This document shows, piece by piece, positions 1 through 64,000 of a stretch of DNA of 64,000 nt (position 1 is its first letter; every line of letters starts with the position of its first letter). The stretch lies in assembly GCA_963804995.1 (NCBI GenBank), contig CAWDSK010000003.1, forward strand, positions 640,001 through 704,000, read 5' to 3'. This stretch comes from an uncultured Acidobacteriota bacterium. Lineage in GTDB: Bacteria > Acidobacteriota > Terriglobia > UBA7540. A program made the translations under genes and the position numbers. The notes beneath the pieces were generated by a model. The model did not search any database and was not told where the DNA came from. It saw only the letters and a list, made by a program, of their open reading frames with translations.

Positions 1-924
1 ATCTATGGCAATATGGAGCCCGACATCGCCCATTACGTGGAGCGCAGCAAGCGCCAGACGATTATCGGCGGGGCGCCTTCGTCGTGGTCAGCAACGACCG
101 AGTACAATATCAGCAAGGATTTGATGTTCAGCGCTCTGGGTTGCAGCAATTTGCTCTGGTCAAAAAAGGTTTTGGGACTCCCGGAGATCGCGAAAATTAA
201 CCAGAGTTCCCTTCCCTGGCTGCGCCCTCGGCTGAGAGGCAGGGCTTTGCCCAGCGAAATGGGTGACATCGTGGCGCCGGTAGATATTTCTAATTCTTTC
301 AATGTATCAGCGGTGGAATCTACGCTGAAGATCGACCTTAGTGGAATGCGCGCGGGGCGTATGGCGAGCGGACCCCGCGTGTTCGAGTTGCCCGGGAATA
401 CCCAATCAGCGGTCATTGTAAGTGTGGAGGGGGCAACACCCAATTCCCTTCCCCGCGAGGTCACGGTGAAAGTCGGCGAAGCCGCTACGAGCCTGCTCTT
501 CCTGCACGCTTGTGCCAAGCCGGCGACGAATAAGGAAGGCTACCGGCTGATCTGGGATATGGTCGACACTGCGGATTTGCTGGGCTGGTATGAAGTTGTT
601 TATGAAGATGGCTTGCCTGAGATCATACCGATTCGCTATGGCGTGAACATCCAGGAGTGGAATTGGGGGCAGGTAGAGGCCTCCCGCAAGGGGTGTTACG
701 ACGCCGAAGCCCTGATTTGCGGAAAGGCGGGGGAGACACCGATCACGTTTTTTGCTTTCGAATGGGCGAGCCCACGCCTGGGGAAGGTCATCAAAGAGGT
801 ACGCCTTAAGGGTTCGACGGGTTTCCGCGGCGCTGTGCCAGGCTTTGAGAACGCATGGGGTGCGGTCATCCCCAACAACGCCGTAATCTTGAAAGCCCTG
901 AGCTATGTGAAGCCGCGAGGGTAA
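1..924 (+). CDS. C-terminal part of a large carbohydrate-active protein (possibly GH20/hexosaminidase-like); 5' end outside window
   Basis: Frame open from base 1 (IYGNMEP...); beta-rich C-terminal domain (LLFLHA...Y.VVYEDG...IPIRYG.NI.EW); sugar-catabolic neighbours. Family call tentative. Confidence 0.45.
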   Translation: MYGNMEPDIAHYVERSKRQTIIGGAPSSWSATTEYNISKDLMFSALGCSNLLWSKKVLGLPEIAKINQSSLPWLRPRLRGRALPSEMGDIVAPVDISNSFNVSAVESTLKIDLSGMRAGRMASGPRVFELPGNTQSAVIVSVEGATPNSLPREVTVKVGEAATSLLFLHACAKPATNKEGYRLIWDMVDTADLLGWYEVVYEDGLPEIIPIRYGVNIQEWNWGQVEASRKGCYDAEALICGKAGETPITFFAFEWASPRLGKVIKEVRLKGSTGFRGAVPGFENAWGAVIPNNAVILKALSYVKPRG

Positions 925-948
925 GCACGCGAAGGGAGAAGTGTAGGC

Positions 949-1926
949 ATGGGTCTAAACGATCATCGGCAAGCTACTGAGTCGTTGCACATCCGGGGGG
1001 TCGTGCCGATTATCCCCACGCCTTTCCGCGACGATCAGGAAATTGACTGGAAGAACCTGCACGCGCTGATCGACTTTGCTTGCGCCACGGGAGCTTGCGC
1101 GGTGTGTTTGCCTGCCTACGCAAGCGAGTTCTACAAGCTATCTGAGGAGGAGAGACGACAGGCCGTCGCGGAGGCGGTCGAGCATATGTCCGGTCGCCTT
1201 CCCGTGATCGCGCAGGTGAATTCGTTTTCTTCAAGACAAGCCCGGGAGACGGCGGTTGCGGCGCAGCAGGCAGGTGCGAGTGGCGTGGGCGTGTCGGTGC
1301 CGCGCCTATTCGCCTTAGCGGAACGCGACCTTTTCCGCTACTTCGACCGAATCCTCACGGCGATTGATATTCCTTTAGTGATTCAGGATTTTAATCCCGG
1401 CGGCCCAACTATAAGTACTGAGTTCATCGCAAAACTGCATGAGGTTCACCCGCACTTCCGCTACGTAAAACTCGAAGAACCCATGATGGCCACCAAAGTA
1501 ACGGCCATCGCTCAACGGACTTCCGGCAAGGTGGGAGTGCTGGAAGGCTGGGGAGGAATGTACATGCTGGAGCTGATTCCCGCGGGGATTTGCGGAATTA
1601 TGCCCAGCTTGGGGATAGCGGATGTTCTGGTTAAGGTGTTCCAGCTTGCAGAAGAGAATCGCCAAAATGAAGCGTATGAAATCTTCCAAGGGGTGCTGCC
1701 CCTGATTTCGTTCAGTCTCCAGAATCTGGAACTCCTTCACCATGTGGAGAAGTCTGTGCTCATGGCGCGCGGCATTATCGGCAATCCCGTGGTGAGAGAG
1801 GCTAACCTCGAACTCGGTCCCTTCGACAAACGACACATGGATTTTCTGATCGGCAAAATCCTGGAATTACTCAACCGCCTCGGGCTTTCCCGGAATCCCA
1901 ATGCTACAAGGTCGCCCGACGCATAG
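949..1926 (+). CDS. Dihydrodipicolinate synthase / N-acetylneuraminate lyase family aldolase
   Basis: GVVPIIPTPF, SEFYKLSEEER, GRLPVIA, Schiff-base Lys in YVKLEE. Confidence 0.85.
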   Translation: MGLNDHRQATESLHIRGVVPIIPTPFRDDQEIDWKNLHALIDFACATGACAVCLPAYASEFYKLSEEERRQAVAEAVEHMSGRLPVIAQVNSFSSRQARETAVAAQQAGASGVGVSVPRLFALAERDLFRYFDRILTAIDIPLVIQDFNPGGPTISTEFIAKLHEVHPHFRYVKLEEPMMATKVTAIAQRTSGKVGVLEGWGGMYMLELIPAGICGIMPSLGIADVLVKVFQLAEENRQNEAYEIFQGVLPLISFSLQNLELLHHVEKSVLMARGIIGNPVVREANLELGPFDKRHMDFLIGKILELLNRLGLSRNPNATRSPDA

Positions 1927-1946
1927 CTGCGGAAAGGACGGTTACC

Positions 1947-3581
1947 GTGAACGGTGCGGATTTATTGGTGCAGGAGCTACTCCAGCGGGGAGTGGCGTTT
2001 GTCTCCACCCTGTGCGGCCATGGCTTGAATCCATTTTTTGTGGCGTGCCACGCGCAAGGCTTAAGACTGGTCGACACTCGCAATGAACAAGCGGCCGCCT
2101 ATCTGGCCGAAGCCTATGGCCGCTTAAGCCGCCGGGTGGGAGTGTGCGCAGTCAGCAGTGGCGTGGCTCACGTGAACGCCTTGACGGGTGTGACCAATGC
2201 GCACTTCGATGGCTCGCCCATGCTCCTGCTGAGTGGCAGCGGCGCCGTGTCGACAATGGGCCTGGGCCATTTCCAGGATCTCAACCAGGTGGCAGTGGCC
2301 GCCCCGCTTTGCAAGTTCGCCGAAACGGTGACGGTACCGGAGCGCATTCCCCAGCTTGTCGAACAGGCTTTTGCGGCGGCTACTTCGGGACGGCCAGGAC
2401 CTGTGCACCTCACCATTCCCTTGGATGTTCAGAGCGCCGAGGTGAAACTGGAAAGCGTCGTGAAGTCGGCAACCCGCACTGCGAAGGTGGAGCAACATGC
2501 CTGCGGCGATCCGCAGGCAATCACCGAGGTTGTGAGGTTGTTGGGTGAAGCCAAGAGACCCCTGCTGGTCGCCGGCAGTGGGGTTTTTTATGCCGAGGGT
2601 GGGGAGGCTCTCGCGTCATTTGCGAAGGCCTGCGCGGTGCCTGTACTGGTGCCCATTTGGGACCGCGGTTCAGTTGACAAGCCTTTACTAGAGTTTATGG
2701 GGGTTGCAGGGGCTGCAACAGGGGGGCTGCGGCTGTTGGCGGACGCGGATCTGGTTATTCTGCTGGGCGTGCATTTTGATTACAGGATTGGATATCTCCA
2801 ACCCCCTGCGGTCCATCCCCAGGCGAAAGTTGTGCGCGTTGATGTTGACCCGTCTGAACTTAGCCGGGGAGTGAAAGCCCAGATCACGATCCAGGGTGAC
2901 GCGCGTTCAGTCTTGACGCAACTTCTGGAGGAAGCGCAAGGGCAGGGTACACAACCCCACACATCGTGGTTGAAAGAAGCTGAATCGAGACGAGAGCAAT
3001 TTCGCAAAAAGTGCTGGGACAACGCGCGCCGCCCTGCTGCTGGTTGTCACGCCATTGACATTTTGTCAGCCCTGCAAGCGGTCCTGACTGACGACACGGT
3101 GCTCCTGATTGATGGCGGCAACATCGGCCAGTGGGCGCACCAGATCCTGGTTGATCGCTACCCCGGGCACTGGCTTACCTGTGGAGCGAGCGCCGTGGTG
3201 GGATACGGATTGCCTGCGGCGATGGCCGCGCGGGTGATGTACCCGCAGCGTCCGGTCATTTTGCTGTCCGGTGATGGGGCACTGGGGTTCACGATTGCGG
3301 AATTAGAGGCAGCCGCTCGCCAAGGGATCAACTTTGTGGTTGTACTAGCGGATGACGCCGCCTGGGGCATCACGCTTACCGAACATGTGCGATCCTACGG
3401 TCACGGCTTGGCTAGCGAACTGGGGCCGGTACGTTTTGACCAAGTCGCGGAGGGCTTTGGGGTGATCGGCGTGCACGTATCAAAGCCCGAGGAGATTCAG
3501 CCGGCCATTGTTAAGGGTTTAGCGGAGAAGCGGCCAGTGCTTATCCACGTGCCGATTGTGAAGAGCAATCCGACCGACTGA
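1947..3581 (+). CDS. Thiamine diphosphate-dependent enzyme (acetolactate synthase large subunit-like superfamily)
   Basis: TRNEQAAAYLAEAYGR, GRPGPVHLTIPLD, GDGALG ThDP motif. Confidence 0.9.
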   Translation: MNGADLLVQELLQRGVAFVSTLCGHGLNPFFVACHAQGLRLVDTRNEQAAAYLAEAYGRLSRRVGVCAVSSGVAHVNALTGVTNAHFDGSPMLLLSGSGAVSTMGLGHFQDLNQVAVAAPLCKFAETVTVPERIPQLVEQAFAAATSGRPGPVHLTIPLDVQSAEVKLESVVKSATRTAKVEQHACGDPQAITEVVRLLGEAKRPLLVAGSGVFYAEGGEALASFAKACAVPVLVPIWDRGSVDKPLLEFMGVAGAATGGLRLLADADLVILLGVHFDYRIGYLQPPAVHPQAKVVRVDVDPSELSRGVKAQITIQGDARSVLTQLLEEAQGQGTQPHTSWLKEAESRREQFRKKCWDNARRPAAGCHAIDILSALQAVLTDDTVLLIDGGNIGQWAHQILVDRYPGHWLTCGASAVVGYGLPAAMAARVMYPQRPVILLSGDGALGFTIAELEAAARQGINFVVVLADDAAWGITLTEHVRSYGHGLASELGPVRFDQVAEGFGVIGVHVSKPEEIQPAIVKGLAEKRPVLIHVPIVKSNPTD

Positions 3582-3593
3582 GTGTTTTCGACG

Positions 3594-3907
3594 AGTAACC
3601 CCTCACCCGTCCTCCTACGTCGGCCACCCTCTCCCCTCGGAGAGGGCTATGATTCCCGCCTTTGCCATGTATGTGTCAAAGCAGTCCTGAGCCCTTTACA
3701 AGTAACCCCTCACCCGTCCCGCCCCGGCTGGTGAAAACGCCGGTTGCGGTCCACCCTCTCCCGCCACGGCGGATCTGCGACCCCTCGGAGAGGGCTATGA
3801 TTCTTAACTTTGCCACGTAAGAATCAAAGCAATCCTATGCCCGCCGAGTGACCCCTCACCCGTCCTCCTACGTCGGCCACCCTCTCCCCTTGGAGAGGGC
3901 TATGATT
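3594..3907. repeat. Three tandem palindromic intergenic repeats (CCCCTCACCCG...CCCTCTCCC...GAGAGGGCTATGATT)
   Basis: Units at about 3594-3654, 3701-3803 and 3846-3907 with related linkers; same family at about 8230-8307, 17549-17630, 44030-44108, 44357-44432, 48271-48350. Confidence 0.85.
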
Positions 3908-3930
3908 TTCGCCATGCGCAGACAGGCGCC

Positions 3931-3969
3931 AAAAAAAATCCTGAGGCCGCGGGAGCGACCTCAGGATTT
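3931..3969 (-). terminator. Rho-independent terminator downstream of TonB receptor 1
   Basis: ATCCTGAGG/CCTCAGGAT stem with an A8 run on + (U-tract on -). Confidence 0.65.
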
Positions 3970-4095
3970 GTACGTCAAAATCAACAACTTTCAGGATTCC
4001 TGGTCATCCGCTTTCAGCCTGCCCGGCCAACCTATCCCGACGTTCGGGATTGGGAAGCCAGCCTCTACGAAAGGCCAGCAGCGGACGCCCCAGGG

Positions 4096-7000
4096 TTAGT
4101 ACACGAATTTCAGCCCCAACTGAAGCTGCCGCATGCTGGTGTTGGTGCCTGTGATCGTCCCAAAGTTCGAGGAACTGTAATCCGAATTCCAAAATGCGAA
4201 GCTCGGGTGATTGGTCGCGTTGAAAGCTTCAAAACGAAGTTGGATGTACTTTCCCTCCCGGATCACAAACCGCTTCATGATATTCGTGTCAAAGTTGCCG
4301 AGCCACGGTCCGATCACGGTATTTCGCCCCACGTTACCGTAGCAATAACAGTTAGGAACCATGTACGCAGCGGGGTTGATCCATTCATGAATGCTCGGGT
4401 TGGGGGGCCTTAGGGGTAATATCCCCGAGTAGCTGGGACGATCATAGCCCCCTTCTGAGTTATTCACCTGGTCTACATCAGTGGTCAAGTCGACGGGGAA
4501 GCCGGTCTCCATGGTGAGAATTCCCCCCACTTCCCAGCCGCCCAGAATGGCATTGACCACGCCACCCTGATTCAAGAAGTGGCGGCCCTTGCCAGCGGGC
4601 AGATCATACAGGAACGACGTGACGGCCCGGTGCTCCACATGCAAATTCGATAAGCCACGATCGGCATTCAAATTATAGGGATCCTGCGGGAAAAGGCTGT
4701 CCCCAGCGTGTTCCCGAACGGCACTCCCATTGTCGATGTCCTTGCTCCATGTGTAAACCTGGTTCAGGGACAGACCATGCGAGGTCTTCTTGGATAGTCT
4801 GACCGATAACGCGTGATAGTTTCCACTGACAAAGGGTTCATTCCCCTGGATGACCCCAAAGGTCGGGTACGGTCTCCGGGGTGTCACAGGGCCAGGACCA
4901 GGGATGGGGGGATCGTTACCATCGATCAGTTTCCAGAGGGAGTGACTCATGTTACCCATGTACCCTACCGTGATCATCGTGGTGGGAGTAAGCTGCCGCT
5001 GCACGTCGAAGAGGTACTGATAGACGTAAGGAGTATGCAAGTTGGGACCCTCGGCCAGCGTGAAGGGAGCCTTCACAGTTTGTCCTCCGGCAGACCCAAG
5101 GGGGATTTCGAAGCTGAGGTCGAGTTTCGCTGCATCATACCCAATCTGGCGGCGCGCCGCCAGGTTCCGTCCCTCATCAAACATATAGTTAGCCATGTCC
5201 TGCGTGTAGAACATGCCGCCGCCTAGCCGGATAATCCAATTGGGGGACACACTATAAGCAATTCCCAGGCGCGGAGCAAAATCATCCTTCCATACGCAAT
5301 ACCCTGCATTCCCCATGCAGGGAATATCACTCGTTCTGGCGGTGATGAGCCCCCCCCCAAATGTAAAATTCGCCGGAATCTTATCGTAGAAGTTGCCCTT
5401 CCCCGGGCGAACCTCCACCGCGATATCCGTCCCGGGCACCCCTGTCACGGTCCCTCCTGTCACGGGATTAACGCCAATCACTGACTGGTTGGCGGGAGGG
5501 TACCAAATATTCGCTGTGTTGTTGTGCTTTTCAACATAGGGGGAAACATATTCATATCGCACCCCCATGCTGATCGTGAGTTTGGGCGTAACCTTCCAAG
5601 TGTCATCAATAAAGTAGGCTTGGGAGGTGTTGCGCAATTCCGTCTGCGCCAGGGCCAGGGCGCCGTCGAACAGAGAATCTATGCCCAACATGTAGTCCGC
5701 CGAGCCAATGCCCCCGTTGAAATCCGGCGGACCGGTGGAGGTGGCGGCGTTACTGAAGAAGCTAAACGAACCACGAATGAAGGAATTGCCTGCGGAATTG
5801 AATTGGTCACGGCGAATATCCGCGCCCATCCGGAGGGAGTGTTTCCCGTGGACTTTGGCCAAGGTGTCAGCCCACTGGAAGGTGTTGTCCCAAATCAGGA
5901 AGGGGACATCAGAACTGTCGCCCCATCCCGACACATCGCTGGGCCCGATTGACGGGAGGCCGTAGATCGCGGGGTAGGGTGTGGCAACTCCCGCGAAGCC
6001 GCCCAACTGCCCAACGACGTTATTAGTCGTGTAGGCGTTAAAGTTCAGGACGCCATTGATCAGGCGGTTGTAGCCAAACCGGAAATCGTTCACCAACGTG
6101 GGATTGATGGTTCGCACGTTCGACAGCACAAATTGAAAGGCGTGGGTGGCGAGGCGAGTGTTCACGTTGTCAATCGGCCCGTTGATGACTTGGCCCACCT
6201 CAGCGCTCTGGCTATAGCGGCCAAACCAGGAGGAATTGGCGCTCTGGTTGAAGTCGCCCCGGACCGTGTATTCGTCGTTCACCTGGGTTTGCGGGAAGTT
6301 GGCAAACAGATTGTTTCCAGTCAACGCCGTGGTGGTGGGCAGGGGCTCGTAGGCCAGAAGCTTAAGGGCAAAGGGATCGAGACGCGAGGGACCTGGGCAA
6401 TTGCTCCCATTGGGAATCATATTGGCCCCACCGCATTCGCTGGCAAACGTCTTGACGCTAACCACCGAATTCCCGTCCGGACTCAGCACCCGAGTGGCGG
6501 GATCATAGAGCGTAGGGTAACCCCCACCCGCAGCCGTATAATCCCCTTGGCGCTGCGCTGGGGTCATCGCAATACCCGCTTGGGGCGAGGCTACGCTTGA
6601 CCGGAAGCCTTCGTAATTGAACATAAAGAAGGCCTTGTTCCGGCCATCGAACACTTTGGGGATGTACACCGGCCCCCCCACCACACCTCCAAACTGGTTT
6701 TGGTGCAGGATGTTTCCTGGAGGGCAAGTCCCCTCGAAGTTGAAGCAGTAGGCTTGGGCGTCCGTAGAAGAATTTCGCACGAATTCGAAGAGGGACCCGT
6801 GGAGGGTGTTGGTGCCGGCCTTCGTGGAAACGTTGATTTGGGCCGTCCCGCGGCCGAATTCCGCCGGGAAGACGCCGGTTTGGATCTCTGAACTCCTGGA
6901 TGGCGTCGATGGACGGCAGGAAGGTGTAAGTGTTAAAACTTACGTCCGTATTGCTGATTCCATCGATCGAGTAATAGTCAAATTCGGGGCGGCCCCCAGC

Positions 7001-7561
7001 CACCGAGATGTCCTCGTTGTTGCGGGTGCCACCCATACGGCTGGTCGCCGCGCCCACATCCGGAGAATACCCGTACATCACGTTGGCGTCGAGGGCGGTC
7101 AATGACAAGAAGTTGCGACCGTCCAAGGGAAGGTCTACAATGCGTTCGTTTTCAATCACCGAGCCTACCGTGGCGTTTTCGGTGTTCAGGGCGATCGCAG
7201 AGCCCGCAACCTCAATCACTTGCGTGACCTGCCCGACCTGCATCGTGAAGTTCAAGCGCCGAGCTTGCTGCACCTGCAACTCCACACCTTTGGTTACCGC
7301 CGTCTGGAAGCCCTTCACCTCAACGCTGACGGTGTAAAGGCCAGGCACCAGGGCGGGAATGTCATAGACACCCGCGTTGTCCGATTCGACGACACGCATA
7401 CCATGCGTGCCCTCGTTGGTGGCAGTGACCTTAGCGCCCGGAATCGATGCCTCGGAAGAATCGGTGATGGTTCCGGTAATAGAAGCTTCAGTTTGAGCCC
7501 ATAGGTTAAAGCCCGCAGCTAAAGCGACAAACAGTCCGAATGCAACTAACACCCTTCTCAT
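4096..7561 (-). CDS. Oar-like TonB-dependent receptor with carboxypeptidase-regulatory-like N-domain (copy 1); split by a 1-nt insertion at about 6888
   Basis: Signal peptide, LPLDGRNF, SIDAIQEF, C-terminal RQLQLGLKFVY; GGATCTCTGAAC here vs GGATCTTGAAC in the paralog. Confidence 0.9.
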
Positions 7562-8134
7562 GTCGCCTCCTCTGAAAATGTAGGTTTGTGGCTACTGCAT
7601 ACTGCGCACGCGCCGTCCAAATTCAAAAACGTCTCCGCCGGGAGAGTGTGAATAGGTGAAGCCAGCTAACCTTGCATATTCTGTACTGTTGAAAACTTAA
7701 ATGACTACCTGCGTCCAGTGTTCACATACCGTGATCTACCACAACCAGATGAAAAGATCGCGAGCACGAACGTGGCCAAAGATTAGTATTATCTAATTGA
7801 ATGAAAACACAGTGATTACGTTCTATTTATCGAAATCGCACGGCTATCCTGATATGACTTTTGGTAGACCATATTCCAATATCTAAATTGACCCGAAAAG
7901 GTTGGCAGGATTTTTGAATGGCAAGGGGATGAGCAGTGACATTATGTCGTATTATGATTATGACATATGCTATGTCTCGATATAGCATACTGCAAAATAC
8001 GTCCTGTCCCGTAGCAGTCGAAACAGAAGGGGTTCATCGTCTGCCTCGAAAGGACGGCATCGACAATGATTAAAGCAGAGCAGGGGGCGTGGAATCGGGA
8101 TCCTTTGAAGGCAGGTCGATGCGGTTTCGGGAGG

Positions 8135-8347
8135 CTAGTGTGGTGTCCCGGTTAATATTTGACAAGGCTGTCCGACCCCCTCACCCCCCAACCCCTCTGT
8201 CGCCGCGGCGACCGAGGGGAGAGTCAATTTTCTTGCCCTCGCCCCTTTGGGGGAGAGGGTGGCTGGCCGAGGCGTTCTCATCAGCCGAGGCCAGACGGGT
8301 GAGGGGGTTCTACCCATTGTCAACTCTAACACGGGACACCACACTAG
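8135..8347. mobile_element. MITE-like element with CTAG-ended terminal inverted repeats enclosing palindromic repeats
   Basis: Left CTAGTGTGGTGTCCCG(GTTAATATTTGACAA); right end reverse-complemented CTAGTGTGGTGTCCCG(TGTTAGAGTTGACAA); 16-bp perfect TIR, no transposase. Confidence 0.7.
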
Positions 8348-8369
8348 GGGCGGCGACATCTGATGCCCC

Positions 8370-9935
8370 TCAGCGCGTGGCATCGGGGAGTGTCCGCAGA
8401 AGGGTATCGTCTCCCGAGGGTTGGGAGGATGCGCCAAGTTTCTTCTGCTGAGCCAGCACCTCCGCAGCCCGGGAAGCCTGGCCTGTCTCTGAATAGATCT
8501 GGGCAAGTTCCGTATAGGCCTCGGAGTATTCCGGCTCGAGCTGAATGACCGTGTTCAGATCGGCAATTGCCTTTTCCTTCTGACCCTGAGCTTGGAGCGA
8601 TTTGGCCCGCCAATAATAACTGACCGCATCCTTGGGGTCGCCACGCAAGGCACGGTCGAACTGCTCACCGGCCAGGGCCACCTTCCCGCTGTCGTAAAGA
8701 GCGATGCCGAGCTGGCGATGGAAGAAGGCGTTATCAGGAGCCAAATCGACCGCTTTGGAGAAATCAATTCTAGCCGCCTCATATTGCTTTTCATTTAGCT
8801 TGACGATTCCACTCAACACGTAGGCGGCCGCATACTTGGGGTCAAGTTGCAGCGCCTGTTGGCAGGCACTTTCGGCTTGTTCAGACTTCCCCAGAAAGAA
8901 GTAACTCACCCCCATCCGATAGGGTACCCAAGGTGCTCGGGGAAATATGGAACGAGCTTTCGCGAGGGTAGTGATGGCGGCTTCATAATGGCCCTGAAGG
9001 TTTTGTAACCAGGCGTAGGTTGCCAGGCACTCCGGGTCACGGGGGGCATCGTTGAGCGCAAGTCGCAGGTCATCTTCGGCTGATTTCAAATCGCCTAGCA
9101 AGGCCCGGGTCTCTCCCATCACCAGCAGGTACCCCGTGCTTTTTCGGTCAGCCGGGGCCATGCCCTGGAGAACGGCCACGGCCTCGATGGGTTCCCCGGC
9201 CAGCAAACTCGCCTTGGCGAGCAGCAGGGCAACATCAGGATCATTGGGCATCACCTCCTTGGCGTCTTCGAGCAGCTCCCGCGCTCTTTGCACTGCTCGA
9301 TAGCGGAGGCAGGTAGTCGCCAGGGTCACGTCCAAACGCGCGTCATCAGGAAAGTTCTCCACCGCGTTCCGCGTGGAAGTAACGGCCTTCGTAGAATCGC
9401 CCGCCGCAAATTGAGCCTGCACCAGCAGCACCCAAAAACGCGCTTCGGGGGCCGTCTGCACCAGCGTTTTCTGCATCACTTCGGCGGCCTCCTGGGGATG
9501 ACCTGACGACAGCAGCGCCGTACCCAAGCCGAAGCGGGCGGCAGAGTATTTGGGGTCCAGATCGATGGCATGTTGGAACGCCACTTTGGCGGCATCGACC
9601 CGGTTCACCTGCATCTCCATGACCCCGAGATTGTAATAGGCGATGGCGGTCCGATTCCCCAATTGAATGGACTTCTGCAGGTGGGTAATGGCCATGTTGA
9701 CTTGGCCGCCAGCCGCTTCCGCGTTCGCCAGGAAATTGTAATTATCGGCAGAAGGCTCGCGCTGAACTAACAGAAGAAGGGCTTGCCGGGCGGCCGCAAA
9801 GTCCTGGGCTTGCATGGCCTGAACGGCGCGCTGCCGAAGGTCATCATTGGTTTCAGCCAGGGTCCGATTTGTGGGGGAATAAAGAACGGAAAGGGCCAGG
9901 AGTAAGAGGATGCTGCTTGCCCGGGTCGGCCTCAC
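8370..9935 (-). CDS. Secreted tetratricopeptide-repeat protein
   Basis: Signal peptide and many TPR units (AYYNLG...A...F..AI.LDP). Confidence 0.9.
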   Translation of the reverse strand: MRPTRASSILLLLALSVLYSPTNRTLAETNDDLRQRAVQAMQAQDFAAARQALLLLVQREPSADNYNFLANAEAAGGQVNMAITHLQKSIQLGNRTAIAYYNLGVMEMQVNRVDAAKVAFQHAIDLDPKYSAARFGLGTALLSSGHPQEAAEVMQKTLVQTAPEARFWVLLVQAQFAAGDSTKAVTSTRNAVENFPDDARLDVTLATTCLRYRAVQRARELLEDAKEVMPNDPDVALLLAKASLLAGEPIEAVAVLQGMAPADRKSTGYLLVMGETRALLGDLKSAEDDLRLALNDAPRDPECLATYAWLQNLQGHYEAAITTLAKARSIFPRAPWVPYRMGVSYFFLGKSEQAESACQQALQLDPKYAAAYVLSGIVKLNEKQYEAARIDFSKAVDLAPDNAFFHRQLGIALYDSGKVALAGEQFDRALRGDPKDAVSYYWRAKSLQAQGQKEKAIADLNTVIQLEPEYSEAYTELAQIYSETGQASRAAEVLAQQKKLGASSQPSGDDTLLRTLPDATR

Positions 9936-10759
9936 TTGGAACCCCGCGCCGTCCTTAGGCGGAGGGCTTTTTCGCGCAAAGCATCGAGTTCAGGAATTTG
10001 CAGATTCTGCGCTTTGATCAACGCCATTTGGCCGGGAGAGAACCACCCTTTGCCGTCGGCATATTGGATGAGCATCGACTTCGTCCGGTATTGCTCGTCG
10101 GTCAAGTCCACCACTCGGTAATTCGCTTGGTGGCGGCTGTAGTCGAAATCCAACCCCGCCTCGGGGTCATGGATGCTGTAGCGGATGTTCTGGACATACT
10201 GAAGCAGGTTCGAGAAATGGTCGGCAGCCGCCACCATGGGCATGGGGGGCGTGGATAGGCCCCAGTTGCGATCCACCAGCATGTCTACGATGCCGGGAAT
10301 GGAAACCTTGTAAAGGTGCCCGTCTATCACGTCGGCATTAAGCTTGACAACCTGCACGTGCGGAGGGGTTGAAGACATGGTGGATTTCAGGGCCATAAAG
10401 GCAGCCTGACGCTCCGTGCTATCGGATGAGCTAAAGTAAAGGTTAGCAAGCTCTTGGTAATCGACGGCACACATCCCTCCACTACTCACCAAGTTCATAC
10501 CATCGAGATTCACATTTTCGTAATGACCTTGCTTGATCCACAGGAAAAGGGTGGCTTCACAATGACCGAAGCTCGGCCTGCCATTGGAACGGCAGGGACA
10601 CGGAACCGTACACGGACAGCAGACCACGCCTTCTCCCTTGAGGCTCCAGGGATGCGCCGCTCCCGCCGATTCTCCACCGGGTGGCTTGGCAAATAGAGCC
10701 GCGTTCAATATCAAGGATAAGAGGGTGATCGCCGTCCGCGTGGATGCTCTCATCGTCAT
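9932..10759 (-). CDS. DUF1326-like Cys-rich secreted protein
   Basis: W.LKGE..VCCPCTVPCPC..NG.P..GHCE...W.I..GHY..V.LDG pattern; signal peptide; 4-nt overlap with the TPR gene. Confidence 0.7.
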   Translation of the reverse strand: MTMRASTRTAITLLSLILNAALFAKPPGGESAGAAHPWSLKGEGVVCCPCTVPCPCRSNGRPSFGHCEATLFLWIKQGHYENVNLDGMNLVSSGGMCAVDYQELANLYFSSSDSTERQAAFMALKSTMSSTPPHVQVVKLNADVIDGHLYKVSIPGIVDMLVDRNWGLSTPPMPMVAAADHFSNLLQYVQNIRYSIHDPEAGLDFDYSRHQANYRVVDLTDEQYRTKSMLIQYADGKGWFSPGQMALIKAQNLQIPELDALREKALRLRTARGSK

Positions 10760-10878
10760 GCTTATTTGATGACCGCCGGTTGAAAAGGTTAGAGGCACTT
10801 GGAGCCGCAGCAACCTGGTCCCCAAACACCTATTTTACGATGGGATGAGCGCGGTGGCAAACTTTTAAGGTCCGGGAG

Positions 10879-10962
10879 TTACTCATCTGACGTGGCAGCG
10901 GCGTCCCGCCCGTGAAGGGTTACGGCCAGGGTGGCCGCGCCACGTCAAAATGAGTCACTACC
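10879..10962. repeat. Inverted REP-like pair with TCAAAATGAGTCACTACC-type end
   Basis: ACTCATCTGACGTGGC...GCCACGTCAAAATGAGT inverted arms. Confidence 0.55.
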
Positions 10963-11008
10963 TTAAGGTTCGGGATTCCTCTCGTCCATCAAGAGGGAAT
11001 CCCAAGGG

Positions 11009-14000
11009 TTAGTACACGAATTTCAGCCCCAACTGAAGCTCCCGCATGGGGGTGTTGGTGCCGGTGATCGCCCCAAAGTTAGAGCTACCGAGTCTCGAAT
11101 TGGTAAACGCGAAGTTCGGGTGATTGGTCACGTTGAAAGCTTCAAAACGAAGTTGGAGGTACTTTCCCTCCCGGAACACAAACCGCTTCATGATATTCGT
11201 GTCAAAGTTACCGAGCCACGGTCCGATCACGGTATTTCGCCCCACGTTACCGTAGCAATAACAGTTAGGAACAATGTACGCGGCGGGGTTAATCCAACCC
11301 TGAAGGGTCGTGGTGGGTAGCTTTAGAGGCGCCCCGGAGTAGCTGGGACGGTCATAGCCACCTTCACCGTTATTCACCTGGTCTGCATTGGTAGTCAAGT
11401 CGACGGGGAAGCCGGTCTCAAAGGTCATAATTCCTCCCAGTTCCCAGCCGCCCAGAACGGCATTGACCACGCCACCCTGATTCAAGAACTGGCGGCCCTT
11501 GCCCGCCGGTAATTCATACAGGAACGACGTGACGGCCCGGTGCTCCACATGCAAATTCGATAAGCCACGATCGGCATTCAAATTATAGGGATCCTGCGGG
11601 AAAAGGCTGTCATTCGCGTGTTCCCGTACGGCGCTCCCATTGTCGATGTCCCGGCTCCACCTGTAAACCTGGTTAAAGCTCAGACCACGCGAGAACTTCC
11701 TGGTAAATGTGACCGCTAACGAGTGATAGTTTTGACTGACAAAGGGTTCATCCCCCTGGATGACCCCATAGACTGGGTAAGGTCTCCGGAGTGTCACAGA
11801 GCCAGGGCCAGGGATGGGGGGATCGTTACCATCGATTAACTTCCAGAGCGAGTGCCCCATGTCCCCCATGTACCCTACCGTGATCATCATGTTGGGAGTA
11901 AGCTGCCGCTGCACGTCGAAGAGGCCCTGGTAAATGTAGGGAGTGTGCATTTGGGGGCCGTTGGCCAGCGTGAAGGGATTCGTCACAAGTTGTGACCCGG
12001 CTAACCCTATGGGATGTTCGAAGCTGAGATCGGGAGACGCTTCATTAGCCGAAATCTGGCGGCGCGCCGCCAGGTTCCGTCCCGCATCAAAGAAATAGTT
12101 GGCCATGTCCTGCGTGTAGAACATGCCGGCGCCTGCCCGGATAATCCAATTGGGGGTCACACTATAGGCAATTCCCAGGCGCGGGGCAAAATCTGTCTTC
12201 CAAACGCAATACCCGGCCCTCCCCATGCAGGGAAGATCATTCGTTCGGGCGGTGATGATGCCCCCTCCAAATTGAAAAGGCGCCGGAAAGTTATCGTAGA
12301 AGCCGCCCTTCCCCGGGCGAACGGTCACCGCGATATCCGTCCCGGGCACCCCGGTCACCGTCCCTCCGGTCACGGGATTAACTCCAAGCACTGACTGGTT
12401 GGGGGGAGGGTAAAAAATATTCGCTGTGTTGCCGTACTTTTCCCAATAGGGGGCAACATATTCATATCGCAACCCCATGCTGACGGTGAGTTTGGACGTA
12501 ACCTTCCAAGTGTCATCAATAAAGTAGGCTTGGGAGGTGTTGCGTAAATCCGTCTGCGCCAGGGCCAGGGCGCCGTCGAACAGAGAATTTAAGCCCAACA
12601 GGAAGTCCGCCGAGGGAACGCCCCCACTGAAAGCCCCCCCAGCGAGGAGGGGGGACGGACCAGTGCCGGTGAAGGCGGTACTTCCGAAGTAGCTAAAGGC
12701 ACCACGAATGAAGGAATTGCCTGCGGAGTCGAATTGGTCGCGGCGAACATCCGCGCCCAACCGGATGGAGTGTTTCCCGTGAACTTTGGCCAAAGTGTCA
12801 GCAAACTGGAAGGTGTTGTCCCAAATCAGGAAGGGGATCGAACAACAGTCGCCCCATGATGATACGTCTTCGGGCCCGATTGTCGGTATGCCGTAGATCT
12901 CGGGCTTAGGTATGGCGACCCCGGCAAAGCCTCCCAGCGCGCCTACGACGTTATTAGTCGTGTAAGCGTTGTGGTTCAGGACGCCGTTGATCAGGCGATT
13001 GTAACCAATCCGGGCATCATTGACCAAGGTGGGGCTGAAGGTGCGCACGTTCGACAGCACGAATTGAAAGGCGTGGGTGGCCAAGCGATCGTTCCCGTCC
13101 GCAATCGCGCTGTTGATGACGCTTTGCACTTCGGAGGTCTGGCTATAGCGGCCAAACCAGGTGCTATTGGCGCTCTGGTTCACGTCTAACCGGATCGTGT
13201 ATTGGTTGTTCACCTGGGCGGACGGGAAGCTGTTAAACAGATTGTTCTGTCCAATTGGCGCCGTAGTGTTGGGCATGGGCTCGAAGGCCATGAGCTTCGT
13301 GGAAAAGGGATCGATCCGCGAGGGACCCGCGCAATTGCTCCCATTGGGAATCACATTCGCCCCACCGCATTCGCTGGCAAACGTGTTGACGCTCGTAACC
13401 ATACTACCGGGTGCGTAAACGGTCGTGCCGACAGTGACGGGCGCCGCATTAAGCACTCGAGTGGCAGGATCATAGAGCGTAGCCAAACCTGTATAATCCC
13501 CCTGGCGCTGCGCTGGGGTCATCACATCGGCCTGTTGGGGCGAGGCTTGGCTGGTCCGGAAGCCTTCGTAATTGAACATAAAGAAGAGCTTGTTCCGACC
13601 ATCGAACACCTTGGGGATGTACACCGGCCCCCCCACCACACCTCCAAACTGATTCTGGTGCAGGATGTTTCCCGGAGGGCAGGTCCCACTGAAGTTGAAG
13701 CAATAGGCTTGGGCGTCCGTAGAAGTGTTGCGCACGAACTCGAAGAGGGACCCGTGGAGGCCGTTGGTGCCGGGCTTCGTGGAAACGTTGATTTGGGCGG
13801 TCCCGCGGCCGAATTCCGCCGGGAACACGCCGGTTTGGATCTTGAACTCCTGGATGGCGTCGATGGACGGCAGGAAGGTGTAAGTGTTAAAGCTTACGTC
13901 CGTATTGCTGATGCCATCGATTGAGTAATAGTTGAACTCGGGGCGGCCGCCAGCCACGGAGATGTCCTTGTTGTTGCGGTCGCCACCCATGCGGCTGGTC

Positions 14001-14515
14001 GCCGCGCCCACGTCCGGAGAATATCCGTACATCACGTTGGCGTCGAGGGCGGTCAATTCCAAGAAATTGCGACCGTCCAAGGGAAGGTCTACAATGCGTT
14101 CGTTTTCAATGACCGAGCCCACCGTGGCATTCTCGGTGTTCAGGGCGATCGCACTGCCCGCAACCTCAATCACTTGCGTGACCGCCCCGACCTGCATCGT
14201 GAAGTTCAAGCGCCGAGATTGCTGCACCTGCAACTCCACACCTTTGACTTCCAACGTCTGGAAGCCCTTCACCTCAACGCTGACGGTGTAAAAGCCAGGC
14301 ACCAGGGCGGGAATGTCATAGACACCCGCGGCGTCCGATTCGACAACACGCAAACCATGCGTGCCCTCGTTGGTAGCCGTGACCTTAGCGTTCGCAATCG
14401 ATGCATTGGAAGTGTCGGTGACGAGTCCCGTAATTTCGCCTTCCGTCTGAGCCCAGAGGTTGAAGCCAGTGAGCAGTACCGCACACAAGCCAACTAGGAG
14501 TAATCCCTTTCTCAT
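11009..14515 (-). CDS. Oar-like TonB-dependent receptor (copy 2, intact)
   Basis: GGAGGG RBS before ATG 14515; same motifs as copy 1; C-terminal RELQLGLKFVY. Confidence 0.92.
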   Translation of the reverse strand: MRKGLLLVGLCAVLLTGFNLWAQTEGEITGLVTDTSNASIANAKVTATNEGTHGLRVVESDAAGVYDIPALVPGFYTVSVEVKGFQTLEVKGVELQVQQSRRLNFTMQVGAVTQVIEVAGSAIALNTENATVGSVIENERIVDLPLDGRNFLELTALDANVMYGYSPDVGAATSRMGGDRNNKDISVAGGRPEFNYYSIDGISNTDVSFNTYTFLPSIDAIQEFKIQTGVFPAEFGRGTAQINVSTKPGTNGLHGSLFEFVRNTSTDAQAYCFNFSGTCPPGNILHQNQFGGVVGGPVYIPKVFDGRNKLFFMFNYEGFRTSQASPQQADVMTPAQRQGDYTGLATLYDPATRVLNAAPVTVGTTVYAPGSMVTSVNTFASECGGANVIPNGSNCAGPSRIDPFSTKLMAFEPMPNTTAPIGQNNLFNSFPSAQVNNQYTIRLDVNQSANSTWFGRYSQTSEVQSVINSAIADGNDRLATHAFQFVLSNVRTFSPTLVNDARIGYNRLINGVLNHNAYTTNNVVGALGGFAGVAIPKPEIYGIPTIGPEDVSSWGDCCSIPFLIWDNTFQFADTLAKVHGKHSIRLGADVRRDQFDSAGNSFIRGAFSYFGSTAFTGTGPSPLLAGGAFSGGVPSADFLLGLNSLFDGALALAQTDLRNTSQAYFIDDTWKVTSKLTVSMGLRYEYVAPYWEKYGNTANIFYPPPNQSVLGVNPVTGGTVTGVPGTDIAVTVRPGKGGFYDNFPAPFQFGGGIITARTNDLPCMGRAGYCVWKTDFAPRLGIAYSVTPNWIIRAGAGMFYTQDMANYFFDAGRNLAARRQISANEASPDLSFEHPIGLAGSQLVTNPFTLANGPQMHTPYIYQGLFDVQRQLTPNMMITVGYMGDMGHSLWKLIDGNDPPIPGPGSVTLRRPYPVYGVIQGDEPFVSQNYHSLAVTFTRKFSRGLSFNQVYRWSRDIDNGSAVREHANDSLFPQDPYNLNADRGLSNLHVEHRAVTSFLYELPAGKGRQFLNQGGVVNAVLGGWELGGIMTFETGFPVDLTTNADQVNNGEGGYDRPSYSGAPLKLPTTTLQGWINPAAYIVPNCYCYGNVGRNTVIGPWLGNFDTNIMKRFVFREGKYLQLRFEAFNVTNHPNFAFTNSRLGSSNFGAITGTNTPMRELQLGLKFVY

Positions 14516-15125
14516 GTCCCCTCCATTGAGTTTGGTTTGCCTTAAACGTTGCATCCTGAGTCCGCGATGCCCAAAGCACGGAAATTGGGCGCCCTGAAAT
14601 TGAACAAATCAATGATGCCAGGCGGCCTTACTTATTTTCGGTTGTAGATGCCCTGTTTGGCGTGCTGAAGCAAGTACCAGTGTATTGTTCCAGCACAAAT
14701 AGACAACAAGGCATGTGCAATATAATGGCCAAATTGTCAATTTCGTAAGTCATAGAAAATAAGTATGTTGTAAAAGATTTGCGAGTTTCAGTCATTCCAT
14801 AATATGTATTCTATTAGAATGGGATATGCTTTTTGAGAGTATAGAGCTTGATGGATGACATCTTTGTGTTCTACGCGCCACGGAATCAGGATCCATTGGA
14901 GGCAGGTTGATGCGCTTTCGGGAGGCTATCCCATCCGCCGGGCGGCTTGCTGCGGCAATCAGTACCACGCTTTTATTTTGTCTGCACCACCCAGTCACCT
15001 ACGGCGCCACTCCTCAACATCTGAATTACCCATTGCATCCCGCGCTCGTGCGGATACATACTTGGCGGTCGAAATTGCGGAGTCGATTCAGCACTAGAAA
15101 TTGATCCCCGTTTAGGACCAACCTT

Positions 15126-17556
15126 ATGGCAAAAATCCCAAACCTGAACCGGCGTGAGTTCATTCAGGGTGGAACGGCAGGCCTGGCGGCACTGGCTGGA
15201 ATAAACGTGAAGGCTGCAAACGCCCAACCCCCCGGCGCGCTGACGGAGTCCGATGCAGTATTGGCGAGGCGGAAAGGCTATCTCGAAACGCTGCAAAAAA
15301 TCTTGCCGCGAACCACCACGCACGAGCTCACGGGCCGCATGAATGGCGGCGACAAGAATTGGGAGGATTGGGTCGCGCGCACCGGCGAACTCCCGCCGGA
15401 TTTTGAGTCCATGCCGTCCAACAATTTCTTGCCAGACCCGCTGGTCCGACTGGAAGGGACAAAGAGTACGCCCATCACCACCCTGGAACAGTGGGCGGAA
15501 CAGCGAAAATGGATGCGCTCAGAGTTGGAGCATTGGATCTACGGAAAAATGCCTCCGCCGCCGGACAATCTTCGGGCGATCGTGACGGAAACGCGGCGCG
15601 AAGGTCGGGTGACCGTAAGGGAAGTGCGGTTGGAATTCGGTCCCGAGCACCGTGGGATTCTGCACGTGCACTTGTACATTCCGGAGGGCAAGGGACCCTT
15701 TCCGGTTTTCCTGACCAATCAGCCGGAAACCAGCAGTTGGATTCACCCTGCGATTCGCCGCGGCTATATCGCGTGTATCTATGACGCCACGGATCCAGTC
15801 TTTGGCGCCACGGATGACTCCGACAAGTTCATCAACGTCTACCCAGACTATGACTTCGCCTGCATTGCCCGCTGGTCATGGGCGGCGATGCGGACGGTGG
15901 ATTATCTCTTGACCCTCCCGGAAGTCGACGCGCAAAAAATCGGAATTACCGGCCACTCCCGCAACGGGAAGCAGGCGCTGGTGGCGGCGGCCTTCGACGA
16001 ACGGATCGGCGCGGTGGTGGGGTCCAGCGGCACCACGGGTGAGTGCCTCCCGTGGCGATACTGCACCCTGGATTATTGGGGCACGGGAAGCATTGAGTCC
16101 ATCACGGGTGGCCCCCACAACACCCACTGGTTTCATCCCCGCTTGCGCTACTTCGCGGGCAGAGAAGATAAGCTTCCGGTCGACCAGGAACACCTTATGG
16201 CGCTGGTGGCCCCGCGCGGCCTCATGATGTATGCCGGTTACAGCGAGCACGAAGGTAACTGCTTCGGGTACGAGCAGGCTTACCGTTCGGTGCGCAGCGT
16301 CTATCAGTTCCTCGGCCATGAAGAAAACGTGCAGCTTCACTTGCGCTACGGTGAGCATGACTTCATCCCCAATGGCATTGAGAATTACGTCAACTTCTTT
16401 GATACGGTTTTTGGGCGGCATCACTACCCCAAGTCCGAGACCTGGATTAATGGCTACACTTTCGAAGGCTGGTTGAATTCGACCGGTGAGCGTGTCGATC
16501 CCCTGCAACATCCGCGGCGGACCTTGACGGATTTTGTGCCTGCCGACCCGTCCTCCTGGTCCCAACACAAGGAAGAGTTGCGAAAGGAAATCCTTTGGGC
16601 GTTGGGGCCGGAACCCGCCGGACTGCCGTTTAAAGGCGTGACCAAGCTGCCCGCGCCCCGGGGGCACTACTGGATTGATCCGGACGATAGTCCGTTGGCC
16701 CTGCTTTTTCATAGACCCTTGAAGCGGCCTAACACAGGATCTGCCATCGTTCCATACGGGGACGGCCTGCGCGCCGATCTCTACTATCCGCTGGGCGCCG
16801 ACGGCAACATGAAGCCCGGCCCTCTGCCCGTGGTCATTTGGCTCCACGCCTATGCCTATGCGACGGGATACTCGCGTTGGGTGAACAAGGCGTTTGATTC
16901 CCTCACCCAGAAGGGTTTTGCCATCCTGGCGTTTGACCAATTGGGGTTCGGCACACGTGGGCCGGATGTGCACGATTTCTACCAGCAGTATCCCCAGTGG
17001 TCGCTGCTGGGCAAGATGGTTTCGGACACACGAGGAGCGATCGATGCCCTGTCCACCTTGGACGGCATCGACCACTCGCGGATTTATATGATCGGCTACG
17101 CGTTGGGCGGCAAGGTGGGATTGGTTACGGCAGCCCTGGACGAGCGCGTGAAAGCCGTGGCCTCCGTGTGCGGATTCGATCCCTTGCAACATACCGCACC
17201 CGGAGATGGCACGGAAGGCGTCCGGCACTACTCGCACTTGCACGGATTGCTTCCCCGCCTGGGCTTTTTCGCGGGAGAGGAAGCCCGACTGCCTTTCGAT
17301 TATGATCGAGTGCTGGCGCTGGTGGCGCCGCGGCCCGCGCTGATCGTGGCTCCTCAACTTGATCGCTACGTTCATGTCGAAGCGGTGCGGAGTGAGGTTG
17401 ACGAAGCACGCAGGGTCTACGGACTTCTGGGACGAAGCGAAGCGCTGCGCCTCGAAGACCCCGCTCGATTTCAACCGCTTTATGGAGGATCGGCAGGAGC
17501 AGGTCATCAACTGGATTGCGCAGCGCAGCGGGGCCGCAACCAAAGGAGAATCATAG
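15126..17556 (+). CDS. Tat-exported tandem alpha/beta-hydrolase (N-domain CE15/glucuronoyl-esterase-like); +1 frameshift at about 17456
   Basis: NRREFI Tat motif; GHSRNGK nucleophile motif; second domain GYALGG; shifted frame gives TPLDFNRF... ending at TAG 17554-17556. Confidence 0.75.
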
Positions 17557-17758
17557 CCCTCTCCGCAGGGGAGAGGGTGGACCGCGGCCGGCGTTTTCAC
17601 CAGCCGGTGCGGGACGGGTGAGGGGTCACTTTCGGGAAGTGGCACAATATTCTTGCTAACAAAACAAAAAGTTACGGTATTGCATTGCAGCGCCCGACGA
17701 GCTGGGAATGAGCTCACTGTCCACGCCCTGGCCGTCAACAAACTACGGAGGTTCGCTT

Positions 17759-18709
17759 ATGCACAAATCTCGTCGTGAATTTCTTAAGGAGTTGCCGTTT
17801 CTGACGGCGGCGCTAGGTCTCGCGAGTCGCGCCGATCTTTACGCCAAGCAGAAGATGCCCAAGCTGCATTTCCCCACGAACCCCCACGACCGGTTGGCGG
17901 TCACCTCTTATCCTTTTCGCGCTTTCATGGATGCCCCCGGCAATCGGGGAAGGGACACAAGCAAACCCGGAATGACCTTGCTGGAATTTCCCAAGCAGAT
18001 GATTGAGAAGTTTGGGATCCACAACATCAATCCCGTCATTGAGCACTTTGCCTCGACCGAACCCGACTATATCGCGTCGTTTCGCGAAGCCATCGCCAAG
18101 GCCGGGTCGCATATCGTGGACCTGGGCCTGAACGAGGGGCGGTTCTACGACCCTGATCCCGACCTGCGCCAGAAGGGCATCGATTATGGAAAGAAAGGGA
18201 TCGATGTGGCGGTGGCGGTCGGCTCACCCAGCGTCCGGCAGCATGTGGGCGGCCAACGCGGCGCCCCCACCAACGTTGACCTGGCCGCGGAGAGCCTGGC
18301 GAAACTGGCCGAGTATGGCGCCGAGAAGAACATTGTCGTGAATCTGGAAAATGACAGCCCCGGGGCGGAGGACCCCTTCTTCCTCGTGCAGGTCATTGAG
18401 AAAGTCAATAATCCCTACCTGCGCGGGCTGCCGGACTTTGGCAATTCCATCCGCGGGCACGACGAGGAATACAACGAGCGGGCGCTCAAAGGAATGTTCG
18501 CCCATGCCTTCAACATGGCGCACGTCAAGGAGCATCTGCACGCGCGGGACGGCAAGGATTACCACGTGGACCTCCCCAAAGTCTTCGCCATCGCGAAGGC
18601 AAGCCATTATCGCGGCTACTTTTCCATGGAGTACGATAGTGGGGCAGGTGACCCGTATGAAGGCACGCAGCAATTGGTCGATATGACCTTGAAATGTCTG
18701 TCCGCGTGA
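17759..18709 (+). CDS. Tat-exported xylose-isomerase-like TIM barrel (AP_endonuc_2; sugar phosphate isomerase/epimerase family), copy 1
   Basis: SRREFLK, LEND, PDFGNS, HVKE, GYFSMEYD; GGAGG RBS. Confidence 0.85.
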   Translation: MHKSRREFLKELPFLTAALGLASRADLYAKQKMPKLHFPTNPHDRLAVTSYPFRAFMDAPGNRGRDTSKPGMTLLEFPKQMIEKFGIHNINPVIEHFASTEPDYIASFREAIAKAGSHIVDLGLNEGRFYDPDPDLRQKGIDYGKKGIDVAVAVGSPSVRQHVGGQRGAPTNVDLAAESLAKLAEYGAEKNIVVNLENDSPGAEDPFFLVQVIEKVNNPYLRGLPDFGNSIRGHDEEYNERALKGMFAHAFNMAHVKEHLHARDGKDYHVDLPKVFAIAKASHYRGYFSMEYDSGAGDPYEGTQQLVDMTLKCLSA

Positions 18710-18766
18710 GGAGGAGCAACTTAAGCGCCCGCCTCGCGGGCATCAACCTAACATGGAGGTTTCCCT

Positions 18767-19717
18767 ATGCATCAATCACGTCGTGATTTCATAAAAGACT
18801 TGCCGGCTTTGGCGATGGCGGTGGGCCTCGCCAGCGGCCGAGATCTTTACGCCAAGCAGGATATGCCCAAACTGCATTTCCCCACGGCGCCGCGAGATCG
18901 ATTAGCCGTCACCTCGTACCCTTTTCGCGCCTTCATCGATACCCCTGGGAATTCCGATAGAGACAAGACGAAACCCGGAATGACCCTGCTGGAGTTTCCC
19001 GCGCGCATGATCGAGAAATTTGGGATTCACAACATCAACCCGGTTATCGAACACTTTGGCTCAACCGATCCCGCCTATCTCGCGTCATTCCGCGAAGCCC
19101 TCACCAAGGCGGGGTCGCATATTGTGGATCTGGGCTTGAATGAGGGGCGGTTCTACGATCCCGACCCCAAGCAACGCCAGAAGGGTATCGAGGATGGCAA
19201 GAAAGGGATCGATGTGGCGGTGGCGGTCGGCTCACCCAGCGTCCGGCAGCATGTGGCGGGCAGCATGCACACCAACGTTGACTTGGCTGCGCAGAGCCTG
19301 GCGATCCTGGCCGAGTACGGCGCCGAGAAAAACATTGTCGTGAACCTGGAGAATGACAGCCCCGGCCCGGAGGACCCGTTCTTTCTGGTGCAAGTAATTG
19401 TGAAGGTCAATAATCCCTATCTACGCGCCCTGCCGGACTTCGGCAACTCGCTCATCGGGCACGATCAGGAGTTCAACGAACGGGGGCTCAAGGGAATGTT
19501 TGCGCATGCCTTTAATATGTCCCACGTCAAAGAGGATATGGTCGACGAGAAGGGCCGGAAGTATCACGTCAATCTCCCCAATGTCTTCGCCATCGCCAAG
19601 GCGAGCGGTTATCGTGGCTACTTTTCCATGGAGGCCGAAAGCGAGGGGGGCAACGCGTACGAAGGCACTCAGAAGTTGGTCAACCACACCTTGAAATGCC
19701 TTTCCGATCTCGCGTGA
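18767..19717 (+). CDS. Tat-exported xylose-isomerase-like TIM barrel, copy 2 (tandem paralog)
   Basis: SRRDFIK; long stretches identical to copy 1. Confidence 0.85.
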   Translation: MHQSRRDFIKDLPALAMAVGLASGRDLYAKQDMPKLHFPTAPRDRLAVTSYPFRAFIDTPGNSDRDKTKPGMTLLEFPARMIEKFGIHNINPVIEHFGSTDPAYLASFREALTKAGSHIVDLGLNEGRFYDPDPKQRQKGIEDGKKGIDVAVAVGSPSVRQHVAGSMHTNVDLAAQSLAILAEYGAEKNIVVNLENDSPGPEDPFFLVQVIVKVNNPYLRALPDFGNSLIGHDQEFNERGLKGMFAHAFNMSHVKEDMVDEKGRKYHVNLPNVFAIAKASGYRGYFSMEAESEGGNAYEGTQKLVNHTLKCLSDLA

Positions 19718-19759
19718 GGAAGGGACGCGAACGGGCTCGTCGCGCCGGTCTTCCCTTAA

Positions 19760-19793
19760 GTCTCATGTGATGCTAAAATGCATCACATGAGAC
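19760..19793 (+). promoter_or_regulatory. Toxin-antitoxin promoter/operator: 14-bp perfect inverted repeat around an extended -10
   Basis: GTCTCATGTGATGC-TAAAAT-GCATCACATGAGAC overlapping ATG 19787. Confidence 0.75.
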
Positions 19794-20029
19794 GAGCCAC
19801 CGTACGAGATCTTCGCTATCATTTTCGGAAGGTTGAGAGCCTGCTCCACGAGGGGGAGGAAATCCAGATCACCAAACGAAAGAGGGTGATAGCAAAACTC
19901 ATACCGACTAAACCTGCAAATCCCGCACGAGCCCCAGATTTTTTGGGCCGCCTAAAAGTGCTTTACGGAAATAAACCTCTCGCGGTGACGGGGGCGGAGC
20001 TTATCTCCCGCGAGCGAGGCCGGTATTGA
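19787..20029 (+). CDS. Phd/YefM-family antitoxin
   Basis: ATVRDLR..F......GEEIQITKRKRVIAKLIP; overlaps the toxin start. Confidence 0.85.
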   Translation: MRRATVRDLRYHFRKVESLLHEGEEIQITKRKRVIAKLIPTKPANPARAPDFLGRLKVLYGNKPLAVTGAELISRERGRY

Positions 20030-20454
20030 GCGCCTACGCCGACTCGAGCTTTCTCGTCTCGCTTTATGTCTTCGACTCGAACTCTACGCAGGCCGCAAAA
20101 CACATTAAGCGAGTCAAGCTCCCCGTATTGTTGACCGCGTTCGGGGAGGTGGAACTCACCAACGCTTTTCACTTGCGGATTTTCCGGAGGGAACTGGGGC
20201 CTTCAAAAGTCCGCGCCGCACAAGCTCTGTTCCAGGCAGACATGGAGAATGGGGTCTTCGGGCTAAAGCCCCTGACCCTCGAAGTGTTCGATAGAGCCAA
20301 GTTTCTGGCGCGATAGCACACGCCCCGATTGGGGACACGGACCCTTGACCTTTTGCATGTCGCCGCTGCCTTGGAATTACAGGCCGACACCCTCCTCACC
20401 TTCGACATCAACCAAAGCAAGCTGGCCAGGGCGGAGGGATTGGTGGTTCCATAG
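20026..20454 (+). pseudogene. vapC: VapC PIN-domain toxin interrupted by an in-frame TAG (20314-20316)
   Basis: YADSSFLVSLY N-terminus; reading through the stop gives HTPRLGTRTLDLLHVAAALELQADTLLTFDINQSKLARAEGL. Confidence 0.85.
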
Positions 20455-20535
20455 CGCTTCCATCCCGGGGCGGTCCCAGGCGAGGCCTGTACTTTTGCTG
20501 CACGATCTCGTCACCGCCGACGCAAGACTCCCCTT

Positions 20536-21153
20536 TCACTTCGCCAGCGGCAGGAGCTTCAAGCTGCGGAACTCGATCTTATTAACAGAATCCTTGTTGC
20601 ACTGGAGACCGATGACCCCTGAACCCGAATGCGTGGAATCGTGCGCGTCCAGGACGATCTTGCCGTTCAGGGTAGCGACGTAGTGGTCACCCTCAACCTT
20701 GACCTCGTAGTCGTTCCATTGGTCGGCGAGGATTTTTGCAGGGGGAACTTTTACGAATCCCACTAAGCTTCCCGTGTTGTACCCGCCCGGTTGAAAATCC
20801 CAAATCTGCAGCTCGTAGCCGGTGATGTGGGGCTGCCCTTCCTTCTGCGACCGTAGGAAGACACCGCTATTCACCTTCTCACCGCCCCGGAATTGCAGCT
20901 TCAAGTCATAATCGTTAAACATGTCGGCGGTGCCGAGCCAACCCGCGGTAGTTCCGGGGCAGACGATGGCGCCATCCTGAACAACCCAATCGCCTCCCAC
21001 ATGAACGTCCCAACCCTGCAGGCTCTTTCCGTCGAACAAAAGCTTCCAGCCCGCTTTGGCCTCGCCTTTGGTCAGTGTATTGGGCAGTACGGCTTTACCC
21101 GCCAGACTCCAGGTCAGTCCAAGAAACATTGCAGCAATCACCCAGTATCGCAT
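20536..21153 (-). CDS. DUF1080 (3-keto-disaccharide hydrolase family) secreted protein
   Basis: GWKLLFDGKSLQGW, NSGVFLR, GYELQI, WNDYEV, G.IGLQ, IEFR. Confidence 0.9.
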   Translation of the reverse strand: MRYWVIAAMFLGLTWSLAGKAVLPNTLTKGEAKAGWKLLFDGKSLQGWDVHVGGDWVVQDGAIVCPGTTAGWLGTADMFNDYDLKLQFRGGEKVNSGVFLRSQKEGQPHITGYELQIWDFQPGGYNTGSLVGFVKVPPAKILADQWNDYEVKVEGDHYVATLNGKIVLDAHDSTHSGSGVIGLQCNKDSVNKIEFRSLKLLPLAK

Positions 21154-21234
21154 TTCAATTCTCCTTAGATAAGGTAGGTCCACCATGGAGAAGAAGGTGG
21201 ACCCGCCGGTCGCGCTCGCTTGAGTGAGAACTCT

Positions 21235-22209
21235 CTACCAGGGCATGGGGCGCTTGGTGAAGCGGCGTCCCTTTTCAATGGTCGCCTCGTCGCACATTAA
21301 GACCGTCATGCCCTGTCGAATCTGTTCCTCAATGTCGTTCGAGTCGACGGCATTGAGGAAGTAGAGATGATTGGCCTTCGCGGCCGCATATACTCGCGCC
21401 TGAGCGCGCCGCAATTCAAGAGTACTGTATTGTTCCGCCAACGGGGTTCCCAGGGACATCCCCATGTCTCCAGGCCCCCACTCGGCGAAAGTAACTCCGG
21501 GTACGGCGCAGGTTTTCTCACAATTGGCCAGGGCATACTTGTCCTCGCACTTGATGGCTATCATGAGTTCGCCATCCGGATTGAGCGGCCACAGGTCTGC
21601 CTTTCTTATGTACTCGGTAATCGGCATGTTCCACATCTCTGCAGCGTGAGGCTCGCCTCCGGCTCCCCGGCGTCCCTCCGGGCACTCCGGGCCAATACCA
21701 ATCCGATTGAAAGGATACCGGCAGGAGCGGACCACTGTACGAACTGCCCCGGGATCGCCGGCGTGGCAAAGGTAGACGCCGTGCGCTCCGGTATCGAGCA
21801 CCTGATGGCACATCCAATAATTCGCCTGCATCGTGGCCTCATCCCAGCCGCCCACCGGCAACTGCGGGACTACCGTCGGCGTCAGGTGGCCACTCTTGGT
21901 TGGCCCGCCGTCTTTCAACCCCTTCATGAATTCCTGGAGGCCCACAAGATTAAGGGGCGCGTGCTCCATGTCGTAGACGATCATATCGTACGGCGTCTGC
22001 GCCATCTTCTTCCCCTCTTCGTAGCCGCCCAATCCAATAGTGCAATAGACCGGCTGGCCCTGCTCGAGGAGTTCGATACACTTATTGATGCGTTTGGGTT
22101 TTGTCGCGGGCGCCGCCGGGGTGCGAGCGGGACTCGCCGCCGCTTTGCCACGCGCCATCAGCGCCAAACTTCCCATCAACGGAGTCATCAATGCAGTTCT
22201 TCTATCCAC
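21235..22209 (-). CDS. HpcH/HpaI aldolase/citrate lyase family protein with Tat-like signal
   Basis: MDRRTAL N-terminus; DMEHAP, QVLDTGAHG, EWGPGDMGMSLG. Confidence 0.8.
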   Translation of the reverse strand: MDRRTALMTPLMGSLALMARGKAAASPARTPAAPATKPKRINKCIELLEQGQPVYCTIGLGGYEEGKKMAQTPYDMIVYDMEHAPLNLVGLQEFMKGLKDGGPTKSGHLTPTVVPQLPVGGWDEATMQANYWMCHQVLDTGAHGVYLCHAGDPGAVRTVVRSCRYPFNRIGIGPECPEGRRGAGGEPHAAEMWNMPITEYIRKADLWPLNPDGELMIAIKCEDKYALANCEKTCAVPGVTFAEWGPGDMGMSLGTPLAEQYSTLELRRAQARVYAAAKANHLYFLNAVDSNDIEEQIRQGMTVLMCDEATIEKGRRFTKRPMPW

Positions 22210-22649
22210 GGTCCTGTCCCTCCTCTTGGATTTTTTGGTTCAAAGACCCGTCGCAGCATATTTGAATTGCCCGAATGAATCAATAATTTCCGCTCTGTGT
22301 GAAACCGTACCTCGTTCCGAATTCGCATCGATCCGGCGATCTAATCCCGAAGTTGTTTGCCAGTTTGGAACCGGCTTTCATAATGCTGCGGTCCCAGGTT
22401 GAATCTTCTTAGAAGGTATACCTCCGGGGAAATAATTTCAGTACAAAAATGTGGGAAAGTTGGTGGGACAAGGGCCGCTTAGACCCGCGTAGGGCAACAA
22501 GTGGGACATGTCCCACCTTTTTACAAATAGTGGCGGGCCTGGAAAAGTGGCGTCGGAGAGCACACGATGGTGAGCGTGAGAAAAGCCCACGGTCAGCAAA
22601 CCACTGACCGTAGCTACCCACCCTTCCCTTCCACGGTTAGAAATCAGGG

Positions 22650-24301
22650 TTAATCCGTGGGTAAGGCGAAGCTGAACACGTCGCTCCCGGAAGCGATCGC
22701 AACGTACTGCACACCGCTTACGCTGTAGCTCATGGGCGAGGCATGGAACATCTGACCGGTATTAAAATGCCACAGCGCTTTCCCCGTGCGTGCGTCCGCG
22801 GCTTCGAATTCAAACGTGTCATCTCCGAAGAAGACCAGGCCCGAGGCGGTGGTCATGGTTCCGCCCCAGGAATCTCCATGCCCCGCCTGGGGGTAGCGCC
22901 ACGCGGGTTGGCCCGTCGCCACATCAAAGGCGAGCAGGATTTTTTGGCCTGACTCGCGGGGAGGGCGCCTGGTTCCCGTGTTGTAATAGGTCTCACCGGG
23001 CTTAAAGGTTTGCTTGGTTCCGCCAACCCTGTAGATGTCGCAGCCCTCAGCGCCATGAAATAAACCAACTGCGTCGAAGGGTTGTAAGAGGGAGACATCC
23101 AGTTCGTGGCGCCGACGAGCGCAGGGCAGACCTTCGTGCCCTCGGGCGTGGGTTGCACCCCGGTGCGGATCGGCCGGCCGTGCTCATCGATCCCTTTCGC
23201 CCAGTTCAGATTCTCAACGAAGCGTGTGGCGCTAAGAAATTTCCCCGTGGTGCGATCGAGAATGTAGAAGAAGCCGTTGCGGTTTGCCTCCACCAACAAC
23301 TTCTGCACCTGCCCATTCGCGGCCAGGTCGACCAGCACCGGAGTCTCCTCCGCATCGTAGTCGAAGAGGTCATGCGGGGTAAATTGGAAGTGCCATTTCA
23401 GCTTGCCCGTGTCGGCGTCGACGGCCAAGACGCAATCGGTATAGAGGTCGTCACCCGGACGCGTCGTACCGTCAAAATCGGGTGCGGGATTGCCGGTCCC
23501 CCAGAACAGCGTGTTCGACTCAGGGTCATAAGTGCCGGGCATCCACGTGGTTCCGCCACCATGCAGGTATTCATCGCCCAACCAGCTTTCGCCCCCCGGC
23601 TCGCCGGGAGCGGGAATCGTCCACAAACGCCACAGCAGTTTGCCGGTCAGCGCATCGTACGCGGCCACAAACCCGCGGACTCCATCGTCGCCGCCTGAGG
23701 TGCCGACAATGAGCTTGTCCTTTACGATCAGCGGCGCGCTGGTGGCCCCGTAGTTTTTGTGGGTGTCCGCGAAGGGAACGTCCCAAATCAAATGGCCGGA
23801 CCTTGCGTCCAGGCAGAGCAGATGAGCATTATCTGTTTCCATATAAACGTGGGAATGCCACACGGCGACCCCGCGATTCAAATGGCCCGCCGCATCGTCC
23901 ACCAGGCCCTTGCTTATGGAACGGGAGTAATGCCAGACCACCCGGCCGGTCCGGGCATCGAGCGCGAAGGCGTCGTTGGAGGAGGTGACGTACATCACCC
24001 CACCAATCTCGACCGGGGTGACCTCGAGATCAGAAGAATTCGGGGAGTGGAATACCCATTGCGCGCGCAGGCGGTGAACGTTTTCGGGTGTGATCTGGTC
24101 AAGCTGGCTGTAACGCCGGCCCGTGTAGTCGCCGTTGTAGGAGGGCCAATCCTGGGCAGGCGGCGCCACCAGAAGCTGCGGCGGCGGAACATCCAGGTTG
24201 ACGGAGACCGGCGCCTCCCGCTCCTGGGCGGCCGCGACCGCCGAACCAAGACAAGCTGCGATGATGAAACCTCGTATGCTCACGCCTGGCATCTTGATCA
24301 T
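22650..24301 (-). CDS. PQQ-dehydrogenase-like beta-propeller quinoprotein (acidobacterial 'empty quinoprotein' type); 1-nt deletion at about 23048
   Basis: WPSYNGDYTGRRYSQL.QI, W-motifs, WGTGNP, PHDLFDYDA, QYVAIASG; restoring CTG-GAG rejoins the two ORFs (MALEGCDIY...). Confidence 0.85.
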
Positions 24302-24480
24302 CCTCTTAACCTCAAGCCTCTTGGGTTGATGGTGGGTCATTCCTCGTAGCGGCGAGTTTACCTCGCCATATGGCGGCATCCCGATCAAATCGGGATAAAT
24401 GCCGCCGCCGCTACATCAAACCCATCCGACCCTCACCCCGCGGTATTCACAATTGACCTGCTTGCTCATCTCGGGCCGCA

Positions 24481-25371
24481 TTATTTTGAATCAGTTCTTG
24501 GTGGACTCTTCTGGGCGGCCTCGTGCGTCGACCGGCCCGCGCCGGGCGCGCCATGCGCCGGAGCAGGCAATGCGCTGAACAAAAAGCTGATCAAATCGTC
24601 CAACTCCGCTGCAGTCAACTTTGTTCCGTAATCCTCCGGCATCAGGGAGTTTGGTGCCCGCTCAATTTTCGCGATTTGCGATTTCATGAACAAATGAAAA
24701 ATGCCGTCCGCGTCCTGCACCTGAAGCGAGAAGTTGTCCTCGTTGCGCTCGAGGCCCGTAGCCCGCTCCCCGGACAGCGTTGTCACCGTCACAAACTTTG
24801 GCGCCGGCGTGGTCCCTTGATCGGGATGGATAATCGCCCGGCGAATTTCCTCCACGGAATGGGACACGGCAAAGCCCGTGAGATCCGATCCCAGGAAGCC
24901 GCCCTTCCCGCGCAGCATGTGGCAATCGCCGCAGCGGGCTTTGCCGAAGAACAATTGCTCGCCCTGAACGGAGTTGCCTTTCACCGGCCGAGCCGTGCCC
25001 TGCCCTGTCAAGACGCGCAGGTAAGCGACAATGCCCTGTATCTCCGGCTCGGAGAGAGAGCTAAAGGAGGGCATCCCCGCAGCGGGAATACCGCCTCGAA
25101 TGATCTGGACGAGCGCGGGAGTTTCGAGCTCTCCCGCCACGTCGGGAGTGGCGATGGCGTGGGCATGCTCACCGCCGCGTCCATCGAGCCCATGGCAGGA
25201 GGCGCAATGGGACTCAAAGTTTCTCCGGCCCTCCGCCGCCGGTGAAGACGCTTTTGCGGGTGCTGGGATTTGTGGCGCCGGATAAGCCGCCAGCGCCGCA
25301 ATGAAGATCGCGCATACGAACACCGGAAGCACGCTTCTGCCCCACAGTCTCGCTCCGCAGCGAGAAAGCAT
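24481..25371 (-). CDS. Diheme c-type cytochrome upstream of the quinoprotein
   Basis: CASCH and CGDCH, GG.LG.DL, SLMP motif; signal sequence. Confidence 0.88.
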   Translation of the reverse strand: MLSRCGARLWGRSVLPVFVCAIFIAALAAYPAPQIPAPAKASSPAAEGRRNFESHCASCHGLDGRGGEHAHAIATPDVAGELETPALVQIIRGGIPAAGMPSFSSLSEPEIQGIVAYLRVLTGQGTARPVKGNSVQGEQLFFGKARCGDCHMLRGKGGFLGSDLTGFAVSHSVEEIRRAIIHPDQGTTPAPKFVTVTTLSGERATGLERNEDNFSLQVQDADGIFHLFMKSQIAKIERAPNSLMPEDYGTKLTAAELDDLISFLFSALPAPAHGAPGAGRSTHEAAQKSPPRTDSK

Positions 25372-25787
25372 AATTCCCTCTCTCTGTGACATGCCAGCTT
25401 TATCCATGTTCACGCTTCCGCTCAATTCAATTTACAGGCTTTGATTCTTTGGCCCAGACTTCGACGACAATCGCTCAGCCCTATGAGTCTACACCCATTG
25501 CACTGTGCAGACCAGACGGCTGGACACAGCATGTGGGCAGCGCAGCGCGGCAGGATGGCAAAAGCAAGTCAAAAGGCAAGGTGCAAAAGGCAAAAGTTAA
25601 AAATTAAAGGCGGGTAGCCACAGTGTCGCCGCGGCGACCGGTTCTGACCGTGGGCTTTTCTCCTGCCCGTTATCCCAGAGGCGGGCAGGTGGAAAGTGAA
25701 ACTCTCCGATATTGGGAGCGATACGGATGAGTCGCAGGGCTGCGCTCTGCGCCACCCGGCCCTGCGGGATGTGTGGGCTCAAAGACC

Positions 25788-25886
25788 TCAGGCGAGCAGG
25801 GAGGCAGGGTGCAGCGCTGTAACGAGGTCATAGCGCTTGAAGTCGGCATTATTAAAGGAAAGGATGCTCTCCACGAGGACACGCAT
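25788..25886 (-). pseudogene. vapC: Internally deleted PIN (VapC) toxin, 32 aa
   Basis: MRVLV fused to ESILSFNNADFKRYDLVTALHP (PIN C-terminal motif); TGATG coupling to the antitoxin. Confidence 0.7.
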
Positions 25887-26140
25887 CAGTGCTCACGGCC
25901 TTCATACAGGGCTTCGCGGCTGACCGCATCGTCAGACAGGGGAGGAGTAGGACGATGACGGGCGGACCACGCCTCAAATGCCGCCGCTCGTTCCTGTGCC
26001 GACAGGCGGTTCTTGGCGGCAGGTAGCACCGTCCCTTCAACCAACGAAAGAACGTATTCTTCCACGCTCATTCCCTTGGCTTGCGCCTGGGCCAGTAGTC
26101 CAGCTTCGACTTCCGGGTTGAATTTCAGCGTCACCGTCAT
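25886..26140 (-). CDS. Putative antitoxin (ribbon-helix-helix-like)
   Basis: MTVTLKFNPEVEA.L...A...G.SVEEY; C-terminal LSDDAVSREALY. Confidence 0.75.
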   Translation of the reverse strand: MTVTLKFNPEVEAGLLAQAQAKGMSVEEYVLSLVEGTVLPAAKNRLSAQERAAAFEAWSARHRPTPPLSDDAVSREALYEGREH

Positions 26141-26344
26141 GGGTTCTCCCCATCCCTTAAACCATAATATTACCCTATCGTGAGAGTCCGTGCATGTCTA
26201 GGGGAAACCACAGACGATTGGGGAAGGCTGGCGAAGGGTGAAACTCTGCGATTTTGTGAGCGATATGGACGAGTCGCAGAGCTGCGCTTGGCGCCAGCCG
26301 GCCATTCTTTTTTCAAACTGAGACACTCCCCGGAACCACCAAGC

Positions 26345-26480
26345 GTAGCGACCTCCGCCGTTGAGGTCCGCGGCTCTTCCTGCGCAAACCGCAAGACTCA
26401 ACGCGTGAGGCCGTCCTCGGGTTTAGCGTCGTGAAATTTAATGAAGAAACGCGGACCTCAAAAGCGGAGGTCCGCGCTAC
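26345..26480. repeat. Inverted pair of GTAG-type REP hairpins
   Basis: GTAGCGACCTCCGCCGTTGAGGTCCGCG ... CGCGGACCTCAAAAGCGGAGGTCCGCGCTAC. Confidence 0.65.
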
Positions 26481-26638
26481 GCTTGCTCAAGGGCACCCAC
26501 GATGAGTGCCCCTACGTCACCAGACCAGCTCACACTTGTCACCGCCCTGAAAGCAGTATAAAGTTCAGCGTTCCAGCCGCTTAGGCGAGGAGGATTCTGA
26601 CTCGCAGGTGAAACCTGACAAAGGGAAAGGAAGAACCC

Positions 26639-27979
26639 ATGCACAAGACTCTCCGCGTAGCATTTCTGTTGATGTCCGCCCTGCTGTTCCTGGCCGTGGC
26701 GCCGGGCTGGGCGCAGGATTTGCGTGCGGGCTATGCGAAAGTAGATATTACTCCCACGGGGCCGGTGACCATGGGCGGGTACGATTTGCGCAATGCTCCC
26801 TCGGACGGTGTATATCCGGGTGACCACCTCTATGCGCGGGCTCTGGTTTTCGAAGTCTCGGGGGTGCGCGTGGCCTTTGTCGAGGGTGATGTGATCGGGA
26901 TCGAGGGGCACGACGTCTTCCGCCGCAGCATCTCAGACGCGACGGGCATCCCGGTCGCGAACATCCTCCTGGGCGACGTTCACAACCATGCCGCTCCCGC
27001 GCCGGATGCCGAGCTGAAAACCGAATGGGATCGCGTCTTCTCAAGCGCCATCGTGAAGGCTACGACTCAGGCGGTGGCGGGCTTGCAGCCTGTCCGCATC
27101 GCCGCCGGCACCGGGCACTCGCGGATTGCCATGAACCGGCGCAAGGTGTTCACTGCCGACGTCGACTCGCCGCTGACCTTTGACGAGAACAACTCCAGCC
27201 AATCCTTTGGCAAGTACAAGACCGATACGCCGGTTCTGCTCCGTGAGTTTCGCGGGGTGGTGCGGCTGGGAGCAAATCCCCTGGGGCCTATCGACAACGC
27301 TGTCCAGATCGTGCGCGTGGATACCGCGGCGGGCAAACCATTGGCGTTGATGATCCACTATCCCTGCCATGGAACGTCGCTGGGAGGGCGCAATAGTAAA
27401 GTCTCCGGCGAGTGGATGGGTCGCATGCAACAGGTCCTCGAAAAGGAATTCCCCGGCCTCGGCACGATGTATTTGCAGGGAGCGGCGGGCGATATTAACC
27501 CGCGCGTCGTCGGCGGCCTGGATGGATACCAGGACGATATCAACACCACTTGGGCGCTGGGCGAGGAGATCGCGCATGAGGTCGCCCGCGTGTATCGCCA
27601 ACTGACTCCCGTGGCCTGCGTCAACCCGCGCTGCCAAATCGAATCGACCGTCATCCGTTGCCCGCGGAATTACAGTGAGCTGTACGCGGATTTCACCAAA
27701 ACCACCGTGGACCTGCCCACCACCGCCGTGCGGATTGGTGACCTGATGTGGACGACCTTCCCGGGAGAGATGTTCAGCAACATTGGGAAACAAGTCAAAG
27801 CCGCCGCCCCCGCGACCTACTCACACCTGATGGGGTACACGAATGGTGACGCCGGTTACTTCCCCGACCAGAAGGCGTACTCGGAGGGTGGGTACGAAGT
27901 TTCCCGAACCCACTTTGATCCCCAGTCTGAGCCCATCTATCTGCGGGCCGTAGCCGCGCTGATGCAGCGCTTTCGATAA
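26639..27979 (+). CDS. Neutral/alkaline ceramidase-like secreted hydrolase
   Basis: AG.AKVDITP, LYARALV, HNHAAP, HYPCHGT, QGAAGDINP, PGE.F, GY.NG..GY.P, GGYE. Confidence 0.8.
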   Translation: MHKTLRVAFLLMSALLFLAVAPGWAQDLRAGYAKVDITPTGPVTMGGYDLRNAPSDGVYPGDHLYARALVFEVSGVRVAFVEGDVIGIEGHDVFRRSISDATGIPVANILLGDVHNHAAPAPDAELKTEWDRVFSSAIVKATTQAVAGLQPVRIAAGTGHSRIAMNRRKVFTADVDSPLTFDENNSSQSFGKYKTDTPVLLREFRGVVRLGANPLGPIDNAVQIVRVDTAAGKPLALMIHYPCHGTSLGGRNSKVSGEWMGRMQQVLEKEFPGLGTMYLQGAAGDINPRVVGGLDGYQDDINTTWALGEEIAHEVARVYRQLTPVACVNPRCQIESTVIRCPRNYSELYADFTKTTVDLPTTAVRIGDLMWTTFPGEMFSNIGKQVKAAAPATYSHLMGYTNGDAGYFPDQKAYSEGGYEVSRTHFDPQSEPIYLRAVAALMQRFR

Positions 27980-28028
27980 TCGTGAGGGTTTGATGAAAAC
28001 CCACTGGATGCAGTAAGCTAAACGCAGC

Positions 28029-28105
28029 GGGGGTGTAGCTCAGCCGGATAGAGCATCGGATTTCTAATCCGAGGGTCGGGGGTTCGAGTCCCTCCACCCC
28101 TGCCA
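28029..28105 (+). tRNA. tRNA-Arg(TCT)
   Basis: Cloverleaf: GGGGGTG/CACCCCT acceptor, TCGGA-TTTCTAA-TCCGA anticodon arm, GGTTCGAGTCC T-arm, encoded CCA. Confidence 0.97.
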
Positions 28106-28169
28106 TGTTTTCATTGAGAAATAAGGCCTTCCACCTTTAAGTCTTCTTCTTTGGGTTGGCTTTGGGGCT

Positions 28170-28442
28170 TCACTGAGGCTGAACTATTCCGGTCATCACC
28201 ACGGTGCGGCCACTGGCGTTCTTGGTGTCGTAGAGACGAATTGTGCGGGCGACAAAATCGAGATGGCCGACCCGCATCTTCAGCAGTTCACCCTTCCGCC
28301 ATCCATAGCTGTGCATGACTTCAAACATCGACCTTAGCCATAGCCCTTCAGCGGCGCAGGATTCAGCGAGCTTGGATTACTGGTCATCCCGGAGGAAACC
28401 CTGTCTGACATTATTCTATTTGAGCATCGGGAAATATGGAAG
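28170..28442 (-). pseudogene. Tyrosine recombinase (phage-type integrase) fragment with two in-frame stops
   Basis: LPYFPMLK*NNVRQGFL...Q*...LWLRSMFEV..SYGWRKGELLKMRV..LDF....IRL..TKNASGRTV (box I Arg and catalytic Lys). Confidence 0.8.
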
Positions 28443-28632
28443 CCATCTGCTCCGCCTGCGCGTAGAACCCATGACGCAAGTGGGCAGCGCGGATGCGCAC
28501 TTCGGGCTGCCGGTAGCCCAAATCGTAAAGGCAGGGCGTCTAATTGCCCGAAATCGCTGCTGCGCGGTGAATGGGAACCTCCCTCACCGGCAGAGGGGTC
28601 CACATGAAAAAGCTGGCCTGGGTCCCAGGCGC

Positions 28633-28698
28633 CTGAGCTAATGTGACCAAGTTTGTGAGCCGTACTGAACTGACACTGAGTCAAGCTCAAGGTATATG
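28633..28698 (+). promoter_or_regulatory. Doublet CRP-geometry motif plus -10 (TATATG)
   Basis: CTGAGCTAATGTGACCAAGT 28633; GTGAGCCGTACTGAACTGAC 28655; -10 at 28693. Confidence 0.7.
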
Positions 28699-28838
28699 AA
28701 TAGTGCCACTCGGATCTGGCGCGATGCTTTGCCCAATGGGCGCGCGGCCGAATCTGGCAAGAGAGTCCAATTATCGATGGGGCCGCGAAGGTTCCGTGAG
28801 GTAGATCGAAAAACGATACAGCAGACAGGAGGCAGGCC

Positions 28839-29423
28839 ATGAACATTTTAGCATTAAGTACAATACAGATAACCTTAATCATTGCAATCGCGGTGGTTAT
28901 GGTTGCAAGCATCGCCGCGTTCTTTGCTCTCCGCAAGCGCCGGACAAAAAGGTTACGCGCTCAGTTTGGTGGCGCGGAGTATGACCGCGCTTTGGCGGAA
29001 GGCGGAAGCCGGCGGCACGGAGAAGCCGGGCTCGAAGGGCGCAATGACCGTGTTGTGGCTTTCCATATCCGCCCCCTCGCCACAGCCGAACGGACGCGGT
29101 TCGCAGAATCGTGGAGAAATATCCAGGGACGGTTCGTTGACGGCCCCGGGGCGGCGGTAACGGATGCGGACCAACTTCTGCGTGACGTGATGTCGGCCCG
29201 GGGCTATCCGGTAAGTGACTTTGAACAGCGAGCCGCGGATGTTTCGGTGGACCATCCCCAGGTGATCGACAATTACCGTAAAGCCCACGATATCGCGGGT
29301 CGCGAATCGCGCGGGCAAGCCTCCACCGAGGACCTGCGCCAGGCGATGATTCATTACCGGACCCTTTATGAGGATCTGGCGGGTGAGCCGGAGATGGCCC
29401 ATGCCAAGACTGCAGCAGCATGA
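28839..29423 (+). CDS. Conserved hypothetical protein with N-terminal membrane anchor
   Basis: AGGAGG RBS; TM helix then LR..FG..EYDR, W..IQ.RFVD.P..AV..AD, STEDLRQAM.HYR. Confidence 0.8.
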   Translation: MNILALSTIQITLIIAIAVVMVASIAAFFALRKRRTKRLRAQFGGAEYDRALAEGGSRRHGEAGLEGRNDRVVAFHIRPLATAERTRFAESWRNIQGRFVDGPGAAVTDADQLLRDVMSARGYPVSDFEQRAADVSVDHPQVIDNYRKAHDIAGRESRGQASTEDLRQAMIHYRTLYEDLAGEPEMAHAKTAAA

Positions 29424-29547
29424 GACTCGGGGATAAACCGAAGCAACCCGGGCTTTGTGGCTAGAGGTCCTTTAGAGGTCTTATTGCGCCGCCGGGCCTT
29501 GGAGACTCAAGGGGGGATGGATCATCAACACCCCCCTCGGGCTCGGC

Positions 29548-29724
29548 CTATTCCCACTTTTCCAAAACCTCGACCTGCTTTCTGATGGACGCCACCCTGT
29601 CGTCTATTTCCTCGGCCTCCGCTTCGAGATTGGGAGTGGTTGTTCTGAGCTTCCGGGCGTGGTGTTCCAGTTGATGGGCATCATGATTGAGCGCCTCAAT
29701 AATCGGCTTTAATTCCACTTTCAT
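29548..29724 (-). CDS. Small coiled-coil hypothetical protein (58 aa)
   Basis: GAGGAG RBS; helical-hairpin pattern; motif site upstream. Confidence 0.6.
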   Translation of the reverse strand: MKVELKPIIEALNHDAHQLEHHARKLRTTTPNLEAEAEEIDDRVASIRKQVEVLEKWE

Positions 29725-29830
29725 GATTGCTTTACTCCTCAAGGAACGTTCCTCCCGGAGCAGGAGCGCGGGGGACAGGCCTCCCTCTCCGGGGGCCACA
29801 CATCAGAGGGTGGCAAATAACGCCTGGCGC

Positions 29831-29850
29831 GTCTGTTCTGAATTGCTCAC
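29831..29850 (-). promoter_or_regulatory. CRP-geometry motif site
   Basis: Reverse complement GTGAGCAATTCAGAACAGAC. Confidence 0.65.
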
Positions 29851-29906
29851 GGTCTCTGGTTCACCGAGGCTTCTTCCATCAAGCTTTTGGATGCGGAGGA
29901 GCGGCC

Positions 29907-29950
29907 GTGAGCAATTTTAGACAGACCCCTTGGCAGGAGGCCGGCATACT
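29907..29950 (+). promoter_or_regulatory. CRP-geometry motif plus -10 (CATACT)
   Basis: GTGAGCAATTTTAGACAGAC, 18 nt, CATACT 29945. Confidence 0.65.
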
Positions 29951-30097
29951 CGGGACGCGATTGCCATAGTATGCCACCCAGTTAAGAAAGGGATCGGCGC
30001 GCTCGCGACGGGCAGCCGGGTGGCGTTCCCTGTCCTCGACGCGGACGAAGAACGCTTGGATGCCAAGACGGTTTGCCGCGTTCTCAGCCCTGACTGA
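29948..30097 (+). pseudogene. ackA: Degraded acetate kinase C-terminal remnant
   Basis: DAIAIVCHPVKKGIGALA + SRV...DEE...AKTVCRVL resemble two AckA segments joined by deletion; immediately precedes the xfp start. Confidence 0.55.
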
Positions 30098-30115
30098 AAT
30101 AAGGAGGATCGAACA

Positions 30116-30197
30116 ATGGCCACAAACACTCTGTCCCCGGAACTGCTCAGCAAGATGGATGCGTATTGGCGCGCCGCCAACTATCTGACGGTCGGCA
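30116..30197 (+). pseudogene. xfp: Phosphoketolase N-terminal fragment (27 aa)
   Basis: AAGGAGG RBS, MATNTLSPELLSKMDAYWRAANYLTVG, then similarity stops. Confidence 0.85.
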
Positions 30198-30220
30198 GTG
30201 TAGAGATGAGGATGGCACTC

Positions 30221-30475
30221 CTAGTGCCTATCGCGGTCACCACCGCAACTCCTCTTTGCCTCCTCAAGCTCGTGGCGACGCCTCTCCGCCTGGCTGCTCC
30301 GCTCACCGTGGCGGTCGACTGCTTTTCGGAGATTTTCCTCGGCCCTGTGGATGCGTTGCTCGCATTGGCGGTCGTTATCGCCCGCCTGAGTACGCACCAC
30401 ACCGCTCGCCAGCAACAATACTCCTAAGACGGGAATGAATAGAATTTTCTTCCACTGATTTACCTTATGCCCCAT
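30221..30475 (-). CDS. Small secreted helical protein with a Cys pair
   Basis: GAGGAAG RBS, signal peptide, C..RI..AE..L..A..RHG..S.QA......L......C. Confidence 0.75.
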   Translation of the reverse strand: MGHKVNQWKKILFIPVLGVLLLASGVVRTQAGDNDRQCEQRIHRAEENLRKAVDRHGERSSQAERRRHELEEAKRSCGGDRDRH

Positions 30476-30609
30476 GACTTCCTCCTGATCACTGAAGTTC
30501 TCCAAACTTGCTCAACCTTAGTTGGGATTCCGATTCTGGGGTTCCGGAGTTGCTGACAGCCCGCCCTGAAATCCCAGGCAACTAAATGTCTCCGAACTCT
30601 CGGCGACTT

Positions 30610-30722
30610 GTCTGTTCACAATTGCTCACTACGGCAGGTTGCCTTCATTAAGTGGAATGAGCAATTAAGACCATATCGGTGAGCCATGCTGAACAGACAC
30701 GCAGATGACTGCGGGGTATAAA
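30610..30722. promoter_or_regulatory. Divergent promoter region with three motif sites
   Basis: Minus site 30610-30629 (rc GTGAGCAATTGTGAACAGAC); plus doublet 30657 and 30679; -10 TATAAA 30717. Confidence 0.75.
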
Positions 30723-30875
30723 GAATGTGCCCCGAGTTGCCAGCTAGGATCTGGTGGGAGGCGGACGGCAACAGAAGAAAACACTTAGGACTGTCATCCT
30801 GTTTGCCGCGCCCATCGCAGCCTCTCATTTTAGTCTACAGCCAGTGGAGCGACCGGATTGCTAAGGAGGTGTGCC

Positions 30876-32192
30876 GTGAAGGTCAGCATTTTGAACCGGA
30901 TGGTGGCGGCGGCTATAGTAAGCTCGGCGATGTTGGTGGGAATGAGCATACCGACCAACGGCCAGCCACAACCGCAGCAAGACGAGAAAGCGCAAAAACA
31001 GGAGCAAAAGCACGCCCAGCAGCAACCCCAGCAACAGCGGGTCCAACCGCAACCACAGCAACAACACGCCCAACAGCAACCCCAGCAACAGCGGGCCCAA
31101 CCGCAACCACAGCAACAACACGCCCAACAGCAGCCGCAGCAGCAGCGCGTTCAGCAGCAACCCCAGCAACAGCGTGCTGAGCAGCCGCCGCAACAACAGC
31201 GCGTTCAGCAGCGGCCCCAACAACAACGCGCCGAACAGCAACCTCAGCAACAGCGCGTTCAGCAGCAACCCCAACAACAGCGTGCCGAACAGCAACCCCA
31301 GCAACACGTCGTTCAGCAGCCGCCTCAGCAACAACGCGGTCAGCAGCAACCCCAGCAACAGGTCGTTCAGCAGCCGCCTCAGCAACAACGCGGTCGGCAG
31401 CAACCGCAGCAACAGGTCGTTCAGCAGCCACCTCAGCAACAACGCGGTCGGCAGCAACCGCAGCAACAGGTCGTTCAGCAGCCACCTCAGCAACAACGCG
31501 GTCGGCAGCAACCGCAGCAACAGGTCGTTCAGCAGCCACCTCAGCAACAACGCGGTCGGCAGCAACCGCAGCAACAGGTGGCGCAAGGCCGTCTACCGCA
31601 GCAGCGTCAGCAGCAGCTTATTCAACAGCAACAGCGGCAGGTGACGCAGTACCGCCAAACTTTGGATCAGGGGCAGCGTGCCGAACCCCAGCGTGTGGCG
31701 GCCCTTCAGCAACAAGGACGGAAGGCGGGGTACCGTTATCAGCAACAGTATTCAGACCACGTCCGTCAGCAGCAAATGCGTCTCCAGAACGATCGCCACG
31801 ATTACAACAGTGATCCTTACTTCTACACGGCTGCGAACTATCGTTACAACCGAGGCGGCCGCTACTACGAGACGAATCAATACGGCGCGGATTTGCTCCG
31901 GCAGGCCGTGAACTACGGTTATCAGGAAGGCTTCGGCGCCGGACAGGCAGATCGGCAGGACGGCTGGCGTTCCGACTACCAGGACTCGTATGCCTACCAG
32001 GACGCGAACTACGGCTACGATGGATATTATGTGGAGCAGGCAGACTACAACTACTACTTCCGTGAGGGTTTCCGTCGCGGTTATGAGGATGGTTACTACG
32101 GCCGGCATCAATTCGGCAGCTATTCCAGCGGCAATTACACAATCCTTGGTGGCATTTTGGGGTCAATCCTCGACTTGCAGTCGCTTCGCTAA
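30876..32192 (+). CDS. Secreted Gln-rich tandem-repeat protein with Tyr/Gly-rich C-terminal domain
   Basis: AAGGAGGT RBS plus GTG; signal peptide; 20-aa repeats; GYQEG..AG..DR and YFREGFRRGYEDGY. Confidence 0.85.
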   Translation: MKVSILNRMVAAAIVSSAMLVGMSIPTNGQPQPQQDEKAQKQEQKHAQQQPQQQRVQPQPQQQHAQQQPQQQRAQPQPQQQHAQQQPQQQRVQQQPQQQRAEQPPQQQRVQQRPQQQRAEQQPQQQRVQQQPQQQRAEQQPQQHVVQQPPQQQRGQQQPQQQVVQQPPQQQRGRQQPQQQVVQQPPQQQRGRQQPQQQVVQQPPQQQRGRQQPQQQVVQQPPQQQRGRQQPQQQVAQGRLPQQRQQQLIQQQQRQVTQYRQTLDQGQRAEPQRVAALQQQGRKAGYRYQQQYSDHVRQQQMRLQNDRHDYNSDPYFYTAANYRYNRGGRYYETNQYGADLLRQAVNYGYQEGFGAGQADRQDGWRSDYQDSYAYQDANYGYDGYYVEQADYNYYFREGFRRGYEDGYYGRHQFGSYSSGNYTILGGILGSILDLQSLR

Positions 32193-32309
32193 TGGCTAAG
32201 AGGGGGGCGCCCTAAACAGGCGCCCATACCCCCGTACTCCCAGGTAATCGCAATTGCAAATCATTCCGATTCCTTCAGTCCCAGCCTGTCTGTCCCCCCG
32301 ATATCCTGG

Positions 32310-32375
32310 ATGAGCAATTTTGACCAAACGGGTGAGCAGTTCGGGACTGAAAGATGCTTCACCTCAGGATATAAG
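32310..32375 (+). promoter_or_regulatory. Doublet CRP-geometry motif plus -10 (TATAAG)
   Basis: ATGAGCAATTTTGACCAAAC 32310; GTGAGCAGTTCGGGACTGAA 32332; -10 at 32370. Confidence 0.7.
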
Positions 32376-32539
32376 GAGTGTGCTGCGAGGGCTCCGGCTG
32401 CCTGACATCGCCGCCTGAAAGGTAGCAAGGAAAAAGAAGATGGGTGCTGAGAGCTCAAGGGATTTCCGGGCGGCGGGTGGCGCCCTTCTCTTAGAAGCCT
32501 CCGCTAATGCTTGACCGCGAGGGGATAAGGAGGATACCG

Positions 32540-32764
32540 ATGAGTAAATTCAGCTTAGGGCTTGTCCTGTTGATTATCGGTGCGGGTCTGCTTCTGGTGG
32601 GTGGAGTTTCCTATACGACTCAAGACCGAACGAAGATTGGGCCCATCGCCATCGAGTATCCCGAGCAGCATCGCATTCCCTATTCGCCGCTCGCGGGAGC
32701 GCTTCTGGCGGTGACGGGTGGTGCTCTGATGGTTACCGGGCGCGGCAAGAGCCATCAGTCGTAA
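32540..32764 (+). CDS. Small two-TM membrane protein (DUF3185-like)
   Basis: AAGGAGG RBS; TM-GG.SYT....KIGPI-IP..P.AG-TM. Confidence 0.7.
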   Translation: MSKFSLGLVLLIIGAGLLLVGGVSYTTQDRTKIGPIAIEYPEQHRIPYSPLAGALLAVTGGALMVTGRGKSHQS

Positions 32765-32855
32765 TGCTGCGCGGATCGCGCACCTGGCAAGGCGCCCCCA
32801 ACCGGCAGGCTTAGGATAGCCCGCCAGCAAGCATCCTTAAGAAATGGAGAAACAT

Positions 32856-33374
32856 ATGAAACCAAACAGCAAAACAGTATGGGCCAGAGTTATCTTCACC
32901 TTTCTGATCACTGTGACGTTAGGACTAACCCTGATGCCGCTCGCTTCCGCAGGCGATCGTGGCGATGTTAAGAAGGTGCAGGAGACTCTGCGCGACAAAG
33001 GCTACTACACGGGGCCGGTCGATGGCATCATGGGCGACCAAACTCGGGCAGCTATTCGCCAGTATCAGCAATCTGAGAATCTGCCTGTTACAGGACATCT
33101 GGATTCCGGGACGGCGGGCAAACTTGGCGTGGGGCCGGAGTCGGTAGGCGGCGATTTTAAGGCCTCCGGCGAAGCGGTTGGAACGGGGGGCAAGGGAGTC
33201 GGCCATGAGATGAAGGAAGGCAAGCCCATCGCGGCAGGCAAGGAAATGGGCAAGGGTCTAGGCCGAGGAGGCAAGGACATCGGTAAGGGCGTCAAAGCAG
33301 CGGTCAGCCCCAAAAGCGACAGCGGTGACCGTGAAAAGAAGGCGAAAGCTGATTCCGAAAAGCAGCCGCAGTAG
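32856..33374 (+). CDS. Secreted peptidoglycan-binding-domain protein with Gly/Lys-rich tail
   Basis: VKKVQETL..KGYY.GPVDGIMG.QTRAAIRQYQ....LPVTG.LD..T...LG. Confidence 0.85.
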   Translation: MKPNSKTVWARVIFTFLITVTLGLTLMPLASAGDRGDVKKVQETLRDKGYYTGPVDGIMGDQTRAAIRQYQQSENLPVTGHLDSGTAGKLGVGPESVGGDFKASGEAVGTGGKGVGHEMKEGKPIAAGKEMGKGLGRGGKDIGKGVKAAVSPKSDSGDREKKAKADSEKQPQ

Positions 33375-33480
33375 GTAAGTTCTCAGCAATCGCTAGCGTC
33401 TCCCCCAGCAGTCTAGGGACGCAAGGGGCCCATGAAAGGAACTGGCGTCGACCAGGGCCGATGTGTGTCACAACCTGGAG

Positions 33481-33579
33481 AACGATGTGCTGGTGAGTCA
33501 GGTGATTCGGACCAACGAATTTCAAGTCTGGTTCCTTGCCGAGCATCTCGTGGATGTCCCGTTGACCGAGGCGAAGTGA
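33481..33579 (+). pseudogene. dps: Dps C-terminal remnant
   Basis: NDVLVSQVIRTNEFQVWFLAEHLVDVPLTEAK*; no upstream Dps sequence. Confidence 0.7.
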
Positions 33580-33580
33580 A

Positions 33581-33790
33581 ATGATTCCCGACTATGACTT
33601 GTCGAACCTGCCGGCTTCTCATATCGACCTGTGGATTTACCTCCGGGTCGATGCCATCTTCGACCAGATCATGGCTGATCAGGCCAAGCGCCTGGGATTC
33701 CCTCTCGATCCAGGGGACGGCACCGTTTCAGTCCTGATGGAGAATCCGCTGGCGAGACCGAACCGCGTATCACCGGGAGCGGACGCATAA
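33581..33790 (+). CDS. Small hypothetical protein
   Basis: ATG directly after the dps remnant stop; no recognised family. Confidence 0.4.
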   Translation: MIPDYDLSNLPASHIDLWIYLRVDAIFDQIMADQAKRLGFPLDPGDGTVSVLMENPLARPNRVSPGADA

Positions 33791-33825
33791 GCGCCTGCCT
33801 CCGAAAACAAGGAGGTTCTAAATTT

Positions 33826-34038
33826 ATGTCCATAGTGCAAACACCTTTGGTACAAATCTTAATTGCTCTGGTCGTAGTGGGGGTTCTTCTCTGGCTTGTC
33901 AATACCTTCATTCCGATGGCGGGTTCCATCAAATCAATCCTGAATGCGGTCGTCATCATTCTGGTGGTTGTGTGGCTCCTGAATGTCTTTGGACTCATGC
34001 ATTACGTCACCCAGTTTCAAGTCGGCCACCGAGTGTGA
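33826..34038 (+). CDS. Thivi_2564-family small membrane protein
   Basis: AAGGAGGT RBS; LVVVGVLLWLVN.FIPMAGSIKSILNAVV. Confidence 0.8.
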   Translation: MSIVQTPLVQILIALVVVGVLLWLVNTFIPMAGSIKSILNAVVIILVVVWLLNVFGLMHYVTQFQVGHRV

Positions 34039-34067
34039 GGGTGCTCTTTAAAGGTCAGTTTTGAGCT

Positions 34068-35577
34068 TTATGGTACTTTGCTGATCAGTTGCGCAGGCGA
34101 TGGGAGCTGCGAGGCGTTCCAACCTCCACCGAGCGCCTCGATCAACCCTCCGCTGGCCGTCATCTGCTGAATTCGAAGATTGACCGCAGTTTCCTGATTG
34201 GATAGCAATGCGGTTTGCGCGGTAAGCACATTCAGGTAAGGATCGATTCCCAAGCTGTAGCGATCCTTGGCGATCGCGAGGCTTCTTTCCGCCGATTTGA
34301 CCGCCGTGTCCTGATATTGAATCTCCACCGACAGGATCCGCAGCGACGCGAGGTTGTCTTCAACTTGTTGAAAAGCCGTTAGCACCGTCTGCCGATAGTT
34401 GGCCACGGTCTCGTCGTACTGGGCTCTGAATTGCTCCACCGTGGCCCGGCGCAACCCCGCGTCAAAAAGGGTTTCCGCGGCTGCCGGGCCAACCGAGAAA
34501 AAGCGGCTCGGCCATGTGAACCAACTCGCGATCGAAGTGCTTTCGAGTCCTGCCGCGGCGCTTAACGTTACCGTCGGAAAGTATGCTGCCCTCGCAATGC
34601 CAATCTGGGCGTTGGCCTGAGCAACCTGGCGCTCTGCTGCGGCGATGTCGGGACGCCGCTCAAGAAGCTGGGACGGAACGCCGAGAGGGAATCGCCGGAG
34701 GGCTTGAGTTGAGCGGTTCGATGGGAATTGAAAACGTCGATGCCGGTTGGCCGGTCAGCATGGCGATGGCATGTTCAAACTGCGCCCGTTGGACGCCCAG
34801 AGCGGCATCCTGTGCTTGCGTGGCTTCGAGTTGAGTCTCGGCTTGCGCCACGGCTTCGTCCGAGTCGATGCCTGTCTCGTACAGAGCCCTGGTCAGATCG
34901 AGAGACTGTTGAAAAGCGACCACAGTAGAATCCAACAACTGCTTTAAAGCATCCTGTCCGCGAAGTTGAAAGTAATCCACAGCAACATCGGCCTGGACAG
35001 TGAGGCGGGTATTCTCCAGATCCGCCGCGCTGGCCTGCGCTCCGTAGGCAGCCGATTTGATCGTGTTCCGGATACGGCCGAACAAGTCCGGCTGCCATGT
35101 CGCATCAAACGGGAGGGTATAATCAGTAAATGTACTCGTCGAGGAAGATGTGGAACCTCCCGCTTTGCCACTGGATAATGTGGCCGACGGCCGTTGCACG
35201 GTAATGGCTGGGTTGGTCGTCACTCGAGGGAAAAGCTGGGATCGAGCTTCCTTGACCAGGGCGCGCGCGGCAAAAAAGCTTGCCGCAGCAGCGGCGATGT
35301 TTTGGTTTGAAACATTAACCTTCTCTTCCAGCGCATTCAACTGAGGATCGTTGAAAATCTCCCACCATTTACCGCGAAGCGCATCATCTTTCGGCTGCGC
35401 CACTTTCCAACCTTCCGTATTTTTGTAATCGGCGGGAGTGAGTTCCTTGTATGCCGCAGGAGTTTCCGCGGTCGGTGTGTGGTACTTTGGGCCGACCGTG
35501 CACCCTGCCAGGAGGCAAGATGTCACGGCGAGACACATTCTGGCTCTTAGATGGAAAGAAGTCATAATCTTATGCAC
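34068..35577 (-). CDS. RND efflux outer-membrane lipoprotein (NodT/OprM family); 1-nt insertion at about 34686
   Basis: LLAGC lipobox, WWEIFNDPQLN.L; removing one base restores IPLGVPSQLLERRPDIAAAER. Confidence 0.88.
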
Positions 35578-35696
35578 CCCCTAACCCGCCCTTCCAAACC
35601 CGTGGTGAAAAATCCGGGATCGTGACATGCATTCTTTGTGGCGCCGCCGTCCCGGCGGCATTTTCCGCTGCGGCAAGATGCCGGCGCTACTCTCCC

Positions 35697-38600
35697 CTAA
35701 ACCGCAGCGCTGGGGGCTGGTCCGGCCCCACGGTCAAGGATAAGGATGTCGTGTTGCTTTCCGCGCATCCGTAGCCGCAGCCGGTCGAACGCCAAATAGA
35801 CGACCGGCGTTGTATAGAGCGTGAGCAACTGACTCAAGATCAGCCCTCCCACAATCGTGATGCCCAGGGGCCGGCGGAGCTCATACCCCATGCCCGTCCC
35901 CAGCGCCAAGGGCAGAGCGCCCAATAACGCCGCCATCGTGGTCATCAGGATCGGACGGAAGCGCAACATGCACGCTTCAAATATCGCGTCGGCTGGGCTC
36001 TTTCCCTCCTCGCGCTCTGCCTGAAGAGCGAAATCGATCATCATGATGGCGTTCTTTTTTACGATTCCGATCAGCAGCACAATGCCAATGATGGAGACGA
36101 TATTCAGATCCACTTTAAAGAGCAGCAAGGCGAGCATCGCGCCTACGCTCGCCGACGGTAAACTCGAGATGATGGTCAGTGGATGGACCAGGCTTTCATA
36201 CAAAATACCGAGAACGATGTACACCGCCAGCAGCGCCGTCAGAATCAGCACGGGCTCGGTGCCAAGAGATTGCTGGTAGGCCAGCAGCGTGCCGGCAAAA
36301 AAGCCTTGCAGCGTGGAAGGCGCGCCGAGCCGCTTTTGCATCTGGCTGATGCTCGATGTGGCATCGCTCAAAGACACGTTCGGCGCGAGGTTAAAGGACA
36401 CGGTGACCGAGGGGAATAAGCCCGTATGGTTGATGGCCAGTGGTGTTGTGTTGGCTTGGCCCTTGGCCACCGCGAGCAGCGGAATGTTCCTGCCGCTGGA
36501 CGTAAGAAGGTAGATGTCTTTCAATCCTTCCGGGCTTTGCCAATACTGGGGAGCAACTTCCAGCACCACGTAATACTGATTTAACTGCGTGTAGATGATG
36601 GACACTTGCGATTGGCCGAATGCGCCGTATAACGCCGAGTCCAGCGACTTTGCGGTAAGGCCGAGCTTTGCCGCAGTGACGCGATCATAGCTCATCAGCT
36701 CATCCAGACCGCCATTCTGCTGGTCTGAGCTTACGTCCTGCAGACCGGGCAGGCGCTTCATCGCACTCTGTAGGATCGGTCCCCACTTGGAAAGATCCTG
36801 CACAGTGTCGGTTTGGATCGTGTACTGGTACATCGCATTACCGGACCGGCCGCCGATGCGCAGATCCTGCACGGGTTGGAGGAACGCGGAAGCCCCCGGC
36901 AGACGGTTCAATTGGGGGCGCAGGCGATCGATGACCTGAGCGGCACTGACATTGCGTTCCGCCAGCGGCTTGAGCGCAATGTTGATGGAGCCGGTATTGG
37001 TGGCCCCACCGCCGCCACAAAACCCCGTCACATTGGCGACGGCAGGATCATTCTTGATCACGCCGATGATCTGCTGAAGGGCGTTGTTCGTCGCCGGGAA
37101 GGATGAATCCTGCGGCCCTCGCACCCCACCGGAGATCGCTCCCGTGTCCTCCACCGGGAAAAAGCCCTTGGGTATCTTGTAGATCAGCACCACATTGAGG
37201 GCGATGGTAAGGAAGAGTACGCTGAGGGTAAGGGCTGGATGGTCGAGCACCCAATGCAGCGTGCTGCGGTATAACGACAGCACCCACTCAAAGAACTTTT
37301 CGCTGGCCGTGAAGATGCGGCCATGTTTTTCCGCGCGCTCGTTTTTCAACAGGTAGGCGCACATCATGGGCGTGGTGGTCAGTGAGATGATCATGGACAC
37401 GAGAATGGCCGTCGAGAGGGTGACGGCAAACTCGCGGAAGAGACGGCCCACAATTCCGCCCATCAACAGAAGAGGGATAAAGACGGCAATGAGCGAAATG
37501 CTGATGGTGAAGACGGTGAACCCGATTTCTTTCGCGCCCTTCAGCGCCGCGGCAAAGGGCCTTATGCCGTTTTCCAGATGGCGCGTGATATTTTCCATCA
37601 CCACGATGGCATCATCGACCACAAATCCCGTTGAAATGGTCATGGCCATCAGCGAGAGGTTGTCGAGGGTATATCCGAACAGATACATCACTGCGAACGT
37701 ACCAATCAGCGAGACCGGCACAGCGACGGCGGGAATGAGCGTGGCGCGGCCGTTGCGCAGGAAGACAAACACCACGACGATGACGAGGCCGATGGAAATG
37801 AGCAGCGTCCTCTCAACGTCACCGACCGAGGCGCGGATGGTTGTGGTGCGATCAAGAACGATGGTGGTATCGATGCCCAGCGGAATGGATGCCTGGATAA
37901 CCGGAAGTTGCGCGCGTATGCGGTCGACCGTGGCAATGATGTTGGCGCCGGGCTGGCGGAAGATCATCATCGTAATCGCGCGCTTGCCGTTCAAATAGCC
38001 GGCAGCACGGACGTTCTGCACGGAGTCTGTTACCTGAGCGACATCGGACAGGCGGACCGCCGCGCCGTGCTTATAACCGACGACGAGCGGCTTGTAGTCG
38101 TCGGCGTGCGAGATCTGGTCGTTGGCAAGGATGTCTGCGGTCACCATGCCATCAGAGATTTGGCCTTTGGCCAGGTCGGCGTTTTGCAGGCTCAGCACGG
38201 ATTGCAAATTCGCAAGGGTAAGTCCATAGCTGGCCAATTGTGTGGGATTGGCGTCCACACGCACGGACGGCAACGCGCCACCTCCGGTATTGACCTGCCC
38301 TACGCCCTGTATCTGCGACAACTTCTGCGCGATGACCGTGGAGGCTTCGTCATAGAGTTTATCGGGACCGTATTTGTCGGAGGTAAGGCCGAGAATCATG
38401 ATCGGCGCATCGGCGGGATTGACCTTGCGAAAGGTCGGATTGCCCGGCAGATTGGCGGGCAGATAGGTTCGCGCCGCATTGATGGCGGCCTGCACATCGC
38501 GCGCCGCGCCATCAATGTCGCGGCTGAGGTCAAACTGAATGGTGACCGATGTGCTGCCGAGCGTGCTCGCGGAGGTCATCTCCGTCACTCCGGCAATATG

Positions 38601-38816
38601 ACCGAACTGCCGCTCCAGGGGAGTGGCGACGGACGACGCCATAATGTCGGCGCTGGCTCCCGGCAAGCCTGCACTGACGGAAATAGTCGGAAAGTCGACC
38701 TCCGGCAGGGGCGCTACCGGCAGCACCTCATACGCAACCGCCCCGGCAAGGGCAATCGCCACCGTGAGCAGCGTCGTAGCCACTGGCCGGCGAATGAAGG
38801 GTTCGGAGATGTTCAT
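35697..38816 (-). CDS. mdtC: RND permease, MdtC-like
   Basis: FIRRPVATTLL, GFVVDDAIVVMENI, GIVKKNAIMMIDFA. Confidence 0.88.
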   Translation of the reverse strand: MNISEPFIRRPVATTLLTVAIALAGAVAYEVLPVAPLPEVDFPTISVSAGLPGASADIMASSVATPLERQFGHIAGVTEMTSASTLGSTSVTIQFDLSRDIDGAARDVQAAINAARTYLPANLPGNPTFRKVNPADAPIMILGLTSDKYGPDKLYDEASTVIAQKLSQIQGVGQVNTGGGALPSVRVDANPTQLASYGLTLANLQSVLSLQNADLAKGQISDGMVTADILANDQISHADDYKPLVVGYKHGAAVRLSDVAQVTDSVQNVRAAGYLNGKRAITMMIFRQPGANIIATVDRIRAQLPVIQASIPLGIDTTIVLDRTTTIRASVGDVERTLLISIGLVIVVVFVFLRNGRATLIPAVAVPVSLIGTFAVMYLFGYTLDNLSLMAMTISTGFVVDDAIVVMENITRHLENGIRPFAAALKGAKEIGFTVFTISISLIAVFIPLLLMGGIVGRLFREFAVTLSTAILVSMIISLTTTPMMCAYLLKNERAEKHGRIFTASEKFFEWVLSLYRSTLHWVLDHPALTLSVLFLTIALNVVLIYKIPKGFFPVEDTGAISGGVRGPQDSSFPATNNALQQIIGVIKNDPAVANVTGFCGGGGATNTGSINIALKPLAERNVSAAQVIDRLRPQLNRLPGASAFLQPVQDLRIGGRSGNAMYQYTIQTDTVQDLSKWGPILQSAMKRLPGLQDVSSDQQNGGLDELMSYDRVTAAKLGLTAKSLDSALYGAFGQSQVSIIYTQLNQYYVVLEVAPQYWQSPEGLKDIYLLTSSGRNIPLLAVAKGQANTTPLAINHTGLFPSVTVSFNLAPNVSLSDATSSISQMQKRLGAPSTLQGFFAGTLLAYQQSLGTEPVLILTALLAVYIVLGILYESLVHPLTIISSLPSASVGAMLALLLFKVDLNIVSIIGIVLLIGIVKKNAIMMIDFALQAEREEGKSPADAIFEACMLRFRPILMTTMAALLGALPLALGTGMGYELRRPLGITIVGGLILSQLLTLYTTPVVYLAFDRLRLRMRGKQHDILILDRGAGPAPSAAV

Positions 38817-41800
38817 GCCGGCCCTGCCAGTTCTGCGCCCCCGGTTTCCGGCGGGTTCGATTTGTGCGCAAAGCGCTGCGCCAGATTGTCAAAAAAGATG
38901 TAGATGACGGGCGTGGTGTAAAGCGTGAGCGCCTGGCTCAGCAGCAGTCCGCCCACCATGGCGATGCCCAGCGGCCGGCGCAACTCAGAACCGTAACCCG
39001 TTCCCAGCGCCAGCGGCAGACCCGCCAGCAGCGCGGCCATGGTGGTCATCATAATGGGGCGGAAGCGGAGCAGACACGCATCGTAAATTGCATCCGTCGC
39101 GTTCTTTCCGTGCTTCCGTTCGCCTTCCAGCGCGAAGTCGACCATCATAATGCCGTTCTTTTTCACGATACCGATCAGCAGGACGATGCCGATGATCGCC
39201 ACCACGCTTAAATCCTGGTGAAAAAGAAGCAACGCGAGGAAAGCGCCCACGCCCGCTGAGGGTAGCGTGGACAGAATCGTAATCGGGTGGATAAAGCTCT
39301 CGTACAAAACACCCAGCACGATGTACACCGTGACCAGCGCGGCAAGAATGAGCAACGGCTCATTGGCCAGCGAATTCGTGAAGGATGCCGCGGTGCCTTG
39401 AAAACCTGCCTGCAGGCTGGGAGGCATGTGCATGTCTTTCTGCGCTTTGTCGACCGCCGTAATGGCGTTGCCCAGTGCGGCATTCGGCGCGAGATTGAAC
39501 GACACGGTGATCGCCGGAAATTGACCCTGGTGGGTAATGGCGAGCGGCTCTGTCGTATTCTCAAAGTGCGCGAAGGCGCTCAGCGGCACGGCACTGCTTG
39601 TGGCTGAACTGGTAGTACCCGCAGAGCCGGCTCCCTTGCTGGACGTCGCCGTGGAGGTGCTCGCCGAAAGCGCGTTCAAGGGAGGAGCAAGGGTATTTGC
39701 CGCCGGAGTGTACAGTGCGGAAGTCGTCAGCGCATTGGATCCCGCGGAGGATGATCCGGAAGACGCAAAAGAGGAAGAGGCTCCCGCACCGCTTGCGCCT
39801 GAAGACGCATTGGACTGAATGTAAAGCTGGTTCAGCTTGTTGGGGTTTTTCTGAAACTGCGGCTCACTCTCGAGAACAACATGGTACTGGTTTACTTGGG
39901 TATACATCGTGCTGATCTGCCGCTGACCGAAGGCGTCATACAGGGTGTTATCGATGGTCGAAGGCGCGATGCCCAGTCGCGAAGCGGTGACCCGGTCGAT
40001 CACCAGAGATACGGCCAGCCCTCCCAATTGTTGATCGGTGGCCACATCTTCCAGTTCCGGCAACTGCTTCAGCCGGTCGACGAAACGGTTGGTCCAGTCA
40101 TTCAGTTCATTCGCATCGGGGTCTTCCAGTGCGTACTGGTATTGCGTGCGACTGACCCGGTCATCCACGGTAATGTTCTGCACAGGTTCCATAAACAACT
40201 GGATTCCCTGAACCTGGCTCACTCTGGAGTTGAGCCTGCGGATGAGGTCTGATGCGCTGATATTGCGCTGGTCGAGCGGCTTTAAGTTGATCGACATCCT
40301 ACCGCTGTTCGTCGTTACATTCGTTCCATCGGCGCCGATAAACGACGAGACGCTTTCCACCGCCGGGTCATCCAGAACTGCCTTGGTAATCTCCAACTGC
40401 TTCTTTGCCATGGCCTGCGAACTGATCGCCGGCGGCGCCTGCGTTATGCCCTGGATGACGCCCGTGTCCTGTACCGGGAAAAAACCTTTTGGGATCACGA
40501 TGTAAAGGAAAACCGTAAGCAGCAGTGTAGCCACGGCGACCAACAGCGTAACCGTCTGGAATCGAAGGACAAACTTCAGTGTCCGGCCATAGAACGCGAT
40601 CATCCCCTCGAAAGCACGCTCCGTGGCTCTATAGACGCGCCCCTGCTTCTCTTTTGGCTCGTGCCGCAAGATTCGCGCACTCATCATGGGCGTGAGCGTA
40701 AGGGAGACCACTGCCGAAACGATGATGGTGACGGCCAGTGTCACGGCAAATTCGCGGAACAGGCGCCCCACCACGTCGCCCATGAATAACAGCGGAATCA
40801 GTACGGCGATAAGTGACACGGTCAGCGAGAGAATGGTGAAGCCAATTTGCTCCGCGCCCTTGAGCGCCGCTTCCATGGGTGGATCGCCCGCTTCGATGTA
40901 CCGCGCGATGTTCTCGATCATCACGATGGCATCGTCCACAACGAAACCGGTGGAGATGGTCAGCGCCATCAGCGATAAGTTATCCAGGCTGTAACCAAGG
41001 ACGTACATCGCCGCGAAGGTGCCCACCAGTGACAGCGGCACAGCCACGCTGGGGATGATGGTGGCATAGAGACTCCGCAAGAAGAGGAAGATGACCAGCA
41101 CGACGAGTCCAACCGTCAACAGCAATTCGAACTCCACGTCGGAAACCGATGCTTCGATGGCGGTGGTAAGATCGGTAAGCGTGGTCACCAGAATGCCCGT
41201 GGGCAGGTTGGCCTCAAGCTGCGGCATGAGTCCCTTGATGCTCTTGACCACGCTGATGGTGTTGGCCCCGGGCTGGCGTTGCACATTCAGGATCACCGCA
41301 GGGGTCTGGTTCATCCACGCGGCCTGATTATTGTTCTCTACGCCATTCACGATGCGTGCCACGTCGGTCAGCATCACCGGCGCGCCGTTGCGGTAGGCAA
41401 CGACAACCTTCCCATAGTCGTCGCTGGTGACCAGTTGATCGTTGGCGTCGATCTGGTAATCCTGGCGCGGCCCATCGAAGTTCCCTTTGGCGGCGTTCAC
41501 ACTGGCATTTGTCAGCGCCGTGCGCAGGTCTTCCAGGTTGATGCCGTAGGATGACATCGCCGTAGGGTTGGCTTGAATGCGGACGGCGGGCTTTTGGCCG
41601 CCGCTGATGGTTACAAGACCGACCCCGTTGAGCTGCGAAATCTTAGGCGCAAGGCGCGTGTCCACAAGGTCTTCAACCTGAGAAAGCGGCATGGAATTTG
41701 AGGTGATGGCCAGGGTGAGCACAGGGGCATCGGCTGGATTCGTCTTACTGTAGGTCGGCGGCGCGGGCAGGATGGAGGGCAAAAGACTCTGCGACGCGTT

Positions 41801-42136
41801 TATGGCAGCCTGCACCTCCTGCTCGGCCACATCAATAGCCAGAGAGAGATTAAACTGCAGCACGATGACGGAAGTGCCTCCGGAGCTGGTGGAGGTCATC
41901 TGGCTCAAGCCCTGCAGTTGGCCGAATTGACGCTCCAGGGGCGCCGTCACCGTCGTCGCCATCACCGTGGGGCTGGCGCCGGGATAAAACGTGAGCACCT
42001 GAATGGTGGGATAATCGACTTCCGGCAATGCGGAAACCGGCAGTTGTGTATAGCCAACCAGACCGACCAAGAGGATGGCAGCCATCAGCAAAGCCGTGGC
42101 TACCGGTCGCAAGATAAACGGACGAGATGGACTCAC
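38813..42136 (-). CDS. mdtB: RND permease, MdtB-like, with Ser/Ala-rich insertion
   Basis: MSPSRPFILRPVAT.LLM, LPVSALPEVDYPTIQV.T.YPGASP. Confidence 0.9.
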   Translation of the reverse strand: MSPSRPFILRPVATALLMAAILLVGLVGYTQLPVSALPEVDYPTIQVLTFYPGASPTVMATTVTAPLERQFGQLQGLSQMTSTSSGGTSVIVLQFNLSLAIDVAEQEVQAAINASQSLLPSILPAPPTYSKTNPADAPVLTLAITSNSMPLSQVEDLVDTRLAPKISQLNGVGLVTISGGQKPAVRIQANPTAMSSYGINLEDLRTALTNASVNAAKGNFDGPRQDYQIDANDQLVTSDDYGKVVVAYRNGAPVMLTDVARIVNGVENNNQAAWMNQTPAVILNVQRQPGANTISVVKSIKGLMPQLEANLPTGILVTTLTDLTTAIEASVSDVEFELLLTVGLVVLVIFLFLRSLYATIIPSVAVPLSLVGTFAAMYVLGYSLDNLSLMALTISTGFVVDDAIVMIENIARYIEAGDPPMEAALKGAEQIGFTILSLTVSLIAVLIPLLFMGDVVGRLFREFAVTLAVTIIVSAVVSLTLTPMMSARILRHEPKEKQGRVYRATERAFEGMIAFYGRTLKFVLRFQTVTLLVAVATLLLTVFLYIVIPKGFFPVQDTGVIQGITQAPPAISSQAMAKKQLEITKAVLDDPAVESVSSFIGADGTNVTTNSGRMSINLKPLDQRNISASDLIRRLNSRVSQVQGIQLFMEPVQNITVDDRVSRTQYQYALEDPDANELNDWTNRFVDRLKQLPELEDVATDQQLGGLAVSLVIDRVTASRLGIAPSTIDNTLYDAFGQRQISTMYTQVNQYHVVLESEPQFQKNPNKLNQLYIQSNASSGASGAGASSSFASSGSSSAGSNALTTSALYTPAANTLAPPLNALSASTSTATSSKGAGSAGTTSSATSSAVPLSAFAHFENTTEPLAITHQGQFPAITVSFNLAPNAALGNAITAVDKAQKDMHMPPSLQAGFQGTAASFTNSLANEPLLILAALVTVYIVLGVLYESFIHPITILSTLPSAGVGAFLALLLFHQDLSVVAIIGIVLLIGIVKKNGIMMVDFALEGERKHGKNATDAIYDACLLRFRPIMMTTMAALLAGLPLALGTGYGSELRRPLGIAMVGGLLLSQALTLYTTPVIYIFFDNLAQRFAHKSNPPETGGAELAGPA

Positions 42137-43362
42137 TGCGCGTTGCTCCCGCTCGTTTTGGCCGTGACAGGCTTGTTCGAAATGACCACCGCAGCTTTGT
42201 CCTGCAACTTATCGAAGCTGCTGTTGGCGACAACGTCTCCAGGGTTGATGCCTTCAACCTGCGTTACACCGCCGTTGGTAACCCCCGGCGTTACGCTGCG
42301 CATGTGAGCGAAATTGTTTTGAATCAAATAGACAAACGACGCTTGCCCATTCTGTTGAATGGCTGATGACGGAATCAGCGTCACTCCCTCCAGCGTATTC
42401 ACCAGCAGGCGCGTGTTTACAAACTGGTTCGGAAAGAGTGCATCATTGGTGTTGGCAAAGAGTGCTCGCCCTTTTACGGTCCCCGTCGTCGTGTCAATCT
42501 GGTTGTCGAGCGTCAACAGCGCCCCGCTGGCAATCTTCGTCTGCGCAGTGCGATCAAAGGCATCGACGGGGAGCTTAGCCTTCGCGTTCAGGCGGGCTTC
42601 AACCTGGCCCAGACTGTCTTCCGGTATGGTGAAAATAACGGTGATGGGCTCGAACTGCGTAATGACGGCGAGGGTTACGTTTCCACCAGACTGCACCACG
42701 TTGCCCGGATCCACCAGCCGTAAACCCACGCGGCCGGCGATGGGAGCAGTGATATGGCAGTAGTCCACCTGAATCTGGTCAAATTGCACCGTTCCCTGGT
42801 CGTTTTTTACTGTGCCCTCGTACTGCAGGACAAGCTTTTCCTGGTCGTCCAAGGTTTGCTTGGCAATGGCGTTGCGTGCCCACGCGGCACGGTAGCGTTC
42901 AAGGTCCATCTGTGCTTGGGCGAGCAGATTCTGGTCTCGCTCCAGCGTCCCTTGCGCTTGTAAGAGCATGGCGCGGTACGGACGCGAATCGATGTCAACC
43001 AGCGGATCGCCCTTACTTACCCGCTGACCCTCCGTATAATGCACGGCAACGACCAGGCCATTCACCTGGCTGGTAATCGAATCGGTATAGACCGGGGTGA
43101 CTGTGCCGATGGCGTCAAGGTAGACGCCGATGTTACCCTTTTGAGCCGTCGCACTCGTAATGGTGATCCCCGGCGCGGCAGGGCGTGCGGCCGCCGCTTT
43201 TTTGGCTTCCTCGTGGTGGTGCAAGACCAGCAGGAGCGGAACCGCCACGATCAGGAGCAGCAGGATCCACATGACGACGTGCAGACCCTTATGTCGGGGA
43301 ACAAAGGCCGGGAGTTGATGGTCAGGGCTGATGGCGGAATGCTCGTTAATGTCAGCGGTCAA
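42133..43362 (-). CDS. mdtA: RND membrane-fusion protein, MdtA-like
   Basis: ITAPIAGRVGLRLVDPGN, LDNQIDTTTGTVK, LFPNQFVN. Confidence 0.9.
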   Translation of the reverse strand: MTADINEHSAISPDHQLPAFVPRHKGLHVVMWILLLLIVAVPLLLVLHHHEEAKKAAAARPAAPGITITSATAQKGNIGVYLDAIGTVTPVYTDSITSQVNGLVVAVHYTEGQRVSKGDPLVDIDSRPYRAMLLQAQGTLERDQNLLAQAQMDLERYRAAWARNAIAKQTLDDQEKLVLQYEGTVKNDQGTVQFDQIQVDYCHITAPIAGRVGLRLVDPGNVVQSGGNVTLAVITQFEPITVIFTIPEDSLGQVEARLNAKAKLPVDAFDRTAQTKIASGALLTLDNQIDTTTGTVKGRALFANTNDALFPNQFVNTRLLVNTLEGVTLIPSSAIQQNGQASFVYLIQNNFAHMRSVTPGVTNGGVTQVEGINPGDVVANSSFDKLQDKAAVVISNKPVTAKTSGSNAQ

Positions 43363-43612
43363 TCGGAATCTCCTTTTTCAGCTCCGAATCCCTCGCAGGG
43401 TACTGCTCGTGAGCGGCTCCGCAAGGTACAAAATCCCGGGCTGGTCAGTCCCGGGTCCCTAAAGGGAGCGGAACTTACCTAGCCGCAAAACAACCGCCTT
43501 GCCCCCCTTGATCCGCAGCCTGAATTACGGAAGAGACGGCGCAGGCATGGGCAACGCGCCGCGCAGAATCCCAAGCCTTCGAAGTAAGCTGAAACTCGAT
43601 GCACAAGCTCAG

Positions 43613-43656
43613 AATCTAAGCAACCCCAGAACGCCTGTCTGTTCACAATTGCTCAT
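43613..43656 (-). promoter_or_regulatory. CRP-geometry motif plus -10 (TAGATT) upstream of mdtA
   Basis: rc ATGAGCAATTGTGAACAGAC 43637-43656, 18-nt gap. Confidence 0.7.
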
Positions 43657-43821
43657 CTCGTAACATGCTCCACGTCGTGGCCGCGTGGGATGGGAGAACG
43701 ATGCGGGAGGGTGGGGGGGACGCTGATTCCGAACTATTCGTACAGGGCTAAAAATCTCAGCAAATTCACCGTTCGGCCCGGGCCAGCGCCGCTGGCCTCT
43801 GCGTTGTGCCACGGGCGTCCG

Positions 43822-43947
43822 AAGCTGTGAAAAAATACCATTTTCACCGCTGAGACGCTGAGACGCAGAGAAATGACCCTTTGTTTTCAAACCTCTGCGC
43901 CTCCGCGTCTCCGCGGTGAAAGGTTTGATGGGATTTTTTCACAGCTT
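43822..43947. mobile_element. MITE-like inverted-repeat element
   Basis: AAGCTGTGAAAAAAT ... ATTTTTTCACAGCTT ends enclosing TTTTCACCGC..AGACGC..AG.CGCAGAG inverted arms. Confidence 0.6.
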
Positions 43948-44524
43948 TTCCTGCCCGTGCCTGGAGTTTCTACATTTGAAATGAGAGGTCTAATCCCCCT
44001 CCGAAAGGGCGGCCCGCTTCTTGGATCTACCGCCCTCGGTCGCCGCGGCGACAGAGGGTGGACCGCCGCCGGCGCACTTATCAGCCGGGGCGGGACGGGT
44101 GAGGGGGTCTAAGCCGTGAGTATCGGAGATAGGATGAAATCCGCACCTCCCCGCCGCAAGATTCGGTCGTTGGCGCGCCGCGTAGCGCAACCCGATCGAG
44201 CGCGCGTCGCCCCCACCGAAACCGAGCCAGCGGCAGGGGGCTGGCTGCATCGTTCTGGAAGCGCCGGAGAGGTGGGTGGAGAAAGTGCTGCGCGGGGTAG
44301 GGTCCGTGCCGGAGGTCTTGGCAGGAGGGGGTGCCGGGGAGCGCGTCGAGCCTGGACCCCCTCACCCGGCCCGCCCCGGCTGGTGAAAGCGCCGGTTGCG
44401 GTCCACCCTCTGTCGCCGCGGCGACCGAGGGCAGAGATTCTTGTATTGTGCATTTTGAAAATGTACAAACTCCAGACACGGGCATCCTGCCCGTGCCGAT
44501 CCATGGCCAAGATGGCCATGGCAC

Positions 44525-44634
44525 AGCTCTTGGTTGCGGCTCTGCCGCCTGGAGCATAATTTTGACAAGCTTGCCACGAGCTCTTGGTTGCGGCTCTGCC
44601 GCCTGGAGCATAATTTTGACAAGCTTGCCACGAG
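44525..44634. repeat. Exact 54-bp tandem duplication
   Basis: AGCTCTTGGTTGCGGCTCTGCCGCCTGGAGCATAATTTTGACAAGCTTGCCACG x2. Confidence 0.9.
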
Positions 44635-44658
44635 GGGTGCCCCTACGACGTGCTGGGG

Positions 44659-45441
44659 TCAGGGAGCGCTGCTAAAGGCACTGCGGTCAGGCGGAATTGT
44701 GGCGAAATCCTGCGTGATGTAAAGACTACGATTCGGCCCTGGCACGATCCCAATTCCCACGTCAGTGTACCTGGCGTTTAGGATGTTGGAGCGATGATTG
44801 ATCTGGAAACGCGGCTCGTTCATCAAGGCGGCTTCGGCGGCAGCGACGGTTCCATCGATGGCAATATTTTCTCCCAGCGCCCGCCAGGAGATTCCGGCCG
44901 CGTTTATTCGCGCCGATAGGGGCCTTCCCTGCCCGTCAACATGGTCAAAGAATCCTTGCTCGACCATTTCGCGGGAATGCGCTCGCGCCACCGCCGCCAG
45001 CTTCTCGTTCCACCGGAGGGGTTGCGCCCGGCCACTCGTCTCGGCGGAGGTCGCGGGATCCAGGCGGTCGCGATTGACCAGCGCCCACATCTGCCGTTCC
45101 AAATCAGCCAGGCGGTTTGTACCGAATTGTTGCCGGGAAGCTGTTCCACCGGGAACCACCATGGGGAAGCTGGGATACGGACTGACGGGATGCCACACAC
45201 TCGAATGACCTGGCGCCGCCCCGGAGGCGCTATTCGGTTCGCCGAAGTGATGCCATTCGCTCGATTTGACGGGTTTCTTCTTCGACGGGTCGGGCGTTGC
45301 CTGGACTTTGGTTTGCGGGGGCGTGGCCGGGTCAGGCTTCGCGGAGGTTTGAGCCTGGCCTGGACCCGCACAGGCCAGGCTTACAGCCCACAAGAGCCCA
45401 GCGCATACAACCACCGGCCGATAAAGGGAAACGACTTTCAT
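44659..45441 (-). CDS. CAP (SCP) domain secreted protein
   Basis: LVN.DR, L.WN..L..VAR.HS.EM, GENIA, HR.NILN, VGIG, YITQDF. Confidence 0.88.
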   Translation of the reverse strand: MKVVSLYRPVVVCAGLLWAVSLACAGPGQAQTSAKPDPATPPQTKVQATPDPSKKKPVKSSEWHHFGEPNSASGAAPGHSSVWHPVSPYPSFPMVVPGGTASRQQFGTNRLADLERQMWALVNRDRLDPATSAETSGRAQPLRWNEKLAAVARAHSREMVEQGFFDHVDGQGRPLSARINAAGISWRALGENIAIDGTVAAAEAALMNEPRFQINHRSNILNARYTDVGIGIVPGPNRSLYITQDFATIPPDRSAFSSAP

Positions 45442-45522
45442 AATCCAACATTATCTTGGATGCGATTTAACTAACCGATGTCGCTATACTTTCCGCGCCG
45501 GTTCCGGATTTTTCCGGGGCCT

Positions 45523-46269
45523 CTACGGAATCGTTTGCGGGGGCGCCAGCCGTGTTCCGGGCGTGATGATGACTTCGCCGGTTGACCTCAGGCAGACCTC
45601 GTACACACGGTCGGGCTCCAGCCGCATGTAGGGCGCGTCGCCATGGATAGCCCGCACGCCGCGCTCCTTCGCTAACTTCTGGTCATTGGCAAGTTCCCAG
45701 AAGCGTTTCCAAAGATCCTTCTCGAAGGCAGTGGGGGCTTGCTGCTCGGCGTAGGCCTCGGGGGCCTGCCCCTCGACGTCGATGACGAACCCATCTTCGG
45801 GCCGCATGGTGTTGGAGAAGATCCGCCGCAACAGCATGAGCGCCCGGCCTTTGAAGGGGTCGCCCTCCTCGATGAAGTGGTCGTCAAACTTGATCACCAG
45901 AGTGTCAAAATAGAATTCCTGCCCCGGCAGAGTCAGCTCTCGGGAGACACTCATCGGCTTGCCGGTGTCGTCAATCTCGGTGAACCGGATGGTAGTTTGC
46001 AGGTTCCCCTGCTGGTCCTTGGACTGCCGTAGAACCTCGATGCGAGCCCGGCGGTCGATGCGCTTCAGGATCTTCAGGTAGGCCTCAAGGCGCTGCTTCT
46101 CTTGCTCGAGCTTGAGAATGGTCTCTTTCTGCTCGTTGATCTGGTCCTGCAGTGCCCGTTGCGGTTTGACAACCAGTTCATAGGCCAGATAGATCCCGGC
46201 GGCGGCGACCGCGACCAACACTACGGACCAGACAAACAACCGAACGGGAAAATGACGGTCGTTGCCCAT
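45523..46269 (-). CDS. Membrane-anchored coiled-coil hypothetical protein
   Basis: N-terminal TM, coiled coil, globular domain; GAGGG RBS. Confidence 0.75.
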   Translation of the reverse strand: MGNDRHFPVRLFVWSVVLVAVAAAGIYLAYELVVKPQRALQDQINEQKETILKLEQEKQRLEAYLKILKRIDRRARIEVLRQSKDQQGNLQTTIRFTEIDDTGKPMSVSRELTLPGQEFYFDTLVIKFDDHFIEEGDPFKGRALMLLRRIFSNTMRPEDGFVIDVEGQAPEAYAEQQAPTAFEKDLWKRFWELANDQKLAKERGVRAIHGDAPYMRLEPDRVYEVCLRSTGEVIITPGTRLAPPQTIP

Positions 46270-46400
46270 AGGACCCTCAACTTCAAAAGGAATAACTTTG
46301 AACTACTGAATCCGATGACTGGAACTCACCTTACGGTCGGCACAGGAAACAGGGGCAGGTTACTTTAATCTGGCGGCGAAAGTCCACGGAATACTGTGAC

Positions 46401-46513
46401 TGGTACTGGTTCAGTTTGCTGACGTAGCGGCGGGTTTACCCCGCCATCGATCGAGTTATCTCAACGTACAATGGCGGGGTAAACCCGCCGCTACGTCAAA
46501 CTGCACCAGTACC
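46401..46513. mobile_element. TIR-bounded cassette with an inverted GTAG-REP pair
   Basis: GGTACTGGTTCAGTTTG..TGACGTAGCGGCGGGTTTACCCCGCCAT ... ATGGCGGGGTAAACCCGCCGCTACGTCAAACTGCACCAGTACC. Confidence 0.65.
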
Positions 46514-46878
46514 CTGTGACTCCTTGGGGTGTCCCTGAGCGCCGACGGACGCTTAAGGACACCCCTTGTTGCCGAGTCTTCTCATCGTTCCGCGCGGGGC
46601 AAGTGAGCCCCGCTTCTCAGTCATCGATCACTGCTCGTCCTTCTTTAATTCCGAATCCCTCACGCCTTACGGCGCAGGTACGTGGACAACCTCCGGATAG
46701 AATCCAGCCCGGCTATCTCCAATGGGGCTGTATCAGAAGTTCCTGCGGCTAACGGCAACTTGGGGACGCGCGACCAAGAGCCTCTTCAGGATTGCGGCAG
46801 CGCCGGTCCGGACCGCGCATTTCGTGGTCCGGACGGCGGCGCAGGCGCAAGGGTGAGTCACTGCGTTGCGAGTCCGTG

Positions 46879-47763
46879 CTACTTGCCTACCCTAGGTGGT
46901 AGCGTAACAGTGTCGGCGGCAGCGAATGTAACGTCGGTTAGCGCCAGCGCTCTGCCGATCAGCACTGTGCCCCCAGACGGCGCCGTAAACGTAACGCTGG
47001 TACTGGACAAGATGTTTCCTTCGAATGCATAGTTCGAATTCAGCGTAGCTTGAGTGGTTTGCCAAAAGACGTTGGCCGCCTGGGCGCCGCCTTCCAGGAC
47101 AACCTCGCCGCCAGGGGTAGGGTTTACAATCAGTCCGCCCGCAATCTGGAAGATGTAGACGCCATTGCCATTCAGATAGACAGGCCCCGATACGGTAACC
47201 ACGCCGGAGTTCTTATACACGCCAGGGGTGATGGTCAATCCGCTCAACTCTGATGCGAGTGTGCAGTTTTGGCCCGCTGGGCATGGCCGTCCAGCGGCGT
47301 CATTAATGGCGATTTTCAAGGAGGCTGCCGCGTGTTTTGCGGCAGAAGATTCTGGGCCAGTATCGCTGTCGTCTATCGTTCCATTCACTATTCCTGCCCC
47401 ACCATCCTCCTCGAAAAACCCAGTGACCGAAGGGATTAAAGACCCAAGATCCCCGGTAATAACGGTGGCGGCGGTGGGGACGTTGGTAACCCCGGTTCCG
47501 CCGAAAACCGCGAACGGCGCGGCCGATCCGAGATTTACAGGCTGCAGGGTCGGCGGCGGCGTCTTCTTGCCTGCAAACGCCAAGCAAACAGCGAACGCCG
47601 CACAGAGAAGAAAGGAGCCGAGTTTCTTCATGGAATCACGCTTCATTCGACCGATGCCGGTGATGCCCGTGTGGTTGGTTGGCGCCGGAACGCCGGCCCT
47701 GATTCGTCTCATGCCGGCGTTCTCAAGGTTCGCGCCGGGAAAAAGCTCAAATAGTTTGCTCAT
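46879..47763 (-). CDS. Ice-binding-like protein (DUF3494)
   Basis: VNLGSAA.FAV.GG..VTN, ITGDLG, L.G.T.TPGVY, VYIFQI, GAQAANVFWQ, F.GNIL, GRALA; AAGGAGG RBS at 47763 (alternative start 47631). Confidence 0.88.
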   Translation of the reverse strand: MSKLFELFPGANLENAGMRRIRAGVPAPTNHTGITGIGRMKRDSMKKLGSFLLCAAFAVCLAFAGKKTPPPTLQPVNLGSAAPFAVFGGTGVTNVPTAATVITGDLGSLIPSVTGFFEEDGGAGIVNGTIDDSDTGPESSAAKHAAASLKIAINDAAGRPCPAGQNCTLASELSGLTITPGVYKNSGVVTVSGPVYLNGNGVYIFQIAGGLIVNPTPGGEVVLEGGAQAANVFWQTTQATLNSNYAFEGNILSSTSVTFTAPSGGTVLIGRALALTDVTFAAADTVTLPPRVGK

Positions 47764-48025
47764 GTAATCCTCCTTATCGATGCCTCCTGAATGATGCCCA
47801 CTCCCGTAGAAGTGGGGGATTCGGACTGACTCGCCTCAGTGATGGCAGGATCGTTCCCCGCTCTCCATCGCATGCGGCCACAAAAACGACCTGTAGGAGT
47901 GCCATAAACCACCGTCTGCTGACTTCACCTTGTGCCCATTCATGACATCTCGGATGGGTCAGATGGCCTCTCCCCCCGGGCTCGGCAACACCGCAAACCT
48001 TAACGATGCCAACCCCGATTGAGGC

Positions 48026-48092
48026 ATCCTAATTAAGTCAGGTCCTGCCTGTCTGCTCACAAGAGAACATCCATTTGTTCAAAACTGCACAT
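48026..48092 (-). promoter_or_regulatory. Degenerate doublet motif plus -10 (TAGGAT) upstream of the DUF3494 gene
   Basis: rc ATGTGCAGTTTTGAACAAAT 48073-48092 and ATGTTCTCTTGTGAGCAGAC 48051-48070; 19-nt gap. Confidence 0.55.
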
Positions 48093-48880
48093 CCCTATTG
48101 TGTCGGGACAACTACAGTGGGGGGCCAGCGGAATCGACCGATGCTTCGGCCTGGAAATAGGTACGAGTGCGATGGCTGGGTAGCCGGGGAAGGGATAATT
48201 CAAGGCCACGGTGTGACCGCAGGGTTGCGCAATTTTAAGCGCAGAGCGGTGGAGTCGCAACCAAACGAGAATCATAGCCCTCTCCCCGGGGGAGAGGGTG
48301 GACCGCGGCCGGCGTTTTTACCAGCCGGCGCGGGACGGGTGAGGGGTCACTTTCGGGAAGTGGCACAATATTCTCGCTAAGAAAACAAGAATCGACGGTA
48401 ATGCATTGGAGAGGAATCCCGCTGGGCGCGGGATTACTCTGCGGTGCAAGTCCGCAATTCCCTGTTTTCTTGGCAAGGATTCTATGCCATTTGTGGTATT
48501 ACGAATATAAGAATGGCCCGATCGCTTGCTTGCGCCCCGCCGCTCTGTGCCACCTGCATTCAAATGCCGTTTCTAATATGGCGAGATTTGGCGCGCGAGC
48601 CGGAGGTGGCAATCTGCACGTCCGACCGGGCGAGGGGTGAGAAGGTTGGGCTCGGCATGGCCTGCTGTCCCATTCTACCTTTATAGGCCCACGACTTCGT
48701 CAATGTGGGACAGTCCCACATGTTGCTCTCCGCGGGGCATAGCGGGCGTTGTCCCACCTAATTTCCCAACTTCATGCGTTTTCTTCCTATGACTTTTCAT
48801 GGGCGAATCCGTCACGCTAAGCTTCCGCCAAAACGGTTCCCGGGCCGACCGATGAGCAAGCTAAGCGCAAGTCGGGTTCC

Positions 48881-50044
48881 TCACAGAGGAGCAGAAGCGT
48901 CAGGCGCTATCACTGCGGGAGGGGCCTTGGTTAACAACTGCCGGTACACGATTCGCAAAGCAGCGAGCACCGGGACTGAAAGAAAGCAGCCGGCTATACC
49001 CGCGATCGAGCCGCCCGCCAGGACTCCGAAGATGATCAGTAAAGGATGCAGCTTCATGCCGGCGCTGAGCAAATGCGGTGACACCACATAATCCTGTAAG
49101 AAACGGAACGCGAGAAGGAACACGAAGACTGCGAGCAGGTGGTGGGAACCGCTTAAACCCGCAACGAGCAAAACGATGATGGCTCCGGCAAGAGGACCCA
49201 CCATGGGAATAAATTCCAGGGGAAAAGCGACAGCCGCCAACAGAATCCCATACGGAATGCCGACCATCGAGAAGAAGAGTCCATATGCCAAAGATGCCAC
49301 GACACCCAACAACACCAACGCTCGCATATACTGTGCCAGCAGCACGTGCAGGTCAGCGGCAATTCTCTCCACCATGTCGTGGCGGGCTCCTGCGGCAAGA
49401 ATGCCCAGGATGGAATTGCGCATCTCACGCCCATCTTTCAGGAAGAAGAAACTGAGAATCGGAACCAGGATAATGAAGATAAGGTTTCCGGCGTGCGAGA
49501 TGACCCCCAAGGCGGCATTCGAAAGCAGCGCCAGGATATCTCGCGAATGATTGGCCAGTTGCTGTTGCAGCGTTGAGATGACCGTGATTTTCGGCGGCAG
49601 TGAGGCGGGTGAAAAGGGGGGCAGGATCGGAGGCTGGAATTTCAAAAGGAGCTCAGGAAGCCTGGCCGCCAATGCGTTTGCCTCCTGGACTACACGAGAG
49701 CCGATCACAATTCCAATGACAATCAGGAACCCAACTATCGAGAGGTAAACGAGGGTGAGCGCCGGCACCTTTGACCGGCCCGGTAGCCGCCGATCGAGAA
49801 ACTTGACCAGCGGCCAGAGCAGATAGGCGAACAGTAGTGCCACGACAAAGATGAATATAGTTTCGCGAATCAGATAAAGCAGTGCCACCAGGAGGAGGAC
49901 AATAACTGCTGTCCAGGTGCAGCGCGCGGCACGACGATCAAGACCCAGCAAGATTCTGCTCCTTCCGCCACCTGGCGTGGCCTCGGTCACAAGGCTCCGG
50001 CCTAGCCCGTTGCCCCGCCAGGCCGCTCTCAGCCCAACCGGCAA
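48881..50044 (-). CDS. AI-2E family transporter (start uncertain)
   Basis: FAYLLWPLV..L, PILSFFFLKDG, EFIP.VGP, LHPLLIIFGVL.GG. Confidence 0.88.
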   Translation of the reverse strand: MPVGLRAAWRGNGLGRSLVTEATPGGGRSRILLGLDRRAARCTWTAVIVLLLVALLYLIRETIFIFVVALLFAYLLWPLVKFLDRRLPGRSKVPALTLVYLSIVGFLIVIGIVIGSRVVQEANALAARLPELLLKFQPPILPPFSPASLPPKITVISTLQQQLANHSRDILALLSNAALGVISHAGNLIFIILVPILSFFFLKDGREMRNSILGILAAGARHDMVERIAADLHVLLAQYMRALVLLGVVASLAYGLFFSMVGIPYGILLAAVAFPLEFIPMVGPLAGAIIVLLVAGLSGSHHLLAVFVFLLAFRFLQDYVVSPHLLSAGMKLHPLLIIFGVLAGGSIAGIAGCFLSVPVLAALRIVYRQLLTKAPPAVIAPDASAPL

Positions 50045-50108
50045 CTATGTGCGTGGGGCCTTCCACATTTGGGGATCTGCGCCGTTGGGGCGCACTGAGA
50101 AACCCCGG

Positions 50109-50241
50109 CTAGTGTAGGGCGCCGCAAATCGCGGCACATATGATTGTCAGGGTCAACGTCGTAGCGCTGAGCTTTAGCTCAGCACATGCCGACCTGAAGG
50201 TCGGAGCTACAAGCACCACTACTTGCGACACAGTACACTAG
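50109..50241. mobile_element. CTAG-ended imperfect-TIR element carrying a GTAG-REP pair
   Basis: CTAGTGTAGGGCGCCGCAAAT vs rc CTAGTGTACTGTGTCGCAAGT; the right CTAG contains the stop of the adjacent gene. Confidence 0.55.
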
Positions 50242-50678
50242 GCAGTTGCAACTTTTTCATTCTCAGGGCGGCTCACGTTGGTAGCGGCGCCATGGACCCC
50301 GCTCATCCAAGTGCCGGCCTCGGTAAGTTCATCTCCGGTGGGAGGGTCGATCAGAGCCAGCCCCTCCGGGCATGCGCCGGCCGGACGCGTGAACTGATCC
50401 TGGTTCATCAGGATGAAGTCAAGGGCCAGACCTAACGGTTGAGAATGGAATTTGTCCTTGAAACCTATTCCGCTGGGGTGGGCCGAAGAAGTCCACGTCC
50501 AGTAGTCGCACACCATCTTCTGATGACCCTCGGCATCAACCGACCAGACGCTCAGGTAATCCACCGCCGCTCCAACCGCACTTTGGTATTCCACACGAGC
50601 GGAACAGGGGTCGCTGACTTTCTTCAAGTCATCCCAGCCTAGAATCACTGCAAACCCCAGTGCCTTGTTCAATTCCAT
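50238..50678 (-). CDS. Hypothetical protein
   Basis: GAGGGAG RBS before MELNKALG; follows the upstream gene closely. Confidence 0.6.
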   Translation of the reverse strand: MELNKALGFAVILGWDDLKKVSDPCSARVEYQSAVGAAVDYLSVWSVDAEGHQKMVCDYWTWTSSAHPSGIGFKDKFHSQPLGLALDFILMNQDQFTRPAGACPEGLALIDPPTGDELTEAGTWMSGVHGAATNVSRPENEKVATA

Positions 50679-50701
50679 GTAGATTCTCCCTCTTGAACGA
50701 A

Positions 50702-51565
50702 TCACTTCAGTGGCTTTGGATTCACGCCGTGGCGAAGAGGCCGGCCAGGCATCGGCTCCAAGAAGCTTGGTGGGGCCGAAGCCGCGGCAGCAACCAGTTC
50801 GCTGATCTGATATTTCACGTCGCGCGAAACCATCGTGGAACGCCCGAGTATCCGGACGTTGGCCACGGCCTCCGAGGCTATCTGCAGCCACATTCCGCTC
50901 ACGTCGCCGTATACAAACGTAACGCTCACCTCCCGCACCCACCAAGACGGGGTCTTGGCGGTCTCGCCCTCGAAGCGGCGAAGCAGGTAGGTGTTCGCAT
51001 CAACCCAAACGTCGCCATGGAGCAGATGTTTCTCTTTGCGCCGGGGAAGCAACTCCAGCACGTAGCAGCGCTGGCCACTTACCTCTGCCTCGCGAATGAA
51101 GCGAAAATCATAGTTGTCCGCCGACAAGTCGGTTGAGACGTGATCCTTGGTGACCTCTGCCTCATTTGCCAGCATGCGGCGAACAATGACTTGCCCCAGT
51201 CCGCTCCCGTTCGTCTCCTGAATGGTGTACATCTTGGAGTCCGGAGGAACGAAGGCTACATCCGCAATCACCTCGGACTTGGCCTTGCTTGCTTCGTTGC
51301 CAAACAACTGGTAGTTCCGCGTCACGATGTAAGGCCGCAGACGGGCACGGTTCTCCGCCCGGGCCTGCGCCATGCGGGCGATGATGGTTTCCGTGGTGGG
51401 GACAGAGTCCCCGGCCTGAGGCGATGCGGCTGCCATTCCTGCGAATAAATAGAGAAAAAGCAACCACCCGGCTGGTTGCCCCGCCGCCACGCAGAAAGGC
51501 CTTCGTCCCGCTTCACGGATTTTGAACCAAAAGTTTTGCGGCAAGGGCGCACCCTCCGCGATCAA
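50702..51565 (-). CDS. Secreted LolA/outer-membrane lipoprotein-sorting-like protein (start uncertain)
   Basis: Signal region; NYDF......V.G..CYVLEL.PRRK...L..G.VWVDA..Y. Confidence 0.65.
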   Translation of the reverse strand: MIAEGAPLPQNFWFKIREAGRRPFCVAAGQPAGWLLFLYLFAGMAAASPQAGDSVPTTETIIARMAQARAENRARLRPYIVTRNYQLFGNEASKAKSEVIADVAFVPPDSKMYTIQETNGSGLGQVIVRRMLANEAEVTKDHVSTDLSADNYDFRFIREAEVSGQRCYVLELLPRRKEKHLLHGDVWVDANTYLLRRFEGETAKTPSWWVREVSVTFVYGDVSGMWLQIASEAVANVRILGRSTMVSRDVKYQISELVAAAASAPPSFLEPMPGRPLRHGVNPKPLK

Positions 51566-51684
51566 TCCCCGGGTCTTCGGCCCCGAATAACCCTAACCAA
51601 AACTACTGCCACAGCCGGCACACCCTGAAGTAGCACTAGAAATAGAATGTTGCCAGCCGCAAAGATTTGGCCTGTTCGGCCGCC

Positions 51685-51834
51685 TCACGAATAAGATCTG
51701 CGGCCGGTGAGCAGGTTGTACAGCAACACAATGACTGCCACCACGAGCAATAAGTGGATGAGGCCGCCGCCTACTTGAAAGCCAAATCCCAGCAGCCACA
51801 TGACGATAAGAATCATGAAAATGGTCCAAAGCAT
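51685..51834 (-). CDS. lmo0937-family small membrane protein
   Basis: MLWTI..IL...WLLG....VGGGLIHLLLV.AVIV; GGAGG RBS. Confidence 0.88.
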   Translation of the reverse strand: MLWTIFMILIVMWLLGFGFQVGGGLIHLLLVVAVIVLLYNLLTGRRSYS

Positions 51835-51897
51835 GTTGATCCTCCCCCCTAATCTCCGTCTCCAGGCAGATCCGGGATGGAAGCTAGAGGCACACTT

Positions 51898-51963
51898 GTT
51901 ATAGCGTGGGGTGATTCTCGTGTCAGCCCCGTACTGCTCACCTGGCTGGTCATAATAGCTCAC
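51898..51963 (-). promoter_or_regulatory. Doublet CRP-geometry motif plus -10 (TATAAC)
   Basis: rc GTGAGCTATTATGACCAGCC 51944-51963 and GTGAGCAGTACGGGGCTGAC 51922-51941; 18-nt gap. Confidence 0.7.
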
Positions 51964-52067
51964 CCAAGTTTTTGGGAGGCCTGTAGGGGGGGCCGGACGA
52001 AACTACGAAGGGTTCGTCGGGTTTGGAGGGGTGGGGCTTCAGCCCCGCCGTTACAAGGCCTTCCTGA

Positions 52068-53312
52068 TTATCCCCGTTTTGGGCCACTTGCTGACAGGTT
52101 CAAGAACAAAGTCAGATATCGCTTCGCATTACTGGTAATCAGAAAATTTTCCCGGACATGCTCATGCCCGTTCTCGCCCAGCTTGCGGGCAATTTCGGGG
52201 TTGGAAAGCAGAAAGCGGATCTGGTAGGCGGTTCCCTCGACGGAGTGCGCCAGCAGCCCCGTATGCTTGTGAATGACCTGGGTCGGAATACCGCCGACCG
52301 CGGAAGCCACCACGGGCTTTTTTTTCCAAAGCGCCTCTGTGACGGTGAGGCCGAACCCCTCCCGCAAACTTTTCTGGATAACGATCGTCGACCCACGTTG
52401 CAGCGCGTTGATCTCCGGATTGCTCCAGGGGGGGAGGTTGAGAATGTGGATGTCTTGGTCTCCCCCCGCGACCTCCCGCACTTCCGCCAGCACAACTTCA
52501 CCTCCCGGGTCATCGCTTGCTCCGCCCCCGGCCAAAACCAACTGGCAATCGAAGTAGCGCTTCACAATCTGATAGGCCTTCACGACACCCACGGGGTCCT
52601 TCAAGCGGTCGAAACGCGAAATCTGGGTGAGAATTGGACGAGCGGGGTCGATTCCGAAACCCTCGATAGTGCTTCGCACCACTTCCGTTTCGATCTCGCG
52701 GTTTTTGTCAGAGAGGGGATCGATACAGGGATAGGAGAGATACTGCGGGATAGGCAACTGGCGCGCAAACTCCGGCGAGGAGAATATCGCACCATCGTAC
52801 CGATTAACCCAAGGCTTGAGAAATCCCCACACCAATGGGTTGGGGCGGGAAAGGTCGATATGACACCGCCAGACCCAGTGGCCGCCACGCTCCCGCCGGG
52901 AGTTGATGAGCGCCACAGGCTGGGGATCGTGAATCACGATGAACTCAGCTTCCAATTGCAGGCGGGCGCGGTTCTGTTCGTTGTAGGCGAGAAAAACATC
53001 AAAGCTCTCCGCCGGCAGGTCATAGGACCCTCCGTGCAAAGCGTTGTGGAACGCCTTTGTAATTTCAAAGAAATCGTTCCCGCCCGTGATCACTTCCCAG
53101 CGGATCGCCAGCCCCAATTCCTGAAGGATGGGCACCAGCCGGGTGAGGATTTCCGCCACGCCGCCGCCCACCGCCGTCGAGTTGACCATCTGCACTGTGC
53201 GGCCCTGAAGCGGCGCCGCCAGGGCACGCATCTCCGCCACCTCCGGCTCACCGAGAACCGGGACGTAATCTTCCAAGTGAATCCATCGCGGAATGGCCAT
53301 TCCTGGGCTCAC
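52068..53312 (-). CDS. treT: TreT-like trehalose glycosyl-transferring synthase (GT4)
   Basis: VNSTAVGGGVAEIL, TK.FHNALHG, IHDPQP, WRCHID, QISRFD..KDP, QKS.REGFGLTVTEALWK. Confidence 0.82.
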   Translation of the reverse strand: MSPGMAIPRWIHLEDYVPVLGEPEVAEMRALAAPLQGRTVQMVNSTAVGGGVAEILTRLVPILQELGLAIRWEVITGGNDFFEITKAFHNALHGGSYDLPAESFDVFLAYNEQNRARLQLEAEFIVIHDPQPVALINSRRERGGHWVWRCHIDLSRPNPLVWGFLKPWVNRYDGAIFSSPEFARQLPIPQYLSYPCIDPLSDKNREIETEVVRSTIEGFGIDPARPILTQISRFDRLKDPVGVVKAYQIVKRYFDCQLVLAGGGASDDPGGEVVLAEVREVAGGDQDIHILNLPPWSNPEINALQRGSTIVIQKSLREGFGLTVTEALWKKKPVVASAVGGIPTQVIHKHTGLLAHSVEGTAYQIRFLLSNPEIARKLGENGHEHVRENFLITSNAKRYLTLFLNLSASGPKRG

Positions 53313-53965
53313 CGGCTCAGCTCCTTCTGGACCAAAGCCATGAGCCTGGCCTTGGCGCTCTCAAGAGTGTTGGTATAGATATCGATGCGGTCTATCTTTC
53401 GAGCGAGACTTCCTAGGCCCAACTCCTTCTCCAGCCAGTTGGAGAAGTCGTTGGTGCGCAAGTGCAGTCTTAAACGCGAGGCAATGAAGTGGAAATGAAA
53501 GGAGGCATGACTCAGCCTTCCAAGGCCGCATTGAAATTCCTCTAGTGTTCGGGCCTCGATCCCCAAGGGCACCGCCACTTCAATGGCCTCGCCAAAGTAG
53601 AAGGGTTCGAAGGCCGATTGTTCGGCCTCGCGCGAGTTCGCCTCACAATACTCTGAGACCAGCCGTTTAATATCCGCCCGCAGCTCCGCCAAAGAGACGT
53701 AATCGCGAATGTCGAGGGAGGCTAACTGCTCCGCCAGTTCAGGCCGATTACAAGAGGCCAGTACCCACTGAGCAAAATCATTGGAGAATCCCTCCGTAAG
53801 AAAGTGGTGGCGGCTGAGACTCTGAAAGGTGTGGTAGAAAACCGATGCGTCGCTGCAACTCTCCAGGCAAGCGCTCAGTTGAGCCAGCGTGGTCGCCTTC
53901 TGATTAAGGATCAGGGGCAGATATGATGCCGTCACGAATCGGAAGGGGTTCTCAGCTGTTTTCAT
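53309..53965 (-). CDS. DUF5752-like protein
   Basis: Duplicated A.TL..L/F...L.....S..YH/FH.......NDF..W units; adjacent to treT. Confidence 0.7.
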   Translation of the reverse strand: MKTAENPFRFVTASYLPLILNQKATTLAQLSACLESCSDASVFYHTFQSLSRHHFLTEGFSNDFAQWVLASCNRPELAEQLASLDIRDYVSLAELRADIKRLVSEYCEANSREAEQSAFEPFYFGEAIEVAVPLGIEARTLEEFQCGLGRLSHASFHFHFIASRLRLHLRTNDFSNWLEKELGLGSLARKIDRIDIYTNTLESAKARLMALVQKELSR

Positions 53966-54854
53966 CGATTTCGCCCTCCAATCTTGCCAGGAACTGCTTT
54001 ACCTCGCCAGGGTTGCGAACGTAAAACCGAGCCTTCGTCCGCCCTCCTCCGCCGACCCGGATGGTCAGCCCGTTGGGAAGCGCCGTGAAAGCCATTTCAT
54101 CGGTCGTGTCATCACCCAGAAAAACCGGAAGCACAGGCCGGCGCGGATTTGAGATCAATGCGCGCACCGCGGGTCCCTTTCCCTCGATTACCTTGGGAAG
54201 CAACTCCCAAACCTTCTTGCCTTCCAGGAGGTGAATCTGGGGGCTGAAACGCTCGCAGACTTCGTGGATGACAGGGCGCGCCCGCCGCACGGCCGCGGCT
54301 GAGGCTTCGCGGTAATGGACGGCCAGCCCCAACCTCTTGTCTTCGATCCATATCCGCTTCGTCCTTGGAAGGTTCCCTTCCAGCGCTTGTTTGGCTTCCG
54401 CGAGCAATTTCCGCTCTCGAACCATTCTCCCGAGCCGGGGGCCCTCATACCCATGCAAACCCAAAAGGTGAACACCCGCAACCGGGACGAGGCGCCGGAG
54501 GTCCGCCAGCGTACGTCCGCTAATGACATAGACTCGGATCCGCCCATCCCGGGAAAGTCTGCCCAAGAGCCGCCGGAGCGGGAGGCTCAGAGGCTTTACG
54601 TCATGCGGCCGTCTGCGGAGCCGTGTCAGGGTGCCGTCGAAATCAAGAAAAAGCGCGACGAATTCTGCAGATCGGATCTCCTTCGCCACTTTCTTCCAGT
54701 GTTTGAAGAGGTGGGTCGATCCACCTTGGCGGCGCGTAACTCGTTTCCGCCTCCCAATCTCCGGCGCCACGCGGCGCGAACGGGCCGCTGGGTTCCTCGG
54801 TCGCTTCAAGAGTACTCCTGACCGCGTTTTCCTCGGATCGACATTAACCCCCAA
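53952..54854 (-). CDS. otsB: Trehalose-6-phosphate phosphatase (HAD; start uncertain)
   Basis: LFLDFDGTL, ISGR, AVHYR, GKKVWE, FLGDDTTDE.AF. Confidence 0.9.
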   Translation of the reverse strand: MGVNVDPRKTRSGVLLKRPRNPAARSRRVAPEIGRRKRVTRRQGGSTHLFKHWKKVAKEIRSAEFVALFLDFDGTLTRLRRRPHDVKPLSLPLRRLLGRLSRDGRIRVYVISGRTLADLRRLVPVAGVHLLGLHGYEGPRLGRMVRERKLLAEAKQALEGNLPRTKRIWIEDKRLGLAVHYREASAAAVRRARPVIHEVCERFSPQIHLLEGKKVWELLPKVIEGKGPAVRALISNPRRPVLPVFLGDDTTDEMAFTALPNGLTIRVGGGGRTKARFYVRNPGEVKQFLARLEGEIDENS

Positions 54855-54869
54855 ACGCTGCGGGCCGCC

Positions 54870-57137
54870 TTACGAGCGAGTCCTCGCCGGCTCTGGGCGG
54901 TCGGGGCGGATTTGCGACAACTCTTCGATCAGGCTGCCGGCCCAGCGATAAATGTTATGGTCTTTCACCACCTGCCGCATGCGACACATCCTCGCCCCTT
55001 TTTCGTCCGGATCCATCTCCAAGGCATAACGTATTGCCTCCGCCAGTTGCTCGGTATCGTAGGGATTCACCACCAAGGCGTCACGTAATTCCCGGCTAGC
55101 GCCCGTGAAGCGGCTCAGTATCAAAACGCCTCCTTCATCATCCCGGGCGGCTACAAACTCTTTCGCCACCAGATTCATGCCGTCGTGCAGCGAGGTCACC
55201 AGGCAAAGATCGGCCGCCTTGTAGTAGTGTCCAATCTCTTCGTGGGTATGATGCCGTTTCAAGTAGACGATGGGTTTCCACGTACTCGTCTGAAACCGCC
55301 AGTTGATGCGATCCGCTTCGGATTCGACCTCCCCCAATAAGTCATGGTAGCGCTTGATGTGAGTGCGGCTGGGGGCGCCTATCTGCACGAAGGTGAACTG
55401 GCCTTGGTACGCGGGGTACTTTTCGAGGAACCGCTCGATACCCCGAAAGCGCTCCAGGATCCCTTTCGTGTAGTCCACCCGCTCCACCCCCACACCCATG
55501 AAGGTCGCCTGCACGCCCAGATCCTTGAACAGAGCCGCTCGTTCGAGGTAGAGCGACCGTGGTGAGTCGCCTGCTTCCGCCACCCCCTCCGGGACGGCAA
55601 CGCTGATGGGAAACGGCCTGACCAGGGTAAGCTGGCCTCCGCGACTGACGGCGAATCGTTCCCATTCAATTCGGCACTCCAGGACGCGGTCGACGGTCTC
55701 GAGAAAATTATCGCAGTGCGATTGAATGTGGAACCCGACCAGGTCCGCACCCAGCAGGCCATCGAGCAGTTCCCTCTGCCAGGGGCAAATCCCGAAGGCC
55801 TCCGGGTTCGGCCACGGAATGTGCCAGAAGATGGCGACGCGAGCGTCCGGCCGTTTTTCCTTCACGAGGCGCGGCAAAAGAGCGAAGTGGTAATCCTGGA
55901 TCAGGACCGCAGGCTGCTCAATGTCTTTCATTTCCTCGACCACTGCTTGGGCAAACTTCGCATTGGCCTCTTGATAGAAACCCCAGTCGGAAGCCCGAAA
56001 AGTCGGCCGCGTGTGAGCGATGTGGCAGAGCGGCCAAAGTCCTTCATTGGCGAATCCAAAGTAATAGCCTTCCTCTTGTTCCTTGGTGAGCCAAACCCTT
56101 CTCAGGGTGTATTGCGGTTCATCCGGAGGGACCCTCAAGCGGTCCCTCGCATCCACCCTCTCGCGGTCGGCGTCCCCCGACCCATGTGCCACCCACGTCC
56201 CCTCGCAAGCCCGCAGGATGGGCTCAAGTGCCGTCACCAGGCCGCTGGCGGGAACCACAGCTTCCACCGACTTCCCGTGGCGGATGTGCATATAGGGTTC
56301 CCGGTTTGAGACCACGAAAAGCGGTTTTTCCCGGAGGCGGCCGCGGACGTGAATCCGGAGCCGTTCCGGAGTCCAGACCGATTCAGCGGCTTCGCGCAGC
56401 CGAGCCTCTTCTTCGGCCGCGGCTCTTGCGGTTTCCAGGCTCTTCACAAAATGGGTTACTTCCTGAGTAAGCGGTTGGAATAGATCGGCCCCGGGAAGAT
56501 CGCGGGGTTCGACGGTCCGGCCAGCGCGGAGCTGCCGCATCCATTCCGCCGTCCTGGCGATCGGCCTGGTGATTGTCCAACGGATGATGAGCAGGGTTGC
56601 CAACACAATGAAAAGAGTTTGGACGAGGACTCGCCGGAACGAGTCGCGCCAAAGCCGGGTGCCTTGGGCGTCAATAAAGCTGGCGTCGTGAAAAATCGCC
56701 AACGAGCCAACGACCTTGTCGTCCAAGATCAAAGGAACAGAGTAAACATGCAGGCGTGCCGGACCTACCCCGAGGTATTCCCCGTGGGGCTGATTCTCGG
56801 TCACCGCCCGCGCGGCCACATCCGGGCGATTCCGGAGGCGTTCGCCCAACCCCGTGGTCATGGCCAGGGGGTGGCCGTCCGCGTCATAGACGGCGACGCC
56901 CGCCAGCCGCTGGCGGTTACCGAACCGGTCCACAAGATTCTGAAGATCTTTATGGTTGCGCTTCTGTAGGAGAGGCTCAACCCCCTGGCCAAGGCTTTCG
57001 GCTAGCAGTTCCGCGCGCTGCTCCAGTTCCTTCCGCGTGTTGCGCTTCTCCCCCTTCACCTGGAAATAGGCGAAGAGCAAAGTCACCAGAGCAGTGCCAA
57101 TAATCAGCGAGATCATCAAACGGGCAGTGATCTTCAT
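54870..57137 (-). CDS. otsA: Trehalose-6-phosphate synthase with N-terminal TM-periplasmic-TM-HAMP-like extension
   Basis: [57 protein letters not shown]; about 270 extra N-terminal residues with two TMs. Confidence 0.88.
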
Positions 57138-57217
57138 ATTTCCGTCCTGCGAGCACCGGCTCAGCCACCTGCCACCCGAGGCAGGCAAGCGATCCTGCAA
57201 GAACAGTTTCCGCCGCG

Positions 57218-57934
57218 CTACAGATGGTGCAGGGTGTCTTCCGCTTCCGGGCGCGGTTTGGGGTGGAACTGAGACTGCAACAGCTCCCGGGCAAGATCCC
57301 GGGCGCCCAAGCCGAAGGCAATGGCCATCGCCGTCACTAAACCGCCAAAGGTAATTGCAAAGGTTACAATAATGGTGGTGCGGCTGATCTCCAGTTCGTC
57401 CAGCGCGGCCACGACGGTCAACGCCATAACAAAGAAGCGGGTGATACCAGAGAGGAATCGCGCTGAGGGAAGATTGGCATTAACCGCAGCTATCAGCACG
57501 CTCCGGCCCAGAAAGCCACTGATCAGCACCCCGGCGATCAGGACCAGCAAGGCGGCCAGCAGATGGGGCAGATAAAGGAACACTCGTTCCGCCAGGTTCG
57601 TCGTCAGCGGCGTCCCCAGGGCGTTCAGTCCTGCCAGCATCGCCGTCAGCACAATCAGTCCTTGTATGATTTGGCCGGCCAGGTAGGAGCTTGACGGCGC
57701 CAGCCCCGTTCGTTGGACGATCAATCCCACGCCCAATCGGTCACACAGCCGATCGAAGCGCAGGACGCGGAGGATTCGGTAAACGATCTCCTTGGCGAGC
57801 CACCCCAGCAGCAATCCCAGCAGCAGGAGAACCAGCATCCCCACCAGGCTTGAAAGACTCGCCACCGCTTGCTGGCCCAGGTCCCGCAACGGCCCCCAAA
57901 CCGCTTGTTCCAAGAATCCTTTCATGGTTGTCAC
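57218..57934 (-). CDS. Multi-TM protein resembling the MscS/CmpX conserved TM-helix domain
   Basis: Repeated P.L..A...L..G helices; AIAFGLG.RD.A. Confidence 0.75.
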   Translation of the reverse strand: MTTMKGFLEQAVWGPLRDLGQQAVASLSSLVGMLVLLLLGLLLGWLAKEIVYRILRVLRFDRLCDRLGVGLIVQRTGLAPSSSYLAGQIIQGLIVLTAMLAGLNALGTPLTTNLAERVFLYLPHLLAALLVLIAGVLISGFLGRSVLIAAVNANLPSARFLSGITRFFVMALTVVAALDELEISRTTIIVTFAITFGGLVTAMAIAFGLGARDLARELLQSQFHPKPRPEAEDTLHHL

Positions 57935-59211
57935 CTCTTTTCACGAGCCCCCAGGGGCCATTGATTGATCAAATAGGGCTTCAACTGCTCGTAAATCAAG
58001 CAAAGTCTCTCAATGCAATCATTCGATTGGGCCACCGACTCGTTTTCCGTCTTTCCCGCAAAGGATGCCACCCATCCCAGGTAGAGCGGCGCCAGGGATT
58101 TCAGCAGGTGTTCGCGGTCGATCTCCCAGCGGTGGTAAGCAAGAGCGGCCTCGTAGATGAGTCCCACCCAAAGCTCCTCCCGCAGCGCGAACTTCTCGAC
58201 CGGGAGCGACGCACACGCATCAAGTTCTTTCAACTGCTGCGCAGTATAGAGCGTTTCATAAATGGGCCGCAGATCCCTGACCCCTTGCGTGAACGAGGCC
58301 ATTAGCTGCGGCCGAGGGATCGGCACCGCTTCCACCTCTGCCTTGAAAGGAGAGCCCAACAGAGGGGCGGGCAAGGAGCCCAGCACGTTCCGCCATACGG
58401 ATTCATAGGTCTCCATCAGGCTGAAGACGGATCCCACCACCTGAACCAGAACCGCGCCTAAGTCCGGCCCGGAATCTTTGGAATCGTGGATCCTGGCTCC
58501 CAGGTAGGACTGACAGACCCGGAAGTTCCCGGCCACAGCCGCGGTGGTCATCCAGATGTCGATACTGTAGCGAGCAACGTCCGTGTTCCACACGTCGCGC
58601 GCAAGAAAGTGGCGCACCAGGCGCCCGGAAATTCCGAACTCCCCGCCAATGGGTTGCCGGATGCGGCAGCCATACAGAGCCCGAGTCAGCGGGTAGACAA
58701 TGCTGCTGGTGATGGTTCCGTCATATTTGTGGCGGTTATAATAAGGGGCCACGTAATCGAAATCCTGCGCCAGAATGGGTTCGAGGAGCAGGTTGATCCA
58801 TTCCGGGTTAATGCTCTGGAGGTCCGCATCCACAATCACCAAGGCTTGGGCCTCGGCGAGCTCCGCAACTCGGAAGAGCGTCCGGAAGGCGTTCCCTTTG
58901 CCGGGCACGCCGTGATACGGAGTCGTGAGGTGATGCACGGGGTAGAGAGGATGCTGGATTATCAGCAGCGGTTGTGAATCGGTTTTCGCCCTTTGCGCAA
59001 TCTCCGGGGTGCCGTCCTTCGAGCCGCCATCGGAATTGACGATTAGAGCCTTATGGCCTGCCAGGTACTTGAGTAACCCGGCCTGTGCAGTCTTGACCAC
59101 GTGACCGATGGTGAGGGCGCTGTTGTAACTGGGAATTCCCACGACGATGTCAAACGGCCCCAGCTCGCCGAGCGTCTCCATCGCCTGATCTTTCAGGAGT
59201 TCTTCCGTCAA
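57931..59211 (-). CDS. GT-A glycosyltransferase (glucosyl-/mannosyl-glycerate synthase-like)
   Basis: VVGIPSYN, NSDGGS.DGT, PGKG.A, VDAD, P.Y.RHKYDGTIT, RQPIGGEFG, IDIWMT. Confidence 0.78.
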   Translation of the reverse strand: MTEELLKDQAMETLGELGPFDIVVGIPSYNSALTIGHVVKTAQAGLLKYLAGHKALIVNSDGGSKDGTPEIAQRAKTDSQPLLIIQHPLYPVHHLTTPYHGVPGKGNAFRTLFRVAELAEAQALVIVDADLQSINPEWINLLLEPILAQDFDYVAPYYNRHKYDGTITSSIVYPLTRALYGCRIRQPIGGEFGISGRLVRHFLARDVWNTDVARYSIDIWMTTAAVAGNFRVCQSYLGARIHDSKDSGPDLGAVLVQVVGSVFSLMETYESVWRNVLGSLPAPLLGSPFKAEVEAVPIPRPQLMASFTQGVRDLRPIYETLYTAQQLKELDACASLPVEKFALREELWVGLIYEAALAYHRWEIDREHLLKSLAPLYLGWVASFAGKTENESVAQSNDCIERLCLIYEQLKPYLINQWPLGAREKR

Positions 59212-59558
59212 CGTGACCTTCTTCCAGCATTGTCTCTTCTTGCCTATTAGAGCCGATTATGAGGGTGCGGCATGACACGTGCCAAACACCCCCACTTTGG
59301 CTATCTGCCTGCTCCTGCGGCAAATCCGGCCGGTCCCCACAGGATGCAGGAAGTAAATTTGGGAAGGTTGCGTGGCAATTTTACCCTCGAATTCGCGGCG
59401 CGCCCAACCCCCGGTCATACCAACCGAAGACACTCTGGTTTTCAAACCGTGGCACGAATCGGGATTCCCATTCTGGGTCCCCGAGTCGCCGACGGTACAC
59501 CCCGGGTTTCCATTCATGAACCTTGACGCCAAGATCAAAACATCCCGGGCGGCGGGCT

Positions 59559-59578
59559 GTCTGTTCAAAAGTGCTCAG
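59559..59578 (-). promoter_or_regulatory. CRP-geometry motif site upstream of the trehalose operon
   Basis: rc CTGAGCACTTTTGAACAGAC; no clear -10 at the usual spacing. Confidence 0.6.
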
Positions 59579-59636
59579 CGGCAATCGGATTCGCCGCCGC
59601 TCGCCGCGAAAGCCGTATCCTGGCTGCCGGACTTAG

Positions 59637-59780
59637 GGATGCCTGGCCGGCCAGACGGTACGCATCTCCACGGCTGTCACGGTGACCAATTGCACGCTTT
59701 AGAGGATCGAGAAGTCGCTGATGGTGCGTCTGCTCCACGAGCAGCACGGCGTCTCGGAATTGTTCGTCACGCACCTCCTA
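59637..59780 (+). pseudogene. Crp/Fnr-family transcription regulator internal fragment with in-frame stop
   Basis: GCLAGQTVRISTAVTVTNCTL*RIEKSLMVRLLHEQHGVSELFVTHLL (end of cNMP-binding domain and start of the following helices). Confidence 0.72.
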
Positions 59781-59825
59781 CCATCCAAACTGTCACGACC
59801 AACCGCATACCCCACCCCCACTGCG

Positions 59826-59891
59826 CTGAGCAATCTTGACCTACGGCGTGAGCCGTACGGAACTGACACGCCTACCGAGAGACGGTATAAG
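59826..59891 (+). promoter_or_regulatory. Doublet CRP-geometry motif plus -10 (TATAAG)
   Basis: CTGAGCAATCTTGACCTACG 59826; GTGAGCCGTACGGAACTGAC 59848; -10 at 59886. Confidence 0.72.
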
Positions 59892-59949
59892 CAGTGTGCC
59901 TCGAGTATCCGGTGAGAGGCAGAGGCAACAAGAGTGGGAGGCAATACCT

Positions 59950-60651
59950 ATGAAATACAATCGAGTTATCAGCACAGTAGTTCTGTTTTTACTCCTCGGA
60001 AGCACCCTTCCCGCCTTCGCGGAAAAAGGCGAGAAGGAAAAGGGTGGAGGCGGAGGTCAGGCGCCACAGGCACAGCACCAGGCGCAACCTCAGCGTGCCC
60101 AGCAGCAGCCGCAACGTGCCCAACAGCAACCACAACGCGCGCAACAGCAGCCGCAGCGCACTCAACAGGTGCAACGTCAGCAGCAGCCGCAGCGCACCCA
60201 ACAGGTGCAACGCCAGCAGCAACCGCAGCGCACCCAACAGGTGCAACGCCAGCAGCAACCGCAGCGCACCCAACAGGTGCAACGCCAGCAACAGCCGCAA
60301 CGCACGCAACAGGTGCAGGCCCAGCAATCACAGCGCGGGCAGTCCGGAAGGCAGCAATCACAGACCATGGCTACCAACCGTGGCGGTGGCGGCGGGGGCC
60401 AATACGGGCGTATTTCCAATGCCAATTACGGCGCCCACTTCGGGCATGACCACTCGTTCCACATGGGGCGTCCCCAGATGATCGGCGGGTATAACCGCTT
60501 CCAGTACGGCGGCTATTGGTTCGGGTTCAATGCCGGATGGCCCATCGGCTGGGACTACGACGACGACGTTTATGTCGAATACATCGATGGCGCCTACTAC
60601 ATGTTCGACCTGAGGCATCCGGGTATTCAGATTGCACTCAACATCTTTTAA
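59950..60651 (+). CDS. Secreted Gln-rich repeat protein with aromatic C-terminal domain
   Basis: GGGAGG RBS, signal peptide, 7-aa and 12-aa (QRTQQVQRQQQP) repeats, HFG..H.F...RFQYGGYWF..W.Y.DDVYVEY. Confidence 0.85.
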   Translation: MKYNRVISTVVLFLLLGSTLPAFAEKGEKEKGGGGGQAPQAQHQAQPQRAQQQPQRAQQQPQRAQQQPQRTQQVQRQQQPQRTQQVQRQQQPQRTQQVQRQQQPQRTQQVQRQQQPQRTQQVQAQQSQRGQSGRQQSQTMATNRGGGGGGQYGRISNANYGAHFGHDHSFHMGRPQMIGGYNRFQYGGYWFGFNAGWPIGWDYDDDVYVEYIDGAYYMFDLRHPGIQIALNIF

Positions 60652-60898
60652 CGATCTATCCAGCACACCTTCGGGGAGGGATTCAACCGGCGCGGGCTGG
60701 GTGATTCGCCCCGGGGGCGAAGTTGGAGGAGGCCTTTGGCGTAAGTGGCACTTCAGCGGCTCATCATGCTGAGAGCTGTCATCGTGAATGGCCATGTTCA
60801 TCCAAAGCGCCGGGGGCAAATAATTCGATAATTACCGGGCTTCCAGCCTGTATTTCCCCCCCCGCCATTAATAAATCTTGGACAGTTTGAGACAAAGT

Positions 60899-60942
60899 GT
60901 GAGCAAAACAGAACAGATGCAGGAATCACCCCAGGGTACAAT
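60899..60942 (+). promoter_or_regulatory. CRP-geometry motif plus -10 (TACAAT)
   Basis: GTGAGCAAAACAGAACAGAT, 18 nt, TACAAT 60937. Confidence 0.72.
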
Positions 60943-60956
60943 AAATTAAGATAACT

Positions 60957-63236
60957 GTGGAATCGGAATCTAAAATTCGAAAGATCGCCTTTCTTGGCGA
61001 TTACCTGCCACGTAAGTGTGGAATCGCTACATTCACGTCTGACCTCCTCACCTCGGTGGCAGCGGAGCACCCCCAAAGCCAGTGCTTTGCGGTGCCGGTT
61101 AATGATGTCGAGGAGGGGTACGAGTATCCCGGCGTGGTGCGTTTCGAAATAGAAGAGCAGGATCTCTCGTCCTACCAACGCGCGGCGGACTTCATTAACA
61201 TCAGTAACGTGGACATCGTCTGCGTTCAGCACGAGTTTGGGATTTACGGCGGGCCCGCCGGCCGCCATCTGCTGGCGCTGGTGCGCGAACTGAAAATGCC
61301 GGTTGTCACCACGTTCCACACGCTGCTGCGCGAGCCCAACGACACCCAGCGGCGCGTGATGCAGGAATTGGTTGCGCACTCGACCCGCCTGGTAACCATG
61401 ACCGAACGTGGACGCCAGATGCTGGAGGATATTTACAAAGCGCCCTCCGCCAAGATCGATCTCATTCCGCATGGCATTCCGGACATACCGTTTGTCGATC
61501 CCAATTATTACAAAGACCAGTTTGGCGTGGAAGGAAGGACGGTGTTGCTCACCTTCGGGCTGCTTTCGCCCAACAAGGGAATCGAGCATGTCCTGAACGC
61601 TCTCCCCCAAATTCTGGCGGAATTCCCAGACGTTGTTTACATTGTCCTGGGAGCGACGCATCCGCACGAGCTGGCGGAGCGCGGCGAGGCCTATCGTCTC
61701 AGCCTGGAAATCCTGGCCAAAAAGAACAAGGTTGAGAAGAGCGTCATTTTCTACAACCGCTTCGTGGAACTCGAGGAGTTGAAAGAATTCATCGGCGCGG
61801 CGGACCTCTACATTACCCCCTACCTCAACGAAGCCCAGATCACTTCCGGCACGCTGGCTTACACCTTTGGCGCCGGTAAGGCCGTGGTTTCGACCCCTTA
61901 TTGGCACGCCGCGGAATTGCTGGCGGATGAACGCGGTGTTTTGGTGCCCTTCGGGGACGCGAGCGCCATCGGACGCGAGGTAAATGGCTTGCTGGGCGAT
62001 GCGACACGCCGCCATGCCCTCCGCAAGAACGCCTACAAGCTGGGCCGCGAGATGGTGTGGAGCAACGTGGCGCGACTTTACATGCACAGCTTCGAGCAGG
62101 CTCGCCTCCAGGGCTCCTCGTTGTCCCGAAAGTTGTTCGCGACGAAGACTCTTGACCAGCAACCGCGGGAGTTGCCGGAGATAAGACTGGACCATCTTTC
62201 CCAGATGACCGATTCGACCGGCATTTTCCAACACGCCATTCTCACCGTGCCGAATTTTTCCCAAGGCTACTGCACGGACGACAACGCGCGCGCCTTTATC
62301 CTTTGCACGCTGCTCGACGAGTTAAAGGAAGAACCGGCACGGGTAGGGACGCTTTCCAGTACTTACGCCGCCTTTTTGAATTATGCCTTCGACAACAAAA
62401 CGAAACGGTTCCATAACTTTCTGAGTTTCGACCGCCACTGGCTGGACGAACAGGGGTCGGAGGATTGTCACGCGCGCGCGCTCTGGGCGCTGGGGGTGGG
62501 CGTAGGTCGCTCCCCGCATCGAAGTTTTCAGATCATGGCCGGACAACTCTTCGCGCGGGCCTTGCCAGTGGTTACAGAGTTTACCTCACCGCGCGCTTGG
62601 GCCTTCTGTCTTATCGGCATCCACGAATATCTGCGCCGTCTAAGTGGCGACCGCTTGGTCAGTCAAATCCGCGATGGGCTGAGGGCGCGGATGATGGATA
62701 TTTTCGACAGGGCCTCCCATCCGGATTGGCCCTGGTTTGAAGAGGAGTTGAGTTACGACAATGCCAAGCTCGCGCACGCCCTGATTCTCACCGGACGTGT
62801 GAACGGGTATCAAAAAGCGTTTGACCGAGGCCTGGGGGCTTTACGGTGGCTGGTGAAGGTGCAAACCTCCGAGAATGGGTGCTTCCGGCCCATCGGCAGT
62901 AACGGATTCTACCAGCGCGGCGGCACGCGCTCGAACTTTGACCAGCAGCCGATCGAGGCTCACGCCATGGTGTCAGCCTGCCTGGAGGCGTATCGCGCGA
63001 CCTCGGATTCCTGGTGGTACGAACAGGCCCATCGCGCCTTCGACTGGTTCTTGGGCTGGAACGACCTCGGGTTGGAACTCCACTCCGTCCAATCGGGCGG
63101 CTGCTGCGACGCTTTGCACGTGGATCGAGCCAACGCGAACCAGGGAGCCGAATCGACGCTGGCCTTTCTGCTTTCGCTGGCGGAAATGCAGCTCATGCAA
63201 AATGCCGTCACGGCGTTCAGCGAGCCGGCTTTGTAG
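60957..63236 (+). CDS. GT4 glycosyltransferase fused to a C-terminal alpha/alpha-barrel domain
   Basis: PRKCGIATFT, QHEFGIYGG, TFGLLSPNKGIE, QITSGTLAY, GYCTDDNARA, FDQQPIEA, NQGAEST. Confidence 0.88.
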   Translation: MESESKIRKIAFLGDYLPRKCGIATFTSDLLTSVAAEHPQSQCFAVPVNDVEEGYEYPGVVRFEIEEQDLSSYQRAADFINISNVDIVCVQHEFGIYGGPAGRHLLALVRELKMPVVTTFHTLLREPNDTQRRVMQELVAHSTRLVTMTERGRQMLEDIYKAPSAKIDLIPHGIPDIPFVDPNYYKDQFGVEGRTVLLTFGLLSPNKGIEHVLNALPQILAEFPDVVYIVLGATHPHELAERGEAYRLSLEILAKKNKVEKSVIFYNRFVELEELKEFIGAADLYITPYLNEAQITSGTLAYTFGAGKAVVSTPYWHAAELLADERGVLVPFGDASAIGREVNGLLGDATRRHALRKNAYKLGREMVWSNVARLYMHSFEQARLQGSSLSRKLFATKTLDQQPRELPEIRLDHLSQMTDSTGIFQHAILTVPNFSQGYCTDDNARAFILCTLLDELKEEPARVGTLSSTYAAFLNYAFDNKTKRFHNFLSFDRHWLDEQGSEDCHARALWALGVGVGRSPHRSFQIMAGQLFARALPVVTEFTSPRAWAFCLIGIHEYLRRLSGDRLVSQIRDGLRARMMDIFDRASHPDWPWFEEELSYDNAKLAHALILTGRVNGYQKAFDRGLGALRWLVKVQTSENGCFRPIGSNGFYQRGGTRSNFDQQPIEAHAMVSACLEAYRATSDSWWYEQAHRAFDWFLGWNDLGLELHSVQSGGCCDALHVDRANANQGAESTLAFLLSLAEMQLMQNAVTAFSEPAL

Positions 63237-63242
63237 CCACTG

Positions 63243-64000
63243 GTGAAAACCATCAAAATCCATCGCACGAATATCACGCTGTATCCGGACTCGAAGCGGG
63301 TCTTGCTGCGGCCGTTTCATTTCATGACCGGCCAGCGCGCCAGCGAGATTTGCGCCCACGTCATGGCCCTTTCCGAACCTCAAGCCGATAGCTTGCTGGG
63401 GCAGTTGTGGGCGGAATTCGGAGGACGTCACAAGAATATCCGGGAGTTCTTCCGGCGTCGATTCGAAGAGGTGCGCCCCTATTTGTTGAGCGACCATGCC
63501 CTCTCCGAAGAAAGGTCGTTGTTGATCGGCGGGTATTTCACCCACGAGTATTCCTTCCAAGCTGCGGCGTTGTTCAATCCCTCCATCGTACCGCACCCGG
63601 ACCAGTCGAACCTGGCCGATGGGGCGCAGCGTTTTGTCCTGAGCCTACGCGCCACGGGGGAAGGACATATTTCCGTCGATTACCTTTCGTACCGGGGTTG
63701 TGGACATCCAGGGAAACGTGGTGATCGATGCGCCCACCCGTTACAGCCTGGGGCCAGCGCTGGTGCCTGATGTTTCGTTCGAAAAGTGCCTGTTCGAGCG
63801 GAAACTCCGCGAACTCAACCTGATCGGCGCCTTCAGCCGGGAAGTGCTGAAACTCCTGGGAGAGCCGTTTACGCTGGAAGAACTGCGCACCAGTATCAAC
63901 CGGGCGGCAAAGGACCTCCGGGCGCATGACCTCGAAACCGAAAAAGTAGCCAAGAAGACTCTGGTCCTGGCGCAATCGTGCTTTGAAGTTCAGTTCGATG
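63243..64000 (+). CDS. GH130-family glycosidase/phosphorylase (3' end outside window); 1-nt insertion at about 63674
   Basis: FTHEYSF.AAALFNPSIVPHPDQ, FVLSLRATGEGHIS; removing one base restores SITFRTG, open to the window end. Confidence 0.8.

Follow-up and report, generated by a model that had tools for sequence, protein, structure and literature searches.

We consider it probable that a 20-mer box, repeated in the window (the whole stretch of 64,000 nucleotides of DNA analysed here) and elsewhere in the genome of its host, a soil acidobacterium, is a promoter module and likely the site of a subfamily of the Crp/Fnr superfamily that acts by class II activation from a sigma-70-type promoter. 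About 50 box promoters lie before predicted stress-protection genes, and this multi-copy branch of Crp/Fnr regulators would switch them on together.

Distribution and sequence of the box

The box is restricted to intergenic DNA. All of the 12 20-mers that the preliminary description had listed in the window were found, with matching coordinates and strands (Table 1). We scored them with a weight matrix trained on the genome-wide sites, counting matches at thresholds of 16 and 20 bits. The second copies that had been claimed upstream of six of them (28633, 30657, 32310, 48073, 51944 and 59826) all reached at least 16 bits, as did 11 of the 12 proximal copies; the exception, at 48051 on the minus strand, is degenerate (TGTTC-N6-GAGCA). 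In line with the lack of boxes noted earlier in the first 28 kb, no site of at least 16 bits was present in positions 1-28632. When up to two mismatches were allowed, the pattern occurred 16 times in the window, versus 2.3 times expected, and none of 100 shuffles reached 16 matches. In the whole genome, the exact pattern gave 22 matches, versus none in the reversed genome. The matrix gave 57 matches of at least 20 bits, of which 57 were intergenic, versus 2 in the reversed-genome control, and 74 matches of at least 16 bits (64 intergenic) versus 10, where intergenic status rests on crude gene calls covering approximately 75% of the genome. The window holds 18 of these 74 sites in 0.85% of the genome's DNA.

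An additional matrix match at 59083 on the plus strand (17 bits) lies within a gene and is probably due to chance. Two 50-kb bins of the genome contain 17 and 14 sites, the cluster in the window is bordered on its left by a tRNA-Arg gene, and some promoter pairs, for example 59826 in the window and C6:1668509, are nearly identical over approximately 100 bp. The small ORFs between the 51922/51944 pair and the genes named behind it are doubtful.

Table 1. Boxes in the window, their -10-like hexamers and the genes behind them (for tandem pairs, the distal box is given first).
Type	Position	Strand	Score (bits)	-10-like hexamer	Genes behind the box
Tandem	28633-28654, 28655-28674	+	18.6, 32.3	TATATG 28693-28698 (partner of 28655)	194-aa membrane-anchored protein 28839-29423 (predicted target)
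Single	29831-29850	-	27.7	CACCCT at 18 nt (poor)	83-aa coiled-coil ORF 29548-29799 (box points to it)
Single	29907-29926	+	23.0	CATACT 29945-29950	ORF 30116-30427, starting with a remnant of a phosphoketolase N-terminus
Single	30610-30629	-	31.4		94-aa ORF 30221-30505 with the look of a small secreted or membrane protein (box points to it)
Tandem	30657, 30679 (span 30657-30698)	+	25.5, 31.3	TATAAA 30717-30722	444-aa repeat protein, 34% Gln, 30858-32192 (predicted target)
Tandem	32310, 32332 (span 32310-32351)	+	35.6, 23.5	TATAAG 32370-32375	Small membrane protein 32507-32764; PG_binding_1 protein 32844-33374; small membrane proteins 33581-33790, 33826-34038 (predicted targets)
Single	43637-43656	-	29.5	TAGATT 43613-43618	Efflux operon: HlyD-type adaptor 42133-43362; RND pumps 38813-42136, 35697-38816; outer-membrane factor ORFs 34660-35577, 34068-34454
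Tandem	48073, 48051 (span 48051-48094)	-	25.5, <16 (degenerate)		Ice-binding-like protein 46879-47763 (downstream)
Tandem	51944, 51922 (span 51922-51965)	-	24.9, 24.3	TATAAC 51898-51903	LolA-like protein 50702-51565; AI-2E family transporter 48881-50044 (downstream)
Single	59559-59578	-	29.5	Extended, TGnTTTGAT; hexamer 59534-59539	GT2 gene 57931-59211, then MS-channel-like gene; OtsA-like 54870-57200; OtsB-like 53952-54854; DUF5752 53309-53965; TreT 52068-53312 (predicted targets)
Tandem	59826, 59848 (span 59826-59867)	+	24.4, 29.9	TATAAG 59886-59891	233-aa secreted protein, 26% Gln, 59950-60651 (predicted target)
Single	60899-60918	+	22.4	TACAAT 60937-60942	759-aa GT4-domain protein 60957-63236 (predicted target)

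The core of the box is TGAGCAA-NN-TTGA(A/C)CA, and all of its forms share the symmetric skeleton TGnnCAA-NN-TTGnnCA. In the host genus, the box is not palindromic: the left TGAGC and the right GA(A/C)CA differ at two positions, that is, the half-sites read TGAGC versus TGKTC. The perfect palindrome TGAGC-N6-GCTCA occurs in seven copies in the genome, five of them inside called genes, and none of the seven carries the CAA..TTG core; the perfect palindrome is not used. Asymmetric halves together with an unused perfect palindrome are not what a symmetric homodimer predicts.

Position of the box in the promoter

The box is oriented and keeps a strict spacing to the -10 element. The eight -10-like hexamers reported exactly 18 nt past the 20-mer were all present as listed. 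In a non-redundant set of 64 tandem promoters taken from this genome and its relatives, TATAA lies exactly at +38 in 36. A loosely defined -10 was placed at +38 in 39 promoters and at +39 in 7, and no other offset between 24 and 59 had more than 2. For TAnnnT in 55 single-site promoters, the counts were 9 at +38, 6 at +39 and 4 at +40, and at most 2 elsewhere. The box keeps one spacing across 119 non-redundant promoters, with 18 nt (occasionally 19) between the 20-mer and the hexamer, and the 18-nt spacing to -10-like hexamers also occurs in loci of Nitrospirota and Terriglobales. If transcription starts 7 nt past the hexamer, the centre of the box falls at approximately -41.5. In about half of the promoters, a second box lies 22 bp upstream; this distal box has no -10 partner, yet it is conserved as well as the proximal one.

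The tandem promoters read cTGACA-N17-TATAAn, and the tRNA promoters of the host genome read TTGACA-N17-TATAAT-like; the 3' end of the box therefore resembles a housekeeping -35. Promoters so near to the housekeeping consensus might fire without help, and a site overlapping the first bases of such a -35 could equally be a repressor operator, so the same Crp/Fnr subfamily might bind the box as a repressor and leave the DNA under stress. We regard this scenario as unlikely: repression would not require one fixed register, yet the spacing is constant in the 119 promoters and across phyla, and in many single-box promoters the -35 and the -10 are poor. Moreover, -41.5 is the position from which the Crp/Fnr family characteristically activates.

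Association of the box with a Crp/Fnr subfamily

The box is physically and phyletically associated with one Crp/Fnr subfamily. The host genome contains 19 HTH_Crp_2 matches, among which nine paralogs form a single clade with 47-95% identity; they possess PF00027 (cNMP-binding-type) and PF13545 (Crp-type HTH) domains and a recognition helix reading R-S/L-R-V-S-H/Y. None of the subfamily genes is encoded in the window. Seven of the nine lie 29-852 nt from a box, while two have no box nearby in the host genome. Among five other full-length Crp/Fnr-like genes, three have no box within 70 kb, one is on a contig without a listed box, and one lies only 1382 nt from a box because it adjoins a subfamily gene. 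The sensor domain of the subfamily retains the Gly-Glu and Arg of the cyclic-nucleotide phosphate-binding cassette, and the only invariant Cys in the alignment lies in this domain; four class III nucleotide cyclases are present in the host genome.

The box is conserved in the host genus, in other families of Terriglobia and in Nitrospirota. The box at 59559 is kept while its flanks have diverged in 7 loci from 6 genus relatives, the box at 43637 was matched with diverged flanks in a genus relative (locus L033), and an ice-binding gene also follows a tandem box in locus L057. We sampled 80 loci encoding relatives of the subfamily in Acidobacteriota, Nitrospirota and Alphaproteobacteria. They yielded 291 box matches of at least 13 bits versus none in the reversed control; 59 of the 80 carry a site of at least 16 bits, and in 30 of 77 the Crp gene is followed on its own strand by a box at most 450 nt from its 3' end. 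Among 41 related genomes, boxes were found in all 25 that have the subfamily (mean 14.1 matches) and in 5 of the 16 that lack it (mean 0.69). Box counts and the subfamily were correlated across the 41 genomes (Spearman 0.83), although these association statistics are overstated, since neither the paralogs nor the kin genomes are independent samples. In other lineages, the box takes the form of perfect palindromes, TGGTCAA-NN-TTGACCA and TGTTCAA-NN-TTGAACA.

The preliminary description had guessed at a Crp/Fnr-type regulator purely on grounds of geometry, and three independent kinds of comparative evidence, namely co-location, co-occurrence and the inverted repeats of other lineages, agree in supporting this reading. 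However, the single activator that it had also proposed is replaced by nine paralogs. Their recognition helices are almost identical, so that any of them might act at a given promoter.

A different reader of the box was also considered. The four half-sites of the tandem promoters in this genome (TGAGC, TGACC, TGAGC and TGAAC) can be read as direct repeats of TGA(G/C/A)C with spacings of 10, 12 and 10 bp, as a response regulator of the OmpR/PhoB or a similar type would do, in which case the Crp genes would be mere neighbours or targets; three receiver plus zinc-ribbon paralogs and one NtrC-type regulator do lie behind boxes in the host genome. We find this improbable. OmpR/PhoB-type sites are expected to be head-to-tail with a 10-11 bp period and never inverted, whereas the box is a true palindrome in relatives, which argues against a direct-repeat regulator, and the symmetric skeleton persists in all of its forms. 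Furthermore, box counts track the Crp subfamily across genomes, and only 2 of the 80 related loci have a receiver/zinc-ribbon gene next to the Crp gene.

Comparison with known regulatory systems

The box of E. coli CRP is TGTGA-N6-TCACA, used in class II and class III geometry, and the recognition helix of CRP is R-E-T-V-G-R. The subfamily resembles CRP in combining a cNMP-binding domain with HTH_Crp_2 and in its 16-bp 5-6-5 box, which would be centred at approximately -41.5 as judged from the -10, with an optional site two helical turns upstream. It differs in its box (TGAGCAA-NN-TTGA(A/C)CA), its helix (R-S-R-V-S-H), its nine paralogs, its oriented asymmetric box and its stress rather than catabolic targets. 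With helix and box both different and equivalog scores of 52-58 bits against a cut-off of 266, CRP proper was rejected; the CRP-type box has only two copies in the genome.

FNR and FixK, with the consensus TTGAT-N4-ATCAA, belong to the same superfamily and share the presumed class II position of an inverted repeat of 14-16 bp with a TTGA-type half-site, the inner core of the box described here being CAA..TTG. They were rejected as well: the alignment has no N-terminal Cys cluster, and the scores were 32 versus 228 bits (Fnr) and 31-37 versus 300 bits (FixK). Seven copies of the FNR-like box occur in the genome and presumably belong to other paralogs.

Control of stress or late-growth gene sets by the Crp/Fnr family also has precedents in SdrP of Thermus thermophilus and DdrI of Deinococcus radiodurans. 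SdrP is described as an activator that depends on stationary phase and responds to oxidative stress, its activity tracking its own concentration, and both proteins are reported to act without cAMP (PMC12040651). The dependence of SdrP on its own concentration, as described there, resembles the arrangement in the host genome, where boxes precede three paralog genes. Of 134 solved chains that matched the profile of the subfamily, the best 60 included neither 2ZCW nor 8YZ7 and were led by actinobacterial CRP/GlxR (E 3e-25).

The gene set behind the boxes shares CsbD, BON/OsmY-like, otsA/otsB, YtxH, YflT-like and Transgly_assoc members with the known contents of the RpoS, SigB and EcfG/PhyR general stress regulons. 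Unlike in those sigma-based responses, the common element here is a transcription factor box before a housekeeping-type promoter, with no special -35/-10 pair, and no RpoS or SigB equivalog scored above the NCBIfam cut-off in the 92%-complete host genome. Promoters of EcfG/PhyR read GGAAC-N16/17-CGTT, and GAAC resembles the -35 of ECF-type sigma factors. GAAC(A/T)GACA might accordingly be mainly the -35 of an alternative or paralogous sigma factor that would itself define the regulon; three RpoD-like sigma genes (open frames of 569-612 aa) are present in the host genome, and GG precedes TATAA in many tandem promoters. We give little credence to this explanation: no CGTT or other CGT-type -10 is conserved 16-17 nt past GAAC, where instead TATAA follows at 22 nt, a finding that also led us to reject an EcfG/PhyR-type promoter. 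In addition, the TGAGCAA half and the distal box are out of a sigma factor's reach, the distal box is well conserved with no -10 to serve, and the association with Crp genes would stay unexplained.

Finally, the boxes might have arisen by the copying of a promoter cassette, mobile or duplicated, and answer to no common regulator, as the near-identical pairs, the islands of sites and the tRNA-Arg gene at the cluster edge could suggest. This is hardly credible: once near-identical copies are removed, information above background is confined to the boxes, the -10 and a few flanking bases, orthologous promoters retain the box while their flanks diverge, and the box is present in three phyla.

Proposed mechanism and biological meaning

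Under the preferred reading of class II activation, one or several of the nine paralogs would bind the box as a dimer, with the proximal box centred at approximately -41.5 and the distal one at approximately -63.5, judging from the position of the -10 hexamer. The dimer at -41.5 would contact RNA polymerase, and the last bases of the 20-mer with the next A, (C)(T/A)GACA, would form a -35 element separated by 17 nt from TATAAn. The CAA..TTG core is no longer present at the centre of the proximal box, which is the weaker of the two and may be loaded with the help of the distal box, and the three paralog genes behind boxes could provide positive feedback.

The output would be a general-stress, desiccation and cold programme, with CsbD, BON proteins, trehalose synthesis, the ice-binding protein and Gln-rich secreted proteins as putative targets, along with small membrane proteins, efflux and envelope proteins. 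Of the gene names given earlier in the window, the Gln-rich proteins, the RND operon, the ice-binding-like protein, TreT/OtsA/OtsB and GT4 stood, while the GH130 part of the GT4-GH130 reading was not recovered by Pfam. The 53 ORFs behind boxes in other genomes comprised 8 Crp paralogs, 7 receiver-domain proteins, 5 Ysc84, 2 radical SAM/B12 and 2 ActD/YflT-like proteins, and one each of CsbD, YtxH, Transgly_assoc, OmpA and ice-binding proteins, among others. These target types match the list of the host genome, and the recurrence of CsbD, BON, trehalose synthesis, YtxH, ice-binding and Gln-rich secreted proteins looks like a general-stress set; the stress programme first suggested for the window fits the targets in the host and in other genomes.

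The regulator subfamily is unnamed; the literature search found no paper on the box regulon, and, as far as our searches show, the stress regulation of Acidobacteria and Nitrospirota is undescribed in print. These bacteria are among the most abundant in soil and peat, and most such genomes come from uncultured organisms. More tentatively, a Crp/Fnr paralog family instead of an alternative sigma factor might be the master stress and dormancy switch of Acidobacteria and Nitrospirota, perhaps acting as mixed dimers. The box is asymmetric and oriented, and the recognition helices vary (H, Y or L) at one or two of the positions that contact bases; mixed dimers of variant paralogs would allow several signals to converge on one promoter code.

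Some records with relatives of the subfamily bear the label of a cultured isolate (Bradyrhizobium sp. dw_78 and Mesorhizobium amorphae CCBAU 01570), which would open the system to laboratory work. Concrete reagents for such tests are the box itself, the nine regulators and the start sites predicted near 28705, 30729, 32382, 59898 and 60949. A promoter code readable from sequence, together with a candidate regulator family, would make a stress, desiccation and cold regulon predictable in such genomes, and it may provide a physiological context for unnamed Gln-rich secreted repeat proteins, small membrane proteins and receiver/zinc-ribbon proteins.

Conserved boxes and their distribution in the genome

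The genome comprises 7.55 Mb with 58% G+C, and the window is C3:640001-704000 of it; its nearest relatives in public records are Terriglobia and Acidobacteriota MAGs. All twelve 20-mers named in the preliminary description (hereafter boxes, with the core TGAGCAA-NN-TTGA(A/C)CA) were found in the window at the positions and on the strands first reported for them. The same holds for the six second copies, which lie 22 bp further upstream, and for the eight hexamers of -10 type exactly 18 nt past the 20-mer. The pattern TGAGC-N6-GAAC-W-GAC with at most 2 mismatches occurred 16 times in the window against 2.3 expected, while its exact form gave 22 matches in the whole genome and 0 in the reversed genome. 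With weight matrices derived anew from a curated set of proximal and distal sites, the genome gave 74 matches at 16 bits or more (64 intergenic; 10 in the reversed control) and 57 at 20 bits or more, against 2 in the control; all 57 were intergenic. The window represents 0.85% of the genome but holds 18 of the 74 sites, and a second cluster of 14 sites is carried by contig C6. As had been noticed earlier, the left part of the window is free of boxes: at 16 bits or more, the first lies at 28633. This part, with carbohydrate and TonB-type genes, stops at tRNA-Arg(TCT), and this raises the possibility of an island that holds the stress cluster.

The weight matrix first obtained by iteration picked up REP-like repeats unrelated to the box (37 of 164 matches, which were removed) and was discarded. 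The repeat, about 45 bases long and often tandem, includes ATGATCAATTTGGAAAGAAC and passes for the box if the weight matrix is loose.

Promoter anatomy

The promoters fell into two classes, tandem (22 in this genome; 64 non-redundant including related loci) and single (55 non-redundant). The tandem consensus starts with a weak AACTGG and the distal box nTGAGCAATTTTGACCA; 22 bp on stands the proximal box GTGAGCnGTACTGAACTGAC, followed by A, 17 nt and TATAAn. Single promoters possess one box, GTGAGCAATTTTGAACAGAC, and a weaker -10. TATAA stood exactly at +38 in 36 of the 64 tandem promoters, and a more loosely defined -10 was located at +38 in 39, at +39 in 7 and at any other offset in at most 2; in single promoters, the -10 offsets peaked at +38 to +40. 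Because the end of the 20-mer and the next A read cTGACA or cAGACA, and the promoters of the tRNA genes of this genome are TTGACA-N17-TATAAT-like, the box appears to abut, and partly to form, a sigma-70-type -35 element. An ECF or EcfG-type promoter was rejected on the tandem consensus. From the position of the -10 hexamer, the proximal box is predicted to be centred at about -41.5 and the distal box at about -63.5; transcription would start some 50 nt past the first base of the proximal 20-mer (predicted at 28705, 30729, 32382, 59898 and 60949). The proximal box of tandem promoters lacks the CAA..TTG core, and this loss fits a weak site that would be loaded with the help of the distal box.

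The transcripts predicted for tandem promoters begin with a common nA(G)TGTGCCnCGAG, behind which a hairpin-like stretch, CCAG...GGATCTGG, often stands. This shared start may reflect common ancestry or a leader element; in the whole window nothing but a tRNA reached the gathering threshold of an Rfam family, so that the conserved leader starts match no known RNA family.

In the genus of this genome, the box reads equally as the direct repeats TGAGC, TGACC, TGAGC and TGAAC, and a response regulator binding direct repeats was therefore considered as its reader. The skeleton TGnnCAA-NN-TTGnnCA is symmetric, and other lineages carry the perfect inverted repeats TGGTCAA-NN-TTGACCA and TGTTCAA-NN-TTGAACA. 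Because of these palindromic forms and the association of the box with a Crp subfamily across genomes, the direct-repeat reading was rejected. The asymmetry of the box in the genus is real, and its strong half always faces away from the promoter. The genome contains only 7 copies of the perfect palindrome TGAGC-N6-GCTCA, 5 of them inside called genes and none with the CAA..TTG core.

Genes behind the boxes

Of the stress-programme targets proposed in the preliminary description, the Gln-rich, small membrane, RND efflux, ice-binding-like, trehalose and GT4 types were recovered, but Pfam did not recover the GH130 part. In the window, boxes precede genes for a 194-aa protein anchored in the membrane, for small proteins of coiled-coil and membrane type, and for two secreted repeat proteins in which glutamine makes up 34% and 26% of the residues. 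Also behind boxes there are genes for a peptidoglycan-binding protein, an ice-binding-like protein, a GT4 protein and a LolA-like protein accompanied by an AI-2E family transporter, as well as two operons, one for RND efflux and one of six genes that include OtsA, OtsB and TreT homologues. Elsewhere in the genome, boxes stand before genes for CsbD, BON-domain proteins, DUF3300, OmpA/PEGA, two B12/radical-SAM enzymes, a FecR-domain protein, an NtrC-type regulator and a Crp/Fnr protein. Three paralogous proteins of about 195 aa, in which a receiver domain precedes a C-terminal CxxC...CxxC ribbon that belongs to no Pfam family, are also encoded behind boxes. One of these genes forms a transcription unit with a Crp paralog, and two other extracted loci (L085 and L100) have the same arrangement. 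The receiver/ribbon protein was rejected as an obligatory partner of the regulator: it adjoins the Crp gene in the C6 operon, yet does so in only 2 of 80 related loci.

Several of these loci showed irregularities (coordinates in the table). The first ~35 residues of the ORF after box 29907+ match a phosphoketolase N-terminus (Pfam XFP_N, E 6e-4; NCBIfam, 1e-4) and are followed by low complexity; judged from this match, the ORF start looks like a remnant of an xfp gene. It is overlapped on the opposite strand by a plausible small secreted protein. Instead of one intact outer-membrane factor, the efflux operon has two ORFs (305 aa and 128 aa) that lie ~200 nt apart and each carry part of the OEP repeats; this split may represent a frameshift or a pseudogene. 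A 70-aa ORF matches the NCBIfam Thivi_2564 small membrane protein family (E 3e-20). On C6, an IS110-family transposase was probably inserted between a tandem promoter and its former target.

Coordinates of features in the window and elsewhere in the genome (G000; C1, C2, C3 and C6 are its contigs, and L002, L003, L012 and L019 are loci extracted from it)
Feature	Location	Remark
tRNA-Arg(TCT)	window 28029-28105	~530 nt ahead of first box
Shared predicted leader starts	window 28699-28720, 30723-30750, 32376-32400, 51870-51897, 59892-59915	tandem promoters
Phosphoketolase-like ORF start	window 30116-30220	after box 29907+
Small secreted protein	window 30221-30505	opposite strand; served by convergent box 30610-
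70-aa ORF	window 33826-34038	operon of box 32332
Outer-membrane factor	window 34068-35577 (-)	split
REP-like repeat	G000:C3:621880-621990	~36 other sites outside window, e.g. C2:635126, C6:397644
Receiver/ribbon paralogs	L012:1536-2117 (C6), L002:10271-10849 (C6), L019:1812-2408 (C1)	all behind boxes
IS110-family transposase gene	L003:5126-6166 (C6:1340126-1341166)	directly behind tandem promoter C6:1341530
RpoD-like sigma genes	G000:C6:1068811-1069506, C3:86233-86952, C6:781500-782225	

A Crp/Fnr subfamily associated with the box

The Crp-type helix-turn-helix gave 19 matches in the genome, and nine Crp/Fnr proteins formed one clade with a mutual identity of 47-95%. Their recognition helix reads G-T-T-R-S-R-V-S-H-F-M-N-K, with L replacing S in one paralog and Y replacing H in two. 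Seven of the nine genes lie 29-852 nt from a box. Three of the nine are themselves preceded by boxes, one of them immediately and the other two in second place within an operon. Among the five other full-length Crp/Fnr-like genes, three are more than 70 kb from the nearest box, one is on a contig without a listed box, and the last, 1382 nt from a box, neighbours a subfamily gene. None of the nine paralog genes has a TGGCAC-N5-TTGCW-like sigma-54 site (at most 2 mismatches, intact GG/GC) in the 400 nt before it. In an alignment to GlxR, the phosphate-binding cassette retains its Gly-Glu and Arg, with Ile after the Arg where Thr/Ser stands. The genome encodes four class III nucleotide cyclases and three RpoD-like sigma factors, whose open frames span 569-612 aa; nothing in it scored above the cut-off for an RpoS or SigB equivalog.

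When a collection with one genome per species was searched with a profile built on seven paralogs, more than 512 relatives came up. The best 80 loci of these (~400 kb) came from Acidobacteriota, Nitrospirota and Alphaproteobacteria, including records of Nitrobacter, Bradyrhizobium and Mesorhizobium; Bradyrhizobium sp. dw_78 and Mesorhizobium amorphae CCBAU 01570 are among the relatives. The 80 loci held 291 matches at 13 bits or more, against 0 in the reversed control, and 59 of them had a site of at least 16 bits. Of the 77 loci with enough flank, 30 had a same-strand site less than 450 nt past the 3' end of the Crp gene, and 2 had one just upstream of that gene. In Nitrospirota and Terriglobales loci, -10-like hexamers again stood 18 nt after the 20-mer.

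We then compared 41 genomes: this one, 24 others from the genus, and 16 that belong to other families in the class. The numbers of subfamily genes and boxes were correlated (Spearman 0.83), a figure that, like the counts that follow, describes a pattern and is not a test, because kin genomes and paralogs are non-independent and several genomes are incomplete. Boxes occurred in 25 of 25 genomes with the subfamily (mean 14.1 matches to two patterns) and in 5 of 16 without it (mean 0.69); the latter include 8 of 12 genomes from outside the genus that showed neither subfamily nor box and are 94-100% complete. The tandem architecture, including the -10, is retained in another family of the class (loci L021-L023), and the box of the trehalose operon in seven loci of six genus relatives, with diverged flanks.

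The 53 ORFs behind boxes in other genomes encode 8 Crp paralogs, 7 receiver-domain proteins, 5 Ysc84, 2 B12/radical-SAM enzymes and 2 ActD/YflT-like proteins, with CsbD, YtxH, Transgly_assoc, OmpA, an ice-binding protein, an RRM protein, DUF326 and a transposase as singletons and 22 without a family; the set is of the same kind as in this genome. Palindromes with TGGTC accompany the helix RSRVSFFMNR and those with TGTTC the helix RSRVSTFMNK, but Nitrospirota with RSRVSFFMNK use TGAGC..GACCA. We take such co-variation as hints and do not count it as evidence.

Mode of regulation

The earlier interpretation of a Crp/Fnr stress regulon is supported by comparative genomics, namely co-location, co-occurrence and the palindromic forms of the box. 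On the best reading, one or more subfamily paralogs would activate in a class II or class III manner, driving a general-stress, desiccation and cold programme, and boxed paralog genes would give positive feedback. Repression by the same proteins is the strongest rival, since tandem promoters have good core elements that resemble those of the tRNA promoters; the single register across 119 promoters speaks for activation, as do the poor core elements of many single-box promoters. A regulon defined by a special sigma factor or by a mobile cassette would leave both the Crp association and the distal box unexplained.

Relation to known systems

The subfamily reaches no named equivalog in NCBIfam: it scores 52-58 bits against the CRP cut-off of 266 and far below the cut-offs for NtcA, FixK, Fnr, FnrL, LdrP, PtrA and YeiL. 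Its nearest solved structures are actinobacterial CRP/GlxR. Crp/Fnr proteins that serve in stress or late growth are described from Thermus (SdrP) and Deinococcus (DdrI) (PMC12040651), and the subfamily may be similar to them in function. Full-text searches of literature outside subscription journals brought up no description of the box or of such a regulon in Acidobacteria. The system is a new, unnamed addition to a well-known kind, with an oriented box and nine paralogs as its twists, and its physiological interest comes from the content of the regulon.
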